Assembly (NCBI GenBank): GCA_052035175.1
Contig: JBPOHV010000001.1
Coordinates: 366,773 to 430,772, forward strand
From: a candidate division WWE3 bacterium
GTDB lineage: Bacteria > Patescibacteriota > WWE3 > UBA101185 > UBA10185
Direction of reading: 5' to 3'
Length of the DNA: 64,000 nucleotides
Shown here: in pieces, positions 1 to 64,000 of the stretch
How positions within the stretch are numbered: position 1 is the stretch's first letter
Layout of the letters: the number at the start of each line of letters is the position of its first letter
Made by a program: the position numbers and the translations under genes
The notes under the pieces: generated by a model
Told to the model about the DNA's origin: nothing
Seen by the model: only the letters and a program-made list of their open reading frames with translations
Databases searched by the model: none

Positions 1-166
1 AAAAAAGAAGCAAAAGATTTGTTAAAACAAATACGGCCTTAACCTTATAATTCATTTAAAAGCTGCTTTGCTTTTTCTTTTGTTTTCTTTAAATAACCGT
101 CTGGGTCGTTTAATCCCAAAGTCATATCACAATACTGTTGTGCCAATAAATACCTTTTGTGGAATA

Positions 167-234
167 TTGGTATCGCAGTGCGAACCTACTGGTATCGCAC
201 TATCTACTGATAGTGCGTAGCTTACTGCTATAAT
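167..234 (+). promoter_or_regulatory. Promoter region with repeated GGTATCGCA(CTAT) motifs and TATAAT -10
   Basis: GGTATCGCAGTGCGA (168-182), GGTATCGCACTATC-TACT-GATAGTGCG perfect 9-bp palindrome (191-216), TATAAT at 229-234, 7 nt before ATG 241. Confidence 0.5.
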
Positions 235-240
235 TCAGGT

Positions 241-1392
241 ATGAAGATCTTATACGCTTTGAACTCGTCTCAGCCGGGAGGAATGGAGCACCATGTTTTA
301 GACTTGGTAGAAAGTATGGTCAACTTGGGGCATACAGTTTATGTATGGTTGCCAGAGGGTCCTCTAGTTTCAGACTTCGAAAAGTTGGGTGCAAAAGTGA
401 CATTAAAATACATAAAATATGAATGCGATTTTGCATATATTAGTGCTTTGATCAAATTTATAAAAGAAAATAAAGTAGAAGTTGTACATGGTCACGAAAT
501 AAAAGCAGTCATGAATGCATTGTTTGCTGCATGGCTTGCCGGTGTAAAAGCTAGAGTAGGGCATACACATACGCCAATTTCAGAATGGAATTTGACAGGT
601 CTATTAGGTATAAAAAAGTATGTGAATTTATTTTTTTATTTTATTTTTATAAACCTGTTTGTTTCATGCGAGATTGCATTGACTCCATCACGCAAAGAAA
701 TAAAAAAGAAAGAGGGTATTAGTACAAATAAGTTAGTAGTAATTCCCAATTGTGTGCGTATGTCTAAATTTGCATATTCATCTGAGCAACGTAGTTCTTT
801 TCGTAATGAAATTTTGACTAAATATGAAATGCCGTTGGATGCGATTGTTTTTGGCAATGTCAGTAGGATCAGCGAAGAAAAAGGGCATAAGATTTTGATT
901 GATGCTTTTGATGATTTTTGTAGTCGTGTAGCACATTCTGATAAGTATTATTTGCTGCTAGCTGGAGGTGGGCCTTTGGAAGCTGATTTAAAAGCGTATA
1001 TAAAAACCAAAAAGTTTTGTGCTCGTATGATCGTTACAGGTAGATTTGAAGCAGAACTTAATGCCAAATTTTTTGCTACATTCGATTTGTTTGTGCATCC
1101 GACCTTGGCAGAAGGGTTTGGAATAGTTATCATTGAGGCAATGTCTGCATGTATTCCTATAATTTGTTCAGATTTACCAGTACTCAAAGAAGTAGCTCAA
1201 GATCATGTGATGTATTTCAAAAAAGGAGATTCTCAAGATCTAAGTGAGAAATTATTTGACTTTACTATGCATGAACAGTTGTATAAATCAAAAACATCCT
1301 CAGCATATGATTTGGTAAAAAATAACTATACTTTAGAGTTGTTTGCACAAAATTATCAAAATTTGTATAAAAGACTTTTGACAAACCAATGA
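241..1392 (+). CDS. GT4-family glycosyltransferase
   Basis: C-terminal motif EGFGIVIIEAMSACIPIICSDLP, typical of GT-B GT1/GT4 retaining glycosyltransferases. N-terminal Glyco_trans_4-like region (VVHGHE). Internal hydrophobic insertion KKYVNLFFYFIFINLF. Confidence 0.8.
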   Translation: MKILYALNSSQPGGMEHHVLDLVESMVNLGHTVYVWLPEGPLVSDFEKLGAKVTLKYIKYECDFAYISALIKFIKENKVEVVHGHEIKAVMNALFAAWLAGVKARVGHTHTPISEWNLTGLLGIKKYVNLFFYFIFINLFVSCEIALTPSRKEIKKKEGISTNKLVVIPNCVRMSKFAYSSEQRSSFRNEILTKYEMPLDAIVFGNVSRISEEKGHKILIDAFDDFCSRVAHSDKYYLLLAGGGPLEADLKAYIKTKKFCARMIVTGRFEAELNAKFFATFDLFVHPTLAEGFGIVIIEAMSACIPIICSDLPVLKEVAQDHVMYFKKGDSQDLSEKLFDFTMHEQLYKSKTSSAYDLVKNNYTLELFAQNYQNLYKRLLTNQ

Positions 1393-4232
1393 TTGAACTT
1401 GTTGCACTTTTAGGAATCTTTATATGCTCATTATTTCTGATATATTACAGGTTTGAACTTTCAGTATATATTTTATTGGTTTTATCACTTTTATTACACA
1501 AAGAACTTTTTAGTTTTTATAGTTGGGATCTTTTGCCAATACGCGCGTTCATGGGAGCTTTAATTTGCGCGGGTGGTCTTAGAACATTCAATTATCTTAA
1601 AACTCATGATTTTAAGCCAACTAGTTTATTTCAATTTTTCAAAGACCCTTTTATTTTCTTTGTTTCTTTGCTTTGGTTAGTGCGTGGGGTTTCATTAGTA
1701 TTTTCAATGAACTTAAAGGCTAGTATTTTGTTATTTGTATTTTTCACTGGCGTTTGTACGTTATTGATTTGGTTTTATTTGGCTTTTAAAACAAAAAAAG
1801 ATGCAGTTTTGAAATACTTACACTTTTATGTGTTTCTAGTTTTTTTGCTCACGTTATTTGGTTATTTTCAAGTTTTTTTGTATTACAAGACCGGCATAAT
1901 AATTGGCGCGTTATGGAATATCCCAGATAATTTGCCACGCGTAGGTTCAACTTTTTGGGATGTAAATCATTATGCTGCATTATTGGGGACATTATTGCCA
2001 GTTGTAACAATATTCACAGTTACATCTAAATCTTGGAAAATGCGTTTGTTTAATGGTTTTATGGCTGTATCGATGTTAGGCGCTTACCTTTTGACTAATT
2101 CACGTTCTGGCTGGATTATAGGAGCTTTTTCATTTTTATTCTTTGTTATTTTCTTAGTAGTTAAAAAGATAGGGTACAAAGGTATCGCCTATGTTTTTAT
2201 TACTCTATTGCTCATAGCATTGCCTTTTTTGTATCAATACAATCAAAAGGATTCAAAATTTCGTGCAGATATACGTCAGTATTTTCATTATCGGTTAGAT
2301 TCTTTTGATTCACATTTCCTGTTGTTAACAGGTGCTTATCAAGTTTTTGAAGAGTATCCAATATTAGGTGGCGGTTATGGTAGTTTTTTTGAACACTTTA
2401 GTAAAACTAAAATTGCACCTGAATATTTTGGAAGAGACCCTGCTGCTTTAAATACGCGCGTACCTGCTCACACAATTTGGGGTGAACTTTTGGCTGATAC
2501 TGGAATCATAGGTTTAAATGCATTCATCCTTTTATTTGGAGTTTTAATAATAGTTCCATTTTTTGTTGGTTGGACAGAAAAAAGCTTTGAACTGTCTTTA
2601 CTACCCTTTGCTCTAGCTTCGACTATTATAGGTTGGCTGATTGGCGGTATCTTTTATTCGTATAATTCAGAATTTTTTTGGCTAGTTATAAGTTTGTTTT
2701 TTGTTTACGCTGTGTCATCACTGCAAGTTCATAATAAATGGAGATCTTTATTTGATTTCGTATTTACAAATGCAAAACTGCCGTTGATTGTTTTGTCGAC
2801 TCTGGCTGCTTTGCTTATATTTGTAGGGTTGGGAAGTAATCAGCTGATTCCTTGGGATGAAGCTATTTATGCAAAAGTTGCAAAAAATATGGTAACTAGT
2901 GGTGATTGGTTATCATTGCATTGGGATATGAAAGCATTGTGGTTTGAGAAACCACCATTATATATGTGGTTATCAGCTATGCTTATGTCGGTTTTTGGAT
3001 TTAGTTCTATAGTACCTAGATTACCATCGGCTATCTTTGGATTTTTATTGATAATTGTTACATATAAGTTTGCTTCAAAAATGTTCAATCGCACTGCTGG
3101 CTATATAGCTGGTCTTAGCCTATTAACAAATGTAGCAATACTTTATTATTCGCGTGCTTCTATGCTAGATGTGACTGCAACTTTCTTTATGACATCTGCG
3201 CTCTTTTTTTATGCAAAAGCAAGAAGTAAGTATTTATTTACAGATTCAACAAAAGAAGCTTTAAGTAACTGGGTATTAGCAGGACTATTTATAGGCATTG
3301 GAGCAATGGTAAAGGGAGTAGTTGGTTTATTGCCTTTGTTATGTATTGGTGTATTTGAAATATTTTTATTAGTAACTGAGCAAATTGATCTGAAAAGTTT
3401 TATAAAGAATTATTTTGTAATGTTCTCTGCAAGTTTGCTTACGTTTTTACCATGGCACCTATATATGTACTATTTGTACGGACCAATCTTTTTACAGAAT
3501 TATATTGGTTACCATGTGCTTGATCGTGCCACAAAATCGATTGAGGATAAAGGAAAACCACTATGGTGGTATTTGGAGGTTATGAAAGTTTTCATGCGCG
3601 TCTGGTTTGTGGCTTTGATACCTGCTGGTGTATACGCTACTTTTAAGTGTATTAAGTTATCAAATAAACATGTATTTTTAAGTGTTTCATCACTTGTTAT
3701 TTTACTTTTCTTTTCTGTTGCAACTTCAAAATTAGTTTGGTATATAATTCCAATTTACCCGCTGTTAGGTATTATTATTGGTGAGTTTGTAGATTGGGTG
3801 TACACCAAACTTACTTGGGTTTATGAATTTTCTGAGTATCGTTTGGTAAAAATACTTGCTTTGTATTTTATAACAGTTTTTGTTTTGAGTTATTTATTTT
3901 TTGTTAGAAGTATGGTTTATACTTCTGATACTACAGGTTCTCAAGCCAGATTGCTTATGGCAAAAGATGCGTTCTTTGGTATGGAACAAAAAGTTTTTGT
4001 CGATCGTATAGAGTTGCCTTTAGTTATGTATTATACAGATGGTCCATTTGAAATTTATGATATCGAAGTTACTAAAGGTAGATACCCATTTATTTCTCCT
4101 ACGGAAAAGTTAGTACTACTCACAAAGAAAGGCCGTTATTCTCCCACTTTACCAAATAGAAATTCTGAGGCAATTGTATATAAAGAAGATGGTGACTACG
4201 TGCTTTGGTATTTTAAGCCAGAGAGTTTATAG
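1389..4232 (+). CDS. Polytopic membrane protein: O-antigen ligase/polymerase-like domain fused to a GT-C (PMT/ArnT-like) glycosyltransferase domain
   Basis: 947 aa with many TM helices. N-terminal half has a Wzy_C-like signature (LTNSRSGWIIGAF). C-terminal half has LIPWDEAIYAKVAKNMVTSGDWLSLHWDM...FEKPPLYMW, typical of ArnT/PMT GT39/GT83 enzymes. Start overlaps the stop of the upstream GT (ATGA). Confidence 0.65.
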   Translation: MIELVALLGIFICSLFLIYYRFELSVYILLVLSLLLHKELFSFYSWDLLPIRAFMGALICAGGLRTFNYLKTHDFKPTSLFQFFKDPFIFFVSLLWLVRGVSLVFSMNLKASILLFVFFTGVCTLLIWFYLAFKTKKDAVLKYLHFYVFLVFLLTLFGYFQVFLYYKTGIIIGALWNIPDNLPRVGSTFWDVNHYAALLGTLLPVVTIFTVTSKSWKMRLFNGFMAVSMLGAYLLTNSRSGWIIGAFSFLFFVIFLVVKKIGYKGIAYVFITLLLIALPFLYQYNQKDSKFRADIRQYFHYRLDSFDSHFLLLTGAYQVFEEYPILGGGYGSFFEHFSKTKIAPEYFGRDPAALNTRVPAHTIWGELLADTGIIGLNAFILLFGVLIIVPFFVGWTEKSFELSLLPFALASTIIGWLIGGIFYSYNSEFFWLVISLFFVYAVSSLQVHNKWRSLFDFVFTNAKLPLIVLSTLAALLIFVGLGSNQLIPWDEAIYAKVAKNMVTSGDWLSLHWDMKALWFEKPPLYMWLSAMLMSVFGFSSIVPRLPSAIFGFLLIIVTYKFASKMFNRTAGYIAGLSLLTNVAILYYSRASMLDVTATFFMTSALFFYAKARSKYLFTDSTKEALSNWVLAGLFIGIGAMVKGVVGLLPLLCIGVFEIFLLVTEQIDLKSFIKNYFVMFSASLLTFLPWHLYMYYLYGPIFLQNYIGYHVLDRATKSIEDKGKPLWWYLEVMKVFMRVWFVALIPAGVYATFKCIKLSNKHVFLSVSSLVILLFFSVATSKLVWYIIPIYPLLGIIIGEFVDWVYTKLTWVYEFSEYRLVKILALYFITVFVLSYLFFVRSMVYTSDTTGSQARLLMAKDAFFGMEQKVFVDRIELPLVMYYTDGPFEIYDIEVTKGRYPFISPTEKLVLLTKKGRYSPTLPNRNSEAIVYKEDGDYVLWYFKPESL

Positions 4233-4234
4233 CA

Positions 4235-5104
4235 ATGACGCTAGAAGAAAAAACACAGAAATTTTTGGACTTTCTCAAATTCGAGTTTCCTCTTGATTAC
4301 GAAAATATATTGGCATCTTTGTCTCAGACTTATCCTACAACTTTCAGAATCAATACACTCAAATATGAACCAGATCATGTTTTGTCTTTATTGGAAGACG
4401 ATGGTTTTGTTGTCGAGAACGCAGATTTAGAAAATAGCTATATCGTGAAGTCAAATCGATTTGAAAAGCCGCTGTCATATAGTTATTTGTTTGAGAAACA
4501 ATATGTATATATTCAAAGCTTATCTAGCATGCTACCAGTTAGTTCATTGGCACCGCAGAAAGGTGAGCATATTTTAGATTTATGCGCTGCGCCTGGTAGT
4601 AAAACTTTGCAGATTGCATCACTTACAAATAATGCTGCGAGTGTTGTAGCCGTTGACAACAACAAAACCCGCTTTTACAGATTACAAGCTTTATTGAACT
4701 CATATGACGCAAGAAATATTAGTTTTATATGTGCAAATGGTGCACTTTTATACAAAACTCACCCAGCATATCAAGGCTATTTTGATAGAGTATTGCTAGA
4801 TGCGCCGTGTTCTAATGAAGGTAACATAACTTTTACAGATATGCGCACTGTTAATTATTGGCACCCACGTTTACCCAAAAAGTTATCAAAGCTACAAAAG
4901 AGTTTGCTTTATTCTGCATTAATGCTTTTGCGTCCAGGAGGGACTATGGTTTATTCGACTTGCACTTTGAATACACTAGAAAATGAAGAGGTTGTAAACT
5001 GGGCATTGGACAAGTTCAAAAATCTAAGTCTAGTCGAATCCAAAAGGATTTTACCTAACGGCTTATACAAAGGTTTTTATTATGCGAAGTTAATACTGAT
5101 ATGA
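4235..5104 (+). CDS. RsmB/Sun (NOL1/NOP2) family rRNA cytosine-C5 methyltransferase
   Basis: SAM-binding motif DLCAAPGSKT and catalytic-region motif LLDAPCSNEG. Confidence 0.75.
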   Translation: MTLEEKTQKFLDFLKFEFPLDYENILASLSQTYPTTFRINTLKYEPDHVLSLLEDDGFVVENADLENSYIVKSNRFEKPLSYSYLFEKQYVYIQSLSSMLPVSSLAPQKGEHILDLCAAPGSKTLQIASLTNNAASVVAVDNNKTRFYRLQALLNSYDARNISFICANGALLYKTHPAYQGYFDRVLLDAPCSNEGNITFTDMRTVNYWHPRLPKKLSKLQKSLLYSALMLLRPGGTMVYSTCTLNTLENEEVVNWALDKFKNLSLVESKRILPNGLYKGFYYAKLILI

Positions 5105-5114
5105 CATCTCTGTA

Positions 5115-5206
5115 GATATGTCTACCTGCGGTATAGCACTATGTGCTAACCTTGCTGGTATAGCACTATTTGCTTATCATACTGATATGTCTACCTGCGG
5201 TATAAT
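5115..5206 (+). promoter_or_regulatory. Promoter region of the ABC-F gene with the same GGTATAGCACTAT motif and direct repeats
   Basis: GATATGTCTACCTGCGGTATA duplicated (5115-5135 and 5183-5203). GGTATAGCACTAT duplicated (5130-5142 and 5157-5169). TATAAT at 5201-5206. Confidence 0.5.
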
Positions 5207-5212
5207 CAGCGC

Positions 5213-6655
5213 ATGATAATAGTCAAAGGGCTTGAAATAAAGTTTGGCGAGCGCTTAATTTTACAAAATGCCAACTTTTTCTTGGGAAACGGGAAGAAGA
5301 TAGGTGTTGTGGGTAAAAATGGATGTGGTAAGTCGACTTTATTTAGAGTTCTTACTAACAATGAAATATATACAGATGGTCATATAGACATTCAACACGA
5401 AATTATTGGGTATATTCCTCAAGAATTTACGTTTCCTGATGAAATGGTGGGGGAGTATTTAGAAAAGTTTTTAGAATCTACGTGGGATTTTTACAAAATA
5501 GAAATGTATGCCGAACAAGTAGAGTTCACGAACTTTGATATATATCAGCCGCTTAACACGCTAAGCGAAGGTCAGAAAATGAAAGTTAAGTTAATAGAAA
5601 CAATGTTGAAAGATGCGACGACACTTTTCATTGATGAACCAACAAATCATTTGGATATCGAAGGTATTATGTGGTTTGAAAATTATGTCAAAAGTCTAAA
5701 TACTACTGTCGTAATGATTTCACATGATAGATCATTTCTAAACCATACCGTAGATGAAATCTGGGAAATTGATAAATTTGAACTTTTTCAATTTGTAGGA
5801 GATTACGATAATTACAAAGAACAAAAGCTTAAGCTTATAGATAAGTGGAATCAAGAATACGTAATGTTTCTCAAGAAAAAAGCACAGCTAGAAGTGTTGC
5901 TTGAGAATGTTCGTAAAATTAAAGATGGTAAAAAGCGTGGTCGAGCAGTACAAGCTGCAAAAGCAAGAATCGATCGAGAATTGAATTCTGATAAAAAAGA
6001 AAAGTATGTATCCAAAAAAGTTAGCTTGATGGAGTTCAATACTGAAGCTCATCAAAAGAAATTGATGCTTGGTGTAGAGAATTTAGAAAAGAAATATGGT
6101 GAAAAATTAATATTCAAAGACTTAAGTTTTGAACTGCGTGGTACAGATAAGCTCTGGTTGCTTGGTCCAAATGGTGCGGGTAAATCTACTTTGGTAAAAA
6201 TAATTATGGGAGAAGAGCCTATTACAAACGGAAACGTGAAGCTTGGTTACAATGTGAAAATCGGGTATTTCTCTCAAGTGCAAAAGCAGTTGAATCTAGA
6301 AAATGTCGCTCTCGAAGAATTTATTGCAAAGACCAAGTGTTTTCATGCAGAAGCTTATGGTTATCTCAAAAAGTTTTTATTTGATAAAAATGCTTTGAAA
6401 AAGCAAGTAAAGTTTTTTAGCCCTGGCGAACGCGCGAGATTTGCTTTTTCTATTTTTGCTTACTTTGACTATGATTTATTGATTTTGGACGAACCTGATA
6501 ATCATTTGGATATCGAGACAAAAGAGGTAATGGAAACAAGCTTGCGCGAATTTAAAGGAGCAGTATTACTAGTTTCGCACGATAGATATTTTGTAGAAAG
6601 TGTAGGTGTTGATCAAGTACTGAATCTTAAAGAAGGTGTGATTAGTTACTATTGA
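5213..6655 (+). CDS. ABC-F family ATPase (two tandem ABC domains, no TMD; EttA/Uup-like translation factor)
   Basis: Two Walker A motifs (GKNGCGKSTL and GPNGAGKSTL), LSEGQK/FSPGER signature motifs, and a charged linker between the domains. Confidence 0.85.
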   Translation: MIIVKGLEIKFGERLILQNANFFLGNGKKIGVVGKNGCGKSTLFRVLTNNEIYTDGHIDIQHEIIGYIPQEFTFPDEMVGEYLEKFLESTWDFYKIEMYAEQVEFTNFDIYQPLNTLSEGQKMKVKLIETMLKDATTLFIDEPTNHLDIEGIMWFENYVKSLNTTVVMISHDRSFLNHTVDEIWEIDKFELFQFVGDYDNYKEQKLKLIDKWNQEYVMFLKKKAQLEVLLENVRKIKDGKKRGRAVQAAKARIDRELNSDKKEKYVSKKVSLMEFNTEAHQKKLMLGVENLEKKYGEKLIFKDLSFELRGTDKLWLLGPNGAGKSTLVKIIMGEEPITNGNVKLGYNVKIGYFSQVQKQLNLENVALEEFIAKTKCFHAEAYGYLKKFLFDKNALKKQVKFFSPGERARFAFSIFAYFDYDLLILDEPDNHLDIETKEVMETSLREFKGAVLLVSHDRYFVESVGVDQVLNLKEGVISYY

Positions 6656-6679
6656 TGCTTCTTCTGTTAAAATTTTCTT

Positions 6680-7102
6680 ATGTCTACTTTTAAAAGGTTT
6701 GGAGAGCAGCATAAAAGAGAAAATCCATATGACGGCATTGTTTTACTAGTTGGTGTCGATTTAAAAAACAAAGACTATTTTGATATTACATATAAACATG
6801 CCGAGGCATTGGGCAAACATGATTTATATAGTAATGATAGGAATCCAGATGAAACAGAAACTGCAGATGTTCTTAGAGAGAAGGTAATACAAACATATGA
6901 AGAGCTTGGTATATACTCTAGGCAAAATAATAGGTGGCATCAGATAACAGCTCAAAGACACGATGATATAGCAGCTTGGTTAATTATTTTTAATAAGATC
7001 AGCCTACCTCCATTGGTAAACATAAATACATATACAGGACTTACTGCTGCTGTTAATTATATTGACCCTACTTTGAGAAAAAGACCTCCGTGGTTAAGAT
7101 AA
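6680..7102 (+). CDS. hypothetical protein
   Basis: 140-aa ORF filling the gap between ABC-F and the flippase. No recognisable motif. Confidence 0.4.
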   Translation: MSTFKRFGEQHKRENPYDGIVLLVGVDLKNKDYFDITYKHAEALGKHDLYSNDRNPDETETADVLREKVIQTYEELGIYSRQNNRWHQITAQRHDDIAAWLIIFNKISLPPLVNINTYTGLTAAVNYIDPTLRKRPPWLR

Positions 7103-7105
7103 GGT

Positions 7106-8302
7106 TTAGGCTTTGTTGCCAATATACGATAATGTTATACACACAGCACTCACTGCAGCAATCAATTGAGCCCAGGCAATTCCATATAGTCCATACATGT
7201 TGCCTAATACAAACGTACATATAAGCACTACAGTTAATTTGGTAAGACTGATTTTCAATAACTTATCAGTTTTATCTTCGACAAAAAAATAATTTTCCAT
7301 AAAAGAATGTATAGCTGTTAGTGCGTAAGCAAAAATTAATACACTTACTATTCCAATACTTTGATCAAATTTGTCCCCGAAAGCGATTTGTAAAAAGAAG
7401 TGAGACACAAATATTGCTAACACTGCTAATATCAAAATCAGCCCCGCAATAATTCCAGTTTCTATATAGTCGTATTTTAATTTATCTTTTTTGCGCAAAG
7501 AATTTTTTGGCAGTAAGACTGTAAATACAGAAATAGACGCAAGCGAAAAGATCGCAGACATTTTGTCAGCAATCGAATAAATACCTACAGAAAAATTCCC
7601 ACCAAAATATTTTGCGCTTATATTTGAAATATTAGATAAACTTTCGCTGATCATTTGAGATGTACCAGCAGGAAATGCTAATAATAGATAACTTCTGACA
7701 TTAGAAAAATTAAATCTGAGTTTTTTATATTCAGGTGGTAAAAACCAAATTAACGCGATACTTGGTAATACTGATAAAGCAAATACAGCAATATACGTAG
7801 TTGCCTGTACATTAGAAATCAAATTAAGAAAAATGAATAATCCAAATGTACCTTTTATAATAGCTGGAATAAAATTTGTAATGATAAGCAACCAGTACTT
7901 CTCGTATTTTTGAAATATTGAATACAGCGAGAAATTCAGCATATAAAAGAAAACTCCGAGTATAAATATTAAAAGAGTTTTTAAATCAAAAGAATAAACT
8001 TTCGAAATGATTAAAGATATGGGTAGCGTAATTAGAGATAAGAGCACTTTTGTAGAGAAGAATGCAGAGATTAGTTCTTGAGAAGTTTCTATTTTTAAGG
8101 CTTTTGTTACGTATATATTATTTGTTCCAAAGTCGGTGAACTTGGCCACAAAAACCAATAAAGACGTGACGAGCATGTAAAATCCAAATTCGTTTACAGG
8201 CAATTTTGCAGCCCCAGCTGATATGAGTATTAAAGCAAGCAGTGAATTGACCAAGTGCCCAATTCCTACAAAAGCGATAATAGGTAATGACTTTTTTATC
8301 AT
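7106..8302 (-). CDS. Polysaccharide biosynthesis flippase (Wzx/MOP superfamily-like)
   Basis: 398 aa, about 12 predicted TM helices. Sits in the glycosyltransferase cluster. Composition typical of oligosaccharide-unit flippases. Confidence 0.65.
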   Translation of the reverse strand: MIKKSLPIIAFVGIGHLVNSLLALILISAGAAKLPVNEFGFYMLVTSLLVFVAKFTDFGTNNIYVTKALKIETSQELISAFFSTKVLLSLITLPISLIISKVYSFDLKTLLIFILGVFFYMLNFSLYSIFQKYEKYWLLIITNFIPAIIKGTFGLFIFLNLISNVQATTYIAVFALSVLPSIALIWFLPPEYKKLRFNFSNVRSYLLLAFPAGTSQMISESLSNISNISAKYFGGNFSVGIYSIADKMSAIFSLASISVFTVLLPKNSLRKKDKLKYDYIETGIIAGLILILAVLAIFVSHFFLQIAFGDKFDQSIGIVSVLIFAYALTAIHSFMENYFFVEDKTDKLLKISLTKLTVVLICTFVLGNMYGLYGIAWAQLIAAVSAVCITLSYIGNKA

Positions 8303-8338
8303 AGTTTTCGAGTTATGTACTCCTGATATAATAGCATC

Positions 8339-9499
8339 ATGTCAAGACGCATTGGTATAGATGCTAGGTTTTATGGTAAAGCTGGGCCAGGAAGATACAC
8401 AAAGAACATAGTTCAGCATTTGGAAAAAGTTGATACACAAAACGAATATCTAATCTTTTTAACAAAAGAAGGGTATGACATGTATACACCCAAAAATGCT
8501 AATTTTCACAAAGTGCTAGCAGATTATCATTGGTATTCATTTGAAGAACAATTTGGGTTTCTTTGGTTATTATTAAAAAGCAAGCTAGATCTGTATTATG
8601 TTCCACATTTTAATATTCCAGTGTTATACCCAGGAAAAATAATAACAGCTATCCCAGATATGACGATGCATAAATTTAGCACAGAGAAAGGTACTACTCT
8701 GCCTATTTGGTATTTTAGACTTAAAAAATACGTATACAAAGCTGTGTTTTGGTGGGCAGTATTTAGATCGCAAAAAGTTATCGTGCCTTCGCAAACTGTT
8801 TTGAATGACTTTCTGTCTAATCTAAATTTTTCAAATGATAAATATGTTTTGGTCTTAGAAGGAGTTGATCCAGATTTGTTACATATTGATGTAGATGTAG
8901 AAAAAGTTTTGGCTAAGTATCGAGTTACAAAACCCTTTATTTTATATGTAAGTAGTATGTATGAGCATAAGAATGTGCCAGGCTTGATAGAAATGTTTAA
9001 GCTATTGGTTGAAAAATATGGTTATAAAGGTAATTTTGTACTCGTAAGTAAAAAAGATAAATTTTCACAAAGAGTTTATCAACAAATAAAAGCTATGGGA
9101 TATCAAGATAAAATCTTATTTCCTGCATTTAGAGTTGATTCAGATCAAGATATTGTAGTTTCTGATAGCGAAGTTGTTGCGTTTCGTAGATCTGCAGATT
9201 TGTATGTGTTCGCATCTTTTACCGAAGGTTTTAGTTTGACTGCTTTAGAAGGTATGGTAGAAGGCTTACCAGCAGTGCTTTCTGATATTGATTGTCATCG
9301 AGAAATTTATGAAGATTCCGTTTTGTATTGTGATCCTCATAATCCAAGTGATATAGCAGAAAAAGTGAATACTATGCTGACAGATAAATCATTGTTTGAT
9401 GAATATAAGAAAAGAGGGTATGAGCAAATAAAGAAATACGATTGGCTAAAAACTGCAGAGATCACTTTAGATGTTTTTAAGTCATCATTGGAGATTTAA
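8339..9499 (+). CDS. GT4-family glycosyltransferase
   Basis: Motif FTEGFSLTALEGMVEGLPAVLSD (E-x7-E GT4 signature). Confidence 0.8.
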   Translation: MSRRIGIDARFYGKAGPGRYTKNIVQHLEKVDTQNEYLIFLTKEGYDMYTPKNANFHKVLADYHWYSFEEQFGFLWLLLKSKLDLYYVPHFNIPVLYPGKIITAIPDMTMHKFSTEKGTTLPIWYFRLKKYVYKAVFWWAVFRSQKVIVPSQTVLNDFLSNLNFSNDKYVLVLEGVDPDLLHIDVDVEKVLAKYRVTKPFILYVSSMYEHKNVPGLIEMFKLLVEKYGYKGNFVLVSKKDKFSQRVYQQIKAMGYQDKILFPAFRVDSDQDIVVSDSEVVAFRRSADLYVFASFTEGFSLTALEGMVEGLPAVLSDIDCHREIYEDSVLYCDPHNPSDIAEKVNTMLTDKSLFDEYKKRGYEQIKKYDWLKTAEITLDVFKSSLEI

Positions 9500-10623
9500 T
9501 CTGTAGTAAAAACTTCTAAAAACTTTTTTGCTGTTTGGTTCCATGAATACTTTTTTGCGATTTCTTGTGCACGTTGTAAAGCCATTGGTTGTGACAAAGC
9601 TTCATGAATGCCTTGGCTAATATTGTTGATATCAAGTGGATTTACATAAACAGGATATTCTTCGCCAATTTCATTGAACGCAGGAATATTAGAAACAATA
9701 GCTTTTGTTCCGCAAGAAATCGCTTCTAACAAGGGCAAACCAAAACCTTCATCTAAAGAACAATTTATAAAAGCTTCAGCGCCGCTATACAGTGCAGGTC
9801 TGTCTTCATCGGGAATACGCCCAATATAAATTACTTTGTCTTTATTAGCGTTCATGCTATTTACAGACTCATCATATTCCCAGCCAAGCTTCCCAGCGAT
9901 TACCAATTTTATCTCAGGTATCGATTTAACTGCTTCGACCATTCGAGGAACATTTTTACGTGGTTGAATCGTTGATAAAAAGAATAAGTATTTGCCGTTG
10001 ATATTATACTTGTTTCGTATAGTATCGATTTCACTTTCATTTCGTTTATAAAATTCTTCACCCACAGCTTCTGGAATTACATCTATTTTTGATTTATTTA
10101 TAAAAAGATAATTAATTTCAGTTTTCACTTTGTTAGAAGGTACTATTATTTTGTGAGATGTAAGTAATGTCCACCACAATACAAATGGGTGAAGTAATTT
10201 ATGTATAGGTTTTTTGGAATACTGGTTATTTATTTTGTATTCAAATCCATGAAGCATGCACACAGTTTTTTGAAAAAACCTAGAGATTGAAGGTACTGTG
10301 TGAAATGGAGTAAAAAAAACATCGACTCGGTTAGTCATCAATTCTAGTAACAAACTTATTTGTGTCCATGAAATTAACTTTGGTAAGACTTTGTATGTAA
10401 TATTATTTTTGTTTGTAAATAATTTGGTGATTAAGTCTTTATTTGGTTCATTTTCAAAATACACAATATAGTCATTAGTTTTGTCTATCTCAGAAAGTTT
10501 TGTATACAAGTGAAGTGCAAATTGCTCTGGGCCAGCTAGTCCTGAGCGTGTCAACATTTGTCCGTTTAAACCTATTTTCATGCTTTGATTATATCTTTTA
10601 ATTATATCTTTGTATCGATGCAT
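9496..10623 (-). CDS. GT4-family glycosyltransferase
   Basis: Motif LDEGFGLPLLEAISCGTKAIVSN. The likely true start is the internal MKIGLNGQ (near 10581), which would shorten the N-terminus by 14 aa. Confidence 0.8.
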   Translation of the reverse strand: MHRYKDIIKRYNQSMKIGLNGQMLTRSGLAGPEQFALHLYTKLSEIDKTNDYIVYFENEPNKDLITKLFTNKNNITYKVLPKLISWTQISLLLELMTNRVDVFFTPFHTVPSISRFFQKTVCMLHGFEYKINNQYSKKPIHKLLHPFVLWWTLLTSHKIIVPSNKVKTEINYLFINKSKIDVIPEAVGEEFYKRNESEIDTIRNKYNINGKYLFFLSTIQPRKNVPRMVEAVKSIPEIKLVIAGKLGWEYDESVNSMNANKDKVIYIGRIPDEDRPALYSGAEAFINCSLDEGFGLPLLEAISCGTKAIVSNIPAFNEIGEEYPVYVNPLDINNISQGIHEALSQPMALQRAQEIAKKYSWNQTAKKFLEVFTTD

Positions 10624-10658
10624 CTACTATTGACTAACGCAGATTGTAATATTATACT

Positions 10659-10913
10659 ATGTTTATGTTTGCAGATTTATTAAATACACTGCAATTTTTA
10701 GGTCTTACACCAGAGAATCTTATACCATTACTATTAGTGTTTATTATAATGGATAGACGAATAGATAATAAGTTGACTATGCAGTTGGACACGATACGTC
10801 ACGACTTACGTGATATAAAAAATAAAATCAATATTTTAGAAAGGGCAGTCGTTGAGATTCAAGTTGTTCTAGTGAATGCAGGGCATAAATTGACTCAACT
10901 ATTGCATAGTTAA
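10659..10913 (+). CDS. small hypothetical protein (possible membrane peptide)
   Basis: 84-aa ORF between divergent glycosyltransferase genes. Hydrophobic N-terminus. No homology recognised. Confidence 0.25.
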   Translation: MFMFADLLNTLQFLGLTPENLIPLLLVFIIMDRRIDNKLTMQLDTIRHDLRDIKNKINILERAVVEIQVVLVNAGHKLTQLLHS

Positions 10914-10914
10914 T

Positions 10915-12024
10915 TTGCGCTTAGCTATTGTTTGTGATGATCTTATTCAAAAAGGTGGGCAAGAACGCTTGGTTATAGAAGCTTGTAAGATTTGGTCTAA
11001 TCCTGTTTTATATACAAGCGTTGCATCTGAGTATTGGAAAGCCAAATGTAAAAATGAAGGAATAACTCTGAAAGTTTCATTTTTGCAAAAATTTCCATTT
11101 ATTCAAAACTTGTATAGGTATTATTCATTATTTCTATTACATGTACTTGCAATTGAATCTTTTGATTTATCCAAATACGATGTGGTTTTAAGTATTTCAT
11201 CTAGGTATGCACACCATGCAAAAACAAAGCCTGGTGCTGTACATATATGCTATATGAATTCTCCTGGACGCATGTTTTGGGAGCCTTTTACTTATTTTGA
11301 AAACGAGAAAGTCTTTCGTACTAATTTTGCAAAAAGTTTGTTGCACCCATTTTTGTCTTATTTTCGAATGATCGACTATATAGCTGCGCAGAAAGTTGAC
11401 TATTTTGTAGCTAATGCAAAAACACCTTATGCTCGTATAAAAAAGTATTACCACAGAGACGCAGCTATTATTTATCCTCCTGTTGATATTTCATCTGATG
11501 CGCTTGTTAACGCTAAATCTGAAAGGTATTTTTTGATCATAAGCAGGTTGGTTGCTTGGAAACATATAGATATAGCCATAGGTGCTTGCAATAAGCTTGG
11601 TATAAGGTTGAAAATTTTGGGTGATGGCCCTGATAAATCTCGGTTAATGAGTATGGCTGGTAAAACTATTGAATTTCTGGGTTATGTAAGTGATGAAAAA
11701 AAGTTTGAAATCGTATCAAAATGTAGTGCACTTATAAATACACAAGCTGAAGATTTTGGTTTGGTACCTGTTGAAGTTATGTCTCACGGAAAACCTGTTA
11801 TCGCTTATGCAAAAGGTGGTGCACTCGAAACAGTATTACCTGGTAAGACTGGAGATTTTTTTTATTCTCAAACAGTCGATGCATTAATAGCCTGTTTAAA
11901 AGATTTTGATGAGACGGCTTATTCACCAAGCGATTGTCGAGCTCAAGCAGAGATTTTTCACAAAAAAGTCTTTGTGTCTAAGCTAAAACGTTTCGTAGAA
12001 AAAAAAGTACTTTTTGAGCAATAA
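10915..12024 (+). CDS. GT4-family glycosyltransferase
   Basis: TTG start. Begins MRLAIVCDDL and carries the motif EDFGLVPVEVMSHGKPVIA. Confidence 0.75.
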   Translation: MRLAIVCDDLIQKGGQERLVIEACKIWSNPVLYTSVASEYWKAKCKNEGITLKVSFLQKFPFIQNLYRYYSLFLLHVLAIESFDLSKYDVVLSISSRYAHHAKTKPGAVHICYMNSPGRMFWEPFTYFENEKVFRTNFAKSLLHPFLSYFRMIDYIAAQKVDYFVANAKTPYARIKKYYHRDAAIIYPPVDISSDALVNAKSERYFLIISRLVAWKHIDIAIGACNKLGIRLKILGDGPDKSRLMSMAGKTIEFLGYVSDEKKFEIVSKCSALINTQAEDFGLVPVEVMSHGKPVIAYAKGGALETVLPGKTGDFFYSQTVDALIACLKDFDETAYSPSDCRAQAEIFHKKVFVSKLKRFVEKKVLFEQ

Positions 12025-12700
12025 GGTTGAGTATGATGTATACTTAGGGCAAATTTCTCTTGATATGAGTTTTTACGACTTGGGTAAAAGATTAATAGAT
12101 ATTTTGGGTGGTATTGTAGGACTTATTATTTTTGCGCCGTTTATGGCCCTCATAGCTTTTTGGATTAAACTTGTTTCACCAGAAGGTCCAGTTTTCGCAG
12201 ATATACCTTATAGAGTTGGTAAAGATGGTAATTTATTTAGAATGTATAAATTTCGATCTATGATTCCTAATGCACAGAATTGGCTTAATGAACATCCAGA
12301 ATGGCTTGAAAAATATAAAGCAAATAGTTATAAGCTTGATCCTGATCCTCGACTTATAAAAGGTGCAAAATTTATACGCAAAAGTAGTGTCGACGAGCTG
12401 CCTCAGTTTTTAAATGTTTTATTAGGTAATATGAGTTTGGTTGGTCCACGTGCATATATGGATTTTGAATTACAGCAACAATTAGAGAAGTTTCCTGATG
12501 CAAAAGCAAATGTTGATCTTTTAATACGCGTAAAACCAGGTATTACAGGTCCTTGGCAGGTAGGTGGGAGATCGGAGATTAGTTTTGTAGAGAGAGTAAA
12601 AATTGATGCAGACTATGCACAGCGCCGCTCTTTGTTGTATGACATTATGATACTGCTAAAAACCCCATTTGCTGTTTTATCGCAAAAAGGGTCGTATTAG
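12014..12700 (+). CDS. Initiating phosphoglycosyl transferase (bacterial sugar transferase family, PglC/WbaP C-terminal domain type)
   Basis: One N-terminal TM helix followed by DELPQFLNVLLGNMSLVGPRA, the hallmark of the Bac_transf family. TTG start overlapping the upstream GT. Confidence 0.8.
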   Translation: MSNKVEYDVYLGQISLDMSFYDLGKRLIDILGGIVGLIIFAPFMALIAFWIKLVSPEGPVFADIPYRVGKDGNLFRMYKFRSMIPNAQNWLNEHPEWLEKYKANSYKLDPDPRLIKGAKFIRKSSVDELPQFLNVLLGNMSLVGPRAYMDFELQQQLEKFPDAKANVDLLIRVKPGITGPWQVGGRSEISFVERVKIDADYAQRRSLLYDIMILLKTPFAVLSQKGSY

Positions 12701-12734
12701 CCTTAAGGCGTATTTATGTAGTATATTAGATATT

Positions 12735-14702
12735 ATGCAAAACGAACCAATAAAAAATAATTTTAATAAGGATTTGAATATGAAATTTAATAAAGATATA
12801 AACCTTAAGTCAAAACCAAATAATTTGGTAAAAGGCTTGGGCGTCACAGGAGTTATATTATTTGTACTTTTATTTGTTTTTGGTCTTGTTATGTATCAGT
12901 TTATTGTACGCCCAGCTTTTGCTTTGATGACGGTTACAAACGAGCTTAAAAAAGATTCACGAGATCTTGTAGATGCGTTTGGATCTAGAGATTTGGTTAG
13001 ACTTGGTGAAGTTATAGATGAAACTCAGTCAGATTTAGAAAAAGTCCGCCGTGAGCGCGATGCAAAGTTTGGTTGGGCAAAAGATGTAAAAGCTTTTAAA
13101 TTAAATGAATTTTATTCCGATTCTGATCGATTTATAAATGCAGGTAATTATGCTTTGGCAGTTATTACAGAAATGTCAAAAGTTATCACGCCTTTTGCAG
13201 ATGCAGCAGGTTTGAAAGTCGACCCAAGTCAAGCACCTCCGTCTACTGAGGGTGGGCTTATGGAAGCATTTCAAACTTGGGTTTCTTTGATGCCTCAAGT
13301 AGCAAATAATATGGATGGCGTTATAGCACTTGTTCAGAAGGTTGGCGAAGAGCTAGAGCCAGTAAATGTTGATAAATATCCAAAAGAGTTTCGTGGCATT
13401 CGCGTACGTGAGAATATCTCTTTGGCAAAAAATGTGTTGACTCAGTCAAAAGATTACGCTCCTGATATAAAACAAGCTTTGACAATTGTTCCAGAACTTT
13501 TGGGTGTAGGTTCTACACAAGATAAACGTTATCTGATAATTTTCCAAAATGATAAAGAAATACGCCCAACAGGTGGTTTTTGGACTTATTTCGCAACATT
13601 TAAATTAAGAAACGGTTTGTTGCAATCTGACTTCACTTCATACAATTTTTATACTCTTGATGAGATTATAAATATTATTGACGCAACCTATGATTTCCCC
13701 GATGCACCAAAAGCATATGCTAAATATCTAAAAGTTGAGCGTTGGTTTGCGAGAGATTCAAATTCTTCTCCAGATCTACCAACTTCACTTGAAAATTTGT
13801 CATTTTATTATAATTTAGCTGCAAAGCTTGACCCTGCTACTATAAAACCAGTTGATGGCATCATTACTATCGATACGACAGTTTTACGAGAATTGTTGGA
13901 AATCACTGGCCCTGCAACTGTTAATGGTGTGACGTACACTAGTGAAAATGCAGTCTTGGAACTCGAAAAGATTGCTTCTTTAGCTTTGGCAGAGCAGGCA
14001 AACCGCAAGAGAGTTTTGGGAGACTTGATGGAATCAATGTTGATCAATGTTTTTGAGTCAGACAAAAACCTTTGGTCAAAAATCATAGAAAAGGGTGTAG
14101 ATTTGGCGGCACGCAAACATATTACAGGCTATAGCTACGATATTAATGCTCAAAAGCTCTTGGAGAAATATAATTTGGCAGGTCGCATTTGGGATACTGT
14201 TCCTGGTGACTATTCTATGGTTGTACAAACAAACCTTGGTGGCGATAAAACGAACTGGTTTGTTACTAAACAAGTCGATCATTCATTGGATCAAAAAGAT
14301 GGTAAGTGGATGGATACAGTTAAGATTACGTATAACTATAAACAACCTTCTGCAGACTTTGGGCCTTTTATAAAAAGATTTAGAGATTGGGTCAGAGTTT
14401 ATGCTCCAGCCAATTCACAATTGATTTCGGTTGAAGGTTCTGAAGATACTGAAGTTAATATGCAGGATCAAGAACGAAACAAAGTTTGGTTTTCAGGCTA
14501 TTTAGAATTGGGTCCAGATGAAACTAAATCTATTACTTTCAAGTACTATTTACCAGATGGCATCATCAAAGATGACAAATATTTGTTGGCTTTACAAAAG
14601 CAATCTGGCATTCTTGAAGAAAAGCATACTATTAGTATAAACGGTAAACTAGTAAAAGAACTGATGTTATCAAAAGATACTAATGTATCGATCGATTTGT
14701 GA
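12735..14702 (+). CDS. Large membrane-anchored extracytoplasmic protein (resembles DUF4012-type proteins of cell-envelope polysaccharide loci)
   Basis: Single N-terminal TM (GVTGVILFVLLFVFGLVMYQFIV), then about 600 aa of soluble domain. Start moved to ATG 12735, downstream of the overlapping upstream gene. The DUF4012 resemblance is from recollection and unverified. Confidence 0.45.
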   Translation: MQNEPIKNNFNKDLNMKFNKDINLKSKPNNLVKGLGVTGVILFVLLFVFGLVMYQFIVRPAFALMTVTNELKKDSRDLVDAFGSRDLVRLGEVIDETQSDLEKVRRERDAKFGWAKDVKAFKLNEFYSDSDRFINAGNYALAVITEMSKVITPFADAAGLKVDPSQAPPSTEGGLMEAFQTWVSLMPQVANNMDGVIALVQKVGEELEPVNVDKYPKEFRGIRVRENISLAKNVLTQSKDYAPDIKQALTIVPELLGVGSTQDKRYLIIFQNDKEIRPTGGFWTYFATFKLRNGLLQSDFTSYNFYTLDEIINIIDATYDFPDAPKAYAKYLKVERWFARDSNSSPDLPTSLENLSFYYNLAAKLDPATIKPVDGIITIDTTVLRELLEITGPATVNGVTYTSENAVLELEKIASLALAEQANRKRVLGDLMESMLINVFESDKNLWSKIIEKGVDLAARKHITGYSYDINAQKLLEKYNLAGRIWDTVPGDYSMVVQTNLGGDKTNWFVTKQVDHSLDQKDGKWMDTVKITYNYKQPSADFGPFIKRFRDWVRVYAPANSQLISVEGSEDTEVNMQDQERNKVWFSGYLELGPDETKSITFKYYLPDGIIKDDKYLLALQKQSGILEEKHTISINGKLVKELMLSKDTNVSIDL

Positions 14703-15325
14703 ATAAGAAAAAAACTGAAGCTATAGTTTTGAAGCATTCTAATTATAGCGATCTCGACCAAATATACACATTGTTTACAAAAGATTTTGGCCTTGTTAGG
14801 TGCCGTGCTTTTGGTGTACGTAAAATTACCTCAAAACGAGTCGGTAGTCTTGATACATTAAATTTGATTTCAATCTCTTATACAGAAAAAAATGGGTTTA
14901 ATACGGTAGATGAGGTATTGGTGCTAGATACATTTGCAGAAATTAAATCAAATCAAGACAAGATCTTTAAATCGTATTATTTAGTTGAACTTATACTCAA
15001 AGCTTTACAAGAAGAACACCCAGAACCAGTTATTTATGCTTTATTTAAAAAAATGTTACTTGGTGTAGCAAAATACGAAGATTTTGATGTATATATAAGC
15101 TTTTTTGAAATAAGGCTTTTGACAGAATTGGGTTACGATTTGCCATTGGACGACCCGCAAAAATTACAAACCACACCTCAAGTTTTGGACATTTTGCGAT
15201 CGTTGTATGCTGGCAAAATGACGAAAGAAGCTTATAAGGCACATAAACCTGAGATTGATAGAATTATAAAGTCTTTTGTAAAGCTGAATGTTTCTCCATG
15301 GTTTAAATCTTTATCTTTAGTGTAA
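14699..15325 (+). CDS. recO: DNA repair protein RecO
   Basis: N-terminal OB-fold segment EAIVLKHSNYSDLDQIYTLFTKDFGLVRCRAFGVRK is characteristic of RecO. GTG start overlapping the upstream stop. Confidence 0.7.
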   Translation: MNKKKTEAIVLKHSNYSDLDQIYTLFTKDFGLVRCRAFGVRKITSKRVGSLDTLNLISISYTEKNGFNTVDEVLVLDTFAEIKSNQDKIFKSYYLVELILKALQEEHPEPVIYALFKKMLLGVAKYEDFDVYISFFEIRLLTELGYDLPLDDPQKLQTTPQVLDILRSLYAGKMTKEAYKAHKPEIDRIIKSFVKLNVSPWFKSLSLV

Positions 15326-15345
15326 AAAGTGAAACAATAGTTTAC

Positions 15346-16797
15346 ATGAGAATGCCTGTTATTAATAAAATAAAAAAACCTTATTTGTTTTTGAGCACCT
15401 TTTTATTACTACTTATATTTCTGGGTGTGTATTTGATCTTACCTGATCAAGTAAATATGTTAATGGCCAATCGTTATGAAGGCTATACCAAGATTGGTAA
15501 TGTCCAAATGCCTATTCTTGTTGAACGTAAAAACTATTTAGAAACTACAGAAGGTGAGTTAGTGCTTGCATCTTATGAATACACTTATACAGGCACACGA
15601 CCAACCCGCCCAAATCTCAAAGTTGTAATACCACAAAAGCTAGCTATTAGTAGACATGGAGATTATGGCATTTTAAGCGATACTTCAAATATATGGATGT
15701 ATAACTATTCTACAAAAGAAAAATCCTTGCTCGCTTTTCCAACCAATCTAAAGGTATACGATAATGTATTACGCATTACTTCATCTAAACTATCTGATTC
15801 ATCGGCGTTAGTTGTTTTTGAAGGTCCATATAATGCAGAGCGTACAGGCTCGCTATATGAGGGTTATGTTTTGGATTTTTCAACAAAACAATTTACAAGC
15901 TTATCAAGTATTGATTGTCCTGGTATTTACTGCTTACCTTCTGCAATGCCTTTAAATGATCAATATGCAATACTTAAGCGTGGTTATGGCGATGGTTGTG
16001 GGGGTGGGGGATCTTTGGCTTTGTTCAATTTGAAGACTTACCAAGAAACTTTTATCACAGATTATGATAATTCTTGTGTTTCTACTGATAGTGCTTTTGT
16101 AGACATTTTTAACGGCAAGTTACTGATGAACACAACAAAATTTATTGCGATGAGTGAATATGATGGTGAAGATAAACTTTCCAGTATTTATAGTCTCGAC
16201 CCATTTACCAAAGAAAAACAAGTACTTTTGACTGACGATCAAATTCCTGCGGATGCTAGGTCAATTAGAGTGGTTGACAACACTACTCTTATATTAAATA
16301 AATCGTATTCTGATGAGTACTATGTATACGATACGGCTGTTGGCAGTCTGATAGAAACTACATTTGCTAAAACTCCATATCAGACTTCAGAAATGCAGGC
16401 GCCATACCTTACATTGGATACAGATATAGAGCTTGGTGAGTTTGTTGGTGCCGAAAAACTTACAAGAGGTCAAGCTGGTCACGATGGTATAAAGCTGAAA
16501 TATTCTAGCAATAAAGAAATAGAGTATATATCACCAGATCGTTGGTCAGAAATGTATTTAACACAAAATCCAGTACCTGAAGCACTCAAAGAATGTGGTT
16601 TTTATTCTTTTTATTTCTCAAATGTTCAGTTTGAAAAGAATAGTATTAGTTGGGTGGTAAAGCCATTATTCAACACTAGCCGGTTGAAGGTAGGTTGTAG
16701 TGCTCCTCAGTATGACTTTTTGTCAGTTATAGCAGATTTGAACACTGGGGATGTTTATTATAAGGTAGGTCATCCCAAAGCTAAGACTGTAAATTAG
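15346..16797 (+). CDS. hypothetical secreted/membrane-anchored protein (possible beta-propeller-like)
   Basis: N-terminal TM/signal (LFLSTFLLLLIFLGVYLIL), Gly-rich GDGCGGGG segment, beta-rich composition. Confidence 0.45.
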   Translation: MRMPVINKIKKPYLFLSTFLLLLIFLGVYLILPDQVNMLMANRYEGYTKIGNVQMPILVERKNYLETTEGELVLASYEYTYTGTRPTRPNLKVVIPQKLAISRHGDYGILSDTSNIWMYNYSTKEKSLLAFPTNLKVYDNVLRITSSKLSDSSALVVFEGPYNAERTGSLYEGYVLDFSTKQFTSLSSIDCPGIYCLPSAMPLNDQYAILKRGYGDGCGGGGSLALFNLKTYQETFITDYDNSCVSTDSAFVDIFNGKLLMNTTKFIAMSEYDGEDKLSSIYSLDPFTKEKQVLLTDDQIPADARSIRVVDNTTLILNKSYSDEYYVYDTAVGSLIETTFAKTPYQTSEMQAPYLTLDTDIELGEFVGAEKLTRGQAGHDGIKLKYSSNKEIEYISPDRWSEMYLTQNPVPEALKECGFYSFYFSNVQFEKNSISWVVKPLFNTSRLKVGCSAPQYDFLSVIADLNTGDVYYKVGHPKAKTVN

Positions 16798-16807
16798 GCT
16801 TTTTCCG

Positions 16808-18190
16808 TTGTATACTCGTTTTATGTCGCCCGATAAGCAACAAAAGATAATATCCTTGGCCAAACGCAGAGGGTTTGTATTTCCTTCTAGTGAGATTTAT
16901 GGTGGGTTGGCGAATACTTATGATTTTGGGCCTTTGGGTTCACTTTTGACTAAAAATATTCAAGCTTCTTGGTGGAGGTTTTTTGTCACTAAAAGAAAAA
17001 ATATCCATGGTATGGATTCGAGCATTTTGATGAGTCCAAAAGTATGGGAGGCTTCTGGTCATACCGTACGTTTTAACGATGCGCTTATAGATTGTAAATC
17101 TTGTAAGTTAAGAACACGCGCAGACCATTTAATAGAAGATAATCTCCAAAACATCAAAGTCGAAGGCCAAAGCATGGAAGCTTTGGAAAAGATTATTTTT
17201 GACAACAAGCTCAAATGTCCAAATTGTGGAGAAATCAACTGGACAAAGCCTCGCAAATTCAATCTTTTATTCGAAACAAATATAGGTATTGTCGAAGATT
17301 CTCAATCTTTAGCTTATTTACGTGGTGAGATTGCTCAAGGCATGTTTGTTAACTTTAAAAATGTTCTCGACAGCATGAGACCAAGATTGCCGTTTGGGTT
17401 AGCTCAATCTGGTAAAGCTTTTAGAAATGAAATAACAAAAGGCAATTTTATTTTTAGAGTTTTAGAATTTTATTTGGCTGAGTTTGAATATTTTATAGAT
17501 CCAGAAAAGCAAAATTGGGAAGAAGTATTTGAATATTGGAAAAAAGAAATGCATGCTTGGGCATTAAGCTTGGGTCTTGATGAAAAGGCGTTATCTTGGA
17601 GAACCCACACAGATGATGAAAGATCGCATTATTCAACTCGGACCGAAGATTTGGAATACGAATTCCCTTTTGGACGAAAAGAGCTTTTTGGTTTGGCTTA
17701 TCGCACAGATTTTGATTTAAAGAATCATACAGAAAAATCAGGCGTCGATCTAAGATATACTGACCCAGATGATCCTACAAGAAAATTTATCCCATATGTT
17801 ATCGAACCAACTTTTGGTATCAACCGAGTAGTACTTGCTGTGCTTGCACAATCTTTTACTGAGGGTGATGACAGGATCTACTTAAAATTACCCAAGGATT
17901 TAGCTCCTTATAAAGTTGCGGTATTTCCTTTGGTAAGAAATAAAGAAGAATTAGTAAAAAAGGCAGATGAAGTTTATTCTGCTTTATTAGAGAAGGGGGT
18001 AAGCACTGCTTGGGATGATCGAGGAAATATTGGTAAGCGTTATTTCGCTCAAGATGAAATAGGTACTCCTTATTGCGTGACTGTCGATTATCAAACGTTG
18101 GAAGATGGGACTGTAACTATCAGAGACCGCGATACTATGAAGCAAGACAGAATTAAGATTGAAGAGATTAGTTCGATTGTTAGCAATTAA
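16808..18190 (+). CDS. glyQS: Glycyl-tRNA synthetase (alpha2 dimeric, GlyQS type)
   Basis: N-terminus KIISLAKRRGFVFPSSEIYGGLANTYDFGPLG, class II motifs, C-terminal anticodon-binding domain. Confidence 0.9.
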   Translation: MYTRFMSPDKQQKIISLAKRRGFVFPSSEIYGGLANTYDFGPLGSLLTKNIQASWWRFFVTKRKNIHGMDSSILMSPKVWEASGHTVRFNDALIDCKSCKLRTRADHLIEDNLQNIKVEGQSMEALEKIIFDNKLKCPNCGEINWTKPRKFNLLFETNIGIVEDSQSLAYLRGEIAQGMFVNFKNVLDSMRPRLPFGLAQSGKAFRNEITKGNFIFRVLEFYLAEFEYFIDPEKQNWEEVFEYWKKEMHAWALSLGLDEKALSWRTHTDDERSHYSTRTEDLEYEFPFGRKELFGLAYRTDFDLKNHTEKSGVDLRYTDPDDPTRKFIPYVIEPTFGINRVVLAVLAQSFTEGDDRIYLKLPKDLAPYKVAVFPLVRNKEELVKKADEVYSALLEKGVSTAWDDRGNIGKRYFAQDEIGTPYCVTVDYQTLEDGTVTIRDRDTMKQDRIKIEEISSIVSN

Positions 18191-19149
18191 GATTTTATGT
18201 CTCTTTTGAACTTTACAGTTGGTAGTTTTTGTTCCTTCTCTGGTTTAGCAAAATTTGGTTTTCGCAAATCACCCATCATTATGTCATCTGCTAACCCCTT
18301 CAGATCTAAAGAAAGAGCTTTGGCTTCTGCTTCTTCCTCAGATAGGCAGATATTTGCTGATGATAGAACTTTAAATTGCTTTTTACCCAATATGTCGTAC
18401 AACACTTTGAGCGCTTTTAAATCACCTGTAAGCATGCCTATTTGTAATTCTTTGAGTTGATCCATATATGAAACATTTCGAATAGCAGCGACTTTAGATA
18501 TTATCTTGTCTATTATGTAGCACTCGTGTTTATAACCTATTCCTGTAAGCACTTCTAAATCTGCTAGATTTTTGTATTTATGAGCATACTTTACTATCAT
18601 TGCGTGGTTGCTTATTTCTGTTAAAGCTTCGTTAAGAGCTTTAAAAGAACTTGTCGGCGTTTTATACCCAGCTCTTTCTTCTACAGGGTTGTATAGCGTT
18701 TGAGAAGGTGATCTATGTAATCCCACTTGTTTATACGCTGACTTGTGTACCATTTCATGATTAAGTCTAATTTTCTCTTTTGGTGTCAACTTGCTATGCA
18801 TTTTTTTAGCTAAAAATAATTGACCTTTATATGGGTTAATCCCAGCTGAGCATTGTCCACCTTCAACGTTATGTTTTTCAAAAGTTTTCATTGGCAAGAA
18901 ATGGGTTCGTGCAATCGTATCTTTGAGCCTGTTTGCAACTAGAGCTTCGAGTCCTAAATCAGCAGCCCATTCTAGTTGCATACTCACTAAATCTTTAATT
19001 ACTTCTATATCGTTTTCTTGTTTTTCTATTTCGCCATCAAAGCTTTCTTCGTAGTTAATTCTAACCTTAGTGCCTTCAGGTGTCCTTGGCGTGCCATACT
19101 CTCGTATTAGAAATCTAACATCTACTAGAGGTTCTTGTGTTTCAATCAT
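18187..19149 (-). CDS. hypothetical protein with HExxH motif (possible zinc metallopeptidase)
   Basis: 320 aa containing RLNHEMVHKSAY (HEMVH). No other recognisable domain. Confidence 0.45.
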   Translation of the reverse strand: MIETQEPLVDVRFLIREYGTPRTPEGTKVRINYEESFDGEIEKQENDIEVIKDLVSMQLEWAADLGLEALVANRLKDTIARTHFLPMKTFEKHNVEGGQCSAGINPYKGQLFLAKKMHSKLTPKEKIRLNHEMVHKSAYKQVGLHRSPSQTLYNPVEERAGYKTPTSSFKALNEALTEISNHAMIVKYAHKYKNLADLEVLTGIGYKHECYIIDKIISKVAAIRNVSYMDQLKELQIGMLTGDLKALKVLYDILGKKQFKVLSSANICLSEEEAEAKALSLDLKGLADDIMMGDLRKPNFAKPEKEQKLPTVKFKRDIKS

Positions 19150-19174
19150 TTCTTTTATTATACATAGATTTTTA

Positions 19175-19194
19175 GGGCTAAGCCCGGCTTAGCC
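19175..19194. repeat. GC-rich palindromic element GGGCTAAGCC-CGG-CTTAGCC
   Basis: Near-perfect 9-bp inverted repeat in AT-rich intergenic DNA. Member of a five-copy family. Confidence 0.7.
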
Positions 19195-19204
19195 TTTTTG
19201 TTTG

Positions 19205-19786
19205 TTAATGTTTTCGAGCTATAAAGTTATAAAAATGCCAGTGTTTATCTTCGCCACTAGCAGTTGATCCATCAAACTCACGTTCGGTTAGCTTTATTAT
19301 ATGCAGTGGCTCCAACAAACTTTCTGCTCTTTCGCGTGTAACAAATGTCAACTCTGTATCTTTTCTGTTCCACGAAGCATTTACACCAAAAAATTGACCC
19401 GTAAAAACACCCTGAGGTTTTAGTGCTAGTTGTATATTAGCTATCAACGCATCAAAGTTATCTGGTTTTTCAAATGGTAAAGACCATTGGGCTGTCACTA
19501 AATCGAATGTGTTTGGTGTGAATTCAAATTCGTCAAATTTTCTTTGAAATACAAGCAATCTTGCGTCTTGAATTTGTGTTTTATACTTTATAATTATTGG
19601 GTTTTTCTCGACTGCGCATACTAAATTGAAACCGCTATCTAGTAAATACTTAGAATCTCTTAGTGTTCCAGCGCCAAGATCCAAGGCAGTATCGCGTACT
19701 TTTACATAATTTACTGCTTCAACTAAAAGCTTGTTTGGTGGTTCTTGTTCTGTTTTTTCATAATATTCATTTGGTGTTATTGCCAT
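19205..19786 (-). CDS. Class I SAM-dependent methyltransferase (TehB-like small-molecule MTase)
   Basis: Motif I LDLGAGTLRDSKYLL, acidic post-I residue, 193 aa. Bracketed by GC-rich palindromic repeats. Confidence 0.7.
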   Translation of the reverse strand: MAITPNEYYEKTEQEPPNKLLVEAVNYVKVRDTALDLGAGTLRDSKYLLDSGFNLVCAVEKNPIIIKYKTQIQDARLLVFQRKFDEFEFTPNTFDLVTAQWSLPFEKPDNFDALIANIQLALKPQGVFTGQFFGVNASWNRKDTELTFVTRERAESLLEPLHIIKLTEREFDGSTASGEDKHWHFYNFIARKH

Positions 19787-19796
19787 GTTTTTTAAA

Positions 19797-19817
19797 AGGC
19801 TAAGCCGGGCCTAGCCC
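19797..19817. repeat. GC-rich palindromic element AGGCTAAGCC-GGG-CCTAGCCC
   Basis: Same family. Lies on the other side of the methyltransferase gene. Confidence 0.7.
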
Positions 19818-20122
19818 TTATACCGATACTTCTCGATATCAATATTAAAATCTTCATCTACGATTATACCTTCTTCAAGAAGTCTTTCTTTTTGGTCTAG
19901 TGCGTTATAGTGTGAACCTTTGATGCTTATGCGTCCGGAATTATTTATTATTCTCCACCAAGGTACTTCGGTTTTACCTTCTAGTTTGTTTAATATCCAC
20001 CCAACTTGGCGCGCAGCACGAGGTGAGTCTGCCAATAACGCAACTTGCCCATAGCTAGCGACTGTGCCAAAGGGAATTGAATTTACTATTTGAATTACTT
20101 TTTGTTTAAACGAAATCTGCAT
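19811..20122 (-). CDS. atl: Alkyltransferase-like protein (ATL; MGMT DNA-binding domain with Cys->Trp)
   Basis: 103 aa: SYGQVALLADSPRAARQVGWILN...VPWWRIINNSGRI. Corresponds to the PCHRV motif of O6-alkylguanine methyltransferases with Trp replacing the acceptor Cys, as in E. coli YbaZ/Atl (PWHRV). Confidence 0.75.
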   Translation of the reverse strand: MQISFKQKVIQIVNSIPFGTVASYGQVALLADSPRAARQVGWILNKLEGKTEVPWWRIINNSGRISIKGSHYNALDQKERLLEEGIIVDEDFNIDIEKYRYKG

Positions 20123-20184
20123 GATTAATTATATCCCACAACCGCAATACATTCGGGTTTTGTTTGTCTTGACTGTGGAACTCA

Positions 20185-20225
20185 AATGGTAGATATTGGA
20201 TATTACATGGTGACTATTGGTGAAA
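20185..20225 (+). promoter_or_regulatory. Putative MraZ operator: four TGG(T/A) direct repeats at 10-11 bp spacing upstream of mraZ
   Basis: TGGTAGATAT TGGATATTACA TGGTGACTAT TGGTGAAAT. The nearest TTGACT is at 20169-20174; exact promoter placement is unclear. Confidence 0.45.
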
Positions 20226-20245
20226 TTTTAGTAGGGCAATAAAAT

Positions 20246-20656
20246 ATGAAAATGTTTTTGGGGGAATATAACCCAAATATTACAGAAGGCTCGCGAATAG
20301 CCCTACCAAAAAAAATCAGAGAGCAGGTCAGTGGTGATGTAGTCATTATGTCTAAAGGCTTTGAAAAGTGTATACACATCTACGATCGAGAAGATTGGAC
20401 AGTGCAAGCACAAAAGCAAATTGAAAATTTAAAAAACACGAGCAAAGTAAGCGATCTAGAAAGGTATTTATTTGCTTCAGCCGTAGAGGTAGCAATAGAC
20501 GCGCAAGGTAGAGTAGTCGTACCTCAACAGTTACTCGATTATGCTGGCGCAAAAAAGAATCTTGCTGTTGTTGGTGTAGGTGATCGCGTTGAAGTTTGGG
20601 ATAAAGAAACATGGTCAGCTTACTACGAAAAAATTTCTGCCAAATTGTCGGAATAG
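20246..20656 (+). CDS. mraZ: Transcriptional regulator MraZ
   Basis: Starts MFLGEYNPNI...IALPKKIRE. Two MraZ repeats. Precedes rsmH. Confidence 0.85.
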   Translation: MKMFLGEYNPNITEGSRIALPKKIREQVSGDVVIMSKGFEKCIHIYDREDWTVQAQKQIENLKNTSKVSDLERYLFASAVEVAIDAQGRVVVPQQLLDYAGAKKNLAVVGVGDRVEVWDKETWSAYYEKISAKLSE

Positions 20657-20659
20657 CTT

Positions 20660-21553
20660 ATGGATTATCATAAGCCAGTATTATTGGCAGAAAGTCTAGG
20701 GTTTCTCCAGGTGTCTCCAGGAGACTCCTTTATAGATGCAACGCTTGGTGATGCAGGACATACAATTGAAATTTTGAAATTGGGTGGAAAAGTTTGGGGT
20801 TTTGATGTAGATGCAGAAGCTCTGCAAAGAGCTACGGCAAGAATCGAAAGCCTTGGTTTAAGTAAAAACTTTGTAGGTGTTAACGAGAACTTTAAAAATA
20901 TAGATGCTATTGCTACTCAAATGAACATTGGTCTCGTAAATGGGATCATATTTGACCTTGGGTATAGCTCATATCAGTTGGATGATGCACAGATGGGTTT
21001 GACCTTTTTGCAAGATCAGCCACTGGATATGCGCTTGGACAAAAAGAATTTGAGCGTCACGGCTGCTGATTTGGTAAATATGTTACCTGAAAAGCAACTG
21101 AGTTCCTTGATAAGGGGCTTTTCTGATGAAAAATTTGCAAACAAGATTGCGCATGCAATAGTTGAACGTCGTAAGGTGGAGAAGCTGCAGACAACAATGC
21201 AACTAAAAAGACTCATTGAGTCTGCGACTTCTCCAGGTTATGAGCACGGTCGTATTAATCCAGCTACGCGGACTTTTCAAGCTCTGCGCATCGCTGTAAA
21301 TGACGAACTAGGTAATCTGGAAACGTCACTGCCTCGGGCTGCGCGATTGTTACTGCCTGGCGGAAGAATGTTGGTTATAAGCTTTCATTCTTTGGAGGAC
21401 AAAGTGGTCAAAGATTTTGGTCACTCCGCGCAGCCCATGATAAATATTGTGACCAAAAAACCGGTCGTAGCTACAGAGACCGAAGTACGTGAAAATAATC
21501 GCTCTCGTAGTGCAAAATTACGAGTTTTTGAAAAAACAAATGAAAAATATTAA
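20660..21553 (+). CDS. rsmH: 16S rRNA m4C1402 methyltransferase RsmH
   Basis: HKPVLLAESL...FIDATLGDAGHT and FHSLEDKVVK motifs. Confidence 0.9.
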   Translation: MDYHKPVLLAESLGFLQVSPGDSFIDATLGDAGHTIEILKLGGKVWGFDVDAEALQRATARIESLGLSKNFVGVNENFKNIDAIATQMNIGLVNGIIFDLGYSSYQLDDAQMGLTFLQDQPLDMRLDKKNLSVTAADLVNMLPEKQLSSLIRGFSDEKFANKIAHAIVERRKVEKLQTTMQLKRLIESATSPGYEHGRINPATRTFQALRIAVNDELGNLETSLPRAARLLLPGGRMLVISFHSLEDKVVKDFGHSAQPMINIVTKKPVVATETEVRENNRSRSAKLRVFEKTNEKY

Positions 21554-21875
21554 ATTTAAATCGCGAATATCTTCAGAATCTAAATACCCCAAAGTATTTG
21601 TGTTTTCACTTGGCTTTTTTATTCTGAGCCTAACTTTGCAAGTAATCTTCTCAAATTTTATTGCAGTTAAGTCTTCACAACTTACCGAACAATATGCAAA
21701 GAAAACAGCTTTAGAAAAAGAAATAGCTGCAATGGAATATCAAGATTCAGTTTTGTCTTCGCTTAGTAATGTAGAAGAAAGGGCTTTAGCCTTGGGATTT
21801 TCGACATTTAATCAAAACGTTATAGCTTTAAACATTTCTTTGCCCAATACTTTGGCTTCTGCTGGCCTAAGATGA
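21540..21875 (+). CDS. ftsL: Cell division protein FtsL-like (small bitopic membrane protein)
   Basis: Sits between rsmH and ftsI. Single TM (VFVFSLGFFILSLTLQVIF) followed by a coiled-coil region. Start set at ATG 21540, overlapping the rsmH stop. Confidence 0.5.
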   Translation: MKNIKFKSRISSESKYPKVFVFSLGFFILSLTLQVIFSNFIAVKSSQLTEQYAKKTALEKEIAAMEYQDSVLSSLSNVEERALALGFSTFNQNVIALNISLPNTLASAGLR

Positions 21876-23659
21876 TCAGAAAACTTTCCGATAAAAACAA
21901 CTTAAATGCGTGTGATTCTAGAATTAATTTATTTTTGTATGTAAGTATTTTTGGCTTTTTTATTCTTTTTTTGCGTTTAGTTTATATACAGATTATTTTA
22001 CATAAAGATCTCGAAGCAGAAGCATTGGATCAACATTGGGCTTTGCAGGATATTCCAGCAAAACGTGGAAGTATTATTACAAGTGATGGTTATACTTTGG
22101 CTGGAACACAAACGCATTACTTACTCTACGCTGAACCAAAAACAATACAAGATCGTGAAGCTGTAGTAAAAGCTTTGACTGCAAATCTGAGTGAGTATAG
22201 AAAAGATGTAAAGCTAGAAATTTCATTAGAAGAATATTTTGAAACTAAAATAAATAGAGCATTGTCGCAAGATCTGTTATGGGTAGCTTTAGAACACAAT
22301 ATTACGCCTTCACAAAAAGTAGAACTAGAAAATCTTAATATAAAAGGTCTTGGTTTTGTAGAAGAACCAGTAAGATATTATCCAGAAGGCTCGATGGCTT
22401 CTCATGTGCTTGGTTTTGTTGCTAGCGACGAACGCGGCGAGAAAAAAGGGTATTTTGGTATCGAAGGTAAATTGGATCAAGAGCTGAAAGGCAAACCGGG
22501 TAAAATTTTACAAGAAAAAGATGCCTTGGGGTTACCAATTTTAACTGGTGGTTATGAAAAGAGTTCTTCTATTGCAGGTCGAGATATAGTTTTAACTTTA
22601 AATAGATCTATACAATATATGGTAGAGAAGCGATTGAAAGAAAGTGTAGAAAAGTATGATGCAGTTTCTGGGACAGTCATAGTAATGGACCCCTTTTCAG
22701 GAAATATATTGGCTATGGCAAATTATCCAAACTATATGCCTGATGACTTTTTATCTCATGAAGAAGTTTTAGAAGATTCTCCTCATCGAAAAAATATAGA
22801 AAAGCGGAATCTGGCTATTTCTGATACGTATGAACCTGGATCGGTTATAAAGCCAATAACAGTGTCAACTGCTCTGGATAAGGGTTTGGTAACACCTTTG
22901 TCTACGTTTAATGATGAAGGGCCAGTTAAGTATTCTGATTATGTCATCGACAATTGGGACGGCAAACATCATGGAGTACAAAATATTATTCAGCTTCTTC
23001 AAAAATCAAATAATATTGGCGCAGCTTGGGTGGGAAGTTTGGTAGGCGCTAAAGATTTGTATGACTCTTTTAAAAAATTTGGTCTAGATGAAAAAACTGG
23101 TATAGAGCTTGAAGGAGAAGATTCTGGTGTATTTCGTGATCCAAAAATATGGACTGACATAGATATTGCTACAGTTGCTTTTGGTCAAGGTATGTCATCT
23201 ACGCCATTGCAAGTTTTGAATGCGTTTAATGTGGTAGCCAATGGTGGTTATTTGGTGCAACCTAGAATTGTTCATAAAATACTAGATGGTGATAAAGAAA
23301 TTGTTACATCTGTAAAGCAAATTCGTCAGGTTATTTCGGAACAAACTTCTGTACAAATGATTGATCTATTGACTCAAGCCGCCGAAGGCGGCGAGGCAAA
23401 GTATTTTGTTCTCAAAAATTATAAGGTTGCTGGCAAAACTGGGACTGCGCAAATCCCTTTTGAAGGTAAATACGACCCTACAAAGACAAATGCTACTTTT
23501 GTGGGATTTCTACCTACATCAAAGAAGTTTTCAATGTTAGTAAAACTTCAAGAACCTAGAGCAAGTATTTATGCAGCCGAAACTGCCGCACCATTGTGGA
23601 TGAGTATTGCTTCAGATTTGATTAATTATTATGGACTTCCTCCTGATTCGACTCAGTAG
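21872..23659 (+). CDS. ftsI: Peptidoglycan D,D-transpeptidase FtsI / class B PBP
   Basis: N-terminal TM, SXXK (SVIKP), SXN (KSNNIG) and KTGT (AGKTGTA) motifs. Confidence 0.85.
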   Translation: MIRKLSDKNNLNACDSRINLFLYVSIFGFFILFLRLVYIQIILHKDLEAEALDQHWALQDIPAKRGSIITSDGYTLAGTQTHYLLYAEPKTIQDREAVVKALTANLSEYRKDVKLEISLEEYFETKINRALSQDLLWVALEHNITPSQKVELENLNIKGLGFVEEPVRYYPEGSMASHVLGFVASDERGEKKGYFGIEGKLDQELKGKPGKILQEKDALGLPILTGGYEKSSSIAGRDIVLTLNRSIQYMVEKRLKESVEKYDAVSGTVIVMDPFSGNILAMANYPNYMPDDFLSHEEVLEDSPHRKNIEKRNLAISDTYEPGSVIKPITVSTALDKGLVTPLSTFNDEGPVKYSDYVIDNWDGKHHGVQNIIQLLQKSNNIGAAWVGSLVGAKDLYDSFKKFGLDEKTGIELEGEDSGVFRDPKIWTDIDIATVAFGQGMSSTPLQVLNAFNVVANGGYLVQPRIVHKILDGDKEIVTSVKQIRQVISEQTSVQMIDLLTQAAEGGEAKYFVLKNYKVAGKTGTAQIPFEGKYDPTKTNATFVGFLPTSKKFSMLVKLQEPRASIYAAETAAPLWMSIASDLINYYGLPPDSTQ

Positions 23660-24659
23660 TTGGCAGCGGTTGTGGTATGTTATTTAAATAATCGCTTAAT
23701 TCTTTTGAAAATTTAGTAAATCCATCTGGCTGTTCATCTAATACCCACGCACCACCATAGTTTTCCATTGGTGGATTAAAGACATAGTCACCATCTAGGA
23801 AAAATGACTGAATTTCATATTTATCTTTGTCTTTATAAAAATCCCATAGGTATTTTGCATCATCAAGCTGTAAGTTAGTGTCCATCTTATTGGTAGTGAC
23901 CATTGTTAATGCTTTCTCAACATTCATAGGATTAAACAAGCTTTGTGGTTGGACGACTGCCTGGAGCATCCCTTTTAAAATAAGATGCTGGCGTTTCATA
24001 CGCATCCAATCGCTACCCTCCCCGTTATTGCCTTTGCGTGATCTTGCATAAATCAATGCCTTTTCACCAGTTAAAACCGTAGGTCCTTGTATAAAATTAA
24101 TGGTTTGATAACCATGTGTTGCGTCGACAGGGTATTGTGTATCTGTAAATGATGTTTCTACAGTAACAGGCACCCCTCCCATAGAGTCTACTATCCAGGA
24201 GAAATCTGCAAAATCAGTCAGGACAAATTTTTGTGGTCGTATTCCTGTAAACTTTTCAAAAGCGTCTTGCATACCTATAAAGTCTTCGGCTACATATACG
24301 GCATTGATCCTACCGCTGTGGTACCACAGATCTCGTGGCACTGATACCATAGCGACTTTATTAGTTTTTTTATTTACTATCAGCGAAATCATTATATCTG
24401 TGCGATATGCTGTTTCTTCACGACTGCGACGATCTATACCGAGCAAAAGTATATTTATAATATCGTTGTTAGCGAGTTCTGAGTTTGGCTTGGGTTGTAT
24501 TGGCGTTTTTAGCTCGTCAACGGCTGCTACTAGTTTATTAGCAAATGGGCTAATGATTTCGGCAGTGGCGTTTTGCTGAGTTTGTTTAACATATATCCAA
24601 GTACCACCTAATATAAGCGTCACGATAAGAAGCGCGATCAGTAGTGTTTTTAAACCCAT
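23622..24659 (-). CDS. LytR-CpsA-Psr (LCP) family cell-wall glycopolymer phosphotransferase
   Basis: N-terminal TM and LLLGIDRRSREETAYRTDIMISLIVNKKTNKVAMVSVPRDLW, the LCP core. Convergent 38-bp overlap with ftsI. Confidence 0.85.
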   Translation of the reverse strand: MGLKTLLIALLIVTLILGGTWIYVKQTQQNATAEIISPFANKLVAAVDELKTPIQPKPNSELANNDIINILLLGIDRRSREETAYRTDIMISLIVNKKTNKVAMVSVPRDLWYHSGRINAVYVAEDFIGMQDAFEKFTGIRPQKFVLTDFADFSWIVDSMGGVPVTVETSFTDTQYPVDATHGYQTINFIQGPTVLTGEKALIYARSRKGNNGEGSDWMRMKRQHLILKGMLQAVVQPQSLFNPMNVEKALTMVTTNKMDTNLQLDDAKYLWDFYKDKDKYEIQSFFLDGDYVFNPPMENYGGAWVLDEQPDGFTKFSKELSDYLNNIPQPLPTTESNQEEVHNN

Positions 24660-24838
24660 TTAAAAATTGTACGCCACCTCTGTGTAGTCCAACAAGTGCG
24701 AAGTCTAACTCCTAACTTAGCAGTCACTATTTGGTCACATAGTAGGGACATGGTAACAGAGCCTATAGTATATGATAAATTTAACAATTTAACTTAGTCA
24801 GCCTTTATAGGCTGACTTAAAACTATAGGAGAAATCTC

Positions 24839-25087
24839 ATGCTATCTGAAATCGCAACAAAAATGCTCCGGAGCGGAAATCCACTCCAAATGACTACAGC
24901 TGTCATTCTCGTAATGGATGAGCTGTATAGCGCATTGCGCGACCTGCAGAAAAAGGAACACCTTTCAAGTAAAGTTCTTTTGGGATTTGCAAAGCAGCAA
25001 TTGCAGATTGCAGACGCCCTTGGATTTACTGTCCACAGTTGTCGTGTCACTCCCTTAGAAGCATCGGATCCCGTATCCGAACAATAA
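24839..25087 (+). CDS. small hypothetical protein (82 aa) with strong SD
   Basis: AGGAG 7 nt upstream of the ATG. GC-richer than its surroundings. Preceded by the hairpin GTCAGCCTTTATAGGCTGAC. Confidence 0.35.
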   Translation: MLSEIATKMLRSGNPLQMTTAVILVMDELYSALRDLQKKEHLSSKVLLGFAKQQLQIADALGFTVHSCRVTPLEASDPVSEQ

Positions 25088-25640
25088 ACTGTTTGAGCTG
25101 CCTATACGACAGCTTAGCAAGGTATTAACATACAGTTAGTCCGATAAGTTTACTTATCAGATTTTCCGAAACCTTGCCATTTCAAAATGACTTACCGCGT
25201 ACCTCGGATCTGTCCTTGATAGGGACAGTCCTTTGAATCATATGTACCTCTTTTAGTTAGTAAAGAAAATATTTTTCTGGTCTTAATATTGTTATTTACA
25301 CTAATTAACCTTAACGATTATTCGGAAGATCTGTTCTGTATTCTCATAAACTGTTATGTTGTTTTCTAGGCGGTATAAGAATTATTCATAAGCTTTATCG
25401 TCATCAACTTGTTTAGGTATTTAGCTTTTTTGTTAGTTTGCAGCTTGTTTTATCTGCATCTACATATGTACTTGTAAAACTATGGGCATAATGCCTATTT
25501 ATAAGAATTTCCATAGATATCACATATCGATTTAGATTTACAAAAGGTACAGATCTATAGAAGTACAGTACTTGGTGAGGACAGATCCCTTAGCAGAATC
25601 CCCTCTTGCATGGGGGAAAGCATTTGTGTACCATCTATGT

Positions 25641-26048
25641 ATGCCAGGTGGAAAAAAAATATTAATAGTAGAAGACGATGTGAATTTTTATAACTTAGTT
25701 CGTACAGCTCTTGAACTTAAGGGCTATAACATAGTACATGTTTCAAACGGTATGGAAGCTGTATCTCGTATAAGAGAAGAAATGCCAGACTTAGTTCTCT
25801 TGGATATTGTTATGCCAGGAGCAAGTGGTCTAGACATTTTACAAGAATTGAAAGGTACAGATGATACTAAAGGTTTGAAAGTTGTAATGCTTACAAACTT
25901 TGGAACTGATGAAAATGTTAATAGAGCGATGGGATTAGGAGCAGAAGACTATTTTATGAAATATAACGTAGTGCCCACGGAACTTCCAGATAAAATAGCG
26001 ACATATTTGGGAGAGGTACCGTCTTCTGGAGTATCAGTAACGAACTAA
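25641..26048 (+). CDS. Single-domain response regulator (receiver only, CheY-like)
   Basis: KKILIVEDD...LLDIVMPGASGL...KVVMLTNFG receiver motifs with no output domain. Start chosen at internal ATG 25641. Confidence 0.8.
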   Translation: MPGGKKILIVEDDVNFYNLVRTALELKGYNIVHVSNGMEAVSRIREEMPDLVLLDIVMPGASGLDILQELKGTDDTKGLKVVMLTNFGTDENVNRAMGLGAEDYFMKYNVVPTELPDKIATYLGEVPSSGVSVTN

Positions 26049-26057
26049 AAACAACGA

Positions 26058-26846
26058 ATGGATTTCATAACTGCCTTATTGACAATACAGACGTTAGTCA
26101 TTGGATTGCTTATATTCGTAATTGTGTTCGTTTTGAATCATCCTTCATATAAAAACTATAAAAAACACGATCGCGAACGTGATCAATTTATTGCCATGCT
26201 TGTACATGAGTTGCGCTCACCTTTGTCTATCATTCGAGGTTCTTGTGACCTTTTGGTTAAAGAGGCATACAATCTTTCTCAAGATCAAATTAAAAACATG
26301 CTTAATCAGTTAGGTGATTCTGCAAAGTTGATGCTAGATATTGTGAACGATCTACTTGATGTATCCAAAATTGAGTCTGGAAAATTCGAAATTTTGAAAG
26401 AAGCTGGTGATCTAAATAATATTATAAAAGAAGAAGCTGGTTATTTTTCTGTTTTAGCCGATAAGAAAAGCATTAAACTTAATGTTTTTCTAGATTCGAG
26501 TATTTCATCGTGTAAATTTGATACAGAGCGTTTAAAACAAGTAATGAACAATCTTTTATCAAATGCTATCAAGTTTACAGATACTGAAGGTGTAGTTATT
26601 GTTAGTAGTAAAAAAGTTGGGTCTTCTGCCCGCATAGAAGTAGCTGATACTGGTATTGGCGTACCTCCAGAACAAAAAGTAAAACTGTTTCACAAATTTT
26701 CTCAAATACCCAATGGCACACATGAGAAAGGTACCGGTTTGGGGCTTGTTGTAGCCAAAGGGATTGTCGAGGCACATGGTGGGAAGATTTGGGTTGAAGA
26801 CAACCAACCAAAGGGCTCTAAGTTTGTTTTTACACTTCCCTTATAA
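26058..26846 (+). CDS. Sensor histidine kinase (membrane anchor + HisKA + HATPase_c, no sensor domain)
   Basis: H-box LVHELRSPLSII; N, G1 and G2 boxes (NLLSNAIKFT, DTGIGV, GTGLGL). Confidence 0.85.
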   Translation: MDFITALLTIQTLVIGLLIFVIVFVLNHPSYKNYKKHDRERDQFIAMLVHELRSPLSIIRGSCDLLVKEAYNLSQDQIKNMLNQLGDSAKLMLDIVNDLLDVSKIESGKFEILKEAGDLNNIIKEEAGYFSVLADKKSIKLNVFLDSSISSCKFDTERLKQVMNNLLSNAIKFTDTEGVVIVSSKKVGSSARIEVADTGIGVPPEQKVKLFHKFSQIPNGTHEKGTGLGLVVAKGIVEAHGGKIWVEDNQPKGSKFVFTLPL

Positions 26847-26912
26847 TACATTCACAAATTTTAATAGATATTCTGCTAGACAATATAACTTAATTGCTAG
26901 TATCATCTACGT

Positions 26913-29171
26913 ATGAATAAAAAGACTGCCCATGTACTTTGGTTCGAACATATTCGAAAAACTGATATCCCACTCGTCGGGGGTAAAGGTGCAAATTTAG
27001 GCGAGATGTACCATGCTGGTATACCAGTACCAAATGGTTTTGTTGTAACTGCTAAAGCTTATTTTGACTTTCTGAAAACTACATCATTGCGAAAAAAAAT
27101 ATTGTCTGAAATATCAGGACTTGATGTCAACGACTCAAAAAAGTTGCAACAAGCTTCAAAGAATATCAAGACAGCTATTTTGGCGGCAAAAATGCCTGAA
27201 TCTTTGGAAGAAGAGATAAAAGCGCATTATCATGAATTATCAGGCGAGTACGATAAATTTGTTGCAGTTAGATCTTCTGCTACTGCGGAAGATTTACCCG
27301 ATGCGTCATTTGCAGGTCAACAAGAAACATATTTGAATATTAAGTCGGGTGTTGAAGTTGTAAAAAATGTTCAAAAATGCTGGGCTTCTTTATTTGAATC
27401 TCGTGCAATTTTTTATCGTACAGAAAAAGGATTTAGCCATTTTAAAATTGGTATAGCAGTTCCTGTACAATTGATGGTGCAGTCAGAAGTCTCTGGCATA
27501 ATGTTTACAGTCAACCCGCTAACAAATAGCCGTTCTGAGATTTCGATAGAGGCTGCTTATGGTTTGGGTCAACCAATAGTTTCTGGTGAGTTAACGCCAG
27601 ATCAATATTTGGTCAGTAAAAATACATGGGATATTTCGTATAAACATGTTGTTCCTCAAACATGGCAATTTGTCGGTACAAAAAAAGCTCCTGTTTCAAA
27701 AAAATATCAAAAAGAACAAAAGCTTGATGATAAGTTGATAGTACAATTAGCAAAGCTTGGGAAAAAAGTTGAAGATCACTACAATCACCCGCAAGATATG
27801 GAATGGGGACTTGAAAACAACAAATTATATGTTGTGCAAGCTCGCCCTGTTACTACACTAAATATTCCTACGCAAAGACATTTCTATGCATTAGATCCAT
27901 CAAAAGTTGGCAATCTATTATTAGAAGGTTTGTCTGCATCTCCTGGAATTGCGTCTGGTCCAGTTAGAATTATTAAAAACGCTAGCCAAATAAATGAAGT
28001 TTTAGATGGTGAGGTTTTAGTAGCTTCTATGACTAATCCCGACTATGTTCCCGCTATGAAGCGTGCACGCGCTATAGTTACTGACCTTGGAGGCAAAACA
28101 AGTCATGCTGCCATAGTAAGTAGAGAGTTGGGCGTACCAGCGGTAGTAGGAACTGAACAAGCTACAAAAGTACTACGTACTGGTGAAGTAATAACAATTG
28201 ATGGCTCGACTGGAAGAGTATACGAAGGAGATATTACTATTGAAGATAAAAATGCCGAAAAAGGCATGGATACAAGTACACTAAAAACAGCTACAAAAGT
28301 ATACGTTAACTTAGCAGAACCAGAATTAGCTGCTATTCAAGCTGCAAAGAATGTAGACGGTGTTGGTTTACTGCGAGCAGAATTTATAATTGCAAATATT
28401 GGTACGCATCCAAAAAAATACATCAAAGATGGGAAGTCAAAAGAATTCACAGATAAATTGGCCGAAGGTCTAGCCGAGTTTGCTAGAGAATTTAACCCGC
28501 GTCCGGTTGTATATCGTTTTACCGATTTTAAAACCAACGAATATGCTTCATTAAAAGGCGGGAGTGAATTTGAACATGAAGAACCAAATCCATTGATTGG
28601 TTACAGAGGTACTGGGCGTTATCTAGAAGACCCAGATGTTTTTAGATTAGAAATTGAAGCAATCAAACATGTACGAAATAAATTGGGGTACAAAAATCTT
28701 TGGGTAATGTTGCCTTTTGTTCGCACTATCACACAATTGCGAGAAGCAAAGAAGCTCATGGCGGCACATGGTTTGCGCAGAGGTGGGTTGTTTAAAGTAT
28801 GGATGATGGTAGAAATACCCTCCAATGTTTTAATGCTTGATGAATTTTTGAACGAAGGCATTGATGGTGTTTCTATAGGTACAAATGATTTAACCATGTT
28901 GATTTTGGGTGTAGATAGAGACAACCCACAAGTTGCTCATATATACAACGAACTCGATCCTGCCGTTTTGATGGCGCTGGAAAAAATAGTTACTACTTGC
29001 AGAAAACGCAAGGTAACGTGCTCTATGTGCGGTCAGGCTCCATCTCAGTATCCTGAGCTTGTTAAAATGTTGGTTGAGTGGGGAATAACTTCTATGTCTG
29101 TTTCACCAGACGTTATAGATAAAACTAGAGCTGTTGTTTATGAAATGGAAAAGAAAGTTAAACGCAAATAA
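26913..29171 (+). CDS. ppsA: Phosphoenolpyruvate synthase (pyruvate, water dikinase)
   Basis: N-terminus VLWFEHIRKTDIPLVGGKGANLGEM...PVPNGF closely matches the PpsA N-terminus. Phosphohistidine domain GGKTSHAAIVSRELGVPAVVG. C-terminal PEP-utilising TIM barrel. Confidence 0.9.
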   Translation: MNKKTAHVLWFEHIRKTDIPLVGGKGANLGEMYHAGIPVPNGFVVTAKAYFDFLKTTSLRKKILSEISGLDVNDSKKLQQASKNIKTAILAAKMPESLEEEIKAHYHELSGEYDKFVAVRSSATAEDLPDASFAGQQETYLNIKSGVEVVKNVQKCWASLFESRAIFYRTEKGFSHFKIGIAVPVQLMVQSEVSGIMFTVNPLTNSRSEISIEAAYGLGQPIVSGELTPDQYLVSKNTWDISYKHVVPQTWQFVGTKKAPVSKKYQKEQKLDDKLIVQLAKLGKKVEDHYNHPQDMEWGLENNKLYVVQARPVTTLNIPTQRHFYALDPSKVGNLLLEGLSASPGIASGPVRIIKNASQINEVLDGEVLVASMTNPDYVPAMKRARAIVTDLGGKTSHAAIVSRELGVPAVVGTEQATKVLRTGEVITIDGSTGRVYEGDITIEDKNAEKGMDTSTLKTATKVYVNLAEPELAAIQAAKNVDGVGLLRAEFIIANIGTHPKKYIKDGKSKEFTDKLAEGLAEFAREFNPRPVVYRFTDFKTNEYASLKGGSEFEHEEPNPLIGYRGTGRYLEDPDVFRLEIEAIKHVRNKLGYKNLWVMLPFVRTITQLREAKKLMAAHGLRRGGLFKVWMMVEIPSNVLMLDEFLNEGIDGVSIGTNDLTMLILGVDRDNPQVAHIYNELDPAVLMALEKIVTTCRKRKVTCSMCGQAPSQYPELVKMLVEWGITSMSVSPDVIDKTRAVVYEMEKKVKRK

Positions 29172-29183
29172 AACTTTCATTTT

Positions 29184-30419
29184 ATGCCCAAAATTGAATC
29201 AATAACATGTCACAAGATATTGAATAGTCGCGGTGATTGGACAATTTCTACAAAAGTTACACTAGACAACGGTGCATTTGGTGAACAAACAATTCCTGAA
29301 GGAGCTTCAAAGGGTGAGCACGAAGCCGCTTTCATTCCTGTAGAAAAAGCTATTGATGTAGTTTCTACTGCTTTAAACGATGCTATGTATGGCAAAGATC
29401 CATTTGATCAAAAAGGTATCGATGATTATTTAATTCGATTAGATGGAACCAAAAACAAGTCTCATTTAGGCGGAAACAGTATTTTGTCTGTTTCATTGGC
29501 AACAGCTAGGGCGTGCGCAATGTCTGAAGAACAAGAGCTTTATATGTATTTGGCCAAAGTTTTTGACAATAAGCTTTTGGATAACGACAATGTAACTTTT
29601 CCAACTCCGATTTTTAATATTCTCAATGGCGGTAAACACGCGCATAATAATCTGTCATTTCAAGAATTTATGGTGATTCCAGCGATGAAGTATTCTTATG
29701 ATAAAGCATTGCAAATTGGTGTCGACGTCTACCATTTGTTACAAAAATTGTTGATTAAGTATAACTTAGATACTGATGTCGGTGATGAAGGGGGTTTTGC
29801 TCCAAATGGTTTAAATGTTACTACTGCGCTCGATTACATCAAATTGGCTGCGATGCAAAAATATACGCCAGGTAAAGACGTTTTTTTTGGGATGGATATC
29901 GCTGCTGAATCTTTTTATGATAAAGATACAAAGCATTATGTCTTAAAAGAAGAAAGTGCCCATTTGCCCGGCGATTTGCTTTTGGCAAAATATATAGAGC
30001 TTTTGAATAAGTATGAAATCATTTATCTAGAAGACCCGTTTTATGAAAATGACTTGGATATGTGGAAAAAAGCGATGCATGCGCTTGATCACAAATTATT
30101 TGTGTGCGGTGATGACCTTGTTGTGACTAATCCAGTCTTTTTACAAAAAATTATTCAGCGCAAGCTTGCGAATTGTGTCATCGTCAAACCGAATCAAGTT
30201 GGCACTTTGTCAGAGACCTTTGAATTTATAAAGAATGCACAAGCTGCAAATATGAGTATTGTTGTATCTCATCGCAGTGGAGATACTGGTGAAGATACTT
30301 TTATTGCAGATCTTGCAGTAGCCGTGGGTGCTCAATTTATGAAGTCAGGTGCCCCTGTGCGCGGTGAGCGCGTGGTCAAATACAACAGGCTGTTAGATAT
30401 TTACAACGATTTTCATTGA
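29184..30419 (+). CDS. eno: Enolase
   Basis: IESITCHKILNSRGDWTISTKVTLDNGAFGEQTIPEGASKGEHEA and SHRSGDTGEDTFIADLAV motifs. Confidence 0.95.
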   Translation: MPKIESITCHKILNSRGDWTISTKVTLDNGAFGEQTIPEGASKGEHEAAFIPVEKAIDVVSTALNDAMYGKDPFDQKGIDDYLIRLDGTKNKSHLGGNSILSVSLATARACAMSEEQELYMYLAKVFDNKLLDNDNVTFPTPIFNILNGGKHAHNNLSFQEFMVIPAMKYSYDKALQIGVDVYHLLQKLLIKYNLDTDVGDEGGFAPNGLNVTTALDYIKLAAMQKYTPGKDVFFGMDIAAESFYDKDTKHYVLKEESAHLPGDLLLAKYIELLNKYEIIYLEDPFYENDLDMWKKAMHALDHKLFVCGDDLVVTNPVFLQKIIQRKLANCVIVKPNQVGTLSETFEFIKNAQAANMSIVVSHRSGDTGEDTFIADLAVAVGAQFMKSGAPVRGERVVKYNRLLDIYNDFH

Positions 30420-30497
30420 AGAGTTTCTACTTTTGCAGTCTTGTTGTTTCCAGCTTTTACCTGTTCTATCTGATATGGTTCTGTGTCTATTAATTTA

Positions 30498-31181
30498 TCA
30501 AATTTCATATGCTAAATAGTCTTGTCCTAATGGGGTCTCTACTGTTGCGGTTTCATCGTCAGACAAATGCTCGAAATAACGTCTGAAGCCTCTTATAGAA
30601 TTTCCATGGCATGAAACAGCTACATTGACTTTTGTATTTTTCATAAGTGGAACGATTTCATCGCAAAATTCTGCTACACGTTGGCATACGGCTTCGATAC
30701 TCTCGCCATCTTTTACAGCATATGTAAAAGAGCGTCTGATCATTTCTAATTTATCTGGGTCTTCTAAATAAAATTCTAGTTTACTTTTACCTTGCAATTC
30801 ACCATAGCTTCTTTCTCTTATTCTTTTATCTGTATTAATTTCGAGCGTCCAGGCATGTTCATTTTGAGATATTGCATGTTTCATAGTATCTATAGCCCGC
30901 GATTGAGGTGAAGAGATTAGCATATCTATTTTTTTATTAGATAATTTTGGAGCTAGTACTAAAGCTTGGTCTATACCTTTTTTAGTCAATCCTGGTTCAC
31001 GCCAACCGCTAAAAATAAAGTTTGCGTTGTCTTCGGTTTGGCCGTGTCTAAATATATAAAGAATTGGACGATTAGAAGACTCAAATTTTGGAAGCGGTTC
31101 TACATGTCTATAGCTCAAATAATCTATGGCTTTATCGACTGTTTCTTTTCCATATTTCTCGTAAAATGGCATTAGATCCAT
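30498..31181 (-). CDS. gpmA: Histidine phosphatase family protein, probably 2,3-BPG-dependent phosphoglycerate mutase
   Basis: LYIFRHGQTEDNANFIFSGW (RHG catalytic motif and the FxGW of dPGM). Adjacent to eno and pps. Confidence 0.65.
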   Translation of the reverse strand: MDLMPFYEKYGKETVDKAIDYLSYRHVEPLPKFESSNRPILYIFRHGQTEDNANFIFSGWREPGLTKKGIDQALVLAPKLSNKKIDMLISSPQSRAIDTMKHAISQNEHAWTLEINTDKRIRERSYGELQGKSKLEFYLEDPDKLEMIRRSFTYAVKDGESIEAVCQRVAEFCDEIVPLMKNTKVNVAVSCHGNSIRGFRRYFEHLSDDETATVETPLGQDYLAYEI

Positions 31182-31209
31182 GCATATATGGTATCATTTC
31201 TTTTATATT

Positions 31210-31890
31210 ATGAGCATTATTGGTCAAGTAATAAGCTTTTTGGAAATTTTATCTCTAAAAGTACCTGTTTTAATTTTTGTATTTATAGGTGGTTTACTCG
31301 AAGAAATCGTCGCTCCAATTCCTTCTCCTTTGGTCATGTCGGCTACGGGAACTTTAATAAATACACAGCAAAAGGGTGTACTCTTTCTTTTACTCGCCGG
31401 TCTAGTTGGTAGTGTAGCCAAAACTATTGGTTGCTGGTTTTGGTACGTTTTAGCAGATAAAGGTGAAGATTTTATACTTTCTAGGTTTGGTAAATATATA
31501 GGCTTTAGCCATAAAGAAGTAGAATCAATTGGTAAACATTTTAAAAACAGCGAAAATGATTTTTTGATACTACTGTTAACGCGTGCAATTCCACTTATGC
31601 CTACAACACCTGTCTCTGTTGTCGCGGGCATAATTAAGCTTGATATGAAGAAGTATTTATTAGCTAGCTTTGCAGGTAATTTTATAAGAAATATGATGTT
31701 TTTGTACATCGGTTATGTCGGAGGAGAAGCTTACAAAGATTTACTCAATGGTTTAAGCAATATAGAATCGTTAGTGCAAATTATAATCGGTTTGATTTTA
31801 GTAGGTTTTGTAGGTTATGTGTATTGGAAGAGAAATAAGACCAGTGATCCTATTCAAGATTTTTTCAACAAGTTTGTAAAGAAAAAATAA
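31210..31890 (+). CDS. DedA/SNARE-associated (VTT domain) membrane protein
   Basis: Multi-TM protein with EEIVAPIPSP...LLAGLVGS...WFWY pattern typical of the DedA family. Start placed at ATG 31210. Confidence 0.65.
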   Translation: MSIIGQVISFLEILSLKVPVLIFVFIGGLLEEIVAPIPSPLVMSATGTLINTQQKGVLFLLLAGLVGSVAKTIGCWFWYVLADKGEDFILSRFGKYIGFSHKEVESIGKHFKNSENDFLILLLTRAIPLMPTTPVSVVAGIIKLDMKKYLLASFAGNFIRNMMFLYIGYVGGEAYKDLLNGLSNIESLVQIIIGLILVGFVGYVYWKRNKTSDPIQDFFNKFVKKK

Positions 31891-31905
31891 CTTGTGAAGA
31901 AGTAA

Positions 31906-32535
31906 TTAAGAATATCTTCTAACAACTCCAGTTACTTTACCTTGTACTTGTAAATTTTCAGCGTCTACATATATAGGTGCCATATTTTTGTTTGCGGGTT
32001 GCAACCTAATTTGACCATTTTTTTCTCTATAAAAAGTTTTGAGCGTAGCAAAGTTGTTATCGATCAAAGCTACTACTATATCGCCATCGTTGGCGGTTTC
32101 TTGTTGTTGTATAACAACATGATCTCCATCAAAGATACCCATATCAATCATGGAGTCACCTCTGACTTGTAACACATAACTTCTTCGATTTTTTGAAACC
32201 ATGTCGCTAGAGACCAAAACTGTTTCATATTGGTTTTCGTTTGCTTCAATAGGTTCTCCAGCTGCAATGAATCCCATTAGTGGAAGCTCTATCGAGTTAA
32301 GCGACGCGTTGTAAGACATGTCTGTAATTTCTATACCTCTTACAGCGCCATCATAGCGTTTGATAACGCCTTTCTTTTCTAAGGTTTGTAGGTGTTCGTG
32401 GACTGTAGCTAAGGAAGAAAGGCTCATAGCATCTGCGATTTCTCGAAGAGTAGGGGAGCTGTTGTTAACTTGTATATACTGAGAAATGTATTCTATTATT
32501 TGTTTTTGTTTTTTATATAAAGTTATAGGACTCAT
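31906..32535 (-). CDS. lexA: LexA repressor
   Basis: N-terminal wHTH (SPTLREIADAMSLSSLATVHEHLQTLEKKGVI) plus the S24 autopeptidase domain (Ser in VRGDSMIDMGIFDGD, Lys in ATLKTF). Confidence 0.9.
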   Translation of the reverse strand: MSPITLYKKQKQIIEYISQYIQVNNSSPTLREIADAMSLSSLATVHEHLQTLEKKGVIKRYDGAVRGIEITDMSYNASLNSIELPLMGFIAAGEPIEANENQYETVLVSSDMVSKNRRSYVLQVRGDSMIDMGIFDGDHVVIQQQETANDGDIVVALIDNNFATLKTFYREKNGQIRLQPANKNMAPIYVDAENLQVQGKVTGVVRRYS

Positions 32536-32547
32536 ATGTTATTAGAG

Positions 32548-32573
32548 TACCGAAAGTAACCCGAATATGTCAA
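32548..32573 (-). promoter_or_regulatory. lexA promoter with candidate SOS operator (ATATTCGGGTTAC-TTTCGG) between -35 TTGACA and the -10
   Basis: Minus-strand reading: TTGACATATTCGGGTTACTTTCGGTACTCTAAT...ATG. The TTCGGG core is shared with the uvrB and uvrA regions. Confidence 0.5.
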
Positions 32574-32588
32574 GGGGGAATTTTATAT

Positions 32589-32612
32589 AGGGCTAAGCCT
32601 GGTTAAACCCTA
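32589..32612. repeat. GC-rich palindromic element GGGCTAAGCC-TGG-TTAAACCC
   Basis: Same family as 19175 and 19797. Left boundary of the GC-rich cassette. Confidence 0.65.
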
Positions 32613-32687
32613 TATTAGTCTGATACAAATTGTACTATAATTGTACTATTTGGCTGTTTTGGCTTATAATTGCTTTAGCAATCTTCT

Positions 32688-32707
32688 GGGATGCGGAGGC
32701 GTCAAGG
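32688..32707. repeat. Left arm of 20-bp inverted repeat flanking the small secreted-protein ORF
   Basis: GGGATGCGGAGGCGTCAAGG. Its partner is CAAGGATGCCTCCGCATCCCC at 33058-33078 (18 of 20 complementary). Confidence 0.65.
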
Positions 32708-32722
32708 AAAAGGAGGTTTGAT

Positions 32723-33046
32723 ATGAAATTCATTAAGGGTGCAGTTTTTGCACTCTTTTTAATTCTCATAGCTGGGATGGCGGTGCAAGCCGCTGCCCAG
32801 CCTGCACGCGATAGCGTGCAAATCACACTCGCCAGCGGTGTCGCTGGTGAGATCACTGAAAAAACTGTGAGCTGCGGAAAAGTGCAGCTTACTTTTTTTT
32901 CAGACAATACACTTTTCGCCCCTGGAGTACGGGGCGAAAGAGGAAAGCTGATTTTCGAAGGGGGAATTGAACTTACGGTCACCGTCCAAAACTTGGACGG
33001 TGGTATAAAGTACACTGCGACCTCAGTCGGGTGTACTTTTAATTAA
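32723..33046 (+). CDS. Small secreted protein (signal peptide, two Cys), GC-rich cassette gene
   Basis: Strong RBS AAGGAGG 6 nt upstream of the ATG. Signal peptide MKFIKGAVFALFLILIAGMAVQAAAQ. The ORF is flanked by a 20-bp inverted repeat. Confidence 0.5.
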   Translation: MKFIKGAVFALFLILIAGMAVQAAAQPARDSVQITLASGVAGEITEKTVSCGKVQLTFFSDNTLFAPGVRGERGKLIFEGGIELTVTVQNLDGGIKYTATSVGCTFN

Positions 33047-33057
33047 GTTTCAAATCA

Positions 33058-33078
33058 CAAGGATGCCTCCGCATCCCC
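33058..33078. repeat. Right arm of the inverted repeat flanking the small secreted-protein ORF
   Basis: See 32688-32707. Confidence 0.65.
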
Positions 33079-33091
33079 CTTCGTACTAATA

Positions 33092-33111
33092 GGGTTTAAC
33101 CAGGTTTAACC
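33092..33111. repeat. GC-rich palindromic element GGGTTTAACC-AGG-TTTAACC (reverse orientation of 32589 copy)
   Basis: Near reverse-complement of 32591-32610. Confidence 0.6.
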
Positions 33112-33190
33112 TTTTAATCTTATTATCCAATTTATGCTAATCATTGCTACTAGCGTATGCTATTAGAAGTAAACATAGGTAGTTGTGCGA

Positions 33191-33213
33191 CAGGCTTAGC
33201 CTGGCCTAGCCCT
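33191..33213. repeat. GC-rich palindromic element AGGCTTAGCC-TGG-CCTAGCCC
   Basis: Same family. Right boundary, just upstream of uvrB. Confidence 0.65.
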
Positions 33214-33227
33214 TAGGTCATATGTTA

Positions 33228-33250
33228 GAATGTTCGGGATATGTTCGATA
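33228..33250 (+). promoter_or_regulatory. Candidate SOS operator at uvrB: GAATGTTCGGGATATGTTCGATA, overlapping -10 TAGAAT and the start codon
   Basis: TTCGGG core plus a second GTTCG half 11 bp downstream. TAGAAT at 33226-33231. Confidence 0.45.
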
Positions 33251-35316
33251 TTTTTTCATCTTATTCACCAACAGGAGATCAGCCAACGGCAATAGACCAG
33301 CTTACTAAAGGAGTACTTGGTGGTGTTAAAAACCAAACATTATTAGGAGTAACCGGTAGCGGTAAAACATTTACAATAGCAAACGTTATAAAAAATGTTT
33401 CAAAACCTACACTTATACTTTCACACAATAAAACTTTGGCTGCACAGCTTTATCAAGAGTTCAGAGAATTTTTTCCGAATAATGCAGTTGAATACTTTGT
33501 AAGCTATTATGACTATTATCAGCCAGAAAGTTATATCCCATCTACAGATACTTATATAGAAAAAGACGCAGATATAAACGACATGATTGATCGACTTAGG
33601 CTGTCTGCGACTACATCGTTGATGACGCGCAAAGACGTTATTGTAATTTCTTCAGTTTCTTGCATTTATAATCTTGGTTCACCTGCAGAATATTCAAAAA
33701 TGGCTATCGAAGTACGTAAAGGTATGAAGATACGTGCTGTCGATTTACTCAAAAGACTTTCACAAATATATTACGAACGTAATGAGTTTGAGTTTAAGCG
33801 CGGTACATATCGTGTGCGCGGTGATGTCATAGATATATTTCCAGCATATGTAGAGTATGCAGTGCGGTTGGAAATATTTGATGATATTTTGGTAAATGCT
33901 TCATTCTTTGATCCTTTGACTGGTGACGCGTTAAATACTGTAGGTGCTCCAAGTACAAGACAAGGCAGCCATACTCGGTCTGTTACTCAGGATGAAAAAG
34001 ATTATGCTCTGCATCGTTTGAATGAAAGTGGGCTTATTTTAATATATCCAGCCAAACACTATATTGCTGCAGAAGATAGGCGAGAATCGGCAATTGAACA
34101 AATTAAATCTGATTTAGCTTTACGCTTACAAGACTTGAAGCAGCAAGGAAGAAGCATCGAAGCTTATCGCCTTGAGCAAAGAACAAATTATGATTTGGAA
34201 ATGATGGAAGAAATAGGTTACTGCAAAGGCATTGAAAACTATTCTAGATATTTCGACGGACGAAACCCTGGTGATACACCTTATTCTTTGTTGGAGTTCT
34301 TTCCAAAAGATTATTTGTTAGTAATAGATGAGTCACATATAACTGTACCTCAAGTAAGAGGTATGTATAACGGTGATCGTTCGCGTAAGCAAACACTTAT
34401 AGATTATGGGTTTAGACTGCCATCGGCTTTGGATAACAGGCCACTAAACTTCACAGAATTTATGTCAAAGCTCAATCAAGCTATATATATAAGCGCGACT
34501 CCTTCAGAATGGGAGTTGAGTATGTCTGCAGGACATGTAGCTGAGCAATTGATTAGGCCAACAGGTATAGTTGACCCGGAAGTTACTATTTTGCCAACTC
34601 AAAATCAGATACACGATTTGTTAGATCGCATTAAAGCAAAAGTTGCAAATAATCAAAGAGTTTTGGTGACTACTTTGACTAAAAAAATGTCTGAAGAGTT
34701 GGCATCTTTTTTGACTGAAAAAGGTATTAAGGTTACTTATTTGCATTCTGATGTAGAAACTTTGGAACGGACAAATATTTTGGATGATTTGCGAAAAGGT
34801 GAGTATGACGTTTTGGTAGGCATAAACCTTTTGCGCGAAGGTTTGGATTTACCAGAAGTTTCTTTGGTAGCAATTTTGGATGCTGATAAAGAAGGCTTCT
34901 TGAGATCTGATACTTCCTTGATTCAAACTATGGGACGTGCGGCGCGCCACTTGCAAGGCGAAGTCGTGATGTATGCTGATAGTGTAACTGGCAGTATGCA
35001 GCGTGCGCTCGACGAAGTGGCGCGCCGCCGTGAAATCCAAAGAGCATACAACGAAAAACACCATATATCTCCAACTCAAATCTTCAAACCAATACGCCAA
35101 AAGTTAATCGATGAATATGTCGAGGAAATTGTTAATAAAGCTAAGAAATTTGAGACCGATGTAGATTATAAATCTATGCCACCAAAAGAAGTAAATAAAG
35201 AGGTAAAACGCATGGAAGCCGAAATGAAACTTGAAGCCGAGAATTTAAACTTTGAACGCGCAGCTGCTTTGCGAGATAAAATAAGAGAAATTAAAGGCTA
35301 TTTATCCAAGCAATAG
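33241..35316 (+). CDS. uvrB: Excinuclease ABC subunit B
   Basis: N-terminus SPTGDQPTAIDQL, Walker A GVTGSGKT, helicase motifs, C-terminal UVR domain (AENLNFERAAALRDKI). Confidence 0.95.
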   Translation: MFDIFSSYSPTGDQPTAIDQLTKGVLGGVKNQTLLGVTGSGKTFTIANVIKNVSKPTLILSHNKTLAAQLYQEFREFFPNNAVEYFVSYYDYYQPESYIPSTDTYIEKDADINDMIDRLRLSATTSLMTRKDVIVISSVSCIYNLGSPAEYSKMAIEVRKGMKIRAVDLLKRLSQIYYERNEFEFKRGTYRVRGDVIDIFPAYVEYAVRLEIFDDILVNASFFDPLTGDALNTVGAPSTRQGSHTRSVTQDEKDYALHRLNESGLILIYPAKHYIAAEDRRESAIEQIKSDLALRLQDLKQQGRSIEAYRLEQRTNYDLEMMEEIGYCKGIENYSRYFDGRNPGDTPYSLLEFFPKDYLLVIDESHITVPQVRGMYNGDRSRKQTLIDYGFRLPSALDNRPLNFTEFMSKLNQAIYISATPSEWELSMSAGHVAEQLIRPTGIVDPEVTILPTQNQIHDLLDRIKAKVANNQRVLVTTLTKKMSEELASFLTEKGIKVTYLHSDVETLERTNILDDLRKGEYDVLVGINLLREGLDLPEVSLVAILDADKEGFLRSDTSLIQTMGRAARHLQGEVVMYADSVTGSMQRALDEVARRREIQRAYNEKHHISPTQIFKPIRQKLIDEYVEEIVNKAKKFETDVDYKSMPPKEVNKEVKRMEAEMKLEAENLNFERAAALRDKIREIKGYLSKQ

Positions 35317-35337
35317 TATTATTAGTATAATAATCAT

Positions 35338-36741
35338 ATGCCTAACCACACAAAGTATGGTGATCTTTTTGGAGATAGTATGCCGGCAGAGGCGCATAGA
35401 CCTGCCAGATATTATTTTGCGCATGGTCAGCCGGTAGAGCGTTGGGAGGCTGAGCTGTTGGTTACTCCAGAAGTTCTAGATATTACGCAGAAGTTAGCTG
35501 GTGATGGCTCTGCAGTTTTAGCTGGAGGTACTGGCTTATATGCTACCTATGGCGGAAATATTCATAAAAGAGATTACGATATTACAGTTGCTGATTTACC
35601 TTTAACTGCCAACTCCACATTAGCATCATTAGGTTATGCGTATGTTTCTGGTGATTATGCTCAGCGATACAAAAAGGGGAATGTAACAATAGATATATTA
35701 AGTGCTAAACGTGTAGCTGATGCTAGTATACATGAGTTAACTAGCTTAAAATCCCAGTTACTTCAATTATCACTGCCAGGGGATGTAATGTCTAAAGCAC
35801 TTGAGCAAATTGTACGTTCAGAAAAGCTGTTGCTATCCAATGTGCTCGAATATCAAATGCGTGCGAATTGTTTTTTCAATATCGAGTTATTGGGGTATGG
35901 AGTTGATAATGCAGGGGCTATTTCTGTATTTGATGCAGGGCACATCCTTCAGGATCCAAATGAGATACACAGCTTGGATCATGCTTATAAAGCTGGCACG
36001 TTGCCGCATGCTCCTAGATACACCGTAAATACGTATTCAACGCGTAATACATTCACACAATTAATTACTGCTACAGCTGGTTCTGAACACCCACTAATGT
36101 TCACCTCAGATATGATTATGTGGTACCTAGAGAATTATGGTAGAAGCATGAGTAAATGTGCAAAAAATGATGCATCTCTTCCTTACAGTCAGTCGGCGTA
36201 TATCGACTATACTACTATTATAGATCTTGTTTTAAAAGGTGACGCACCATTTAAAGTTTCTAAGGATCTTTTAGATAAATTGCAAACTCGAGGTTTTTCA
36301 TCTTTAGAGAGTTTTGTACGTGCAAATATATGTCGCCATTTTGTGCAAGCTTTTATTTATAACCCAGAAAAGGCTATAGAGTTTTTATTTACTGAAGGGG
36401 ATATTGTTGCACCAGCACTTATGCCTAGTGTAGCATTAGGTGAAGGTGATCATAGAAGGACTACACGTGTAAGCATGTTGAGTTTGGCGGAAAAGGCCTT
36501 TCCTAAAAAGAAAGTTTGGGCGAGAGTTCCTGAATTTAGCTCCTCGCATCATCTTCAAACTGAAAAGTATGTACACTTACCGCAAAGTGTAGAACAGGCA
36601 CTGGCATTTTTATTGGTTGGGTTAAATGCAGGTGATTCTGTTGATGAGCTTTTAGCTTATTGGGCATCGATTGAAGGATTTAAAATGAATATAGATAAAA
36701 CTGAAATTGAAAAAGCTATGGTAGCTTTTAAAAAGTTATAA
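35338..36741 (+). CDS. hypothetical protein, possible nucleotidyltransferase-fold domain
   Basis: Segment LAGGTGLYATYGGNIHKRDYDITVAD fits the minimal pol-beta NTase pattern [GS]-x(9-13)-DhDhhh. The remaining ~380 aa have no recognisable motif. Locally GC-richer. Confidence 0.45.
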   Translation: MPNHTKYGDLFGDSMPAEAHRPARYYFAHGQPVERWEAELLVTPEVLDITQKLAGDGSAVLAGGTGLYATYGGNIHKRDYDITVADLPLTANSTLASLGYAYVSGDYAQRYKKGNVTIDILSAKRVADASIHELTSLKSQLLQLSLPGDVMSKALEQIVRSEKLLLSNVLEYQMRANCFFNIELLGYGVDNAGAISVFDAGHILQDPNEIHSLDHAYKAGTLPHAPRYTVNTYSTRNTFTQLITATAGSEHPLMFTSDMIMWYLENYGRSMSKCAKNDASLPYSQSAYIDYTTIIDLVLKGDAPFKVSKDLLDKLQTRGFSSLESFVRANICRHFVQAFIYNPEKAIEFLFTEGDIVAPALMPSVALGEGDHRRTTRVSMLSLAEKAFPKKKVWARVPEFSSSHHLQTEKYVHLPQSVEQALAFLLVGLNAGDSVDELLAYWASIEGFKMNIDKTEIEKAMVAFKKL

Positions 36742-36743
36742 TT

Positions 36744-37982
36744 ATGAAGCCTGTAGTATCTAATGCTTTACTCGAGCGTTTTTCTACTATGCTTATCGAT
36801 CAGGCTAGAGATTTGGATACCAGTATCACAACTTTTCGTGGTAGTTGGGTAACCTCTATTTTGATGTATTTAGCCAGAGAGCGCCGACATACGTATCTTA
36901 AGAATGCACAGGTAATTTTGCCTATCAGTGTTAAAAGCTTATATACAGATAAGAATGCAACGTTTGGTAATACATATAATTATTACAAAGAATTCTATAA
37001 AAATTTGACTATATCAACTCACACTGACTTAGAGAGTTTAATTTATGCACTTACGCATGGCGCTGATTACAAAGTTACGATATTGGCTAACGGGTTTGGT
37101 ACTCTTTTACAAACTAACAACACACATTTCAGTGCAGCAATCGCTTTAAGAGAGTTGAAAAAAATAAATCCTAAAAATGTGAGCTTTATCTTTGTTAATA
37201 CTGTAGAAATTTATCCTACCGATATACAACAAATCCCTGGATTGATGTCTAGCTTCTTACAAAACATGCGTTGGCAGCAAGACTTTGTTATTGATAAGGA
37301 AAGTGTAGCTAATATTTTATGTAATGAAACAGGTAAGCGAGAGTATGAAGAGAACGATTTATTAATATCAAAAGTATTTGAATACGCATATAATGATCCT
37401 TCTGTAGTGCAAATCATAGGAAAAAATCTATTAATTGACGCAGACTTTGAGAGGCAACTTTTGTCTGCTGGTAGCATTGCTGACCTATATGAAGTGATAG
37501 GTAAAGATAAGCTTGATTCACGTTATCGCCAGATTTTGAGCAGCCTAAAAAAAGAATCAAGGCAAAGTTTGCAGTATTATCTTGAATCTGACAATTCTGC
37601 GCATTTACCGACGATTTACTTGTTAAAAACAAATTTACTTGTTAGGAGTCATGATAGCTATAAGGCAATGAACCCTCTTTTTGATCACTATTTAAAGTCT
37701 GTAGACTTTCACTCAGCAGACATTTATGAATCAAGCGTTGATAAGCTAACGCGTGCATTAACTGGTCAAGAGCAGCAACTCTTTAATCTGTTACAAGTTA
37801 AACATGGCAAATTTGCTACCAAAGACGAAATCGCTCAAACTATTTGGGGAGATACTTGGCAAGATGTGTATAGTGACTGGGCAATTGATAAGCTTGTCTC
37901 TACACTACGCAAAAAACTTGTAGACAATAATTATGAAAAGACAATAAAAGCAGTGAGAAACAAAGGTATTATGTTAGTTTGA
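36744..37982 (+). CDS. hypothetical protein with C-terminal OmpR/PhoB-type winged-helix DNA-binding domain
   Basis: C-terminus LTGQEQQLFNLL...TKDEIAQTIWGD...LVSTLRKKL...KAVRNKGIMLV matches the Trans_reg_C pattern. The N-terminal ~320 aa are unknown. Confidence 0.5.
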   Translation: MKPVVSNALLERFSTMLIDQARDLDTSITTFRGSWVTSILMYLARERRHTYLKNAQVILPISVKSLYTDKNATFGNTYNYYKEFYKNLTISTHTDLESLIYALTHGADYKVTILANGFGTLLQTNNTHFSAAIALRELKKINPKNVSFIFVNTVEIYPTDIQQIPGLMSSFLQNMRWQQDFVIDKESVANILCNETGKREYEENDLLISKVFEYAYNDPSVVQIIGKNLLIDADFERQLLSAGSIADLYEVIGKDKLDSRYRQILSSLKKESRQSLQYYLESDNSAHLPTIYLLKTNLLVRSHDSYKAMNPLFDHYLKSVDFHSADIYESSVDKLTRALTGQEQQLFNLLQVKHGKFATKDEIAQTIWGDTWQDVYSDWAIDKLVSTLRKKLVDNNYEKTIKAVRNKGIMLV

Positions 37983-38034
37983 ACTTGGTTAGCTAAAAAA
38001 TCCTAGTAAGAAAAGAAATACACCTGCATCTATC

Positions 38035-38058
38035 AAGCAGGTTTTTATAATAAAGTCG
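38035..38058 (+). terminator. Rho-independent terminator
   Basis: CCTGC-ATCTATCAA-GCAGG followed by TTTTTAT, directly after the 36744..37982 gene. Confidence 0.6.
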
Positions 38059-38167
38059 CTAAAATGTTTATTGGCTTCAAGCTATTTACTCATTTTCGCT
38101 CAGCCGCCACGCCTTGCTATAGGATAACATCTTTTCTAATAATCTTATGTTCAAAAGGAGTTAGCAA

Positions 38168-38467
38168 ATGAAAACCGGCTGGTTTTTTGCAATAATCTTC
38201 GCAGTAGTGGCTTTAATCATAGCGACACATCTAGCTTATCAACAGCCATATCTGCAAACCCTGGATCTTTATCCGGGGTCTCACGTCAAATTAAATAATG
38301 TGGATTTTTTCATGGATGAAGAAACTGGTTTTTCTGCTTCGGCTTCATGCTTGGGATCTCTGAAGCTTTATGGTGACCAGAAAGATCATTATGGATTTAC
38401 GTGTAACAACATCGACTTTGATGTTGTGTACAGCGAATCTGTAACAAAGATTTCTTGGGCTCCCTAG
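38168..38467 (+). CDS. small membrane-anchored protein (island gene 1)
   Basis: RBS AAAGGAG 7 nt upstream of the ATG. N-terminal TM WFFAIIFAVVALIIATHLAY. 99 aa. Confidence 0.4.
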   Translation: MKTGWFFAIIFAVVALIIATHLAYQQPYLQTLDLYPGSHVKLNNVDFFMDEETGFSASASCLGSLKLYGDQKDHYGFTCNNIDFDVVYSESVTKISWAP

Positions 38468-38473
38468 GAAAAG

Positions 38474-38542
38474 AGCGGGTTTGGACTCGTAGATACAGAT
38501 TAGCTTTGGCTAGTTTTTGTTTACGGTCCGACCCGCTTTTTT
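38474..38542 (+). terminator. Long-loop rho-independent terminator
   Basis: AGCGGGT...(inner GGAC..GTCC stem)...ACCCGC followed by TTTTTT. Confidence 0.5.
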
Positions 38543-38778
38543 AGTTGTGTTAGTAAGCATTTTTCTACTCAGTTTTACTCAAGCCGATATAACCTATAGC
38601 TCGTATCATATCTTCATACAATTGAATAGAACTTTGACATCCAAATACTTTTCACTAGAACTCTAGAAGGAGGCTTTTTAGGCTTAACTGCGCTGTCGAG
38701 CTTATAAAGCCTTCTTTTATGAGAAGGTTCCCCAATGTGGGGAAATGCTAATAATCGCCGCAGTTGTGGCCAAGTCAA

Positions 38779-39076
38779 GGAGCTTGATATGTCTCGAATC
38801 AATGAACTTTTCACAAATCCAGTTGTAACCTTTTTGTGGTTTTTAATCCCGACCGGGGTACTCTGGTTCTTTGGGGTTGTGGCCCTTGGTATGGGTAGCA
38901 GTCTTGGAGATCTCTTGTTCGGAGCTGTCTTTGGCGGCGCCGTAACTGCATTCTTTTTTACAGTGTCTATGGAGGCGAAAAGTCGTGGGGAGCCCGGTTG
39001 GTTTTACACCTTCTTGATCTTTGGGCTCATTTCCATTGCAATTCCCATCACTGCTTTCATTAAAGCAGCTTATTAG
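38779..39076 (+). CDS. small 3-TM membrane protein (island gene 2)
   Basis: RBS AAGGAG 7 nt upstream of ATG 38779. Hydrophobic throughout. Preceded by the hairpin TTCCCCAATGTGGGGAA. Confidence 0.45.
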
Positions 39077-39085
39077 GCTGTACCT

Positions 39086-39148
39086 AGGTGGGCGAGGTGC
39101 TCATGGATAAAGATCTTAAGATCTCACACCATGGCACCTCGCTCACTA
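39086..39148 (+). repeat. Structured hairpin repeat, copy 1 (GGTGGGCGAGGTGC...GCACCTCGCTCAC)
   Basis: Imperfect stem of about 17 bp with a roughly 22-nt loop containing the GATCTTAAGATC palindrome. Homologous to 39999-40059, with compensatory substitutions between the copies. Confidence 0.7.
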
Positions 39149-39264
39149 AATCAATTACTAGAAAAAAGTTTGTACTAGATTTCAAAAAATGAAAGTTAGT
39201 ATGAGCTTTCTTCTGGAAAAATCTAGATGAAAGGTATTATGTTGCGTTGAGTAAGGAGTTAGTA

Positions 39265-39972
39265 ATGTCTCAGAAAATCTTGTCTTTTGGTCTCGCCCTG
39301 TTCGTGGCCTTTATGGCCGCTTGCAGCGGAGGTGGAGAACCGCAGTCTAGTGTAGTAGTAACTGCATATGATTGCAAAGGCGATGTCTTGGATCTCCAAA
39401 ATCGAGACCAGTTTATCCTAAACGGTCAAGAAGTTTTATTTGCGGATCAAGGATTCGCAAATTATCAATTTCTTGACACAGACTGGAACCAGCTCGCTGC
39501 TGGTCCAGATAAAGTTCCGTCAGATTCAATTCATTTAGATGATGAAAAAGTCTCGTTGGCCGGATCTGACTGGAAAATCACAAACATAGGTACCACTGTA
39601 GAGGGGAAAAGCAGAATATGCTTTGAGGAATGGAACGTGAATTACATTCCTCCAACAGTGACGCCAACGCCAACCCCGGTTGGGGAAATTGGTCTGGCGC
39701 TAACCCCAACTCCAGCTTATTCCTGTCCCCAAGGCGAATTCAACTATGTTGAAATCGAAGCTGGGAATCCCCATTACTCTTCTCTTGATGGTGATACCAC
39801 TGTGGTTATCGAAAAAAATACAAGTGGTTTTTCCATTGAGGTGGTCGGAGAGTTTTACGTCAGTGGAGACGTAAGTATTGGTTATGGAGAAGAAGCCATA
39901 ATTGGCGATTACCGATTCCACATCATTCGTGGTTATGAGGACGCATTATGTGTCCTTGTGACTCCTCCTTAA
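39265..39972 (+). CDS. Putative lipoprotein (island gene 3)
   Basis: RBS AAGGAGTTAGTA then ATG. Signal plus lipobox-like FVAFMAAC|SGG. Pro/Thr linker PPTVTPTPTPVGEIGLALTPTP. Confidence 0.5.
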   Translation: MSQKILSFGLALFVAFMAACSGGGEPQSSVVVTAYDCKGDVLDLQNRDQFILNGQEVLFADQGFANYQFLDTDWNQLAAGPDKVPSDSIHLDDEKVSLAGSDWKITNIGTTVEGKSRICFEEWNVNYIPPTVTPTPTPVGEIGLALTPTPAYSCPQGEFNYVEIEAGNPHYSSLDGDTTVVIEKNTSGFSIEVVGEFYVSGDVSIGYGEEAIIGDYRFHIIRGYEDALCVLVTPP

Positions 39973-39998
39973 CCTAAGGAGTAAAACTAAGGAAATCA

Positions 39999-40059
39999 AG
40001 GTGGGCGAGATGCTCGTGAAGAAGATCGCATGATCAGATATCACGGCATCCGCCCACTA
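39999..40059 (+). repeat. Structured hairpin repeat, copy 2 (GGTGGGCGAGATGC...GCATCCGCCCAC)
   Basis: Same architecture as 39086-39148. The GGTGC/GCACC to GATGC/GCATC and CATGG/CCATG to CGTG/CACG changes keep the pairing intact. Confidence 0.7.
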
Positions 40060-40153
40060 AACCAAGAAGAAAGTTTCTATCAGCCTTTGGATCTCTGAAA
40101 GCAAAGATTGGTAGAAGCCTTCTGCTAAGAAGGTAAACCACAAGGAGGCAGTA

Positions 40154-40603
40154 ATGTTTTTTGTAGCGATATTGCGTAAGTTTTGGTGGATCTTGCCTGT
40201 GGCAATGGTGATTATGTTAATCGCTATGGCTATGGGAGTAGGAGATCCCGCTCCGGTTTTACCAGAGACAGAAACACCCGCCAATGAAGTTAGTGCATTA
40301 TGTACTGATTTCTTCGGCTGGTCCGTTGTGGATAGTACTGACTTTGTCAGCGCTGAATATGTGAATGGCGACATTTACGTAGAGTGGACCAATAGTGGTC
40401 CGAATCCACGCATTATGGGGGTGAACTTTTATGGCTGGATCGTCAAAGATCCACAGCCTGGTGTACATCTGGAAATTCCTCAGGGTATTCTGCTCCTCAG
40501 TGACGATGGACAAATATTGTCCATCTTACCTACAGGGCAGGATCCAGTGGTGATTGAAATAGGCACAACCTGCCTGCAAAAGCCACTGCCTACCAGAGGA
40601 TAA
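40154..40603 (+). CDS. small exported protein (island gene 4)
   Basis: RBS AAGGAGG 5 nt upstream of the ATG. N-terminal TM/signal WWILPVAMVIMLIAMAMG. 149 aa. Confidence 0.45.
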   Translation: MFFVAILRKFWWILPVAMVIMLIAMAMGVGDPAPVLPETETPANEVSALCTDFFGWSVVDSTDFVSAEYVNGDIYVEWTNSGPNPRIMGVNFYGWIVKDPQPGVHLEIPQGILLLSDDGQILSILPTGQDPVVIEIGTTCLQKPLPTRG

Positions 40604-40606
40604 ATT

Positions 40607-40671
40607 GAGCGGTAGATCGCTGTAGATAGTCCAAATCAGGACGCAATCTCTACGCGATCTACCGCTTTTTC
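40607..40671 (+). terminator. Rho-independent terminator with large structured loop
   Basis: GAGCGGTAGATCGC...GCGATCTACCGC followed by TTTTTC. Perfect 13-bp stem. Confidence 0.65.
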
Positions 40672-40786
40672 AGTTTTATACTAATGACTCATCAAATGAT
40701 ACTAGTTCTGCTTAACTCAGTTTCACTCATGCCCTCATACCTCATAGTGCTAGTATGCCGCTATTAATCTGATTAAAGGAGATGCC

Positions 40787-40990
40787 ATGTTAGTACTAAC
40801 TAAGAATACCGAACTTACCTTGTTTGGTATAAAAATTACGTTTGTAAATAACAGTTTGGATTTTTCAGCTGCATCCGAACTGGATGTTTTGTATGTCCCA
40901 GATTCCAATCCAAGAATTGTAAATGTTTGTTATCGGAATCGATCAATTTTTGTTGTGCAGCTACACGACATGCTTATTATTTCATGGTAG
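40787..40990 (+). CDS. small hypothetical protein (island gene 5, 67 aa)
   Basis: RBS AAAGGAG 5 nt upstream of the ATG. No TM helix. Confidence 0.3.
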   Translation: MLVLTKNTELTLFGIKITFVNNSLDFSAASELDVLYVPDSNPRIVNVCYRNRSIFVVQLHDMLIISW

Positions 40991-41048
40991 TTACCTTCAA
41001 TACCCAACAGTTTGGCATAAAGACCAAACTACAAATAAGGAGAATCTG

Positions 41049-41303
41049 ATGAAACGCTTTATGAAAAACCCGTTGATAACCTGGCTCGTACTTCTTGTTT
41101 TACTAACACCATTTTGGTGGTTAGCAAATGGAGGGGGCCGTGAGATAGATCTACCGCTAGCTCTGTCGGGGGTTAATGCATACATATTAATGTATGCATT
41201 GATTACTCGTGAAAAGGGTGACGCGCTCTTTTTGTCATTAGTCTATGCCGTTGCAGGACTTGTGATGCTAGGGTTTTCTTGTTATCTGATTATTATAGGG
41301 TAG
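41049..41303 (+). CDS. small 2-3 TM membrane protein (island gene 6)
   Basis: RBS AAGGAG 6 nt upstream of ATG 41049. Begins MKRFMKNPLITWLVLLVLLTPFWW. Confidence 0.4.
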   Translation: MKRFMKNPLITWLVLLVLLTPFWWLANGGGREIDLPLALSGVNAYILMYALITREKGDALFLSLVYAVAGLVMLGFSCYLIIIG

Positions 41304-41310
41304 AAAGAAA

Positions 41311-41373
41311 AAGGCGGTAGGTTTGCTGAGTACATTAATCAATGATTGATGCGCTCGCGATCTACCGCTTTTT
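41311..41373. terminator. Bidirectional rho-independent terminator sharing its 3' arm with the 40607-40671 terminator
   Basis: GAAAAAGGCGGTAG...GCGATCTACCGC followed by TTTTTC. Sits between convergent genes. The 18-nt 3' arm is identical to the 40654-40671 arm. Confidence 0.6.
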
Positions 41374-41379
41374 CTTTTC

Positions 41380-42783
41380 TTATTTATAGTAATCGTTTAA
41401 TTGACTATATGGCACTATCTTCATATCTGGGTTTTGTGTTAGCAAGTCTTTTTGTAACTGCAGATCTAACGTATCATCTCTGAATATCACAGCTTTTATA
41501 TCTTTACTAGAAACATGCATATTTCTTGGTTGTTTCGTATAACCTTTACTTGGATGCAACACGCCTTCTACGTATACACCATTGCCCTTCATTGCGCCTG
41601 CTTCAGGCGTTCCTGGTAAATATGTATAGCTCATGTGTTTTTCTATTTCAAATACTTCTCGGAATGCATGTACCATTCTTGCATCAACAAGTGAAAGCAT
41701 TTTGATTAAAGTTCCATCTGCAAATTCATGTCGTCCTATTGGTTCTCCTCGATCACCATATGTATATTCAACTCTTAAGGCTAGTGCTTCGTTGAAATGA
41801 ACAAAGATAGGTCTTTTTTTGCCCCATTCGTAGCGCTCGCCAGTTTTTTTTGAAATAAGTGCCCCGTACAATACAGAGTAAGGTTCGTTATTAACGGTTG
41901 CTTCTAATTGGGCTGGTGCGGTTGCATTCGAAAAAATAATAGTGTCGTATATTTCTAGTATCTGTTGTTCTAGTTCGTCTACTTGCATTGTGTCTATTAA
42001 TTCCGCTGCTTGAGAGTCCACTATCTCAATAGGTGAATCGCCAAGAGTGTGTTTTAATAATTCAATTGCTTCCCTCTGTTCGTTGGAATCAGCAATATTG
42101 TTGTATATTGTTTCTACCGCTTTTTCTATTTCGAGTTTTATTTTGTTTTGTATTTTTTCGCGTGTTAAAAACTTGCCAACTTTTTCAATAACTGCTATAG
42201 CCGCATTTTCACTTGTTTGCTTATTAATAGCAGTAGTTATGTTTTTTTCTGTAAATAGTGGTTCTTCTTGTATATTCTCAACTAGATGTATAAACTGAAT
42301 AACGGTTTGATTAGGCGCAGAAAAGTTTTCTAAGAAAAGTTCGTTTTTAGCCTCATCACAATCAACATCAGCGATGTTTACGCCTTTAACCTGTATTTGT
42401 ACACCACTCTCAGACTTAACCAGGCTATATTCATCTGGTAATCTTTTTTTTAATATTTCGATATCAGTATTTAATTTGGCAAATAGTATGGAGTGATCGC
42501 TTGCATTTGTTTTAAAAGAAATAGACATGAGTTCATTATCAGGAGTTTCCATTCTTATACTAGGTCCTGCTCCTAGTGTATCGATATATACTTTACACGC
42601 TTTAACCAAAGTGTCTGCGTGTGCAGTTTCATCTTCTATTACTTGTGTAAAATTCGCATACCTAGCAATTTTTTTGGTGTATGTTTCTAATAGTTCCAAC
42701 TTTAAATTTTCTTGGCTTGTTTGAACCTCATCAGCAGTGTTTTCAATATGAACTTCTTTTTCACTGGTTATATCATCAAGCAT
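41380..42783 (-). CDS. hypothetical protein (467 aa, acidic N-terminal half)
   Basis: Long ORF with no recognisable catalytic motif. Co-directional with the upstream 94-aa gene and separated from it by 8 bp. Confidence 0.5.
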   Translation of the reverse strand: MLDDITSEKEVHIENTADEVQTSQENLKLELLETYTKKIARYANFTQVIEDETAHADTLVKACKVYIDTLGAGPSIRMETPDNELMSISFKTNASDHSILFAKLNTDIEILKKRLPDEYSLVKSESGVQIQVKGVNIADVDCDEAKNELFLENFSAPNQTVIQFIHLVENIQEEPLFTEKNITTAINKQTSENAAIAVIEKVGKFLTREKIQNKIKLEIEKAVETIYNNIADSNEQREAIELLKHTLGDSPIEIVDSQAAELIDTMQVDELEQQILEIYDTIIFSNATAPAQLEATVNNEPYSVLYGALISKKTGERYEWGKKRPIFVHFNEALALRVEYTYGDRGEPIGRHEFADGTLIKMLSLVDARMVHAFREVFEIEKHMSYTYLPGTPEAGAMKGNGVYVEGVLHPSKGYTKQPRNMHVSSKDIKAVIFRDDTLDLQLQKDLLTQNPDMKIVPYSQLNDYYK

Positions 42784-42790
42784 GTAAGGT

Positions 42791-43075
42791 TTATGCTTCT
42801 CCTTGTACTAGTTTTCTCCAGTCAGTTTTTGATGGAGCAGCCGTTGGGGTTGCTTGTTTTTCATCTTTAGTGGGCTCTTCTGTTAAACCTTCAAGTTTTA
42901 TGTCAGCTGCTTCTGCTGTTTCGGCTTGGACTTCTGGTGTTCCTTGACGCATCATAGCTGCTATTCTGTTCATCGTTTTTGAGGTAATTATCGTTTCTGG
43001 TTGTTTTTCATTTGGTGTTTCATTTGTACCTGTAACTTCCGAAAGTCTTTCTAATGGCATATATTTTCCTTTCAA
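42791..43075 (-). CDS. small acidic hypothetical protein (94 aa)
   Basis: First gene of the putative two-gene operon. Low-complexity Glu/Thr/Ala/Pro-rich sequence. Confidence 0.4.
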   Translation of the reverse strand: MKGKYMPLERLSEVTGTNETPNEKQPETIITSKTMNRIAAMMRQGTPEVQAETAEAADIKLEGLTEEPTKDEKQATPTAAPSKTDWRKLVQGEA

Positions 43076-43135
43076 TTTAATATATGTAAATATGATATTC
43101 TATTTTGGTGACTTCTTCTATGAGTGAAACTGACT

Positions 43136-43155
43136 TCACAAACCCGAACATATAC
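43136..43155. promoter_or_regulatory. Candidate SOS operator (CCCGAACATAT / ATATGTTCGGGTTTG) in the uvrA divergent intergenic region
   Basis: Same ATGTTCGGGTT core as lexA and uvrB. About 65 bp upstream of the minus-strand 94-aa gene and about 120 bp upstream of uvrA. Confidence 0.4.
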
Positions 43156-43266
43156 CGTATACTGTTTTGGTCACATTTATTGCGGCAGCATTCTTTTCGT
43201 CACTAAGTCCTCGCTTTGCTGCGGAATGGTTCCTCAATAATGTTGCCGCTAATAAATTTAACTAAT

Positions 43267-46200
43267 ATGAACAAACCAAACAATTCAGCCTTAACACATA
43301 TAATCGTCAAAGGTGCTCGCCAGCACAATTTGAAAAATATCGACCTAGAAATTCCAAAAAATAAAATGGTCATATTCACAGGAGTTTCTGGTAGTGGTAA
43401 GTCATCTATGGCAATGGATACTATTTATGCAGAAGGTCAAAGACGTTATGTAGAAAGTTTGAGTTCATACGCACGCCAATTCTTGGGAGTTATGGATAAG
43501 CCCGACGTCGATAGTATCGAAGGTTTATCCCCAGCAATTGCGATCGATCAAAAAACTACTTCAAAAAACCCTCGCTCTACAGTAGGCACTATTACAGAAG
43601 TTTATGATTTCATGCGTTTACTTTATGCAAGAGTGGGGCATCCGCATTGTCCAAATTGCGGACGCGAAGTCCAACGACAGTCGTCTGAAGAAATTGTAAA
43701 TCAAATATTTTCATTAGCTGAAAGTGATACAAATTTTAAATCTGAGCGTGGTTCGCGTTTTATTATTTATTCACCTATAGTTAGAGATCGAAAAGGTGAG
43801 TTTTCTTCGCTTTTTGATAATTTAAAAAAGCAAGGCGTAGTGCGTGCGCGCATTGATGGCAAAGTTTATGAACTCTCTGAGCAACTTACTTTAATTAAAA
43901 CAAATAAACATACTATAGACGCATTTTTATCAAGACATATTATAAGCAAAAAAAGACTGGCAGACGATGAAAAGAATATACGTTCTACTATCTTTCAAAG
44001 TATCGAAACTGCTTTACGCATGAGTAACGGCCTGGCGTTGGTTTCGTTTATCAAAGATAAAGACTTTGATTTTTCTGAAAATCCCAAAGAAGTCGAAGAT
44101 CACTTATTTTCAGAAAACTTTGCTTGTCCATTTTGCAATATATCTTTGCCAGATATAGAACCACGAAGTTTTTCTTTTAATTCTCCTCATGGTGCATGCG
44201 CCGAGTGCGATGGTTTGGGCACAAAGTTGGTTATAGATGAATCCACAGTTTTAAATAAATCTTTAACAATTAAAGAAGGCGCAATATTACCTTGGAATAA
44301 ATTGTTTGAGCACAATTCGTGGACGCAACTTGTTATTGACGCAGTCGCAAAAGAGCACAATATACCTTTGAATATCGAAGTTTCCAAAATGACAAAAGAA
44401 CATATGGATATTGTTTTGTATGGTACTGGTGATGTGAAGCATAAGATCAATTACACAAACAAAGAAGGTGACATGCACAATTTTAATGCTAGATATGAAG
44501 GAGTTATTCCAAATTTATTACGCAGACACAAAGAAACTCAATCTGACTATGTACGAAACGAAATTGAAAAGTATATGGTTTTGTATCCGTGCAGTGTGTG
44601 TAACGGTGACAGACTAAATAAGCATGCGCTTTCTGTAGTTATAGATTCACAAAATATTGCGCAGATCTCGAATTTATCAATAGAACACGCCGTCACTTGG
44701 TTTAATGAAATTACCACAAAGTTTAATTTACGCGAGCAAACTATAGCCGAGCCCATAATGAAAGAAATTAATTACCGTATGAAGTTTTTGCTAGACGTTG
44801 GTCTGGGATATTTAACTTTGAGTAGAGCTTCTAGCCATTTATCTGGTGGAGAAGCTCAACGCATACGGTTAGCTTCGCAAATTGGTTCTGGTTTATCTGG
44901 TGTTTTATATGTTTTAGACGAGCCATCTATTGGACTACATCAAAGAGATCAGGGCAAGCTGATCAAAACTTTGCACCATTTAAGAGATTTGGGAAATACT
45001 GTTTTGGTAGTAGAACACGATGAAGAAACAATGTTACAAAGTGATTATATTTTTGATTTTGGTCCAGGCGCGGGTGAACATGGTGGAAAAGTTATTGCCG
45101 AGGGTACGCCAGCACAACTGATGAAAGATGCAAATTCACTGACTGGAAAGTATTTATCAAGGCGCTTGGTCGTGGGTCAAACTGATGTAATATCAAAGAA
45201 AAAAAGTAAAAAGAAATTTGAATTTGATGATGGTTTTATAGACGCAGAAATTTCTGTAAAAGATGTAAAAGGAAGATCACTATCTATCATTGGGGCTTCA
45301 GGTCGTAACTTAAAAAATATTGATGTAGAGATTCCATTAGGAAAGCTCGTTTGTGTAACAGGTGTATCTGGAAGCGGTAAGTCTACATTGATTATGGATA
45401 CATTACATAGAGCTTTGCGCCAAAGATTTGCTTTAAAAAATGAAGAGCGACCAGAGCCATTTAGAGATATGACAGGGTTGGAACATATCGATAAAGTAAT
45501 CGCAATTGATCAAACGCCAATTGGTCGTACACCAAAATCTAATCCAGCAACTTATACAAAAGTATTTGATTTGATACGCGAGTTATTTGCACAAACTCAA
45601 GACTCTAAAATCCGTGGTTACAAAGCAGGACGATTTAGTTTTAATGTAAAAGGTGGTAGGTGTGAAGCTTGCAGTGGTGAAGGCCAAGTCAAAATTGAAA
45701 TGCAATTTATGCCAGATGTTTATATTAATTGCGAAGTATGTGAAGGCAAAAGATATAACAAAGAAGCTTTGGAAATACATTTTAGAGGCAAAAATATCGC
45801 AGATGTTTTGGATATGACTATTGAAGAGGCATTAGAGTTTTTTGCAAATCATGAAAATATTAGAAGAAAAATACAAGTGTTATACGATGTAGGTTTGAGT
45901 TATATAAGACTTGGTCAACCAGCTCCAACGTTATCTGGAGGAGAAGCTCAAAGAGTTAAGTTAGCTTTAGAGTTGGCAAAAAGATCTTTTGGTTCGACTT
46001 TGTACATTTTGGATGAACCTACTACCGGTCTACATTTTGCTGATCTCGAAAATTTGATAACTATTATGAAAATATTGACTCGTCGCGGTAATACTGTGTT
46101 AGTTATAGAACATAATTTGGATATAATCGCCAATAGCGATTGGATTATCGATCTCGGTCCCGAAGGCGGAGATAAAGGTGGTGAACTAGTTTTTTCAGGT

Positions 46201-46284
46201 GACTTAAAAGCATTGCTAAGTTGTAAATACTCACATACAGCAACAGCCCTACGAGAAATACAACAAAAACCTTTGACGCAATAA
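43267..46284 (+). CDS. uvrA: Excinuclease ABC subunit A
   Basis: Two ABC ATPase modules (GVSGSGKSS and GVSGSGKSTL), zinc-finger Cys clusters (CPNCGRE, CPFCN, CEACSGEG, CEVCEGKRYN), C-terminal SHTATALREI. Start set at ATG 43267. Confidence 0.95.
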   Translation: MNKPNNSALTHIIVKGARQHNLKNIDLEIPKNKMVIFTGVSGSGKSSMAMDTIYAEGQRRYVESLSSYARQFLGVMDKPDVDSIEGLSPAIAIDQKTTSKNPRSTVGTITEVYDFMRLLYARVGHPHCPNCGREVQRQSSEEIVNQIFSLAESDTNFKSERGSRFIIYSPIVRDRKGEFSSLFDNLKKQGVVRARIDGKVYELSEQLTLIKTNKHTIDAFLSRHIISKKRLADDEKNIRSTIFQSIETALRMSNGLALVSFIKDKDFDFSENPKEVEDHLFSENFACPFCNISLPDIEPRSFSFNSPHGACAECDGLGTKLVIDESTVLNKSLTIKEGAILPWNKLFEHNSWTQLVIDAVAKEHNIPLNIEVSKMTKEHMDIVLYGTGDVKHKINYTNKEGDMHNFNARYEGVIPNLLRRHKETQSDYVRNEIEKYMVLYPCSVCNGDRLNKHALSVVIDSQNIAQISNLSIEHAVTWFNEITTKFNLREQTIAEPIMKEINYRMKFLLDVGLGYLTLSRASSHLSGGEAQRIRLASQIGSGLSGVLYVLDEPSIGLHQRDQGKLIKTLHHLRDLGNTVLVVEHDEETMLQSDYIFDFGPGAGEHGGKVIAEGTPAQLMKDANSLTGKYLSRRLVVGQTDVISKKKSKKKFEFDDGFIDAEISVKDVKGRSLSIIGASGRNLKNIDVEIPLGKLVCVTGVSGSGKSTLIMDTLHRALRQRFALKNEERPEPFRDMTGLEHIDKVIAIDQTPIGRTPKSNPATYTKVFDLIRELFAQTQDSKIRGYKAGRFSFNVKGGRCEACSGEGQVKIEMQFMPDVYINCEVCEGKRYNKEALEIHFRGKNIADVLDMTIEEALEFFANHENIRRKIQVLYDVGLSYIRLGQPAPTLSGGEAQRVKLALELAKRSFGSTLYILDEPTTGLHFADLENLITIMKILTRRGNTVLVIEHNLDIIANSDWIIDLGPEGGDKGGELVFSGDLKALLSCKYSHTATALREIQQKPLTQ

Positions 46285-48100
46285 ATAGCGTATTTGATTC
46301 ATTGTCGATGATTTTTGGTATTTTTTGTTGAGTGATTATAAAAGGAATTTCTAGTGGTGTATCATTTGCATCTTTAAATTCGATTTTTGTGGTATCTCGA
46401 TCGAAATACACTTTAATCTTTCTATTTGGTTTCAAAATCGAGACTGTGCTGTTTGCAGTTTGTATATTGTATAAAAATGTACCGCCTTCATTTGTGAGTA
46501 TGTATGCTTTACGACCTTTAAATATCTGATACAAATTCAAGTTTGGTGTGTTGTATATTTTCAGTTTATTATCAAACTTATCTTCTATATTATTTTGTGC
46601 AAATTCGACTTCTACTAGCTTTTTGGCGATAGGTGCATCTTTTTCTGGTGAGTTTATATTAGTATTTCTGTACCCACCAGCAGGAATAGGCCATTGAGAA
46701 TCAATACCTTTTGTTACAAAAGCAAAATGATTTGTATCTAGTTTTGTAAAATAGTCTATCCCAGCGGTTTTTCCCCACGTAGGATCAACAGAAACCCACC
46801 CGTAAGTTGGATCGTAAAACTCGGGCCACGCGTGTAACAAATCGATTCCAGAAAGGTTAATTGATAAAGGTTTATTTTCTATGTCTGTTGTAAATGCATA
46901 TCCGTTTAATTCTCGAGAAGGTATACCCATAGCTCTAGTTATTGCTATAAAGGCGTCGGTAAATTCCATGCATACATTTGGTGAATCTTGTGTAAGCGCA
47001 GTTTTTGCTCCATGGCGTTCTACAGTTTCTCTCGAATTTATTTCAAAGTCATAATCTAGCGTATGTACAACATAGTCATAAGCTTTTTTTGCATTTTGTG
47101 CAACCGACACATTTTCGTCTTTAAGTTGCGCAGCTATTTCTTGAATTTGTTGTGAATCACTTTCCCAAAAGGGTTGGGCGTTTGTATATTTTTTTACTAA
47201 TTCATCAGGTAAATCCGCAAAATTTTTGCTAGCATTCAAATCTATTTGCTTGCTAAATAGCCTAGCAGATCCAAGTGCTTTTACTTCTATAGCTTGGCTC
47301 GGCTTTAGAATATAACGAGCGATATAATTGTTATCTTCGTCAAAATATACAAAGTAAGGTTCTGGAGTAATAGACGCATAGCTTACTTGCTGTACATTTT
47401 TTTTGTCAAAAGGTAGAGCAATCTCAAATGTTTGAGGTATTTTAGCCTGATTTTGTAATTCGTATGTAAGGTTGAAATTTAAATCTTGATGTAAACCAAA
47501 TGCGGCCGTGATGCCTGTATTTTGCACTTTTTCTTTTGAAAATGTATATATGTATACATTACCGTCATCTTTAGTCGTATCAGGAATTGGTGAAATAAAA
47601 ATGTTTGGGCCTATTTCTTTTGGTACAGCGATTGTTATATTGTACCTGCTGGCAGCGGTAGTTATCTCGGCTTTTGGTATATTTATATTCCAAATATTCC
47701 CAACTTTTTTTGCAATGTCTTTAGTTTTATACGTTACCGTAAATCTATTTTGTTTACCTTCGCCAATTATTTGTTTGTTGAGTTGCGCGCTTATGCTTGT
47801 GTTGTCGTCTGTTTTTTCTACATTTGTTTTCATTTGACCTTCCAAGTCGTGGCCGTAGACATCATACACGCTCAATTTTTTTATCAGTAGTGAGTAACTC
47901 GTTGCGACAACATCTTTTTGTAAATTTGTGAGTGTGACGGTTTGATCTACTTGTGTTTCACCGATCGATGTTATGTTATAAGTGAGATCGTATTCTACAA
48001 TAAACTGATTATCTGCTTTTACAACCAAAGCTATAAGGCTTATCATCAAAGCTGTGGGGAGTAAGGCGAATTGCAATAATTTTATAAGTCTTCCAAACAC
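46145..48100 (-). CDS. Large exported transglutaminase-like (Cys-His-Asp) superfamily protein with N- and C-terminal TM anchors
   Basis: CMEFTDAFIAITRAMGIPSRELNGYAF and LLHAWPEFYDPTYGWVSVDPTWG match the transglutaminase core. The 3' end overlaps the uvrA 3' end convergently by 140 bp. Confidence 0.7.
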   Translation of the reverse strand: MFGRLIKLLQFALLPTALMISLIALVVKADNQFIVEYDLTYNITSIGETQVDQTVTLTNLQKDVVATSYSLLIKKLSVYDVYGHDLEGQMKTNVEKTDDNTSISAQLNKQIIGEGKQNRFTVTYKTKDIAKKVGNIWNINIPKAEITTAASRYNITIAVPKEIGPNIFISPIPDTTKDDGNVYIYTFSKEKVQNTGITAAFGLHQDLNFNLTYELQNQAKIPQTFEIALPFDKKNVQQVSYASITPEPYFVYFDEDNNYIARYILKPSQAIEVKALGSARLFSKQIDLNASKNFADLPDELVKKYTNAQPFWESDSQQIQEIAAQLKDENVSVAQNAKKAYDYVVHTLDYDFEINSRETVERHGAKTALTQDSPNVCMEFTDAFIAITRAMGIPSRELNGYAFTTDIENKPLSINLSGIDLLHAWPEFYDPTYGWVSVDPTWGKTAGIDYFTKLDTNHFAFVTKGIDSQWPIPAGGYRNTNINSPEKDAPIAKKLVEVEFAQNNIEDKFDNKLKIYNTPNLNLYQIFKGRKAYILTNEGGTFLYNIQTANSTVSILKPNRKIKVYFDRDTTKIEFKDANDTPLEIPFIITQQKIPKIIDNESNTLFIASKVFVVFLVGLLLYVSIYNLAMLLSHLKKLVHHLYLRLRDRDR

Positions 48101-48121
48101 GTAAGTGTATTATATAACATT

Positions 48122-49510
48122 ATGAAGCTAAAGCTTGCTATAGGATTCGAAAATATAAAAGACCAAATTCCGCATAACCCTGGCGTATATAGATATTATG
48201 ATGCTTCTGATCAAATAATTTATATTGGTAAAGCCAAGAATTTACGTCATAGAGTAGGAAGCTACTTTTCTACTAAGCTTATGTCTGGTAGTAAAACGCA
48301 AGCTTTGGTATCGAATATCGCTAGCATGGACTTCATTATCACAGCTTCTGAGTTTGAAGCCATTATCTTAGAAGCTCAACTTATTCGAGATATCATGCCA
48401 AAATACAATATAACTCTCAAAGACGACAAAACGAATTTATATCTTGTAATTAGGAAAGAAAGTTTTGATATAAGTGGAAAAAAGGTTAATGTTCCAAAAG
48501 TGTTATTGGTACGTAAAACTTTGATTTTGCCAACAGACATTGTGTTTGGCCCATATACAAATTCTGATACTGCCAGACTCATATACAAGTCGACACGCAA
48601 AATCTTTGGTTTCCGTGATTGTAATACACTCAAGTTTAATAGGTACAAAAGACTAAAGCGACCATGTTTATATGGTTATATTGGGATGTGTCTTGCACCA
48701 TGTACAAAAAATGACAACGCATCTTTGCAAACATATACAACATCAATCTCAAAGGTAAAAAAACTACTTTCGTCCGGTGCAAAGCCTATAATCAATTCTT
48801 TGAGATCTGCTATGTTGGCTAGCTCAAAAAACCATGATTATGAAGAGGCAGCACAAATTCGAGATACGTTAAAAAAGCTAGAAAGTATTATTGTTGATTT
48901 TAAAACACCTGATAGATATATTGAAAATCCACATTTGACAGAAGATATTGCAGATAAAGCTTTGTCAGAACTTGTTAGAGTTTTACCAAATTTAGATAAA
49001 TTACCACAGCGTATAGAATGTTATGACATAGCGAATATTTCTGGTAAAGAGGCGGTTGGGGCAATGGTAACAGCAATAAATGGAGTAGTTGATAAACGTG
49101 AGTATAAGAGATTTAGAATAAAACTAAAAAACACTCCAGATGATTTTGCTATGATGCGTGAGGTAATAACGCGTAGACTTAAGCACGAATTAACAGACTC
49201 CAAATTAATTGCATGGGGCAGACCGGATTTGTTAGTAATAGATGGTGGAAAAGGTCAAGTTTCTGCCGCCTTAGAGGTACTAGCAACGTTAAATTATTTT
49301 GTACCTGTTGTAGGATTGGCCAAAAAGTTTGAGACACTGGTATATAAAGATCTTGTAACGAATGAATTTGTCGAGATAAAGGTAGCAGAAGCAAACTATG
49401 GTTTATCTTTGCTTATCAGGTTGCGTGATGAAGCACATAGGTTTGGGCAAGCTTACCACCATAAACTACGCTTAAGAAATATTACTAACAAAAAATTCAA
49501 AAGCACATAA
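48122..49510 (+). CDS. uvrC: Excinuclease ABC subunit C (short form)
   Basis: GIY-YIG module PGVYRYYDASDQIIYIGKAKNLRHRV, UVR domain (EEAAQIRDTLKKLE), RNase H-like endonuclease region. 462 aa, apparently lacking the C-terminal (HhH)2. Confidence 0.8.
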   Translation: MKLKLAIGFENIKDQIPHNPGVYRYYDASDQIIYIGKAKNLRHRVGSYFSTKLMSGSKTQALVSNIASMDFIITASEFEAIILEAQLIRDIMPKYNITLKDDKTNLYLVIRKESFDISGKKVNVPKVLLVRKTLILPTDIVFGPYTNSDTARLIYKSTRKIFGFRDCNTLKFNRYKRLKRPCLYGYIGMCLAPCTKNDNASLQTYTTSISKVKKLLSSGAKPIINSLRSAMLASSKNHDYEEAAQIRDTLKKLESIIVDFKTPDRYIENPHLTEDIADKALSELVRVLPNLDKLPQRIECYDIANISGKEAVGAMVTAINGVVDKREYKRFRIKLKNTPDDFAMMREVITRRLKHELTDSKLIAWGRPDLLVIDGGKGQVSAALEVLATLNYFVPVVGLAKKFETLVYKDLVTNEFVEIKVAEANYGLSLLIRLRDEAHRFGQAYHHKLRLRNITNKKFKST

Positions 49511-49520
49511 ACGAAGTTAA

Positions 49521-49946
49521 ATGTATAATTTACATATGCTCAAGTCGTTCTTAAGATCTGTTTTTTTCACTTACGTGTCGTTTTATGTGGTGAATGGTAT
49601 TTTGAATGTCTTGACTTTGGATATTAGAGAATACATCATTTTTATCTTAGGTTTATCTTTGTTCCATTTGTCAGTTAAATCTGTTTTGAACCTTGTAGGT
49701 TTGCCCTCGGCAGGAATTAGTCTGTTTATTATAAAAGTAGTTTTAGTATTTGTTTTACTTATGTTGTTTGTATCTTTTGTTCCCAATTTTTTCATAAAAG
49801 CATCGACGATATCAGGCATTGTGTTTTTTGGTTATATAGTCCCAGATTTATATATGACTAATATTTGGGCTACTGTAGCAATGTCATTATTGAGCACATC
49901 GCTATTTGGCTTTTTTGACTGGATGTGCCATACTTCAGGCAAATGA
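49521..49946 (+). CDS. hypothetical small membrane protein
   Basis: 141 aa with four hydrophobic segments. No motif recognised. Confidence 0.4.
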   Translation: MYNLHMLKSFLRSVFFTYVSFYVVNGILNVLTLDIREYIIFILGLSLFHLSVKSVLNLVGLPSAGISLFIIKVVLVFVLLMLFVSFVPNFFIKASTISGIVFFGYIVPDLYMTNIWATVAMSLLSTSLFGFFDWMCHTSGK

Positions 49947-50161
49947 TAGGTTTTTTGAAGATATTACAAATAGTTATAGCACTTCTTTTGATAGTACTTG
50001 TGCTTATACAATCAAAAGAAACTGGCTTGAATAAATATGTTGGCAATGCCTTTTCATTTTATTCGGCAAAACGAGGTGTAGAAAAGTTTATATTTATACT
50101 TACGAATGTTTTGGTATTTCTTTTCGCGATTAATTCCCTTTTGATTTTGTATTTTTCATAA
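49943..50161 (+). CDS. secG: Preprotein translocase subunit SecG-like
   Basis: 72 aa, two TM helices, LIQSKETGLNKYVGNAFSFYSAKRG resembles the SecG LLQxGKG...FG core. ATG overlaps the upstream stop. Confidence 0.5.
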   Translation: MIGFLKILQIVIALLLIVLVLIQSKETGLNKYVGNAFSFYSAKRGVEKFIFILTNVLVFLFAINSLLILYFS

Positions 50162-50163
50162 AT

Positions 50164-51420
50164 ATGTCTGACGTAGTTGTATTTGAAGATAAACAACCAC
50201 TGCTTGGTGAGGTTGAAATTGAGGCTTCGGGAATCTCGGCTATAAATATTATCGCTGCTTCACTTTTCTTGGATAGAGAAATTATCTTATCGAACATACC
50301 AAATGTGTCCATTGTTCAGCATGCTTTAGATGTGATTATAGCTTTGGGTGCAAAAGTTGCCTGGATAGACGACAAAAGCTTGTTGATAAACGGTTCAAAT
50401 ATAAATGCAAATTGTCCTTCTGGTGACCCACGTGTAGTTATTTTGCTGTTGCCTGTACTTTTATCAAAATTTGGTAAAGTTGTTTTGCAAAGCGAGGCTT
50501 TGGTTGACTATATTGGTAAGTATGAAGGCATTAAGAATACTCTTGATAAATTTAATGTTTTAATAACTAAAGATGACAATTCGTATGAAGTCAGCTATAC
50601 GCCACTGACCGAGTCACTTTTTGTAATAAAAGAAGAAGATTACTTGGGCACAGTTTTGGCAGCATTATTTTCTTGTCTTAATAAACAAACAGACATCGAA
50701 CTAAATTTTTCTGTAAATGATCCTGAAATTGAGGACTTGATACAATTCTTGACTTCTTGCGGTTACAAGATAGATATGCAATCTACAGCTAACCTGCATA
50801 TAAATGGTTTTGATGATACTTTACTGCAAAAATATAAGTTGGCTAGTGATATCAATTTAATTGTGTTTTTTTCTTTAGCAGCATTAATGTCTGAAGGAAA
50901 CATTTTGATACGAAATGTAGCGCGCAGTTATCTAACATCTTTTTTGAGTTTCTTGACCAAAACTGGTTCATTATTTGATTTGTCAGGAAATAATTTGAAA
51001 GTTTGGGCGGGCACGAAAGTTTTGACTGGCGCAGACATTTATATAGGTAATTATCCTAACTTAATTAAAGACTGGTTACCAATGCTGTTAGTTTATTTAT
51101 CGACTATTGCTGAACCAAGCACTATCCGTATTGATGCAAAAGAAAATTTACACGTTATAGGTAATTTGGACCATTTGGGGATAAATGTTGACGTAGAAGA
51201 ATCAAATGGTGTTAATACTCTTACCTTGTCTGGGCATAGTGCCTTTAAGTCTGGTAAATTTTATGCAGAAGGCGTGCCTGATTGTTTGGCGTTGTTATTG
51301 TATGGTTTGGCTTCTACAGCTAAATTTGAATTTGGAAATCCCAAACTTTTAGAAACTTATTACAAAAATTTATACGAAAAACTTATAATGTTAGGAAGTA
51401 ATCTGATTTATAAATCATGA
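50164..51420 (+). CDS. murA: MurA-like (EPSP-synthase fold) protein; canonical catalytic residues not evident
   Basis: N-terminus LLGEVEIEASGISAINIIAASLFLDREIILSNIPNVSIVQHALDVIIALGAKV aligns with the MurA N-terminus. No counterpart of E. coli K22 (GAKN) or the C115 loop (GGCxIGxRP) could be found by eye. Confidence 0.65.
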   Translation: MSDVVVFEDKQPLLGEVEIEASGISAINIIAASLFLDREIILSNIPNVSIVQHALDVIIALGAKVAWIDDKSLLINGSNINANCPSGDPRVVILLLPVLLSKFGKVVLQSEALVDYIGKYEGIKNTLDKFNVLITKDDNSYEVSYTPLTESLFVIKEEDYLGTVLAALFSCLNKQTDIELNFSVNDPEIEDLIQFLTSCGYKIDMQSTANLHINGFDDTLLQKYKLASDINLIVFFSLAALMSEGNILIRNVARSYLTSFLSFLTKTGSLFDLSGNNLKVWAGTKVLTGADIYIGNYPNLIKDWLPMLLVYLSTIAEPSTIRIDAKENLHVIGNLDHLGINVDVEESNGVNTLTLSGHSAFKSGKFYAEGVPDCLALLLYGLASTAKFEFGNPKLLETYYKNLYEKLIMLGSNLIYKS

Positions 51421-52589
51421 TGCATAATTCTGCCCATTACACTCGCAAATTCTTATTAACACTTAGCAGTTTAGTTATTTTTGGTTTGATCTTTATTTAC
51501 AATTCGACGATTGTATCTTCACAGCAAATATATGGAGTCCCTTATAGATTTGTAATCTTACAATTGTTGTGGACGATTCTAGGTTTGGGTGCTTTTATGA
51601 TTTTTTATAAGTTTGACTATTCAAAATTATCGTCGTTTTCTACTTTTCTTTATATGTTGAGTATAGTGTTTTTGTGTATAACGGCTTTTGTGAGTATGAT
51701 TGGTAATTTACGCAATTCCTGTGATGCTTTTATTCCTTTTGTCCCATGTATAAATGGGGCTTATCGATGGTTTTATATAAATCCTTCGCCTTTGCCAAAA
51801 ATACCATTTGTAGGTGTTTTGGGTTTTCAACCAGTAGAGTTGGCGAAATTAGCTTTGGTTTTGTGTCTTACATTTAGATTAAAAAAAGCTATACATTCAA
51901 AACAACAAGACAAAGATCCATTTTTTGTGTATCTAATATTGACAGGTTTAACAAGCGCTTTGGTTTATCTACAACCAAATATGTCGTCGGCAATACTATT
52001 ATTTGGTATAGGAACAGCTATTTATATTGTGTCACAAGCCCCGCTACAAAAATTGTTTATATTAATACCAGTTTTGACGTTAGTTTTTATACTTTTAGTA
52101 TTTGGCTCTTCTTATCGTAGGCAGCGCTTACTCACTTATACTAACAATGATGCATCAGTTGATAGTGGTTATCATATTAAGCAAATTAAAATAGCTTTGG
52201 GATCAGGTGGATTATTTGGGGTTGGCTTTGGACAATCTCGTCAGAAGTATCAATATGTTCCAGAGATAGCTTCAGATTCTATATTTGCAATCATTGGTGA
52301 GGAACTTGGTCTTATTGGTACGTGTAGTGTTTTATTTGGGTTTCTGTTGCTTTTGTATTTTGGTGTCCTCATAGCAAAGAGTTCTATCGACTATGAAGGT
52401 AAGTTGATAAGCGTTGGAATCTTGTCGTGGATTACATTGCAGTTGTTTATAAATGTTTCTGCGATGCTCGAAATAATTCCATTAACTGGTGTTCCTATAC
52501 CATTTATTTCATATGGCGGTAGTTCTACAGTTTTTATTATGGCGGGTGCTGGGTTGCTTGCTTCTGTCGGGAAGAAAAGCCAGGTATAA
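51417..52589 (+). CDS. ftsW: SEDS-family peptidoglycan polymerase FtsW
   Basis: 10-TM SEDS pattern ending PLTGVPIPFISYGGSST. Position between murA and murG. Confidence 0.85.
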   Translation: MMHNSAHYTRKFLLTLSSLVIFGLIFIYNSTIVSSQQIYGVPYRFVILQLLWTILGLGAFMIFYKFDYSKLSSFSTFLYMLSIVFLCITAFVSMIGNLRNSCDAFIPFVPCINGAYRWFYINPSPLPKIPFVGVLGFQPVELAKLALVLCLTFRLKKAIHSKQQDKDPFFVYLILTGLTSALVYLQPNMSSAILLFGIGTAIYIVSQAPLQKLFILIPVLTLVFILLVFGSSYRRQRLLTYTNNDASVDSGYHIKQIKIALGSGGLFGVGFGQSRQKYQYVPEIASDSIFAIIGEELGLIGTCSVLFGFLLLLYFGVLIAKSSIDYEGKLISVGILSWITLQLFINVSAMLEIIPLTGVPIPFISYGGSSTVFIMAGAGLLASVGKKSQV

Positions 52590-52598
52590 TCTATTTTA

Positions 52599-53708
52599 AT
52601 GAAAATAGTAATAACTGGGGGTCATCATAGTTCTGCGTTACCTGTAATTGAAGAGCTTAAAAATACATTAAAAGTATGTGAATTTTTTTGGATTGGTCAC
52701 AAATATTCTTTGTTACACGATAAAAATCCAACATTAGAGTATATCGAAATTTCTCAACTAAATATTCCTTTTTATGATTTGGCAGTGGGTAAAGTTTATG
52801 GAAAAGCTAAGTTAGTAGCGTTATATAAACAGTTGGTATCTTGCATTAAGGCTTTTATTTTATTAAAAAAAATAGCTCCCGATGTAATCTTGTCATTCGG
52901 TGGATACATCGCTGTACCAGTTGCGTGTGCAGGATGGTTATTGCGTATACCTATAGTTACACACGAACAAACCATGGTAAGTGGCTATGCAAACAGATTA
53001 ATTGCTTTTTTTGCTAGTAAGATTTTATTATCGTTTGAATCTTCTCTACAGTTTTATAAAAAGTCGCCCAAAGTTATAGTTACAGGTTTACCTTTGCGAA
53101 AGGCAATTTTTGAACCTGGTACAAATAATTTAGAACTTAACACAAATTTACCTACAATTTATGTGACAGGTGGTAAGTCTGGTTCACACAAGCTAAACGT
53201 TGCGGTTGGTTTGATACTTCCTGAATTATTGAAAATAGCTAATGTTATACATCAAGTGGGGGATTACTCAGAGACGCGTGACTTTGAAGAAATGACAAGT
53301 ATATATAACACTTTAGTCACGAAAAATTTGCCAAATAACTTGCCTGGTAAATATATAATACGAAAATTTGTTTTGGAAAATGAAATTGGAGAAGTTTTTT
53401 CAAAAAGTAGTTTGGTCGTAAGTAGAGCAGGAGCTCATATTGTAAGTGAATTGCTTACGCTTGGTAAATCGTCGATTCTTGTGCCAATCCCATGGGTTTC
53501 ACACAATGAACAAAATTTAAATGCTCAATTGTTGGTGTCTCATGGTTTAGGAATTATTTACCCAGAAACGCAATTGTCAAACTCTGATCTACTTTTACAA
53601 ACAATCTTGAAGCAACTGCAAACTGTTTCTAATAATCAGAAAGTTATTAATTATGATAGTCCAGCAAAAAAGATTGCCCAAGAGACAATCAAAATATCCA
53701 AGCAATAA
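52599..53708 (+). CDS. murG: Undecaprenyl-PP-MurNAc-pentapeptide GlcNAc transferase MurG
   Basis: MKIVITGGHHSSALPVIEEL..., GT28 N- and C-domains, SRAGAHIVSELLTLGKSSILVP. Confidence 0.85.
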   Translation: MKIVITGGHHSSALPVIEELKNTLKVCEFFWIGHKYSLLHDKNPTLEYIEISQLNIPFYDLAVGKVYGKAKLVALYKQLVSCIKAFILLKKIAPDVILSFGGYIAVPVACAGWLLRIPIVTHEQTMVSGYANRLIAFFASKILLSFESSLQFYKKSPKVIVTGLPLRKAIFEPGTNNLELNTNLPTIYVTGGKSGSHKLNVAVGLILPELLKIANVIHQVGDYSETRDFEEMTSIYNTLVTKNLPNNLPGKYIIRKFVLENEIGEVFSKSSLVVSRAGAHIVSELLTLGKSSILVPIPWVSHNEQNLNAQLLVSHGLGIIYPETQLSNSDLLLQTILKQLQTVSNNQKVINYDSPAKKIAQETIKISKQ

Positions 53709-54498
53709 AGAAAGTTTTTTGTCAAAAGGTAAAAACTTTTTTTCAAAATCTTTTTTCAAAGATCGCAGACTTAAAAAGCTGGTAATCAAAACCTTAAAAA
53801 TATTAATTGCATTTAGTGCTGTAAGTAGTGTCGCTTATTTATTTATTATGACAAAGACATTTACTATCAGCGATGTAAAGTTTGTCGGTACCGGTGAATT
53901 TGTAAATTCGACAGACGTCAAAGCTGTAGCTGCAAATAATGCTTTCGGTAAAAATATATTTTTGTATTCATCTCAGAGCTTAGCGACGACTTTAAAGTCA
54001 TCATTCCTTGGTGCAAAAGATTTTGCGGTTACCAAAGTTTTACCCAATACTTTGGTGATTCATATAACTCAAAGAGTTCCGATAGCTGTTTTGGATACTC
54101 CTGATCTGACAAAGCATTTTCTTGTAGATGATGAGGGTTATGTTTTGGGTGAGATTACCGATAAAGACTATAGCGATCTTCCTAGACTGACGTATTTTGA
54201 AGATTTAAATGTAGGTGTTTTTATAAACAAAAGTGTTGTGCCAAAATATATGCAGCTTTTAGCAGAGCTAAAAGCTGCAGAAGTAAAAATAAGTAGCATA
54301 AGCATGTATAATGACTACACCGAGTTCTATACAGAAAACGGAGTTCAAGTGTTGTTGCCAAGCGAAAAGGTAAATAAAAAGTATATATTTTCGATAAAAG
54401 CTGTGATATCCAAAGCTTTAGAGCTAGGAAAAGTTTTACAGAAGATTGATTTACGATACGAAAAAGTAATAGTATTATTTAATACAGAAAAGCTATAA
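53653..54498 (+). CDS. ftsQ: Cell division protein FtsQ/DivIB-like
   Basis: Basic N-terminus, single TM (LKILIAFSAVSSVAYLFI), then FTISDVKFVGTGEF (POTRA-like). Sits between murG and ftsA. Start uncertain; overlaps murG by 56 nt. Confidence 0.6.
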   Translation: MIVQQKRLPKRQSKYPSNKESFLSKGKNFFSKSFFKDRRLKKLVIKTLKILIAFSAVSSVAYLFIMTKTFTISDVKFVGTGEFVNSTDVKAVAANNAFGKNIFLYSSQSLATTLKSSFLGAKDFAVTKVLPNTLVIHITQRVPIAVLDTPDLTKHFLVDDEGYVLGEITDKDYSDLPRLTYFEDLNVGVFINKSVVPKYMQLLAELKAAEVKISSISMYNDYTEFYTENGVQVLLPSEKVNKKYIFSIKAVISKALELGKVLQKIDLRYEKVIVLFNTEKL

Positions 54499-54507
54499 TC
54501 ATACATT

Positions 54508-55764
54508 ATGCCCAAAGAAAAAATAATTACAGGAATTGATATAGGGTCAACCAAAATCAGCACAACAATTGCTACTGTAGATGAAAAAAAGGTATCTGTA
54601 ATAGGTGTTTCTGGTGATGTACCGTCCAAAGGTATAAACCGAGGTATCGTTGTAGATATTGATAGTGCTGTTGAATCTATATCAGCAAGCTTAGAGCGCG
54701 CCGAACGTATGGCCGGTGTATCTGTTTCAAGCGCTTTTGTTACTTTAAACGGAAGTCATATAGAAACTCAGAATTCTCACGGTGTTGTAGCTGTAACTCC
54801 TGGCAAAAGTTCAGAGATCACAAGTGTTGATGTACAACGAGTTACTGAAGCCGCACAGGCTATATCTTTGGCATCAAATAGAGAGCTAGTTCATGTTATC
54901 CCGCGCGATTTTGAAGTAGATTCTCAAGCTGGTATTAAAGATCCTGTTGGTATGGCTGGAAATCGTTTGGAAGTAGAAACAAACATCATTCATGGATCTT
55001 CTACAACAATGCGCAATATTATTAAATGTGTGAATCAACTAAACGTAGAAGTTGCAGATTTAGTATATGTAGGCATTGCAAACGCCGAAGCAGTTCTCAC
55101 AGACACAGAAAAAGAATTGGGAACGCTTTTGGTTGATATCGGCGGTGGTACTACATCAATAATTGCTTATCTAGATGGAAGTCCTATTTATTCTGCCGTG
55201 TTTCCTTTGGGCGGTAAACTAATTACGAGTGATCTTGCTATTGGTTTGCGCGCACGTTTGCCCGAAGCAGAGAAAATCAAATTAAAACTCAGCATGGAAT
55301 ATATTCATTCAGCCAAAACAAATGAGACAAACCGACACGATGAAGAATTTGATATATCTGAGTTTGGTTTAGAAACTGTAAGTGTTCCAAAAAAGCTTTT
55401 ATATAAAATTATTGATGCACGAGTCGAAGAAATTTTTAGATTGATTGCATTAGATATTAATAAAGCCAAATTAGAGCGCAGATTACCAGCCGGTTTAGTA
55501 ATTACAGGTGGTGGTGCTTTAACTGCTGGTGTTGATAAAGTTGCAAAAGATATTTTAAAAACGCCAGTGCGCATAGGATATCCAAGAGGAGTTACTGGAC
55601 TAATTGATGAAATACAAGGGCCATCATCGTCTGCATGTGTAGGTGCATTACTTTATGGTACACATACACATCAGAGTAGCCTATTGTCATTTGAAGATAA
55701 GAAAGGTAAGATGTCTGTAAATTTTAAGAACTTTTTTGAACGCGTAAAGTCTTTTCTGCCCTAG
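54508..55764 (+). CDS. ftsA: Cell division protein FtsA
   Basis: IITGIDIGSTKIS... actin-fold motifs (DIGGGTT, VITGGGA). Confidence 0.9.
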   Translation: MPKEKIITGIDIGSTKISTTIATVDEKKVSVIGVSGDVPSKGINRGIVVDIDSAVESISASLERAERMAGVSVSSAFVTLNGSHIETQNSHGVVAVTPGKSSEITSVDVQRVTEAAQAISLASNRELVHVIPRDFEVDSQAGIKDPVGMAGNRLEVETNIIHGSSTTMRNIIKCVNQLNVEVADLVYVGIANAEAVLTDTEKELGTLLVDIGGGTTSIIAYLDGSPIYSAVFPLGGKLITSDLAIGLRARLPEAEKIKLKLSMEYIHSAKTNETNRHDEEFDISEFGLETVSVPKKLLYKIIDARVEEIFRLIALDINKAKLERRLPAGLVITGGGALTAGVDKVAKDILKTPVRIGYPRGVTGLIDEIQGPSSSACVGALLYGTHTHQSSLLSFEDKKGKMSVNFKNFFERVKSFLP

Positions 55765-55782
55765 ACAAATCCGCAATAAAAG

Positions 55783-56907
55783 ATGCAAGTAAAACCTGAA
55801 ATCGAAAGATTTGCAAAAATAAGAGTCGTTGGAGTTGGTGGAGCTGGTGGTAATGCAATTAATACCATGATTGATGCTCAACAAATCCAAGGTGTCGAAT
55901 TTATTGCAATTAATACAGACGCACAAGATCTCTCAATAAATAAAGCTTATATAAAAGTTCCTATTGGACATGAGATAACTGGTGGACTTGGTGCAGGAGC
56001 GAATCCAGAAGTTGGGCGTAGAGCTGCCGAAGAGTCAAAAGAATTAATTAAAGCCAACTTAGAAGGTGCAGACATGATTTTTATTGCTGCGGGTATGGGT
56101 GGTGGCACCGGTACTGGTGCAGCACCATTGGTAGCAAGCATTGCAAAAGAACTCGGTGCATTAACTGTTGGCGTTGTAACAAAACCATTTAACTTTGAAG
56201 GCGCACAAAGATTGGCAAACGCTGAGCGTGGCATCGAATCACTTCGCAAAGAGGTTGATGCGCTTATTGTTATTCCAAATCAAAAATTATTAGAAGTTGC
56301 TGATAAAAGCTTGCCAGTCGTAGACGCTTTTAAATTGTCAGATAGTATCTTAACTCAGGGTGTACAAGGTATATCAGATCTTATAGTTATGCCAGGTCTT
56401 ATGAATGTAGATTTTGCCGATGTTCGTACTATTATGAAAGACGCAGGTTCTGCGCTCATGGGTATAGGAATAGGTACAGGTGAAAATCGTGCTGAAATCG
56501 CAGCAAAAGCCGCTATATCATCTCCATTGCTAGAACAATCTATCGAAGGAGCAACAGGAATATTGTTTAATGTTGTTGGTGGTGCTGACATGACTTTGCA
56601 AGAGTTTGATCAAGCATCTAGCATTATTTCACAATCTGCCAGCCCGGATGCAAATATAATTGCTGGTACATCGATCGATCCAAACTTAAAAGATCAAATA
56701 AAAGTTACTGTGATTGCAACTGGTTTTGATACCGATGATATTCGTTCTCAACTTGGTATGAAAGTAAGTACTCAAGAAAGACGATCGTTTGATACTTTGC
56801 CTCAAAACGATGCTGCGCAAGACAGTAATCCTTATATTCCAACAGACGAAAATAACGATGATAAATACGAAGGTAAATACGATATTCCAACTTTTCTTCG
56901 TGAATAG
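55783..56907 (+). CDS. ftsZ: Cell division protein FtsZ
   Basis: [17 protein letters not shown], tubulin signature GGGTGTG, T7 loop NVDFAD, C-terminal peptide DIPTFLR. Confidence 0.95.
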
Positions 56908-56995
56908 ATCTCGATTTAACTCCTTTTTAAATTTCTTATCACTAAGCCAAAACTGAGTTATCCACAATTGCAGTGACAACAAAAACCGGCGAAGC

Positions 56996-57038
56996 TACAA
57001 TTTGCATTACATTGTATACACGTTACAAATATGTAAAC
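56996..57038 (+). promoter_or_regulatory. Two adjacent inverted repeats upstream of nrdJ (TACAAT-N9-ATTGTA; TTACA-N4-TGTAA)
   Basis: Seen directly in the sequence. Resemblance to NrdR boxes is weak. Confidence 0.3.
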
Positions 57039-57144
57039 ATTCATATATCGATTCTCTAAAAAAATAATATTAAGTTAAAAAATCTTTGAGCTGCAACAAA
57101 CTTCTAGCAGTGGATGGTTGCTGCCGTTTAAAGTCGACTGCTCT

Positions 57145-59598
57145 ATGAACGTAGATGAAAATTCTTCTGATAAGAATTCTGTTGCCGTAGCAAACTTAAG
57201 AAAAAACGAACATATAGACTTAAGTGAAAATTCTCGTGTAATTTTAGAAAAAAGATATTTGCGTAAAAATCCAGATGGTACCCCTGCCGAAACAATCGAG
57301 CAAATGTTTGAACGTATTTCGAGAGCAGTGGCTGAACCCGACATTACATACAGAGATGTAAATACAACGTTCATCGAATTTTATAATTTACTGACTTCCA
57401 AAAAATTTTTTCCAAACTCACCAACATTTACTGGTGCGGGTACTCCATTGGGACAGTTGGCTGCGTGTTTTGTTTTACCTATTGCCGACGATTTGGGAAA
57501 ACAATCTGACGGTATTTTTACAACTCTGAGAAATGCGTCACTTATTCAGCAGTCTGGTGGGGGAAATGGTTTTTCTTTTACAAAAATTCGCCCGAAAGGT
57601 TCTTACATTTCTAGTAGTAGTGGAAAAGCAACTGGTCCGGTAGGGTTTATGTCTGTTTACGACAAAGCTTTTGGTGAAGTAGCTCAAGGTGGTGTTCGAC
57701 GTGGTGCTAATATGGGTGTTTTACGCGTTGACCACCCGGATGTTCGTGATTTTATAAAATGCAAATCTTCTGAAGGCCAAATTTCAAACTTTAATATATC
57801 TGTAGCAATTACAGACAAATTTATGAAAGCCGTAAAAGACGATACTACTTATGATTTGATAGATCCGCATTCGAGCAAAGTTGTAGAAACTCCCAGAGCG
57901 CGCGAGATTTTCGATATGATCGTCGAGTATGCTTATAAAAATGGCGAACCTGGTGTTTTATTCATCGATGCTGCTAATCGAACAAATCCTGTACCACATT
58001 TATATGAACTTATGGCAACAAATCCTTGTGGTGAGCAATGGCTTGGGCCATATGAAAATTGTTGTTTGGGATCTATAAATCTAGCCGAGCATATCTCAGA
58101 TCATAAAATGGATTGGGAGGCTTTGAAAGAAACTACAATATTATCTACAAGATTTTTGGATAATGTCGTAAGCGCAAATAAATACGTTCCTGCGGTTCCT
58201 CAATTGAAAGAAGCTGCAGATAATGCGCGCCGTATCGGGCTTGGAATTATGGGATTGGCCGATGCAATGTATGCACTGGGGATTAAATATGGAAGTGATG
58301 CAGGCCAAGAGTTTTCTGCTCAAGTTATGGAGTTTGTCAGATACCACTCTATGTTAGTTTCTATAGATTTGGCTAAAGAACGTGGCCCATTCTTAAAAAT
58401 AAAGGGTAGTATATATGATCCTCAAAATGTGACTTGGAGACCACCAACCCCTATAAAGTCTTTTACTTCTGATTTTGGCAGACCTTTAATTGATTGGAAT
58501 ACTGTCATGTCTGGTTTGCGCACACATGGTATTCGAAATGCTGCTCAGACAACAGTTGCACCTACAGGAACGATATCAACCGTAGCAGGTGTAGAGGGTT
58601 ATGGGTGTGAGCCAGCTTTTGCATTGGCTTACTACAGAAATGTTTATCAAGCCGCAGGGGACACTGGGAAAATGACTTTGACTTATGTAAGCCCTTTATT
58701 TATTGAGGCTTTGGATAAAGCTAATATAATCGGAGACGTAAGAAAAAGAATAATTGACGAAGTCTTAGAAAAAGGCACATGCCAACAAATTATAGGGCTA
58801 CCTCAATCAATCAAAGACGTGTTTGTTGTTTCTGCTGATATATCTCCAGAAGAACATATTATGACGCAAGCATCGATACAGGCCTTTGTTGATAACTCTA
58901 TATCAAAGACTTGCAATTTTCCCGCTGAAGCAACAAAAGAAGATGTCGCAAAAGCTTACATGTTGGGTTGGGAGTTAGGTTGCAAAGGGTTAACTGTATA
59001 TGTTACAGGTTCTCGCCAAGAAGTTGTCTTGGAAACAAAAGAAACGAAACTAGCTAAGTCTGGCGATACAGGTACTGTAGTCGTATCAGAAAACAGCATT
59101 GTTGAATTTGATCGCGGTCGAAAGTTGGTTGGTGCAACTTATAAAGTAAAAACACCACAAGGAAAAGCCTTTGTTACAATAAATAAGACAGATAACGGTG
59201 AGCCAGTTGAAATTTTTGTGAATGTCGGAAAAGCTGGTACAGACGTAGCAGCTTTGTCTGAGGCATTGGGTAGATTATTATCTGGCTGGTTGCGTTCTTC
59301 GACTGATAAAACACATACTGTCAAAGACATTATTGTCCAACTTATAGGTATTGGTGGTGCAAGTAGCGTTGGCTTTGGTAAAAGTCGGGTAAGTTCGGTA
59401 CCAGACGCTGTTGCAAAACTATTAGCCGAAGAATTTATGATCGAGGTAAAAATGAATGGAAGCAATGTAGTAGAAAAAGACAAACCTCAAGTTTCTGTTT
59501 TTTCTCATGTCGATATGTGCCCAGACTGTGGAAATACATCTTTGATCATGGAAGAAGGTTGTGAAAAATGTTATACATGTGGCTTTAGCAAATGCTGA
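57145..59598 (+). CDS. nrdJ: Class II (adenosylcobalamin-dependent) ribonucleotide reductase NrdJ
   Basis: [10 protein letters not shown]..., active-site region [22 protein letters not shown]-terminal Cys cluster CPDCGNTS...CEKCYTCG. Start set at ATG 57145 (the track ORF begins at a TTG). Confidence 0.9.
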
Positions 59599-59643
59599 GT
59601 TCTAAGTGTAGATGATACATTTGTTGCGTGGTAACATTTCACA

Positions 59644-59805
59644 ATGTCGCGCTTAACAAAATATCTTTTACTTTTTGTTTTGGTAGTATCAGTAGGTGTT
59701 AGTTTGGTTACATATTTGGTTTATAGAGCTGTGCAAACAGATAACTTTTTCGTGGCGCAAACTGCGCAGGTGTCTGTTTTGTCTGCTGAAAGTATTTCAG
59801 AGTGA
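59644..59805 (+). CDS. small membrane protein candidate (53 aa, below the ORF-track cutoff)
   Basis: ATG 59644 to TGA 59803-59805, read directly from the sequence. One TM (YLLLFVLVVSVGVSLVTYLVY). Fills the nrdJ-ileS gap. Confidence 0.25.
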   Translation: MSRLTKYLLLFVLVVSVGVSLVTYLVYRAVQTDNFFVAQTAQVSVLSAESISE

Positions 59806-59846
59806 GATGTGTTTCAAATTTGTAACTTTTTTGATACTATTCCCAC

Positions 59847-62741
59847 ATGTCTGATACACATACTGAGAAAACTATTCCTCAATTAGAAGAGGAAATGCTG
59901 GCTTATTGGAAAGAGAATACTATTTTCGAGAAGTCTGTTTCTCAGCGCCCTTCTGATAACTCATATGTTTTTTATGATGGACCTCCATTTATTTCCGGTT
60001 TACCACATTATGGTCATTTCTTAGCTTCAATCGCAAAAGATATAGTTCCCAGGTATTGGACTATGCGAGGTAAGCGCGTAGAAAGAGTATGGGGGTGGGA
60101 TGCCCATGGTTTAACCGTTGAAAATAAAGTTCAAAAAGAACTGGGTATCAAAGATCGTCGTGAAATAGAAAACTTTGGGTTGAGTAAATTTACTGAAGCT
60201 TGTTACAAATATACATCTGCAACATCAGCAGAATGGCCATGGTATATAGAACGTATTGGTCGCTGGGTCGACATGGAGCACGCATATAAGACTATAGACA
60301 CCTCATATATGGAGTCTGTTATGTGGGCATTTAAGCAGCTTTATGATAAGAAATTAATTTATGAAGGTATGCGTACATCTTTATATTGCACTACATGCGG
60401 CACGCCTGTTTCGAATTTTGAAGTTGCCATGGATGATACTTATAAAGAAGTTGAGGATCCCGCAGTTACAATCAAATTCAAAATAAGTACACAAGGTAGG
60501 TTTGAAAATATGTTTGTACTAGCATGGACTACTACGCCATGGACGTTGCCTTCAAATAGAGCTTTGGTTTTAGACAAATCTGCTGATTATGCTTTGGTTG
60601 AATATGACATGGCGACTTATATTCTAGCTGTTTCTCGAGTAGCAGAAATCTTCAAAGATAAACAATATAATGTAATTGATAAAGTAAAAGGTGCCGATTT
60701 AGTTGGTCTTGCTTATGAACCTTTGTATAAGATTTATGCAAACAATGACAATGATTTCAAAATTTACCATTTTGACAATATGGTAAGCGCCGATGAAGGT
60801 ACTGGAGTTGTACATAGTGCTCCAGGATTTGGTGCTATAGATACACAAATGGGATTTGAAAGCGGACTCACTTTGATGACATCTATAGACGACGAAGGTA
60901 AGTTTACGCAAGGTAATAATGAAGCTAATCCATATTTTGGACTTTATTACAGTAAAGCAAATCCATTAATAACATATGATCTAGAGAAAAGGGGATTGTT
61001 ATTTGAAAATTCCAAAATACTTCACAGATTTCCATATCACGATAGATGCAATACGCTTTTGATTCAAAGAGCGCAGCACTCTTGGTTTTTACGAGAAACA
61101 GAAATGACTAAAGCTTTGTTAGACAATGCAGAACCCATAAAGTGGGTTCCAGATCATTTGAAAAATGGATTATTTAAATATGTTATCGAATCGGCACCAG
61201 ATTGGTGTATTTCACGCAACCGTTACTGGGCGACTCCAATGCCCGTATGGGAAAGCGCAGATGGAGATCGGTTAGTATTGGGAAGTATAAAAGAAATCGA
61301 AGAGTTGTCTGGTCAAAAAGTAAAAGATCTGCACAGACCTTATATAGATGAAATAGTTATACATAAAGATGGCAAAGAATATAAACGCAGAGTAGAAGTA
61401 CTAGACTCTTGGTTTGAAGCAGGTTCAATGCCGTTTGCACAATGGCATTATCCTTTTGAAAATAAAGAAAAGTTTGAACAAAACTTTCCAGGCGATTACA
61501 TCGTAGAGTATATAGCTCAAACTCGTGCGTGGTTTAGAGTGTTACATGTTATTTCTGTAGGTGTTTTTGATACTCACGCTTTTAAGAATGTAGTTTGTAC
61601 AGGTGTTTTAGCTGGTAATGACGGTCGTAAAATGAGTAAAACCTATGGTAATTACACAGATCCAAAAGAAGTTTTACAAACCGTAGGCGGAGACGCAGTG
61701 AGACTATACTTTATGAATTCTCCTCTACTTACAGGAGGCGGCACCAATTTTGATTTTGACGCGATGAAAGTAAAATCTAGAAATGTTATAAATCCTTTGT
61801 TAAATTCTTTGAAATTTTTTATGATGTATACGCCAAAAGACAATTGGCAACCAGACCTTGAAAAATTATCAGAAAATGTTTTAGACAAATGGATAATGAT
61901 ACGGCTAAACGAAACAATAAAAGGCTTTTCCGATAATATGGAAAATTATTTGATTGCTGATGCCGTTCAATACATAGAAGACTTTGTAGATGATTTATCT
62001 CGATGGTATGTACGCCGATCACGAGAACGTATAACTTCGGGTGATAATGATGCTCTAAATACTTTGTTTACAGTTTTATACAAGTTTTCACTTGCTTCTG
62101 CTCCTACAATACCGTTTTTATCAGAAAGAATATATCAATCTTTAAAATCGTACGTACCTTCTGCTAAAGAATCGGTGCATTTAGAAGATTATCCGCAGTA
62201 CGATGCAGATTTATTAACTGACGAATCTAATATTTTAGTAAAAATGAAAAATACCAGGGATGTGGTTTCAATAATTCTGGCTATGAGGTCATCTGCAAAT
62301 GTAAATCTAAAGGTACGTCAACCATTACAAAATGCATTTGTAGTATTTGACGAGACAGTAAAAGCAAATGAGTACGGTCTTTTTGTAGATATAGTTCAAG
62401 ACGAAGTAAATATTAAAGAAGTAAGTATACTAGATAAAGTGCCTGTCAGCGTTGATACAAATGTGTTTGCTTCTATGCAACTAGATGCAAATAGCGTTGT
62501 CTATTTAAACAAAGAAATCACCGAAGACTTGCGTCTAGAAGGTATGGCACGTGATTTTATAAGGGCTATCCAAGATTTGCGTAAAACAAAAGGTTACAAT
62601 ATAAGCGACAATATCGATGTTACATATCCTGATACTGAAGAGTACAAAAAACTTATGGACATGTTTGGTCCATTTATCAAGTCTAAGGTGACTGCACGTA
62701 ATTTTGTGCCAAGTACTTCTCTCGATGTACTAAAGATTTAA
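59847..62741 (+). CDS. ileS: Isoleucyl-tRNA synthetase
   Basis: HIGH-type motif PHYGH; WGWDAHGLTVE (matches IleRS GWDCHGLPIE rather than ValRS); WTTTPWTLPSN; KMSKS-type GRKMSKTYGN. Confidence 0.9.
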   Translation: MSDTHTEKTIPQLEEEMLAYWKENTIFEKSVSQRPSDNSYVFYDGPPFISGLPHYGHFLASIAKDIVPRYWTMRGKRVERVWGWDAHGLTVENKVQKELGIKDRREIENFGLSKFTEACYKYTSATSAEWPWYIERIGRWVDMEHAYKTIDTSYMESVMWAFKQLYDKKLIYEGMRTSLYCTTCGTPVSNFEVAMDDTYKEVEDPAVTIKFKISTQGRFENMFVLAWTTTPWTLPSNRALVLDKSADYALVEYDMATYILAVSRVAEIFKDKQYNVIDKVKGADLVGLAYEPLYKIYANNDNDFKIYHFDNMVSADEGTGVVHSAPGFGAIDTQMGFESGLTLMTSIDDEGKFTQGNNEANPYFGLYYSKANPLITYDLEKRGLLFENSKILHRFPYHDRCNTLLIQRAQHSWFLRETEMTKALLDNAEPIKWVPDHLKNGLFKYVIESAPDWCISRNRYWATPMPVWESADGDRLVLGSIKEIEELSGQKVKDLHRPYIDEIVIHKDGKEYKRRVEVLDSWFEAGSMPFAQWHYPFENKEKFEQNFPGDYIVEYIAQTRAWFRVLHVISVGVFDTHAFKNVVCTGVLAGNDGRKMSKTYGNYTDPKEVLQTVGGDAVRLYFMNSPLLTGGGTNFDFDAMKVKSRNVINPLLNSLKFFMMYTPKDNWQPDLEKLSENVLDKWIMIRLNETIKGFSDNMENYLIADAVQYIEDFVDDLSRWYVRRSRERITSGDNDALNTLFTVLYKFSLASAPTIPFLSERIYQSLKSYVPSAKESVHLEDYPQYDADLLTDESNILVKMKNTRDVVSIILAMRSSANVNLKVRQPLQNAFVVFDETVKANEYGLFVDIVQDEVNIKEVSILDKVPVSVDTNVFASMQLDANSVVYLNKEITEDLRLEGMARDFIRAIQDLRKTKGYNISDNIDVTYPDTEEYKKLMDMFGPFIKSKVTARNFVPSTSLDVLKI

Positions 62742-63799
62742 TGCTCAAAAAAATTAATTTTGTATTTTGTATTGTTCCTATATTGATCTTTGCCATGAGT
62801 GCTTTGACAATGTATTCAGTGGGGAATACTTTGTTGAAACAGCATATACTCGTGTTTTGTATTGGGTATATTTTGTTTTTTGCTATTTCACTCGTTGATA
62901 TTGAGGTTTTACGATACTATTGGCAGTATTTATACATCTTTATCGTTGCAACTTTGGGTGTAACCCACATACTAGGAACTATTAAGCTTGGTGCCGCAAG
63001 ATGGATTAATTTAGGATTATTTACTGTTCAGCCTTCAGAGTTTGCAAAAGCTGTTACAATTTTATCTTTGGCTTCATTTTTATCTTTTAGTAAAGAAGGT
63101 ATTTCAAACTATAAAACCTTTTTAAAATTTATTTTGTTGGTTATCTTTATTGCGGCTTTTGTAATATTTCAACCTGACCTTGGTACAGCGTTGATTGTAT
63201 TATTTGCTTCATTAGGTATAGGGGTTATAGCAGGTGTTAATCGTAACTATATATTGTTTTTTGTTTTATCTTTGGGTATTTTGTCTTATCCTGTATGGAC
63301 GTCACTATATACTTATCAGCAGCAACGTATCTTGGTATTTATTGATCCTACAATTGATAGTTTAGGCGCAGGTTACAATGTTTTACAATCAATTATTGCA
63401 GTGGGGTCGGGTGGTGTATTTGGTAAAGGTTTGGGGAATGGGACTCAAGCAATGCTCAACTATTTACCGATTTATTGGACAGATTTTATGTTTGCTGCAT
63501 TTGCAGAAGAATGGGGGCTTATTGGAATTATTGTTTTCCTAGCTTTATACGTGATTTTGCTATTATCAATATTGTTTGTAGCGTATAAAGTCGATACGAC
63601 ATTTGCATTGATGATTAGTATAGGTGTGTTTTGTGTTTTTTTTGCTCAATTTGTAATAAATGTAGGGATGAACTTGGGAGTGATGCCAGTGACAGGTATT
63701 CCTTTACCTTTTATGTCATACGGAGGTAGTTCTATGGTTGTGTCATTTATATTATTGGGTATGCTTCATAGCGTCTGGATCTACCAGACAAAAAATTAA
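62741..63799 (+). CDS. rodA: SEDS-family protein RodA-like (second SEDS paralog)
   Basis: Multi-TM protein ending PVTGIPLPFMSYGGSSMV. ATGA overlap with ileS. Confidence 0.8.
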   Translation: MLKKINFVFCIVPILIFAMSALTMYSVGNTLLKQHILVFCIGYILFFAISLVDIEVLRYYWQYLYIFIVATLGVTHILGTIKLGAARWINLGLFTVQPSEFAKAVTILSLASFLSFSKEGISNYKTFLKFILLVIFIAAFVIFQPDLGTALIVLFASLGIGVIAGVNRNYILFFVLSLGILSYPVWTSLYTYQQQRILVFIDPTIDSLGAGYNVLQSIIAVGSGGVFGKGLGNGTQAMLNYLPIYWTDFMFAAFAEEWGLIGIIVFLALYVILLLSILFVAYKVDTTFALMISIGVFCVFFAQFVINVGMNLGVMPVTGIPLPFMSYGGSSMVVSFILLGMLHSVWIYQTKN

Positions 63800-63858
63800 T
63801 AATATAGTATATTTAATTTAGAATTTAGTATCTAAATTTTCTTTATTGAGAAATAATT

Positions 63859-64000
63859 ATGCAAGAAATATCATTATCACTTAATAACAATGTTTTAAAG
63901 CTTACAGTTTTACATAAAGGTGCTTATAAAAAGATTTCTGCGCATGTTCCATCGGATATATGTGAGGGGAGCAAGATACTAGATCAAGATGGGTTCAATA
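63859..64000 (+). CDS. partial ORF (5' fragment), unknown function
   Basis: ATG 63859, MQEISLSLNNNVLKL..., runs off the end of the window. Confidence 0.2.
   Translation, partial: MQEISLSLNNNVLKLTVLHKGAYKKISAHVPSDICEGSKILDQDGFN

Follow-up and report, generated by a model that had tools for sequence, protein, structure and literature searches.

Strong Shine–Dalgarno motifs accompany small, structured accessory genes beside putatively leaderless and coupled native genes in a Patescibacteria genome window

Genomes assigned to group C by GeneMarkS-2, from the Actinobacteria and Deinococcus-Thermus, have a Pribnow box 6–8 nt before the leaderless starts of first-in-operon genes; Shine–Dalgarno (SD) motifs coexist with it on leadered genes, and there is a separate class of compositionally atypical genes (PMC6028130). 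The stretch of DNA considered here, a 64-kb window of a Saccharibacteria-like Patescibacteria genome of ~0.93 Mb (about 925 kb), resembles these genomes in having a −10 box near 6 nt, SDs on leadered genes and an atypical gene class. It differs in lineage, in that operon-internal genes, which normally bear an SD in group C genomes, have none here, and in that strong SDs occur in the window only on small accessory ORFans. A full-text search of the literature found no paper that deals with SD usage or leaderless genes in Saccharibacteria or the CPR, nor a report of leaderless dominance in Patescibacteria.

A second point of comparison is the Bacteroidota, which, from work on Flavobacterium johnsoniae, are said to be SD-poor, to have kept the anti-SD and to carry a strong SD on a handful of genes. 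Bacteroidota mRNAs are leadered and have A-rich upstream regions, a motif that is present on internal genes too. The likeness is that most genes have no SD and a few have a strong one; the difference is that the motif in the window is a positioned −10 box, found on genes with their own upstream region and on a few internal ones. The SD-led genes themselves recall phage morons and small genomic islets, i.e. independent promoter–gene–terminator units of deviant composition, in that they are self-contained, with their own SD and terminator, lie between conserved genes and vary among strains. However, they have no prophage context, no PHROGs or IMG/VR relatives were found, and their coding regions are hyper-structured.

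Start codons in the window were assessed by the best duplex with ACCUCCUUU in positions −20 to −3, with a cut-off of −7 kcal/mol, and by the presence of AGGAG or GGAGG 4–10 nt upstream. A strong SD precedes none of the 49 core or native-composition genes outside the islands; all of their duplexes are weaker than −7 kcal/mol, and neither AGGAG nor GGAGG lies 4–10 nt before any of these starts. Pfam confirmed the identities GT4/GT1, RsmB, GlyRS, MraZ/W, PBP, LCP, PpsA, Eno, LexA, UvrA/B/C, MurA/G, FtsW/Q/A/Z and RNR; IleS (59847–62741) carries the label given to it by an earlier, sequence-only reading of the window. The claim of that reading that core genes begin without an SD is borne out; internal genes, e.g. 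eno, ftsZ, mraW and the HK gene, are without one as well. In three GC-richer inserts, (A/T)AGGAG(G) stands 5–7 nt upstream of the ATG of eight small ORFs, with AGGAG or GGAGG in each case and duplex energies of about −7 to −12.5 kcal/mol (−7.3 being the weakest computed). AAGGAG had been claimed for every gene of the GC-rich segments, which is correct for 38168–41049 but not for 24839, where the motif is TAGGAG. The proposed link of the SD with GC and codon usage also holds within the window, both as an association of SD-led starts with genes atypical in GC3 and codon usage (Fisher p=3e-8) and when SD-led genes are compared with the others for GC3 (Mann–Whitney p=1.6e-7) and codon likelihood (p=2.7e-8). 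The total of AGGAG in the window is at chance (69 versus 66.7 expected), so the SD signal is positional; between 38.1 and 41.1 kb, seven of the ten + strand copies precede an ORF start. Two extra island copies of AAGGAG(G), at 38667–38673 and 39976–39981, have no ORF behind them, and in hyp89 (42791–43060, minus strand), a gene of native composition, the ATG is preceded at 7 nt by a weak AAGGA; native genes with an SD may also lie elsewhere in the genome, beyond these 64 kb. Neither Rfam nor a tRNA scan gave a match in the window, and no rRNA lies within it.

Among the native genes a different signal recurs. TAnnnT lies exactly 6 nt before the start in 12 of 51 genes, where 1.7 are expected per position (Poisson p=2.6e-7), and 5–9 nt before it in 21 genes of the window; the peak at 6 nt is also seen in four relatives (L002, L003, L005 and L007). 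TATAAT-N6-ATG occurs six times in the window against 1.74 expected: at the GT4 gene (229–243, + strand), which exemplifies a leaderless-type start, and, from the motif scan, at 5201–5215, 8327–8341, 35326–35340, 10579–10593 (minus strand) and, at an internal ATG, 49524–49538. At uvrB an extended −10, TGTTAGAAT (33224–33243, + strand), places TAGAAT (33226–33231) 9 nt before the ATG at 33241. In the uvrB orthologues of all eight relatives, a −10-type hexamer (TAGAAT, TATAAT, TACAAT or TTATAT) ends 6 nt before ATG or GTG and is TG-extended in six of them, and in the ppsA and His_Phos orthologues such hexamers are likewise kept, a few nt ahead of the ATG or GTG and in many cases with a TG upstream. 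A −10 box in this position, kept in relatives, implies leaderless mRNAs; from the position of the motif alone we infer leaderless transcription with start sites at start codons, and the mRNAs of housekeeping genes thus appear to begin at the start codon itself. Twenty-one genes overlap the preceding gene or start ≤24 nt after it, an arrangement which implies coupling to the preceding stop. The −10 box also precedes a few internal genes (MurG, FtsA and hyp467a), and the starts of Wzx (8302), MraZ (20246), DedA and RNR fall outside both the leaderless and the coupled class.

The explanation that we favour, with reasonable rather than high confidence, is that two gene architectures coexist, namely leaderless or coupled native genes as opposed to leadered, structured, SD-led accessory cassettes. 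A native gene with its own upstream region would have a sigma-70-type −10 (TAnnnT, often TGnTAnAAT) ending 6 (5–9) nt upstream; transcription would begin at or beside the AUG or GUG and give a leaderless mRNA, downstream cistrons that overlap the preceding stop or lie no more than about 20 nt from it would be translated through coupling or re-initiation, and neither class would need an SD. On this view the core would be free of SDs because its organisation suits leaderless initiation and coupling, and not through any inability of the lineage to use an SD. An accessory unit would run from a 5′ UTR that is short or structured, through a strong SD and a small ORFan, whose product in most cases is secreted or sits in the membrane, to a long 3′ hairpin, and its mRNA as a whole would be far more paired than its composition predicts; such units would sit in conserved intergenic regions and in the variable uvrB–uvrA interval, and related strains would gain, lose and recombine them. 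Their structured, leadered mRNAs could not go leaderless and would presumably be recruited by a canonical anti-SD, although use of the anti-SD, the mode of cassette transfer and cassette function are all matters that we infer. The accessory status of the SD-led genes is supported by their absence in synteny, strain variability, ORFan status and atypical codon usage.

All of the units lie on the + strand. The 82-aa unit (24826–25087) consists of TAGGAG (24826–24831), a 7-nt spacer and an ORFan ORF (24839–25087; GC3 0.40, codon likelihood z −4.75) whose product has no hydrophobic segment; it is flanked by an upstream hairpin (24796–24817) and a structured 3′ region (about 25094–25235). The second insert (32586–33116) holds a 107-aa ORF with a signal peptide (32723–33046; G at codon position 1 = 0.40), led by AAGGAGGT at 32710–32717 (duplex −12.5 kcal/mol), inside an outer inverted repeat of ~29 nt (32586–32613 and 33089–33116) and a 16-bp 5′–3′ closing stem (32688–32703 and 33062–33077); the ORF itself contains seven consecutive hairpins. 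In the third island, the 99-aa unit (38155–38546) has AAGGAG (38155–38160) at 7 nt spacing, an ORF at 38168–38467 with an N-terminal transmembrane or signal segment, and a long terminator hairpin with a U-tract (38469–38542; −43.5 kcal/mol, z −8.8). The 95-aa unit (38661–39148) begins with a 5′ hairpin (38661–38725), in which the orphan AAGGAGG at 38667–38673 is paired with GCCUUCUU, followed by AAGGAG (38777–38782) at 6 nt, an ORF (38789–39076) encoding 3–4 hydrophobic helices and hairpin H1, which is without a U-tract (39087–39147; −40.3 kcal/mol, z −9.9). The 235-aa unit (39253–40058; AAGGAG 39253–39258 at 6 nt, ORF 39265–39972, hairpin H2 at 40000–40058) encodes a protein with a lipoprotein-like signal ending in ...FMAAC and a TPTPTP linker, and the 149-aa unit (40142–40676; AAGGAGG 40142–40148, ORF 40154–40603, terminator H3 at 40603–40676) one with an N-terminal transmembrane segment. 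A 703-bp cassette (40672–41374) follows, with a doubtful 67-aa ORF (40787–40990; AAGGAG 40776–40781 at 5 nt), an 84-aa ORF with about three transmembrane helices (41049–41303; AAGGAG 41037–41042 at 6 nt) and terminator H4 (41305–41376); its two boundaries are marked by an exact direct repeat of 19 nt, CGCGATCTACCGCTTTTTC, at 40653–40671 and 41356–41374, for which 0 are expected by chance. N-terminal hydrophobic segments are present in six of the eight SD-led ORFs, and in seven of the eight, those of 82 and 107 aa included, the annotated frame scores best among the six. Promoter and terminator consensus scans gave no convincing candidates for the promoters of these cassettes.

Modules are held in common within the island, viz. 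the 10-mer AAGGAGTTAG with an upstream TTATGTT, the 5′ arms of H1 and H2, and, in H3 and H4, one and the same 19-nt 3′ arm. The first of these corresponds to an extended initiation cassette that had been described as identical in two genes; the shared core stands, but the two copies are not identical (AAGGAGTTAGCAAATG versus AAGGAGTTAGTAATG), one spacer being shorter by 1 nt. A 21-nt repeat at 37962/39230 (D12) was set aside, as its exact core of 14 nt was estimated to be near chance for the 19-kb region.

Comparison with relatives places these units as additions to a conserved order. The lexA–uvrB gap is 705 bp here versus 77–187 bp in six relatives, the 107-aa insert splitting a compact control region, and the LCP–RR gap, which is the site of the 82-aa unit, is 980 bp versus 187–339 bp in L008 and L005. 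The corresponding intergenic regions of relatives, up to eight of them, are without the SD-led genes, and no homologue of any gene at 35338–43075 turned up in the syntenic loci of relatives. On a sibling contig, L083, the 703-bp cassette is missing, and an H3-type terminator runs straight into the sequence found from position 41375 of the window on. L083 also carries a homologue of the 149-aa protein (85–87% identity), with AAGGAG kept and the spacer altered; this gene evolves under purifying selection (dN/dS 0.26). The L083 allele of the 235-aa gene is diverged over its N-half and nearly identical over its C-half, and the alleles of the two strains are mosaic, dS being 0.12 for one part and 0.80 for the other. 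It is scarcely credible that all this is an artefact of mis-assembled foreign reads, or of non-coding hairpin arrays with spurious ORFs. Palindrome-rich, GC-rich DNA does easily yield ORFs on both strands (e.g. 32635–33015, minus strand), and the 67-aa ORF is weak, but the same junctions recur in the Logan assembly (L081, L082), the junction of island and native gene is also present in L083, an independent NCBI metagenome contig, and the ORFs have coding periodicity and signal peptides and bear the mark of purifying selection.

The SD-led units are also distinguished by predicted RNA structure. Fold z lies between −8.1 and −1.8 in eight of nine SD-led segments tested, the 95-aa segment being the exception at −0.6, and averages −0.23 ± 1.06 in core segments (n=18). 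In this segment-level test the 107-aa segment scored −8.1 and the 99-aa ORF −4.1; the whole 149-aa unit scored −8.1, and the L083 alleles −7.6 (for the 149-aa unit) and −5.6. The strongest 80-nt folds of the window are nearly all inside SD-led islands. Of 15 ORFs, hairpins and inserts compared strand by strand, 14 fold more stably as sense than as antisense RNA, and in 12 the sense strand contains more G·U pairs. Folded as a whole, the 107-aa unit reaches an MFE of −193 kcal/mol (z −11.9) with SD and AUG unpaired in the centroid. The mRNAs of hok-type (type I) toxins are compact, have very stable folds with 5′–3′ end pairing and encode small membrane proteins, and the 107-aa unit with its end pairing, as well as the small membrane-protein products, resemble them; the proteins here, however, are of 82–235 aa and not <60 aa, and in the predicted fold the SD is exposed rather than sequestered. 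The Rfam scan of the window gave no antisense RNA partner for the SD-led units, which do not qualify as type I toxin–antitoxin systems.

Base composition follows the same boundaries, since the GC excess of the islands is limited to ORFs and hairpins, with non-hairpin island spacers at 34.3% versus 34.0% for native intergenic DNA. The GC-richness of the cassettes tracks RNA structure at least as much as any foreign origin, and RNA structure confounds the calling of islands by GC. The higher GC3 of paired than of unpaired codon positions (0.50 versus 0.305) was discarded as evidence that GC follows structure, because synonymous shuffles give 0.50 versus 0.30 and the argument is circular; two-sequence covariation was too shallow and RNAalifold-biased, and was not used as support. 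A possible, though less probable, explanation is that the SD-led genes were never imported and are native, fast-evolving envelope loci, born de novo or by duplication in recombination hotspots, with GC3 and codon bias raised by selection on mRNA structure or by GC-biased gene conversion. The modules common within the island, the spacers at native GC, the mosaic alleles, the structure kept in a highly diverged allele and the finding of homologues only in a sibling strain would all fit this. It is harder to reconcile with the absence of the genes from the syntenic sites of all eight relatives and with the insertion-like 107-aa insert, whose ~29-nt inverted repeat interrupts a conserved promoter region, and the paired versus unpaired contrast in GC3, being reproduced by shuffled sequences, gives it no help.

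Considering the SD itself, judging by the sequences of relatives SD-led initiation is native to the clade, in which a canonical anti-SD is probably retained. Seven of eight relatives have an AAGGAG(G) or AAGGA leader on lexA; here the lexA start region (32533–32577, minus strand) is of leaderless type, TTGACA-18-TACTCT-8-ATG, and holds the clade-conserved motif TACCGAA...CGAA..ATGTCAAG. An orthologous, vertically inherited membrane-protein gene has a strong SD (GAGGAGGTGA, GGAGGTGA or GGGGGTGA) in L003 (16981), L004 (9134) and L006 (15028), an indirect sign of a 16S rRNA tail with CCUCC, and the His_Phos homologue of L006 is SD-led as well. The SD-dependent donor lineage that had been suggested is therefore not needed, and none was found. 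None of the eight SD-led proteins has a match in Pfam, PHROGs or NCBIfam, and of three compared with a collection of 5.8 billion proteins two match only themselves and the third only its sibling-strain copy, which is the sole homologue found. For the 235-aa protein, 1.84 billion representatives searched with HMMER yielded nothing beyond low-complexity hits and a weak match to a PKD-like repeat, and the AlphaFold2 single-sequence model, with a pLDDT of 44.8, is too poor to use. Scans of IMG/VR with three cassette proteins and of JGI metagenomes with the 149-aa alignment gave no relatives.

Recent import from an SD-dependent donor, with donor GC and ribosome-binding sites kept so that the SD marks foreign DNA, is on this evidence unlikely. 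It would explain the atypical GC3 and codon usage, the ORFan status, the position of the units as inserts relative to synteny, their presence or absence between strains, and the length of their hairpins, unlike the short native terminator. Against it stand the SDs on vertically inherited genes of relatives, the failure to find donor homologues in any of these collections, spacers at native GC with a GC excess that coincides with selected RNA structure, and a dN/dS of 0.26 which, with structure kept in divergent alleles, indicates long residence in the lineage. Moreover, the adjoining lineage-specific genes at 35338–37982 and 41380–42783, in the same variable uvrB–uvrA region, are non-core yet native in composition and without an SD, so the SD does not mark all non-core DNA. 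The idea of the SD as a marker of foreign DNA therefore survives in part: SD-led genes are accessory by synteny and strain indel, but foreign origin does not follow, and an SD in this lineage is an inexpensive pointer to leadered accessory units rather than proof of import.

How the cassettes move is a related question. Integron cassettes are likewise arrays of small, same-orientation ORFs with an inverted repeat after each and with gain and loss at the repeat, and in the window an imperfect inverted repeat of about 60–75 nt stands behind each ORF and the cassette indel falls exactly at a conserved hairpin 3′ arm. It nevertheless seems very improbable that the hairpins are attC-like recombination sites of an integron-like or other site-specific array, served by an unrecognised recombinase nearby. 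IntI, attI and attC cores are lacking, direct reading of the hairpins giving neither RYYYAAC nor GTTRRRY, and the flanking ORFs (35338–36741 and 41380–42783) have no tyrosine recombinase or Pfam, NCBIfam or PHROGs match. Of the five hairpins, three are no more than terminators with a U-tract, and homologous recombination between the 19-nt repeats accounts for the indel. More broadly, Pfam, NCBIfam and PHROGs gave no integrase or transposase, and the repeats at the borders of the inserts, direct or inverted, are all short. A metagenome scan with the 20-nt core of the inverted repeat gave a single chance match, in a high-GC methyltransferase gene (L084), so it is not a detectable multi-copy mobile element.

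A bolder and distinctly speculative proposal is that the SD-led units are portable cassettes defined by their hyper-structured mRNA, with 5′–3′ closure, an exposed SD and a small envelope protein, which circulate among strains. Were this so, the structure might stem from spread by way of an RNA or single-stranded intermediate, or else from a dedicated regime of mRNA stability and translation for symbiosis-related surface proteins, in a host lineage that is almost SD-free, leaderless (including GUG starts) and coupled. A role of the cassette proteins in host interaction is conceivable, given that they vary among strains. Patescibacteria have reduced ribosomes and few biogenesis factors, and a near-SD-free core with a small SD-dependent set of hyper-structured ORFan mRNAs would be a testable feature of their translation.

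For annotation, gene and start calling in Saccharibacteria-like genomes should apply a leaderless model, as several longest-ORF starts in the window are wrong. Among the SD-led genes, the SD fits 38789 rather than the longest-ORF start at 38735 of the 95-aa gene, 39265 rather than a TTG at 39247 for the 235-aa gene, and 41049 rather than 40923 for the 84-aa ORF. Elsewhere in the window, the longest-ORF starts at 10623 and 16808 were replaced by 10581 and 16823.

Placement of a Shine–Dalgarno (SD) core separates two groups of genes in the window. All candidate starts were scored for SD cores and for duplex energy with ACCUCCUUU; AGGAG or GGAGG occurs 4–10 nt upstream of none of the 49 genes outside the islands, the three GC-richer inserts of the window, versus eight small ORFs, where the spacing is 5–7 nt. 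These ORFs, named here by their length in amino acids, start at 24839 (SD82; TAGGAG), 32723 (SD107; AAGGAGGT, −12.5 kcal/mol), 38168 (SD99), 38789 (SD95), 39265 (SD235), 40154 (SD149; AAGGAGG), 40787 (SD67) and 41049, and in three of the eight the start indicated by the SD lies downstream of the longest-ORF start. AGGAG itself is not over-represented (69 in the window, 66.7 expected), and the signal is one of position and clustering rather than abundance. With the exception of SD67, which is native-like in both respects, the SD-led ORFs have GC3 of 0.34–0.45 compared with 0.15–0.33 for other genes, and codon-usage likelihood z of −3.4 to −6.1; the association of SD with composition is strong (Mann–Whitney p=1.6e-7 and 2.7e-8; Fisher p=3e-8). 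The sequence-only reading, that core genes lack an SD and GC-rich small ORFs have one, is thus borne out with minor corrections, although the initiation cassette it described as identical in two SD-led genes is only partly so.

Borderline exceptions to a strict dichotomy are provided by an ORFan pair of native composition adjoining the island, in which the 89-aa gene at 42791–43060 (−) has a weak SD (AAGGA 7 nt before ATG, −5.9 kcal/mol) and the 467-aa gene at 41380–42783 (−) has AAGGAG 15 nt upstream, within the preceding ORF. Nor is an SD found on all non-conserved genes: two lineage-specific genes in the variable uvrB–uvrA interval (35338–37982), one for a 467-aa ORFan and the other for a 412-aa protein carrying Trans_reg_C at its C-terminus, are native in composition and in their leaderless or coupled starts. 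Two orphan AAGGAG(G) sites have no ORF behind them; that at 38667–38673 forms part of a hairpin (−32 kcal/mol) ahead of the SD95 gene, where its partner is GCCUUCUU, and that at 39976–39981, directly after the SD235 stop, is kept in L083, a metagenome contig from a sibling strain.

What the core genes have in place of an SD is, in many cases, a −10 box directly ahead of the start codon, seen in the upstream 25-mers. In 12 of 51 genes the end of a TAnnnT is exactly 6 nt from the start (1.7 expected per position; p=2.6e-7), and in 21 genes one lies 5–9 nt before it; TATAAT-N6-ATG was found six times (1.74 expected). Boxes of this kind, often TGnTAnAAT, precede genes with their own upstream region at 229–243, 5201–5215, 8327–8341, 10579–10593 (−), 35326–35340 and 33224–33243. 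Were transcription to start about 7 nt past the hexamer, the first nucleotide of the mRNA would be the A or G of the start codon, and the position of these boxes, ending 6 nt before start codons, implies putative leaderless mRNAs for such genes. The other core genes overlap the gene upstream or sit within about 20 nt of it, which suggests coupling. A genuine leader is possible for a small number of core genes, among them that for ribonucleotide reductase, which is preceded by a 237-nt untranslated region (56908–57144) with no Rfam match and no −10 box adjoining the start.

The same arrangement is seen in relatives retrieved from GTDB genomes by UvrB, of which there are eight (L001–L008; 63–71% identity), all of them MAGs under the label Candidatus Saccharibacteria or Patescibacteria; all other UvrB matches are at or below 58% identity. 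A −10-type hexamer (TAGAAT, TATAAT, TACAAT or TTATAT) ends 6 nt before the ATG or GTG of uvrB in all eight, with the upstream TG in six, and ppsA and His_Phos orthologues have such hexamers at a similar place. Orthologues in all eight relatives keep the −10 placement, several of them with a GTG start; the 6-nt TAnnnT peak recurs in L002, L003, L005 and L007, whatever their GC. At the level of sequence, this comparison of orthologues appears decisive as to why the core genes lack an SD. The arrangement resembles that termed group C by GeneMarkS-2 (PMC6028130), but differs in that internal genes also lack an SD in the window. A search of the full-text literature found no report of it in Saccharibacteria or CPR.

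Regarding the origin of the SD-led genes, the sequence-only reading proposed a donor lineage using SD-dependent initiation, with the SD as a marker of foreign DNA. The relatives, however, use SDs themselves. AAGGAGG (L001), AAGGAG (L002, L007) or AAGGA (L003, L004, L005, L008) precedes the ATG of lexA in seven of them, and a leaderless-type −10 box takes its place in the window and L006, so this one gene is found in both architectures within the family. Downstream of a PBP-like gene, a gene for a membrane protein carries GAGGAGGTGA in L003, AAGGGGGTGA in L004 (the two proteins being 63.5% identical) and GAGGGGGTGA in L006; the L006 His_Phos homologue carries GGAAGGAG, and a secreted-protein gene of L004 has AAGGAGGTG with host-typical GC3. 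As these SDs are complementary to UCACCUCC, they imply that the clade has a canonical 16S tail (...GAUCACCUCCUUU would be expected in the window's genome), and the SD is, on this comparison, native to it. In their variable regions near lexA, uvrB and uvrA the relatives, too, have SD-led genes, which encode small membrane or secreted proteins; the one at 13830–14066 of L003 is GC-rich (0.59 versus 0.43) and hyper-structured (z −4.3), whereas those at 5179–5778 of L006 and 5478–6524 of L004 are neither.

The GC excess of the islands coincides with RNA structure. Behind every island gene lies a 60–80-nt hairpin (z −6.7 to −9.9; −34 to −43 kcal/mol), with a U-tract in three cases, and almost all of the strongest 80-nt folds of the window lie in the islands, some inside ORFs. 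Against synonymous-codon shuffles, folding z is −8.1 for SD107, −6.2 for the N-terminal half of SD235, −5.9 for SD149 and −4.1 for SD99, with −2.8 to −0.6 for the remaining SD-led ORFs and a mean of −0.23 ± 1.06 for core segments (n=18); against dinucleotide shuffles the SD107 and SD149 units score −11.9 and −8.1. The SD107 unit is predicted to be closed by a 16-bp 5′–3′ stem, with SD and AUG unpaired in the centroid. Alleles on L083 reach the same degree of structure, even in the diverged N-terminal half of SD235, and so does the GC-rich SD-led ORF of L003; vertically inherited SD-led genes of the relatives do not. The sense fold is more stable than the antisense in 14 of 15 regions tested (SD82 being the exception) and G.U pairs are commoner in sense folds in 12 of the 15, which argues that the excess is a property of the sense-strand RNA. 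Island spacer outside the hairpins has 34.3% GC, native intergenic sequence 34.0% and hairpins 44.3%, so the excess is limited to the structured parts. A comparison of GC3 at paired and unpaired positions was dropped as support for GC following structure, as shuffled controls gave the same contrast. With SDs in use by relatives and native GC in the island spacer, an SD-using donor is both unnecessary and unsupported, and a foreign source of the islands cannot be demonstrated from composition alone. The dichotomy itself stands, but appears to divide leaderless or coupled housekeeping genes from leadered, strongly SD-dependent, hyper-structured accessory cassettes.

None of the SD-led proteins matches a Pfam, PHROGs or NCBIfam family. 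In a collection of 5.8 billion proteins SD235 and SD107 matched only themselves, and exhaustive HMMER gave SD235 only a weak PKD-like repeat match; SD149 has a single homologue (85–87% identical), on L083, which is 1.5 kb long. No viral relatives were found for the three cassette proteins searched, nor any in JGI metagenomes with an SD149 alignment. Two cassette proteins are recorded on a 925,229-bp NCBI contig (a CPR genome of ~0.93 Mb), and a Logan contig of 46.7 kb from SRR34217543 carries three proteins of the window, including two from cassettes. The SD-led ORFs nonetheless have the sequence characteristics of real genes, given a dN/dS of 0.26 for SD149, a position-specific composition that favours the annotated frame over the other five in seven of the eight, and an N-terminal signal peptide, lipoprotein signal or transmembrane segment in six of the eight.

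The surrounding window is compact (35.9% GC), with no tRNA or Rfam matches in its 64 kb. Pfam agrees with most gene names of the earlier reading, namely the glycosyltransferases, RsmB, GlyRS, the MraZ/MraW/PBP and MurA/FtsW/MurG/FtsQ/FtsA/FtsZ clusters, LCP, response regulator, histidine kinase, PpsA, Eno, LexA, UvrB, UvrA, UvrC, SecG and RNR; IleS is that reading's label, Pfam scanning having excluded 59847–62741. The convergent genes uvrA (+) and a transglutaminase-like gene (−) share 140 nt at their 3′ ends (46145–46284); a similar overlap, of ~100 nt, is present in L006 and absent in L005.

Accessory status of the SD-led genes is well supported by synteny gaps, an indel relative to L083 and mosaic alleles. 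The lexA–uvrB interval is 705 bp in the window versus 77–187 bp in six relatives, and the LCP–RR interval 980 bp versus 187–339 bp in relatives; the uvrB–uvrA interval ranges from 1.3 to 6.5 kb among relatives, whose intervals contain no homologues of the window's genes there. The lexA–uvrB insert is flanked by a ~29-nt inverted repeat and lies between the uvrB −10 box and a conserved motif, TACCGAA...ATGTCAAG. This motif (TACCGAA-N7-9-CGAA-N2-3-(A)TGTCAAG; 32547–32577), in the divergent lexA–uvrB control region and also in L001–L006 and L008, is a possible LexA operator that would overlap the −35 element of lexA (CTTGACA, minus strand). Compared with L083 (region 1240–1492), the window has an extra 703-bp cassette (40672–41374). 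A direct repeat of 19 nt with identical copies, CGCGATCTACCGCTTTTTC at 40653–40671 and 41356–41374, marks its boundaries; the repeat is the 3′ arm and U-tract of two terminators. The lipoprotein-like SD235 (39265–39972 versus L083 1–627) is mosaic, its C-terminal half nearly identical and its N-terminal domain so diverged that likeness is recognisable only by eye, with the junction at a TPTPTP linker; the first 100 codons of SD149 have a dS of 0.12, those after them 0.80. A 21-nt direct repeat (37962–37982 and 39230–39250; 86% identity, 14-nt exact core AAAGGTATTATGTT), with one copy at the Trans_reg_C stop codon and the other just upstream of the SD of SD235, may be a shared −10/promoter module or due to chance.

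Follow-up and report, generated by a model that had tools for sequence, protein, structure and literature searches.

The fusion gene and its conserved neighbourhood

The window, i.e. the whole stretch of 64,000 nucleotides that was analysed, carries at positions 1389..4232 of the forward strand a complete ORF of 947 aa with an ATG start. As an earlier note on this DNA had claimed, this single ORF encodes a bimodular membrane glycosyltransferase, which consists of a WaaL-like N-terminal half and an ArnT-like C-terminal half. The start of the fusion gene overlaps the stop of a GT4 glycosyltransferase gene (241..1392, + strand) in the sequence ATGA at 1389-1392, so that the two genes are translationally coupled, and the next gene begins 2 nt past the TAG stop of the fusion gene. 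The upstream GT4 gene is a conserved neighbour and was found within 3 kb of the fusion gene in 68 of 80 loci. Further downstream, the window encodes a Wzx-type flippase (Polysacc_synt, about 11 TM segments; 7106..8302, − strand), three GT4 glycosyltransferases of the conserved cluster (8339..9499, + strand; 9496..10623, − strand; 10915..12024, + strand), a Bac_transf initiating phosphoglycosyltransferase (PGT; 12014..12700, + strand; 179 bits), which is conserved in 51 loci, and a DUF4012 protein (12669..14702, + strand). In other WWE3 genomes the Wzx gene directly adjoins the fusion gene (61/80 loci), and the conserved order of the cluster is GT4-fusion-Wzx-GT4x3-PGT. The products of the Bac_transf family are diphosphate-linked, and the enzyme of this cluster makes the polyprenyl-PP-linked first sugar.

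The DUF4012 protein is a conserved cluster member with one N-terminal TM segment and an external domain of about 600 aa. It was considered as a Wzz-type chain-length regulator; its single TM segment, its many invariant polar residues and the lack of a PDB relative speak neither for nor against this role. No Wzz/PCP-type chain-length regulator was detected in the window. WWE3 and Patescibacteria are generally held to lack LPS. A GT121 enzyme in the strict sense acts on lipid A-core in an LPS-producing organism, but no LPS genes were found in the 64-kb window, which does carry peptidoglycan genes and an LCP ligase. In the closed RAAC2_WWE3_1 chromosome the cluster additionally carries rmlABCD and resembles the slg clusters of Gram-positive bacteria, which likewise comprise rml genes, a PGT, glycosyltransferases and a methyltransferase (PMC2943079).

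A missed stop codon or a frameshift in the region 2700-2900, joining two separate genes through a sequencing or assembly error, had been named as a possible source of the fusion. Inspection of this junction revealed no stop and an unchanged frame. Moreover, among 80 loci drawn from different species-level genomes, 78 have an ORF that is uninterrupted over both halves, including that of the closed RAAC2_WWE3_1 chromosome, and the two exceptions (L063 and L077) have the appearance of frameshifted MAG contigs. A continuous frame was also found in more than 120 database clusters. Clustering at 50% identity gives about 35-40 clusters in which the fusion is kept intact, and it is likewise intact in at least 95 species genomes. 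Its relatives belong to WWE3/Patescibacteria. Since the fused frame is conserved across independent assemblies, an artefact is extremely improbable, and the fusion is a genuine, conserved WWE3 protein. The domain combination, which had seemed unfamiliar, is present in databases; descriptions of a Wzy_C and PMT_2 fusion, or of an O-antigen ligase in Patescibacteria, were not found in the literature searched. Public annotations of the fusion name the GT39/ArnT-like half only, and the ligase module has therefore been overlooked.

Architecture and conserved residues of the two modules

The fusion protein comprises about 25 TM helices followed by a C-terminal external domain. Based on helix order and loop charges, the TM helices are predicted to be arranged as 12 TM in the N-terminal and 13 TM in the C-terminal module. 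In this arrangement every invariant polar residue lies on the external face, so that both sets of conserved loops would face outward. Pfam annotation placed both Wzy_C and PMT_2 above cut-off, and the motifs quoted for each half were located in the protein.

The N-terminal module (residues 1-443; 1389..2717, + strand) has a WaaL/Wzy_C-type (GT-C_B) fold with 12 TM helices, and both of its termini are predicted to be cytoplasmic. Wzy_C (PF04932) matched residues 225-379 with 49.3 bits against a cut-off of 31.7 and covered profile positions 2-148 of 149. In accordance with Wzy_C and the CAZy clan GT-C1, the conserved residues of this 12-TM architecture are found in a long external loop towards its C-terminus. 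The NSRSGW motif (residues 237-242; 2097..2114, + strand) lies at the outer end of TM8 and contains R239 (nt 2103-2105), which is invariant in 66/66 family members and aligns to R191 of Cupriavidus metallidurans WaaL (CmWaaL) and R215 of E. coli WaaL. This first Arg binds the Und-PP phosphate in WaaL (PMC10920833). TM9 and TM10 are connected by a large external loop (residues 286-362; 2244..2474, + strand), which holds the invariant residues H309 and H361 and is followed by an H-x10-G-x-x-G motif. H361 (nt 2469-2471) corresponds to CmWaaL H313 and E. coli WaaL H338, a conserved residue with a proposed role in acceptor activation. His is characteristic of O-ligases (GT121) here, and Asp or Glu takes its place in SEDS proteins and in the related inverting polymerases (PMC10920833). 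The column of the second Und-PP-binding Arg of GT121 (CmWaaL R265, E. coli WaaL R288) is occupied by H309 (nt 2313-2315), a His that is invariant across the whole clade, and the N-terminal half is therefore not a canonical WaaL. Seven residues upstream of H309, R302 is invariant in the fusions and replaced by Asn in split-gene homologues.

Sequence similarity between the N-terminal half and WaaL is very low. Neither a phmmer search with the N-terminal half nor the full-length family profile (A1) matched WaaL among PDB sequences, and a relationship was detected at the profile level only (E 2e-5): a diverse profile of the N-terminal half (A2) aligned to CmWaaL (PDB 7TPG) at E 2.2e-5, pairing R239 with R191 and H361 with H313. 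Both matches were corroborated by alignment with E. coli WaaL. An hhalign comparison of profile A1 with E. coli WaaL as a lone sequence produced an alignment that made no sense and was discarded.

A short, K/R-rich, cytoplasmic linker (residues 444-463; 2718..2777, + strand), the length of which is 18-20 aa in 60 of 66 family members, leads into the C-terminal membrane module (residues 464-838; 2778..3902, + strand). This module has an ArnT/PMT_2-type (GT-C_A, GT83/GT39-like) fold of 13 TM helices and, as in ArnT, is followed by a C-terminal domain (residues 839-947; 3903..4229, + strand), which by its secondary structure is a soluble alpha/beta domain and is predicted to be external. PMT_2 matched residues 521-689 (58.5 bits, cut-off 26.1) and PMT residues 470-694 (47.2 bits, cut-off 22.7). 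The catalytic Asp of ArnT is said to lie in the first external loop, and a Lys together with an Arg reportedly binds phosphate (roles ascribed to Petrou et al. 2016). In the alignment with ArnT (PDB 5EZM, whose SEQRES numbering equals the published ArnT numbering + 3), D490 (nt 2856-2858) corresponds to D55, E520/K521 (nt 2946-2951) to E84/K85, D594 to D158 and R713 to R270, and these residues are invariant in 66/66 family members. D490 is part of the quoted motif WDEAIY (residues 489-494), and E520/K521 belong to FEKPPLYMW (residues 519-527). The ArnT equivalog NF009784 (NCBIfam) scored 103.7 bits against a cut-off of 567 bits; the C-terminal half is thus not an ArnT orthologue.

Several observations connect the two halves. 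Their divergence is correlated (r = 0.88), and the pTM of 0.84 obtained for a structure model of both modules suggests a defined packing between them. Furthermore, a Rosetta stone arrangement was found in L084/L085 and L083, where a free-standing Wzy_C gene is directly followed by a free-standing PMT_2 gene, with adjacency, order and glycan-cluster context as in the fusion. A second Wzy_C copy is present in the lineages L084 and L070-L075. The paralogues of these two-copy lineages carry the same catalytic residues as the N-terminal half, and the residues therefore cannot tell a ligase from a polymerase. WWE3 genomes also hold free-standing PMT_2 paralogues, e.g. in L011 at 5066-6436.

GT83/GT39-type GT-C enzymes use monophosphate-linked single sugars (PMC10920833, Table 1). 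A polyprenyl-phosphate sugar synthase (GtrB/ArnC/DPM1-type GT2) is encoded neither in the window nor in the conserved cluster, so that a polyprenyl-P-sugar donor for the C-terminal half is unsupported by the gene context. Homologues of E. coli ArnC occur in the flanks of 2 of 80 loci and not in the window. A 318-aa GT2 of the RAAC2 cluster was considered as the donor-making enzyme and rejected, as it is not GtrB/ArnC-like, and a GT2 in the split-gene locus L084 is a weak candidate.

Comparison with known systems

Compared with WaaL (CAZy GT121; CmWaaL, PDB 7TPG/7TPJ; E. coli WaaL), the fusion differs not only in the second phosphate-binding residue but also in the joining of the N-terminal half to a second GT-C module, and its acceptor cannot be lipid A-core because LPS genes are lacking in the window. 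In ArnT, the undecaprenyl-phosphate-L-Ara4N:lipid A transferase (CAZy GT83; PDB 5EZM/5F15), zinc is bound by H265 and H267, whereas the fusion has Y708 and V710 at the aligned positions; arn genes and lipid A genes were not seen in the window. In contrast to eukaryotic and actinobacterial PMTs, the C-terminal half has no MIR domain.

A likeness in logic is offered by WadA of Brucella and Mesorhizobium, a bimodular GT25 + GT121 O-antigen ligase whose appended glycosyltransferase adds the terminal core sugar that is then used by the ligase (PMC9938171; PMC10920833). In both proteins a WaaL-type ligase module is fused to a second glycosyltransferase of the same pathway. However, the partner in WadA is an N-terminal, soluble, cytoplasmic GT-A-type GT25 that uses a nucleotide sugar, which places the two active sites on opposite sides of the membrane, whereas the partner in the fusion is a C-terminal, PMT_2/ArnT-like integral-membrane GT-C, which would use a lipid-linked donor and have its active site, like that of the first module, facing outward. 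Phylum and acceptor also differ, and the likeness does not extend to membership in the WadA type.

By description, the fusion further resembles the Gram-positive three-component GT-C systems, monoderm and Wzx-dependent, in which a Wzy-like enzyme and then a GT-C on the outer face polymerise and attach the glycan; in Lactococcus lactis, WpsG is the flippase, WpsI the proposed polymerase and WpsJ the proposed GT-C transferase (PMC9574508). WpsI and WpsJ are encoded by separate genes and the fusion by one, and the Wps donors are monophosphate-linked (initiated by WpsA/B), in contrast to the Bac_transf PGT start in the fusion cluster. The Wzy_C-type O-oligosaccharyltransferases PglL and PilO, and WsaB/WsfB from the gene clusters for S-layer glycosylation, are likewise comparable by description, since they are Wzy_C proteins that move glycans from Und-PP to acceptors other than LPS; the fusion lacks the TPR or Wzy_C_2 extensions seen in PglL/PilO/WsaB-type enzymes.

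Proposed role and alternative explanations

The fusion probably catalyses the terminal transfer in a surface-glycan pathway that depends on Wzx and is conserved in WWE3, and it most likely allows two steps of surface-glycan assembly outside the membrane to be run in one enzyme; the coupling of two periplasmic-face steps suggested in the earlier note is in line with the evidence. According to the proposed mechanism, synthesis would begin inside the cell, where the Bac_transf enzyme, together with four or five GT4 glycosyltransferases, would assemble an undecaprenyl-diphosphate-linked oligosaccharide, which would then be flipped by Wzx. The WaaL-type module would hold the lipid diphosphate via R239, with H309 in place of the second Arg of WaaL, and would transfer the oligosaccharide en bloc to an acceptor hydroxyl activated by H361. 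The ArnT-type module, with D490/D594 as putative catalytic and K521/R713 as putative phosphate-binding residues, would take one sugar from a polyprenyl-monophosphate donor and attach it to that same acceptor or to the glycan. The preferred order of steps, modelled on WadA, is that the ArnT-like module would first put a primer sugar on a non-LPS acceptor and that the WaaL-like module would next ligate the glycan onto this sugar; candidate acceptors are surface or S-layer proteins and glycoconjugates of the membrane or wall.

It is also conceivable, if rather unlikely, that the N-terminal module serves the cluster as its Wzy-type repeat-unit polymerase and that the C-terminal GT-C transfers the finished chain from the lipid carrier to the final acceptor, as in the Lactococcus model with its Wzx, polymerase and glycan-attaching GT-C (PMC9574508). 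In a monoderm-type bacterium with peptidoglycan genes, an LCP ligase and no LPS genes in the window, a classical O-antigen ligase would be without a substrate. Moreover, neither the window nor most WWE3 loci have a Wzy_C-type module other than the N-terminal half beside the Wzx flippase, and this half would therefore be the polymerase if the glycan is polymerised; the second Wzy_C copy of some lineages would suit a polymerase/ligase pair. Against this reading stand the O-ligase signature of H361, where the inverting polymerases of the clan have Asp or Glu, and the start of the cluster with a Bac_transf enzyme, whose products are diphosphate-linked. GT83/GT39-type GT-C enzymes take monophosphate-linked single sugars (PMC10920833). 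The absence of a detectable Wzz/PCP-type regulator, DUF4012 having a single TM segment and no PDB relative, points in the same direction.

A chance fusion of two independent enzymes from different pathways, e.g. one that ligates a glycan and an ArnT-like one that modifies lipids or proteins in an unrelated process, with co-expression as the sole effect, is improbable. The cluster lacks a donor-synthesis gene for the C-terminal half, and the free-standing PMT_2 paralogues of WWE3 imply that such a module can act alone, but the fusion has stayed intact over the diverse clusters and species genomes counted above, the linker is constrained in length, the halves diverge in a correlated manner, and the split genes still lie next to each other within the same glycan cluster, their order unchanged. 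The packing between modules suggested by the structure model also argues against independence.

A further reading, for which the chances appear slim, is an as yet undescribed kind of self-contained 'prime-and-ligate' machine for protein O-glycosylation. A surface protein, such as an S-layer protein or a pilin, would receive one polyprenyl-phosphate-derived sugar on Ser/Thr from the PMT/ArnT-like module, and to this sugar the WaaL-like module would add the Wzx-flipped oligosaccharide en bloc. If so, a single polypeptide with 25 TM helices would unite the PMT logic of eukaryotes and actinobacteria with the en bloc logic of bacteria (WaaL/PglL), and the fusion would determine the principal surface glycoconjugate of WWE3.

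If the terminal-transfer reading is true, the fusion would join WadA as a second type of bifunctional WaaL-like ligase and, in the literature searched, would be the first with two GT-C modules (GT-C_B + GT-C_A) that use two classes of lipid-linked donors on the same membrane face. It would also be a natural system for substrate hand-over between membrane glycosyltransferases. The Patescibacteria (CPR) account for a large share of bacterial diversity, and their envelope glycoconjugates are essentially uncharacterised; in WWE3, the fusion gene marks a surface-glycan pathway that is conserved class-wide and points to its terminal enzyme.

The fusion gene and its conservation

The fusion is encoded by an ORF at 1389..4232 (+) with an ATG start and a product of 947 aa, in which a WaaL-like N half (residues 1-443) precedes an ArnT-like C half (residues 464-947). 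The start overlaps the stop codon of an upstream GT4 gene (ATGA at 1389-1392) and the TAG stop is separated by two bases from the next gene start, so that the fusion sits in a tightly packed operon. The two domains proposed in the earlier note exceeded their curated Pfam gathering scores, with Wzy_C at residues 225-379 (49.3 vs 31.7 bits) and PMT_2 at residues 521-689 (58.5 vs 26.1 bits), and PMT was additionally assigned to residues 470-694 (47.2 vs 22.7 bits). The motifs it had named were located as well, namely NSRSGW at residues 237-242, WDEAIY at 489-494 and FEKPPLYMW at 519-527, and its claim of a single polypeptide carrying both domains held, since the reading frame is unbroken across the junction DNA, with neither a stop nor a frame change. 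The ArnT equivalog model (NCBIfam) matched residues 465-848 at 103.7 bits, far under its cut-off of 567, and the C half is therefore regarded as ArnT-like and not as an ArnT orthologue.

A database search returned 324 relatives of the fusion, the best 120 of which have 894-1027 aa and 45-52% identity to the query at a coverage of 93-100%; according to precomputed annotation Wzy_C and PMT_2 are present in all 120, and PMT in all but two. One genome per GTDB species was scanned, which gave 95 genomes with a relative. The 80 loci that were kept are nearly all labeled WWE3, Patescibacteria or, by automation, 'Candidatus Saccharibacteria', and include the closed chromosome of WWE3 bacterium RAAC2_WWE3_1. 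Both halves lie in a single uninterrupted ORF in 78 of the 80 loci; the ORF is broken in L063 and L077, and these breaks look like MAG frameshifts. A comparison of 65 complete fusions showed equal conservation of the two halves (median identity 49.7% and 46.3%) and a correlated divergence (r = 0.88), and the linker between them is 18-20 residues long in 60 of 66 sequences. When 1.84 billion cluster representatives were searched exhaustively with HMMER, 295 matches lay below 1e-30, among them about 35-40 full-length fusions with identities down to roughly 29%. Free-standing homologues of each half ranked below the full-length fusions, and the divergent fusion clusters that carry a name are assigned to WWE3 or 'bacterium'. 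The fusion is thus real and not an artefact.

Predicted structure and conserved residues

An AlphaFold2 model generated from 36 family members reached a mean pLDDT of 86.3 and a pTM of 0.84, and Foldseek retrieved ArnT (E 1.5e-11) and WaaL 7TPG (E 3.6e-5) with it. Based on the helices of the model and the loop charges, the N half is predicted to contain 12 TM helices with both termini in the cytoplasm and an external loop of 77 residues between TM9 and TM10. The K/R-rich linker (residues 444-463) would be cytoplasmic, and the C half is predicted to comprise 13 TM helices followed by an external alpha/beta domain (residues 839-947). In this topology, which is based on the model and on homology, the invariant polar residues of the two modules would all be located at the outer face.

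In the N half, no PDB sequence was matched by the single sequence or by the first, full-length family profile. WaaL 7TPG was matched at E 2.2e-5 by a more diverse N-half profile (43 sequences, paralogues included), with a residue-level alignment in which R239 corresponds to WaaL R191, H361 to WaaL H313 and the invariant H309 to the column of WaaL R265. A MAFFT alignment with E. coli WaaL agreed with this mapping (R239 = R215, H309 = R288, H361 = H338) and contained a common H-x10-G-x-x-G motif. In a CAZy analysis, R191 and R265 of WaaL were assigned to Und-PP phosphate binding and H313 to acceptor activation, the His being replaced by Asp or Glu in related inverting polymerases and SEDS proteins (PMC10920833). 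The N half therefore has the ligase-type His, while its second Arg position is non-canonical. Due to the fact that paralogous Wzy_C copies carry the same conserved residues, these cannot separate a ligase from a polymerase.

The C half matched ArnT of Cupriavidus metallidurans (5EZM) with phmmer (E 1e-23) and with the family profile (E 3e-41). In published ArnT numbering, from which the 5EZM SEQRES numbering is offset by +3, D490 aligns with D55, Y494 with Y59, E520/K521 with E84/K85, D594 with D158 and R713 with R270, and all of these fusion residues are invariant in 66 of 66 sequences. In ArnT, D55 and D158 are reported to be catalytic, and K85 and R270 to bind the phosphate. In contrast, the zinc-binding His265 and His267 of ArnT correspond to Y708 and V710.

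Gene cluster, split counterparts and sugar donor

The neighbours of the fusion constitute a Wzx-dependent glycan cluster, with the GT4 gene (241..1392) upstream, a Polysacc_synt (Wzx-type) flippase (7106..8302, -), three further GT4 genes (between 8339 and 12024), a Bac_transf initiating phosphoglycosyltransferase (12014..12700) and a 677-aa DUF4012 protein (12669..14702, +). The order GT4-fusion-Wzx-GT4-Bac_transf-DUF4012 is kept across WWE3 loci, and in most relatives an additional GT4 gene immediately precedes the fusion. Between fusion and Wzx, three genes (4235..7102, +) code for an RsmB/F-type rRNA methyltransferase, an ABC-F ATPase and a protein of 140 aa without Pfam match; as they are absent from this position in 80 of 80 related loci, they represent a lineage-specific insertion into an otherwise conserved cluster.

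The RAAC2_WWE3_1 cluster (L011) additionally contains rmlD, rmlA, rmlB, rmlC and a 318-aa GT2 between Wzx and the GT4 genes (L011:14086-18371) as well as upstream genes for a methyltransferase and for a PMT_2 protein that stands alone, all absent from the window's cluster; for this strain, the additional genes suggest a glycan with rhamnose that may be methylated. The DUF4012 protein, with one N-terminal TM segment and an external domain of ~600 aa, is encoded directly after Bac_transf in about 50 WWE3 loci. It looks enzymatic because of its conservation (mean identity about 60%) and many invariant D/E/R/K/N residues, and no PDB sequence relative was found. The family is described as enriched in CPR and Gram-positives and occurs in a Bifidobacterium EPS cluster; the protein may act in a so far undefined step by which the glycan is attached or processed. 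Housekeeping genes make up the remainder of the window (dcw genes, PBP, two SEDS proteins, MurG, Uvr genes, aminoacyl-tRNA synthetases). Four ORFs of 320-483 aa lacked Pfam matches at the E-value cut-offs used (15346..16797, +; 18187..19149, -; 35338..36741, +; 41380..42783, -), the first alone with a predicted N-terminal TM segment.

A free-standing N-half homologue of 460 aa (P0184) was present on six metagenomic contigs. Two of its loci, from different samples (L084, L085), have the order GT4 - Wzy_C - PMT_2 (497 aa) - GT4 - second Wzy_C - Wzx, with identities to the window of 33% (Wzy_C to N half), 37% (PMT_2 to C half) and 40% (between the upstream GT4 proteins). Wzy_C and PMT_2 are separated by 55 nt that contain a hairpin and stop codons in all three frames, and the split is therefore genuine. 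The order Wzy_C then PMT recurred on a third contig (L083), and the fact that unfused modules remain neighbours speaks for a common pathway. Among the loci with a fusion, the most divergent ones have a second Wzy_C paralogue, 707-748 aa in length, after the fusion (L070:13044-15269, L073:13044-15164, L074:8500-10743, L075:2987-5215), with the invariant residues of the N half and a C-terminal extension of ~300 aa without Pfam match.

Judged by family membership, the donor of the C half would be a polyprenyl-monophosphate sugar. Neither the window nor the conserved cluster encodes a polyprenyl-phosphate sugar synthase, and the RAAC2 GT2 was rejected as not of that type. ArnC-like genes were found in the flanks of 2 of 80 loci. 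A 227-aa GT2 (L084:1150-1833, +), about 5 kb upstream of the separate Wzy_C and PMT_2 genes, weakly resembles PgfS, ArnC, dolichyl-P-hexose synthases/transferase and PpgS; it may produce the donor for the PMT_2 enzyme and has a homologue in the flank of L071 only.

Proposed activities of the fusion

The fusion is probably a bimodular outer-face transferase with two activities in one pathway, which supports the coupling of two periplasmic-face steps put forward in the earlier note. The N half would transfer the Wzx-flipped Und-PP-oligosaccharide en bloc to an acceptor hydroxyl by WaaL-type chemistry (R239/H309/H361), and the C half would transfer a single sugar from a polyprenyl-monophosphate donor by ArnT-type chemistry (D490/D594/K521/R713). 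In WadA, the one described bifunctional O-antigen ligase, an appended GT adds a sugar on which the ligase subsequently acts (PMC9938171; PMC10920833), and by this analogy the order 'prime, then ligate' is tentatively favoured over 'ligate, then decorate'. Lipid A-core cannot be the acceptor, and no LPS genes were seen in the window; the acceptor may instead be a protein of the surface or S-layer, or a glycoconjugate of the membrane or wall. In Gram-positive bacteria, Wzy_C-type O-oligosaccharyltransferases are found in S-layer glycosylation clusters (PMC2943079), which resemble the cluster of the fusion.

Alternatively, the N half may be a Wzy polymerase whose chain is attached by the C half, as proposed for WpsI and WpsJ of Lactococcus (PMC9574508). 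As this reading would expect, most WWE3 clusters have no Wzy_C module other than the N half, and the window has no further multi-TM Wzy-like ORF; however, the N half bears the ligase-type His, its fold matches WaaL much better than SEDS polymerases, Bac_transf initiation is of the diphosphate type and no recognisable chain-length regulator was found, and we consider this reading unlikely. A LytR-CpsA-Psr (LCP) family ligase gene (23622..24659, -) adjoins the dcw/PBP genes; the ligase could provide another way of linking Und-PP-bound glycans to peptidoglycan and thereby bears on ligation versus polymerisation by the N half.

Each module of the proposed bimodular transferase falls into a known GT-C family, and there is a precedent for a bifunctional ligase; no description of the WaaL-like/ArnT-like architecture was found in the literature searched, the coverage of which was incomplete. 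The public names of its relatives mention the GT39/ArnT-like part alone every time. A WaaL-like/ArnT-like fusion in a Wzx pathway, conserved across a whole Patescibacteria class, appears to be uncharacterised, and it is under-annotated in public databases.

Follow-up and report, generated by a model that had tools for sequence, protein, structure and literature searches.

What are the short GC-rich palindromes that stand on both sides of a methyltransferase gene in this bacterial chromosome, and do they mark the ends of inserted DNA? The stretch of DNA analyzed here (the window) is 64 kb long, and all coordinates are positions in it. The GC content of the window is 35.9%, and its genes, which encode GlyRS, MraZ, RsmH, FtsL, FtsI, LexA, UvrB, UvrA, UvrC, RNR and IleRS, are those of a chromosome of WWE3-like Patescibacteria. 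The nearest GlyRS homologues other than the identical protein show 70–73% identity and carry the names candidate division WWE3, Pacebacteria or Patescibacteria. A phage origin of the window was rejected, as megablast of the region of 17–22 kb against phages gave zero matches and the genes are the chromosomal core. Rfam showed zero RNA families across the window. The CPR/Patescibacteria have tiny, streamlined genomes, and the routes by which they gain accessory genes are poorly understood. In the literature, we found no account of the palindrome motif or of cassette systems in CPR.

The palindrome GGGCTAAGCCCGGCTTAGCC is located at 19175–19194, 10 nt from the stop codon of a minus-strand methyltransferase ORF, and AGGCTAAGCCGGGCCTAGCCC is located at 19797–19817, about 10–11 nt from its ATG. 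This confirms the flanking described in the initial annotation. The complete element turned out to be a 25-bp sequence with two-fold symmetry, (TAG/AAA)GGYYWARCC-N-GGYYWARCC(CTA/TTT), that is, WARGGYYWARCCNGGYYWARCCYTW. The window contains 5 copies of it against 0.02 expected. The dimer GGYYWARCC-N-GGYYWARCC is found at 5 places (19176, 19798, 32591, 33093 and 33193; 0.13 expected), and the 9-mer GGCTWAGCC occurs 5 times (0.27 expected). The GC content of the elements is about 65–70% versus 36% in the window, so the palindromes are indeed GC-rich for this genome, as had been noted. Each 9-mer is its own palindrome around a central A/T (GGCT.AGCC, GGTT.AACC). The element can thus be read equally well as two palindromic units in tandem and as a 20-bp hairpin. 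All five elements are confined to two loci: E1 and E2 surround the methyltransferase gene, and E3, E4 and E5 lie between lexA and uvrB.

At the first locus, relatives keep the gene order RecO-GlyRS-gap-MraZ-RsmH-FtsL-FtsI-LytR. The closest relatives (L104, L192 and L193) have nothing in the glyS-mraZ gap, whereas L103 and L194 have one or two small ORFs there, unrelated to those of the window. In the window, the gap is occupied by a block of three minus-strand genes. The first is an atl-like gene (19811–20122), divergent from mraZ, whose product has an MGMT DNA-binding domain with PWWR replacing PCHR. It is followed by the gene of a 193-aa class I SAM-dependent, TehB-like methyltransferase (19205–19786; matches to Methyltransf_25/11 and TehB) and by a 320-aa ORFan with an HEMVH motif (18187–19149). 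E1 and E2 lie in the two internal spacers of the block. Since the gap is empty or differently filled in relatives, the block with E1 and E2 is lineage-specific, and this comparison of orthologous loci, which the initial annotation had proposed as a check, supports the boundary reading of the elements. E1 (19173–19197; TAG-GGCTAAGCC-C-GGCTTAGCC-TTT) is perfectly palindromic and separates the end of the methyltransferase gene from the start of the 320-aa ORFan; 13 nt further downstream on the minus strand there is a TATAAT hexamer. E2 (19795–19819; AAA-GGCTAAGCC-G-GGCCTAGCC-CTT) is one mismatch from a perfect palindrome. It is situated between atl and the methyltransferase start, and its right unit takes in the minus-strand atl stop codon TAG (19811–19813). 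The methyltransferase gene has neither a promoter nor a Shine-Dalgarno sequence of its own, and its composition is host-like. The protein is rare, with 21 homologues among 5.8 billion proteins and a best identity of 46%. We rejected the idea that this methyltransferase travels with the palindromes, because the homologues (at most 46% identity) occur in unrelated contexts without such flanks. The 320-aa protein was likewise rejected as a mobility gene: it is an ORFan with an HExxH motif, zero family matches and an unusable structure model (pLDDT 34).

At the second locus, we used a LexA-based search, which gave the loci of 80 relatives (50–76% identity, 453 kb). The divergent lexA-uvrB pair is conserved in these 80 relatives. 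The spacer between the two genes is 68–140 bp in many of them, about 450 bp in one group and 1.3–1.5 kb in others; in the window it is 705 bp. Read from the lexA side, the short spacers run from the start codon through TACCGAA..ACCCGAA..TGTCAAG, after which the uvrB -10 hexamer and ATG follow within 10–33 nt. Homology of the window to these spacers stops at TGTCAAG (32574) and restarts at CATATGTTAGAAT (33219), where the relative L120 reads CATATGTTATAAT. Therefore, the extra DNA of about 620 bp starts no more than 15 nt from E3 (32588) and ends no more than 6 nt from E5 (33214). The proposal that the palindromes are boundary elements of inserted cassettes is supported by these limits. The initial annotation also stated that the same family bounds a cassette at 32.6–33.2 kb; this holds for E3 and E5, which stand at the edges, but E4 lies inside the segment. 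The elements sit at the ends of lineage-specific DNA. Relatives have lexA-uvrB insertions of their own; these contain other small genes (in L134, one is a methyltransferase-like ORF) and lack palindromic boundaries.

E3 (32588–32612; TAG-GGCTAAGCC-T-GGTTAAACC-CTA) forms the left edge of the insertion and is a hybrid of one GGCT-type and one GGTT-type unit. E4 (33090–33114; TAG-GGTTTAACC-A-GGTTTAACC-TTT) is an internal junction 3' of a small ORF. E5 (33190–33214; ACA-GGCTTAGCC-T-GGCCTAGCC-CTT) forms the right edge, 14 nt upstream of the extended -10 of uvrB (TGTTAGAAT). The small ORF of 107 aa (32723–33046, plus strand) is a near-ORFan with a hydrophobic signal-like N-terminal segment, and its product is putatively secreted. 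It has a promoter-like sequence of its own (TTGTAC-N18-TATAAT) and an AAGGAGG Shine-Dalgarno sequence, and its GC content of 47.8% is an outlier (36.5 ± 3.7%). A 16-nt inverted repeat, GGGATGCGGAGGCGTC and GATGCCTCCGCATCCC (32688–32703 and 33062–33077), encloses this high-GC ORF; it is possibly a nested element or a pairing of the mRNA ends. The cargo between E4 and E5 is an AT-rich non-coding piece of about 75 nt (33115–33189), an 'empty' module.

We compared the halves of the five elements. It turned out that the two loci share their outer halves, with unchanged polarity: the left half of E1 equals that of E3 (TAGGGCTAAGCC), and the right half of E2 equals that of E5 (AAGGGCTAGGCC), each over 12–13 nt. 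The halves that face the cargo are matched within a module. The right half of E1 is identical to the left half of E2 (AAAGGCTAAGCC), and the right half of E3 to the left half of E4 (TAGGGTTTAACC), in both cases over 13 nt including the centre base. Since the centre bases are complementary across each coding cargo (C/G and T/A), each of these cargoes has perfect 14-nt inverted ends. In the third module, the non-coding piece, the inner halves E4R and E5L differ. When the 10 halves were shuffled, at least two matched inner pairs together with both matched outer pairs appeared in 0.06% of trials (P ~6e-4; the test is post hoc and covers two loci and five sites). No similarity between the two units was found beyond the sites, subterminal sequence included. 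As E3 cleanly joins a GGCT-type unit to a GGTT-type unit, any exchange falls within CC-N-GG. The half-sites are modular, and their pattern suggests an exchange at the palindrome centre, as in the pdif modules of Acinetobacter.

We believe, with a probability of about one half, that the palindromes mark the junctions (ends) of small mobile gene modules, which were inserted into intergenic spacers of one lineage. The site would then consist of two exchangeable 12-bp half-sites around one central base, about 25 bp in all. Both loci have the same arrangement, in which an outer-left half is joined to a half x, followed by the cargo and by the matching half x' joined to an outer-right half. The second locus would be an array of two modules: outer-left with y, the ORF, y' with z, the 75 nt, and z2 with outer-right. 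A circle or other replicon with a palindromic site x'-x could recombine at the centre of a resident site made of the outer-left and outer-right halves; a two-step exchange with another replicon is an alternative route. The process would be conservative site-specific recombination, functionally like that of Xer/pdif modules or integron cassettes. A recombinase would presumably bind the half-sites on double-stranded DNA and swap strands within CC-N-GG. The circle of the methyltransferase module would be expected to carry the junction AAAAGGCTAAGCC-N-GGCTTAGCCTTTT, and that of the ORF module ATAGGGTTTAACC-N-GGTTAAACCCTAT. The cargo genes count in favour of modules, as they are rare or orphan and one of them is a GC outlier. 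Against modules count the small number of loci and sites, the post hoc nature of the modularity test, the unmatched inner halves of the third module and the lack of the family in any other genome, metagenome, virus or plasmid searched.

The main weakness of the module model is the resident site. The model needs TAGGGCTAAGCC-N-GGCCTAGCCCTT at both loci, and this site is absent in the relatives; there is no solo site in the window either. This favours a different explanation, in which the palindromes serve as the terminal inverted repeats of a MITE-like carrier of cargo, a non-autonomous transposon of the cut-and-paste type. Everything from TAGGGCTAAGCC to GGCCTAGCCCTTA would move as one unit, possibly duplicating TA in the manner of IS630/Tc1-mariner or Stowaway elements, and it would need no pre-existing target. 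The shared outer 12–13 nt are consistent with such ends. As with terminal inverted repeats, 23 of 25 positions agree between E1 and the reverse-complemented E2, and 10 of 12 agree in the outermost sequences of E3 and E5. The two units are alike in length (644 and 624 bp), and TA flanks both of them provided that the right end is placed at GCCCT. However, the duplication is ambiguous: it reads TTA/TTA at the first locus and ATA/TTA at the second, inside the shared end sequence and in AT-rich DNA. The interiors of the units are unrelated and carry ORFs, unlike copies of a MITE. A transposon also leaves unexplained both the internal site E4 and the inner halves that match within modules and differ between them. 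Pfam showed no transposase, recombinase or integrase among 24 of the 56 ORFs of the window, mainly those without obvious function, which counts against the transposon and the modules alike; the other 32 include GlyRS, MraZ, RsmH, FtsI, UvrB and IleRS, which were named from their translations. We consider a transposon rather unlikely. With MITE, Correia-type and Stowaway-type elements, our units have in common short terminal inverted repeats, intergenic position, a possible TA flank and the absence of a transposase of their own. Unlike these, our copies have nothing in common internally, contain genes and show a third site inside.

The module reading concerns double-stranded DNA. The initial annotation had also proposed bidirectional terminators, and the palindromes could act in RNA as intrinsic terminators or insulators of the inserted genes. 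Some elements fit this. E1 folds into a strong hairpin on both strands (-13.8 kcal/mol on plus and -12.1 kcal/mol on minus) and is a top match of a terminator scan on the plus strand. E2 gives a good hairpin on the minus strand alone (-14.4 kcal/mol), with UUUU following directly after atl, and E4 is followed by UUUUAAUCUUAUU downstream of the small ORF. However, the neighbours of E1 are all minus-strand genes, so that its U-tract belongs to a strand without a gene end, and both E3 and E5 precede genes. The hairpin of E4 is weak (-5.1/-3.2 kcal/mol), and the folding of E3, E4 and E5 is on a par with that of dinucleotide shuffles (z ~0). The terminator geometry, a stem-loop with a U-tract at the 3' end of a gene, is seen for E2 on the minus strand and weakly for E4 on the plus strand, whereas E3 and E5 fail. 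U-tracts are missing or lie on the wrong strand. The central bases (A/T) of the two units are complementary in just two of the five elements. In E3 the units differ (GGCTAAGCC and GGTTAAACC), and the stem between them has two mismatches, yet each unit is symmetric in itself. Ordinary terminators with long stems and T-runs are present elsewhere in the window, and identical halves of 12–13 nt point to common descent, not to convergence. Because two of the five elements alone are good hairpins, this is not a terminator family. The folding data, the mismatches and the U-tracts together indicate that the family keeps sequence half-sites and not a transcript hairpin. Thus, the role of terminator, which the initial annotation had offered for the whole family, is very unlikely.

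REP/BIME-like elements had been proposed as well. The palindromes could be independent REP-like or GC-cluster-like selfish elements seeded in intergenic DNA, and their position beside accessory genes could be a coincidence or reflect permissive spacers. Indeed, the genome is AT-rich and the palindromes are short, GC-rich and extragenic, all five being intergenic; E3 has TA on both flanks. Like REP/BIME sequences, they are imperfect and sometimes paired. However, about 30 of the spacers in the window are 15 nt or longer, and the element is confined to those of the two insertion loci. Single 9-mers outside the five sites occur at chance level, and no solo element was found in the 64 kb. Five copies at two loci, tightly tied to lineage-specific inserts, do not resemble the dispersal of REP sequences. 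Ordered sharing of half-sites would not be expected of independent copies. The 5' GTAG signature of REP was not found beside the elements, and the Pfam-scanned proteins of the window gave no RAYT-like match. Selfish palindromes are therefore improbable in our estimate, and the REP/BIME assignment was abandoned, since the 64 kb held no solo copies and the relatives had none.

How widely the family is spread was assessed in several collections. The 80 LexA loci of relatives contain 0 copies of the element. The 19-mer pattern GGCTWAGCCNGGCYWAGCC gave 99 scattered, heterogeneous matches in 185,579 species genomes (596 Gb; the source genome is outside this set), which is about the number estimated by chance (100–140). 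These matches are mostly in high-GC genomes and are pieces of longer hairpins or of 10-bp tandem arrays; clustered copies of the pattern were found in none of the 185,579 genomes. The 25-mer WARGGCTWAGCCNGGYYWARCCYTW had 0 matches in JGI metagenomes. Among viral contigs, only 5 unrelated singletons carried both unit types, and the whole modules showed zero matches to plasmids and phages in the distant mode of blastn. Judging by these searches, the palindrome family appears to be private to this lineage.

Both loci have one more feature in common. The motif TTCGGG-N5-TTYG occurs exactly 3 times in the window versus 0.05 expected. These putative LexA direct-repeat boxes are located upstream of lexA (32551–32565, minus strand), over the start of uvrB (33233–33247, plus strand) and in the divergent spacer of atl and mraZ (20152–20166, plus strand). 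In relatives, the motif is kept at lexA, and in L104 it is kept upstream of mraZ. The box fits the direct-repeat LexA motif of Patescibacteria, as far as this is reported through a citing paper (Sanchez-Osuna et al. 2017, cited in PMC7739468). Both element loci thus lie at putative SOS promoters, which are also general insertion hotspots in the clade. The palindromes themselves were rejected as LexA operators, because the direct-repeat box at these promoters is a motif distinct from the elements.

The nearness to promoters raises the question of whether the elements are operators of some other dimeric DNA-binding regulator, with two 9-bp palindromes one helical turn apart. The spacing of the units is 10 bp, and the symmetry within a unit is kept even through the double change from GGCT.AGCC to GGTT.AACC. 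E1 and E5 overlap the -35 position of TATAAT and TAGAAT promoters, and both loci adjoin the putative SOS boxes. However, positions relative to genes are inconsistent (after stops, over a stop, 60 nt upstream of a -35), and in 80 relatives the orthologous promoters lack the element. Identity of the flanks beyond the units and the modular arrangement would not be expected of operators. We regard a regulator of this kind as highly improbable.

If the palindromes are module junctions, it is reasonable to compare them with known systems of site-flanked genes. The 28-bp pdif site consists of an 11-bp XerC arm, a 6-bp spacer and an 11-bp XerD arm and resembles the chromosomal dif, and the known sites of tyrosine recombinases have asymmetric spacers of 6–8 bp. 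Our site has one central base in CC-N-GG instead of a 6-bp asymmetric spacer, there are no alternating C and D arm types, and its sequence is unlike the dif consensus. The modules described here are in a CPR chromosome and not in a plasmid, and we saw no sign of an Xer gene in the window. In other respects, the systems are alike. The pdif modules of Acinetobacter Rep_3 plasmids are single-gene or ORF-less, with 28-bp XerC/XerD sites, like arms facing the module and a centred crossover (PMC13141974). Our modules are also small and discrete, often with one gene and sometimes with no ORF, and the sites are short in both cases, about 25–28 bp (PMC13141974). In both systems, neighbours in an array share a site, and like half-sites are turned inward; here this applies to E1R and E2L and to E3R and E4L, and not to the third module.

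The other comparison is with integrons. The initial annotation suggested attC-like sites, and some likeness is present: single genes, promoterless or self-contained, stand between imperfect palindromes in a head-to-tail array, and both loci are under putative SOS control. Integron integrases are regulated by LexA. The GGTT-type units fit the core GTTRRRY/RYYYAAC (GTTAAAC/GTTTAAC), and the GGCT-type units are one base off. However, attC sites are imperfect palindromes of 57–141 nt (R''-L''...L'-R') with extrahelical bases, which are used as a folded single strand, and the crossover takes place at G/TT of GTTRRRY at the site end. Our elements have 25 nt, E1 is a perfect palindrome, the exchange would be at the centre CC-N-GG, and the cargo stands in either orientation. 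The window gave no sign of intI, attI or Pc (the integrase was sought by Pfam in 24 proteins). Given this length, the central crossover and the lack of a visible integron integrase gene in the window, the attC assignment is not supported. Since membership fails for both pdif and attC, we place the elements with site-flanked gene modules by the way they would work, and in neither family. To our knowledge, an odd palindrome with 12-bp exchangeable halves has not been described for Xer, integron or transposon systems.

A broader proposal follows on from the module junctions and is more tentative. The chromosome of this CPR/Patescibacteria lineage may carry an undescribed gene-module system, with sites of about 25 bp, 12-bp halves and exchange at the centre, in which an unknown recombinase inserts, arrays and perhaps swaps single-gene modules beside SOS-controlled promoters. 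Such a system would be analogous to pdif modules or integron cassettes, with no relation to them in the sequence and geometry of its sites. We hold this to be possible but doubtful. If the palindromes are inactive private repeats of one MAG, they are a curiosity. If they are recombination junctions, they would represent a minimal cassette system in the CPR radiation and would give a simple sequence signature for recently acquired genes. The setting at putative LexA-controlled promoters hints at a tie between the DNA-damage response and the acquisition or expression of genes.

The spacer between lexA and uvrB (loci L107-L186 of relatives) and the gap between glyS and mraZ (L103, L104 and L192-L194) are insertion hotspots throughout the clade, and the small genes found at them vary from relative to relative. 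At L108-L117 and L124 the insert consists of a small membrane ORF plus a terminator hairpin, and at L134 it is an ORF resembling a SAM methyltransferase. Inserts of 1.3-1.5 kb are found at L147, L153 and L154.

In the window, further repeats lie in or next to the lexA-uvrB spacer. The arms of a 16-nt inverted repeat, GGGATGCGGAGGCGTC (32688-32703) and GATGCCTCCGCATCCC (33062-33077), are 94% complementary and enclose exactly the high-GC small ORF, within module 2a. Each arm is also a small hairpin on its own. This could be a nested element, or the arms could pair as 5' and 3' UTRs. Two short, exact direct repeats were also found: AAGGGGGAATT, directly left of the palindrome E3 (32572-32582) and in the small ORF (32958-32968), and TCATATGTTA, at the lexA start (32532-32541) and directly right of the palindrome E5 (33218-33227). 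These may be due to chance or microhomology.

The region 38700-41400 contains three genes with an outlying GC content of 45-46% (38735-39076, 39247-39972 and 40154-40603); the spacers that part them are long and contain hairpin modules that recur. One module, AGGTGGGCGAG(G/A)TGCTC, lies at 39086 and 39999, and another, CGCGATCTACCGCTTTTTC, at 40653 and 41356. The stretch from uvrB to uvrA may thus hold a further variable island that has repeat families of its own. Elsewhere, gatatgtctacctgcggtata and ggtatagcactat each occur twice in a 108-nt spacer (5105-5212); the spacer has no Rfam match and may be either a regulatory region rich in repeats or a candidate small RNA. Two stretches, 46285-47507 (1.2 kb) and 25088-25571 (0.48 kb), contain neither an ORF of at least 70 aa nor an Rfam family, which is unusual given the compactness of the genome.

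The viral IMG/VR contig L190 (37% GC) contains three copies of GGTTTAACC at 12660-12710, including the dimer GGTTTAACC-A-GGTTAAACC, adjoining TTGAC. These sites look like phage repressor operators and are probably unrelated to the five palindromes E1-E5.

In the glyS-mraZ gap, the MGMT-domain protein (19811-20122, minus strand) has PWWR in place of the catalytic PCHR, and it is therefore predicted to be an alkyltransferase-like protein (Atl), not an active methyltransferase. The same operon encodes, along with this DNA-damage protein, a 320-aa ORFan (18187-19149, minus strand) with a metalloprotease-like HExxH motif, HEMVH. Hypothetical removal of the E1-E2 unit together with one TA would fuse atl in frame with the ORFan; this could be chance (about 20%).

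The direct repeat TTCGGG-N5-TTYG occurs exactly three times in the window against 0.05 expected: in the atl/mraZ divergent spacer (20152-20166, plus strand), at lexA (32551-32565, minus strand) and at uvrB (33233-33247, plus strand). A similar sequence, aaacccgaacatataccg, lies upstream of uvrA (about 43150). The repeat is conserved ahead of lexA in relatives, and in L104 it is kept ahead of mraZ. Probably, it is the LexA box of Patescibacteria. If so, mraZ, the leader of the dcw operon, and atl would fall under SOS control.

Follow-up and report, generated by a model that had tools for sequence, protein, structure and literature searches.

Three genes of the DNA-damage response, lexA, uvrB and uvrA, are encoded in one stretch of the genome of a candidate division WWE3 bacterium, and the question they raise is whether they share an operator and, if so, which protein binds it. 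The original prediction, made on the 64,000-nucleotide stretch of DNA analysed here (the window), proposed a common SOS operator with the core ATRTTCGGG. Comparison with promoters from other genomes makes it very probable that the element shared by the three loci is the LexA operator (SOS box) of this WWE3-like Patescibacterium, putatively bound by LexA. What is conserved is TTCG-N7-TTYG(G/T), a direct repeat without palindromic symmetry whose period is 11 bp.

The lexA, uvrB and uvrA sites

The genes and control elements are, with strands relative to the window:

31906..32535, minus strand: lexA, 209 aa (NCBIfam TIGR00498, 201 bits, equivalog model)
32544..32549, minus strand: predicted lexA -10, TACTCT (TAnTAT in relatives), 8 nt before the ATG at 32535-32533
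32550..32567, minus strand: putative LexA box at lexA, TATTCGGGTTACTTTCGG (TTCG-N7-TTCGG), 16.4 bits, filling the 18-nt spacer between -35 and -10
32568..32573, minus strand: predicted lexA -35, TTGACA, invariant in 38 orthologous promoters
33223..33231, plus strand: predicted uvrB extended -10, TGtTAGAAT, with the ATG 9 nt later
33231..33248, plus strand: putative LexA box at uvrB, TGTTCGGGATATGTTCGA, 16.1 bits with the matrix from foreign lexA promoters
33241..35316, plus strand: uvrB (NCBIfam NF003673, 1006 bits, equivalog model)
43135..43163, plus strand: predicted uvrA promoter, TTCACA-17 nt-TATACT, from a promoter scan (10/12 matches)
43144..43161, minus strand: putative LexA box at uvrA, TATACGGTATATGTTCGG (TACG-N7-TTCGG), 15.9 bits
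43267..46284, plus strand: uvrA (NCBIfam NF001503, 1389 bits, equivalog model), with in-frame alternative starts at 43240 and 43216

The LexA translation contains an Ala-Gly cleavage site (FIAAGEPI), the Ser in GDSM and the Lys in TLKTF. The AAG site, Ser128 and Lys166 are invariant among the LexAs compared, and both the autocleavage apparatus and the DNA-binding domain of the window protein are intact. Its best homologues are from WWE3/Patescibacteria (72-79% identity), its closest solved relative is the Thermotoga LexA 3k2z, and LexA and UvrB together are 70-79% identical to their counterparts in WWE3/Patescibacteria metagenome-assembled genomes, with synteny common to the relative locus L068. 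LexAs whose overall identity is only 46-78% all keep the recognition helix SLATVHEH unchanged, in line with a DNA specificity common to them.

The minus strand upstream of lexA reads TTGACATATTCGGGTTACTTTCGGTACTCT, and the box occupies the space between -35 and -10 where the original prediction had placed it. The lexA mRNA is predicted to be essentially leaderless, because the -10 lies only 8 nt before the ATG. This -10 is weak, matching TATAAT at 3/6 bases, and was hence missed by the promoter scan.

The uvrB start region reads TGTTAGAATGTTCGGGATATGTTCGAT, with the ATG at 33241; no recognisable -35 was found on reading the sequence of this promoter in the window. The predicted overlap with -10 and ATG is borne out, in that the box covers the last -10 base, the predicted transcription start and uvrB codons 1-3. 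It is also the sole GTTC-N7-GTTC match within the window. In relatives, uvrB has TGnTAAAAT followed by 6 nt and then the ATG.

At uvrA, whose most likely start codon is the ATG at 43267 and whose N-terminus SALTH aligns with that of L068, the reverse complement of the site reads GTATACGGTATATGTTCGGGTTTGTG. The box lies in reverse orientation within the promoter spacer and extends over the initial 4 nt of the -10. All three sequences quoted earlier are present at their loci, but the coordinates given for uvrA were 4 nt off: the string ATATGTTCGGGTTTG is obtained by reverse-complementing 43139-43153 instead of the stated 43143-43157. Its TTCGGG, taken for the first half of the repeat, is the second (3') half-site of TACG-N7-TTCGG, and the site, described as part of a divergent promoter, belongs to uvrA's own TTCACA-17-TATACT. 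This promoter is kept as TTCACAAACCCGAACnnnnaCCGTAnAAT in loci L001-L004, L007, L010, L062 and L068; the divergent neighbour is incidental, since the box is kept in relatives with a different upstream gene. The 9-mer ATRTTCGGG does occur at all three sites but is not the conserved motif, its ATR prefix being -35 flank at lexA, -10 at uvrB and inter-repeat spacer at uvrA.

Frequency, conservation and architecture of the box

Within the window, ATRTTCGGG is found three times, each time at one of these sites, versus 0.45 expected (1 of 100 shuffles reaches three), and exact TTCGGG-N5-TTCG is found at the lexA and uvrB sites only. Neither the bare core TTCGGG (10 versus 12 expected) nor the bipartite core TTCG-N7-TTCG (2 versus 1.28 expected) is enriched in the window; what makes the sites significant is therefore where they lie, together with the evidence of other genomes. 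A position matrix trained solely on lexA promoters of other genomes, with a search space of 128 kb, placed the lexA, uvrB and uvrA sites second, third and fourth among its matches in the window (16.4, 16.1 and 15.9 bits), the next match below them scoring 11.7 bits. At 14 bits or more, four matches were seen versus 0.48 expected under a second-order Markov null, and 1 of 400 simulations reached four. The top match of the WWE3 matrix in the window (21685-21702, 21.1 bits) is intragenic and not conserved, so that one or more of this matrix's matches are probably false. Across 445 kb of lexA neighbourhoods, the few inspected matches outside the lexA, uvrB and uvrA control regions lay inside called ORFs.

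The box is present between TTGACA and the -10 in 38/38 orthologous lexA promoters, which read TTGACA-nn-TT(C/T)G-N7-TT(C/T)G(G/T)-TAnnnT, and in WWE3-like relatives it accompanies 20/20 uvrB and 8/9 uvrA promoters. Best scores from -70 to +40 had a median of 19.8 at the relatives' uvrB genes versus -0.9 at 115 control gene starts (Mann-Whitney p = 6e-13), and ranged from 12.6 to 15.6 (median 13.8) at orthologous uvrA promoters versus the same control value (p = 6e-7). These comparisons uphold the predicted sharing of a putative SOS operator by the three genes. Among Microgenomates, a strong site was found in only 4/18 uvrA upstream regions, so regulon membership varies by lineage.

A count matrix of 108 distinct sites gives TTCGG...TTYGK with a period of 11 bp and without dyad symmetry; the consensus across broader Patescibacteria is TTCGGGTTTTnTTYGK, and TTCG-N7-TTCGG is the lineage-specific variant of the window genome. 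The direct-repeat architecture anticipated from the three sites, unlike the canonical palindromes, is thus borne out, and neither the GAAC-N4-GTTC nor the E. coli-type CTGT-N8-ACAG palindrome core occurs in the window. The suggested resemblance to the alphaproteobacterial GTTC-N7-GTTC box holds for the direct repeat, its 11-bp period and the TTC core, and the uvrB site is a literal match, but it does not extend to a GTTC tetranucleotide conserved in both halves. The invariant bases are TTCG / TTYG: G follows TTC in 106/108 sites, and precedes it in 11/108 first and 30/108 second halves. The nearest homologues of the window LexA are, moreover, from Patescibacteria, and the alphaproteobacterial likeness is probably architectural only and of independent origin. 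The Gram-positive / Thermotoga box CGAAC-N4-GTTCG has a half-site, GTTCG, that contains TTCG, and Thermotoga is also the source of the closest solved LexA; unlike the present box, which has no dyad symmetry, that box is palindromic.

A LexA regulon described for Patescibacteria in 2017 is reportedly small and centred on repair genes, with its motif validated by gel shift. In PMC7739468 the study (Sanchez-Osuna, Barbe and Erill 2017, Environ Microbiol 19:3465) is cited as one example of a LexA that evolved to recognise direct repeats. As far as that citing passage goes, a direct-repeat LexA motif had already been reported for the same superphylum, the expectation that the present sites would define the LexA box of the lineage comes late, and the original prediction read correctly a system that was for the most part known. 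Beyond it, the window adds one genome, the variant TTCG-N7-TTCGG and a relocated uvrB box.

A fourth site upstream of mraZ

A box of the same type precedes mraZ:

20150..20167, plus strand: box CATTCGGGTTTTGTTTGT, scored at 25.6 bits by the lexA matrix of Microgenomates type; 1 nt separates it from the -35
20169..20197, plus strand: predicted mraZ promoter, TTGACT-17 nt-GATATT
20246..20656, plus strand: mraZ (Pfam PF02381, 104 bits), heading the mraZ-rsmH-ftsL-ftsI division/cell-wall cluster

At 25 bits or more, 0 matches are expected in the window. The box occupies the same place in 44/69 metagenomic mraZ loci, with one other match in 308 kb. GGTGA-type repeats at about 20188-20225, after the mraZ promoter, are probable MraZ boxes. 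The mraZ site was absent from the sites listed earlier.

Binding protein, mechanism and meaning

We assign the box to LexA because of the logic of autoregulation and the content of the regulon; LexA is most likely the binding protein, its binding most likely represses, and the promoters and transcription starts are most likely those given above. A canonical self-cleaving LexA would bind the box and hinder RNA polymerase: at lexA by filling the -35/-10 spacer, giving autoregulation; at uvrA by filling the spacer in reverse orientation and overlapping the -10; and at uvrB by covering both the start codon and the point at which a leaderless, extended -10 promoter begins transcription. The mraZ promoter of the dcw operon, with the box directly against its -35, would be the fourth target. 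On DNA damage, RecA would become active and LexA would undergo self-cleavage, which would release the lexA, uvrA, uvrB and mraZ promoters. No recA gene was found among those of the window or of the fetched loci.

A rival reading concerns the uvrB site. Its position is unique to the window, the relatives' box always being upstream of the -10, as CCAAAnAAAACCCAAA or shared with lexA, and never downstream. The lexA, uvrA and mraZ sites could thus be genuine and the uvrB site a chance match, LexA control having been lost on insertion, between lexA and uvrB, of about 600 bp that carry a small gene; inverted repeats flank the ORF there, and the second half-site falls within codons 2-3 (Phe-Asp), where coding constraint could yield TTCGA. 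Against this, about 0.135 matches of at least 15.9 bits are expected per 128,000 positions, or about 1e-4 in the roughly 120 positions around one promoter; codons 2-3 are TTC-GAT in the window versus TTT-AAR in most relatives, which creates the half-site; and the box lies over the predicted transcription start, where repressors classically bind. We regard chance at uvrB as improbable. Operator turnover at uvrB, with the ancestral lexA-uvrB control region split by an insertion, is a tentative reading of the same arrangement.

A regulator other than LexA, MraZ or another factor co-regulating lexA, uvrA, uvrB and mraZ, might instead bind a real operator. MraZ proteins bind tandem repeats of about 10-bp period, and the box is conserved in mraZ's own promoter. 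The mraZ promoters, however, have separate conserved GGTGA repeats of 10-bp period over and after the -10, similar to the GTGG/TGGG-type MraZ boxes already known. The box, moreover, sits in the core of all 38 lexA promoters, and LexA autoregulation is, to our knowledge, nearly universal. The LexA recognition helix is also invariant across the clades that share the box. With the Patescibacteria LexA study cited, in the passage concerned, for a direct-repeat motif (PMC7739468), we hold a different binder to be distinctly unlikely.

Still less likely is that polymerase or a sigma factor reads the sequence as part of the promoter, for example as a spacer or UP-like element, and that it is not a repressor site. 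The box does lie exactly in the -35/-10 spacer at lexA and uvrA and adjoins the -35 at mraZ, but across genes the same 16-mer is placed in four ways relative to the hexamers (in the spacer, over the -35, after the -10 and before the -35) and in both orientations, as expected of a transcription-factor site and not of a promoter element; control promoters of the same loci are without it (a box match at 2/208 control ORF starts). That the three 9-mers are alike by chance, as the background frequency of the bare cores in the window might suggest, is barely credible and is refuted in practice by the independent matrix result and by conservation in orthologous promoters of dozens of genomes.

With LexA as the preferred binder, this genome most likely has a small nucleotide-excision-repair-centred regulon of lexA, uvrA and uvrB under LexA control. 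The mraZ box has a parallel in gut Firmicutes, where LexA binding to a LexA-type site upstream of mraZ was shown in vitro by gel shift (Cornish et al. 2014, PMC3998124); that site, however, is the palindromic Gram-positive motif, whereas here a direct repeat is fixed 1 nt before the -35 in many Patescibacteria. It is a doubtful, though conceivable, extension that Patescibacteria LexA is wired directly to the dcw operon through this box in most lineages. LexA might act at mraZ as an activator, whose cleavage after DNA damage would lower dcw expression, or as a repressor, in which case its loss would switch on MraZ, a regulator of division.

For an uncultured, host-dependent bacterial group, these results supply a cross-validated, usable SOS operator model, with practical value for annotation and regulon reconstruction in metagenome-assembled genomes. 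Specialist interest beyond confirmation could lie only in the rigidly positioned mraZ/dcw box, which would link DNA damage to division, a link that may already be in the 2017 Patescibacteria study. If true, either mode of action at mraZ would amount to an SOS division checkpoint in minimal cells that works without a dedicated inhibitor of the SulA/YneA type.

A direct repeat in the promoters of lexA, uvrB and uvrA

The three genes considered were assigned by profile search of the window; the start codon of uvrA is likely the ATG at 43267.

31906-32535, minus strand: LexA (NCBIfam equivalog model)
33241-35316, plus strand: UvrB (NCBIfam equivalog model)
43216-46284, plus strand: UvrA (NCBIfam equivalog model; the profile begins at residue 27)

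The translated LexA is canonical, with a FIAAGEPI cleavage site, the serine in GDSM and the lysine in TLKTF, and its nearest solved structure is Thermotoga LexA. The top homologues of LexA and UvrB come from WWE3/Patescibacteria metagenome-assembled genomes at 70-79% identity, and the gene order around lexA is common to the window and a WWE3-like relative, locus L068. These place the window in a WWE3-like member of the Patescibacteria (candidate phyla radiation); it is approximately 36% G+C and gave no matches in Rfam and tRNA scans.

The original prediction was a candidate SOS operator, ATRTTCGGG(W)T, at lexA, at uvrB and in a divergent promoter of uvrA. All three quoted sequences are present, the uvrA copy at 43139-43153 instead of 43143-43157. 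ATRTTCGGG occurs three times in the window against 0.45 expected, solely at these sites, and the second half-site described downstream of the lexA and uvrB copies is present: the exact string TTCGGG-N5-TTCG is found there and nowhere else in the window. Counts of the shorter cores match background (TTCGGG, 10 with 12 expected; TTCG-N7-TTCG, 2 with 1.28 expected), so that the window by itself proves nothing. The palindromes from which the operator had been distinguished, GAAC-N4-GTTC and CTGT-N8-ACAG, have no matches in the window.

We therefore rest the argument on relatives. Scanning one genome per species for relatives of LexA gave 38 Patescibacteria loci, 17 WWE3-like (67-76% identity) and 21 Microgenomates-like (47-55%), and in every one the lexA promoter reads TTGACA-nn-TT(C/T)G-N7-TT(C/T)G(G/T)-TAnnnT. 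What is conserved is therefore a direct repeat of 11-bp period occupying the whole spacer between -35 and -10; the WWE3-type box is TTCG-N7-TTCGG and the Microgenomates-type box is TTCGGGTTTTRTTTGG. Tallied over 108 distinct sites, the box is near-invariant at T1 T2 C3 G4 G5 and T12 T13 Y14 G15 K16 and has no dyad symmetry. The predicted 9-mer does not survive as a motif; its ATR prefix corresponds to something different at each site. The recognition helix SLATVHEH is invariant among LexA proteins with an overall identity of just 46-78%, in keeping with one DNA specificity common to them. The pattern of lexA promoter plus box had no match in the scanned viral contigs, and recA is absent from the window and from the 153 loci retrieved.

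Both strands of the window were scanned with 18-nt matrices built from foreign lexA sites only, excluding the window sites and the -35 and -10 elements. The WWE3 matrix places lexA (16.4 bits), uvrB (16.1 bits) and uvrA (15.9 bits) second to fourth among its matches, ahead of the next at 11.7 bits. Four matches reach at least 14 bits against 0.48 expected under a second-order Markov null, a number attained in 1 of 400 simulations. These ranks, together with the conserved lexA, uvrB and uvrA promoters of relatives, leave the reading of a shared direct-repeat SOS operator essentially right. The top match, TCTTTGCATATTGTTCGG at 21685-21702 (minus strand; 21.1 bits, 0.005 expected), is probably a false positive: it lies within an ftsL-like ORF without promoter context, and the 69 mraZ-cluster loci do not conserve it. 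A pattern or matrix match at 38505-38520 was rejected as it sits inside a terminator hairpin, and additional box matches in the relatives' loci were set aside as intragenic.

The lexA leaders vary. In the window the distance from -10 to ATG is just 8-9 nt at lexA and uvrB (32533-32549 and 33223-33243) with no Shine-Dalgarno sequence, so that both mRNAs would be leaderless or nearly so; this layout recurs in many relatives (loci L017-L037 and L070), and in other WWE3 relatives the lexA leader is 70-90 nt long and contains GGAG. WWE3 relatives with long leaders (L001, L003-L007, L016, L068, L153) have two lexA operators, the window one; the second box, ACCAAAGAAAAACCGTAA, is reverse-oriented and lies approximately 15-35 nt past the -10. 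Some Microgenomates loci (L023, L025, L026, L030, L033) have an additional promoter-plus-half-box, TTGACAnnTTCGGGTTTTTAG, which precedes the lexA promoter by approximately 60-80 bp; a short stretch after it, GCGCAAAAC.CGAAT, is also conserved.

Boxes at uvrB and uvrA

lexA and uvrB lie back to back in almost all of the relatives' loci. WWE3-like uvrB genes have an extended -10, TGnTAAAAT, only 6 nt ahead of the ATG, which implies a leaderless mRNA, and just upstream of it a box, CCAAAnAAAACCCAAA, which on the opposite strand reads TTTGGGTTTTnTTTGG; uvrB in some relatives shares the lexA box instead. Over the interval -70 to +40, the median best score at uvrB in WWE3-like relatives (n=20) is 19.8 bits, against -0.9 bits (95th percentile 7.5) at 115 control gene starts from the same loci (Mann-Whitney p=6e-13).

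The lexA-uvrB gap is approximately 700 bp in the window, compared with 70-170 bp in relatives. It holds a Shine-Dalgarno-led ORF at 32723-33046 encoding 107 aa with a signal-peptide-like N-terminus and no Pfam match, flanked by a 28-nt inverted repeat (32586-32613 and 33089-33116) with an inner 16-nt inverted repeat; the repeat unit occurs a third time at 33193-33213. Because the two genes adjoin in relatives, the ORF with its repeats (32586-33116) looks like an insertion that split a shared lexA/uvrB control region. The ancestral upstream uvrB box is missing from the window. The window box, TGTTCGGGATATGTTCGA, is in a position new with respect to the relatives: its first base is the last of an extended -10, TGtTAGAAT, and it extends into codon 3. 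Four closer-relative loci, in which the nearest UvrB is 76% identical, have no box of the window type and all carry the ancestral upstream one. The second half-site is encoded by TTC-GAT in the window versus TTT-AAR in most relatives, a codon choice in keeping with renewed selection for a box. A chance origin for this site is unlikely in our judgment.

At uvrA the matrix sets the register as TATACGGTATATGTTCGG, making the TTCGGG there the second half-site. WWE3-like uvrA promoters read TTCACA-AACCCGAACnnnnaCCG-TAnAAT, the same promoter and reverse-oriented box as in the window, and score a median best of 13.8 bits (n=9; p=6e-7 by the same test, interval and controls). The association is patchy in Microgenomates, where 4 of 18 uvrA upstream regions have a strong site. 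The box persists even where the gene upstream, for a penicillin-binding protein, runs in the same direction as uvrA, and hence is part of uvrA's promoter rather than of the divergent one that had been proposed.

The window uvrA also has a leader of approximately 100 nt (43168-43266, plus strand) that relatives lack, their ATG being 9 nt past the -10. It folds as a long hairpin (18-bp stem, -28 kcal/mol, z = -3.2) that covers an in-frame ATG at 43240, and has no Rfam match.

A box at the mraZ promoter

A further box, CATTCGGGTTTTGTTTGT at 20150-20167 (plus strand), scores 25.6 bits with the Microgenomates-type matrix and stops 1 nt short of the -35 in the mraZ promoter, TTGACT-17-GATATT. mraZ (20246-20656, plus strand) heads an mraZ-rsmH-ftsL-ftsI cluster. 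From 78 metagenomic mraZ loci, 69 were usable and 44 of these have the box at the identical position, with one other match in 308 kb. The order in these loci is box, -35, -10 and then a separate series of GGTGA repeats; in the window four repeats with a 10-bp period (GGTAG/GGATA/GGTGA/GGTGA; 20188-20225, plus strand) run over and past the -10, and in relatives they are conserved as atGGTGAnnnatGGTGA. The repeats are probably MraZ autoregulatory boxes. Conservation of the lexA-type box in 44 of 69 loci suggests that the cluster is under direct SOS control.

In the window the box is shared with a divergent gene (19811-20122, minus strand) whose 103-aa product, limited to the MGMT DNA-binding domain and with PWWR in place of the catalytic PCHR, is an alkyltransferase-like (ATL) protein. 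Proteins of this class pass alkyl lesions to nucleotide excision repair. Relatives have no ATL homologue beside mraZ, so it is with mraZ that the box is conserved. Gut Firmicutes offer a precedent for LexA binding at an mraZ promoter (PMC3998124).

Mode of action and relation to known LexA boxes

Repression by promoter occlusion is the most likely mechanism; the positions and conservation of the boxes are observed, and LexA binding, the sign of regulation and the transcription starts are predicted. The box fills the promoter spacer at lexA, takes in the spacer and some of the -10 at uvrA, covers the predicted transcription start at uvrB and adjoins the -35 at mraZ, and the block would be lifted by RecA-stimulated self-cleavage of LexA. 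Binding of the box by another regulator, for example MraZ, is quite improbable, its being a promoter element is more improbable still, and resemblance of the sites by chance is scarcely credible. Three observations count against these explanations: the position and orientation of the box differ among genes, mraZ promoters have their own GGTGA boxes, and matches are rare at control promoters (2 of 208).

The alphaproteobacterial GTTC-N7-GTTC box, to which the operator had been likened, has the same architecture and TTC core, and this much of the comparison holds. Membership of that family does not: the invariant tetranucleotide here is TTCG and not GTTC, a G precedes TTC in just 11 of 108 sites, only the uvrB site among the window sites matches the alphaproteobacterial consensus, and the window LexA is not alphaproteobacterial. 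The box works like the alphaproteobacterial one, outside that family. The Gram-positive half-site GTTCG includes the TTCG half-site, a hint that inverted half-sites may have given way to direct repeats. A study of the Patescibacteria SOS network by Sanchez-Osuna, Barbe and Erill reportedly validated its motif by gel shift and found a small repair-centred regulon. This 2017 study is listed in PMC7739468 among those showing that recognition of direct repeats evolved in LexA, so finding the operator here does not newly define the LexA box of the lineage in the way first supposed. The system is of a known kind, of which the window provides a further example. The single thread worth following is the box held rigidly in place at the mraZ promoter, heading the division/cell-wall (dcw) cluster.
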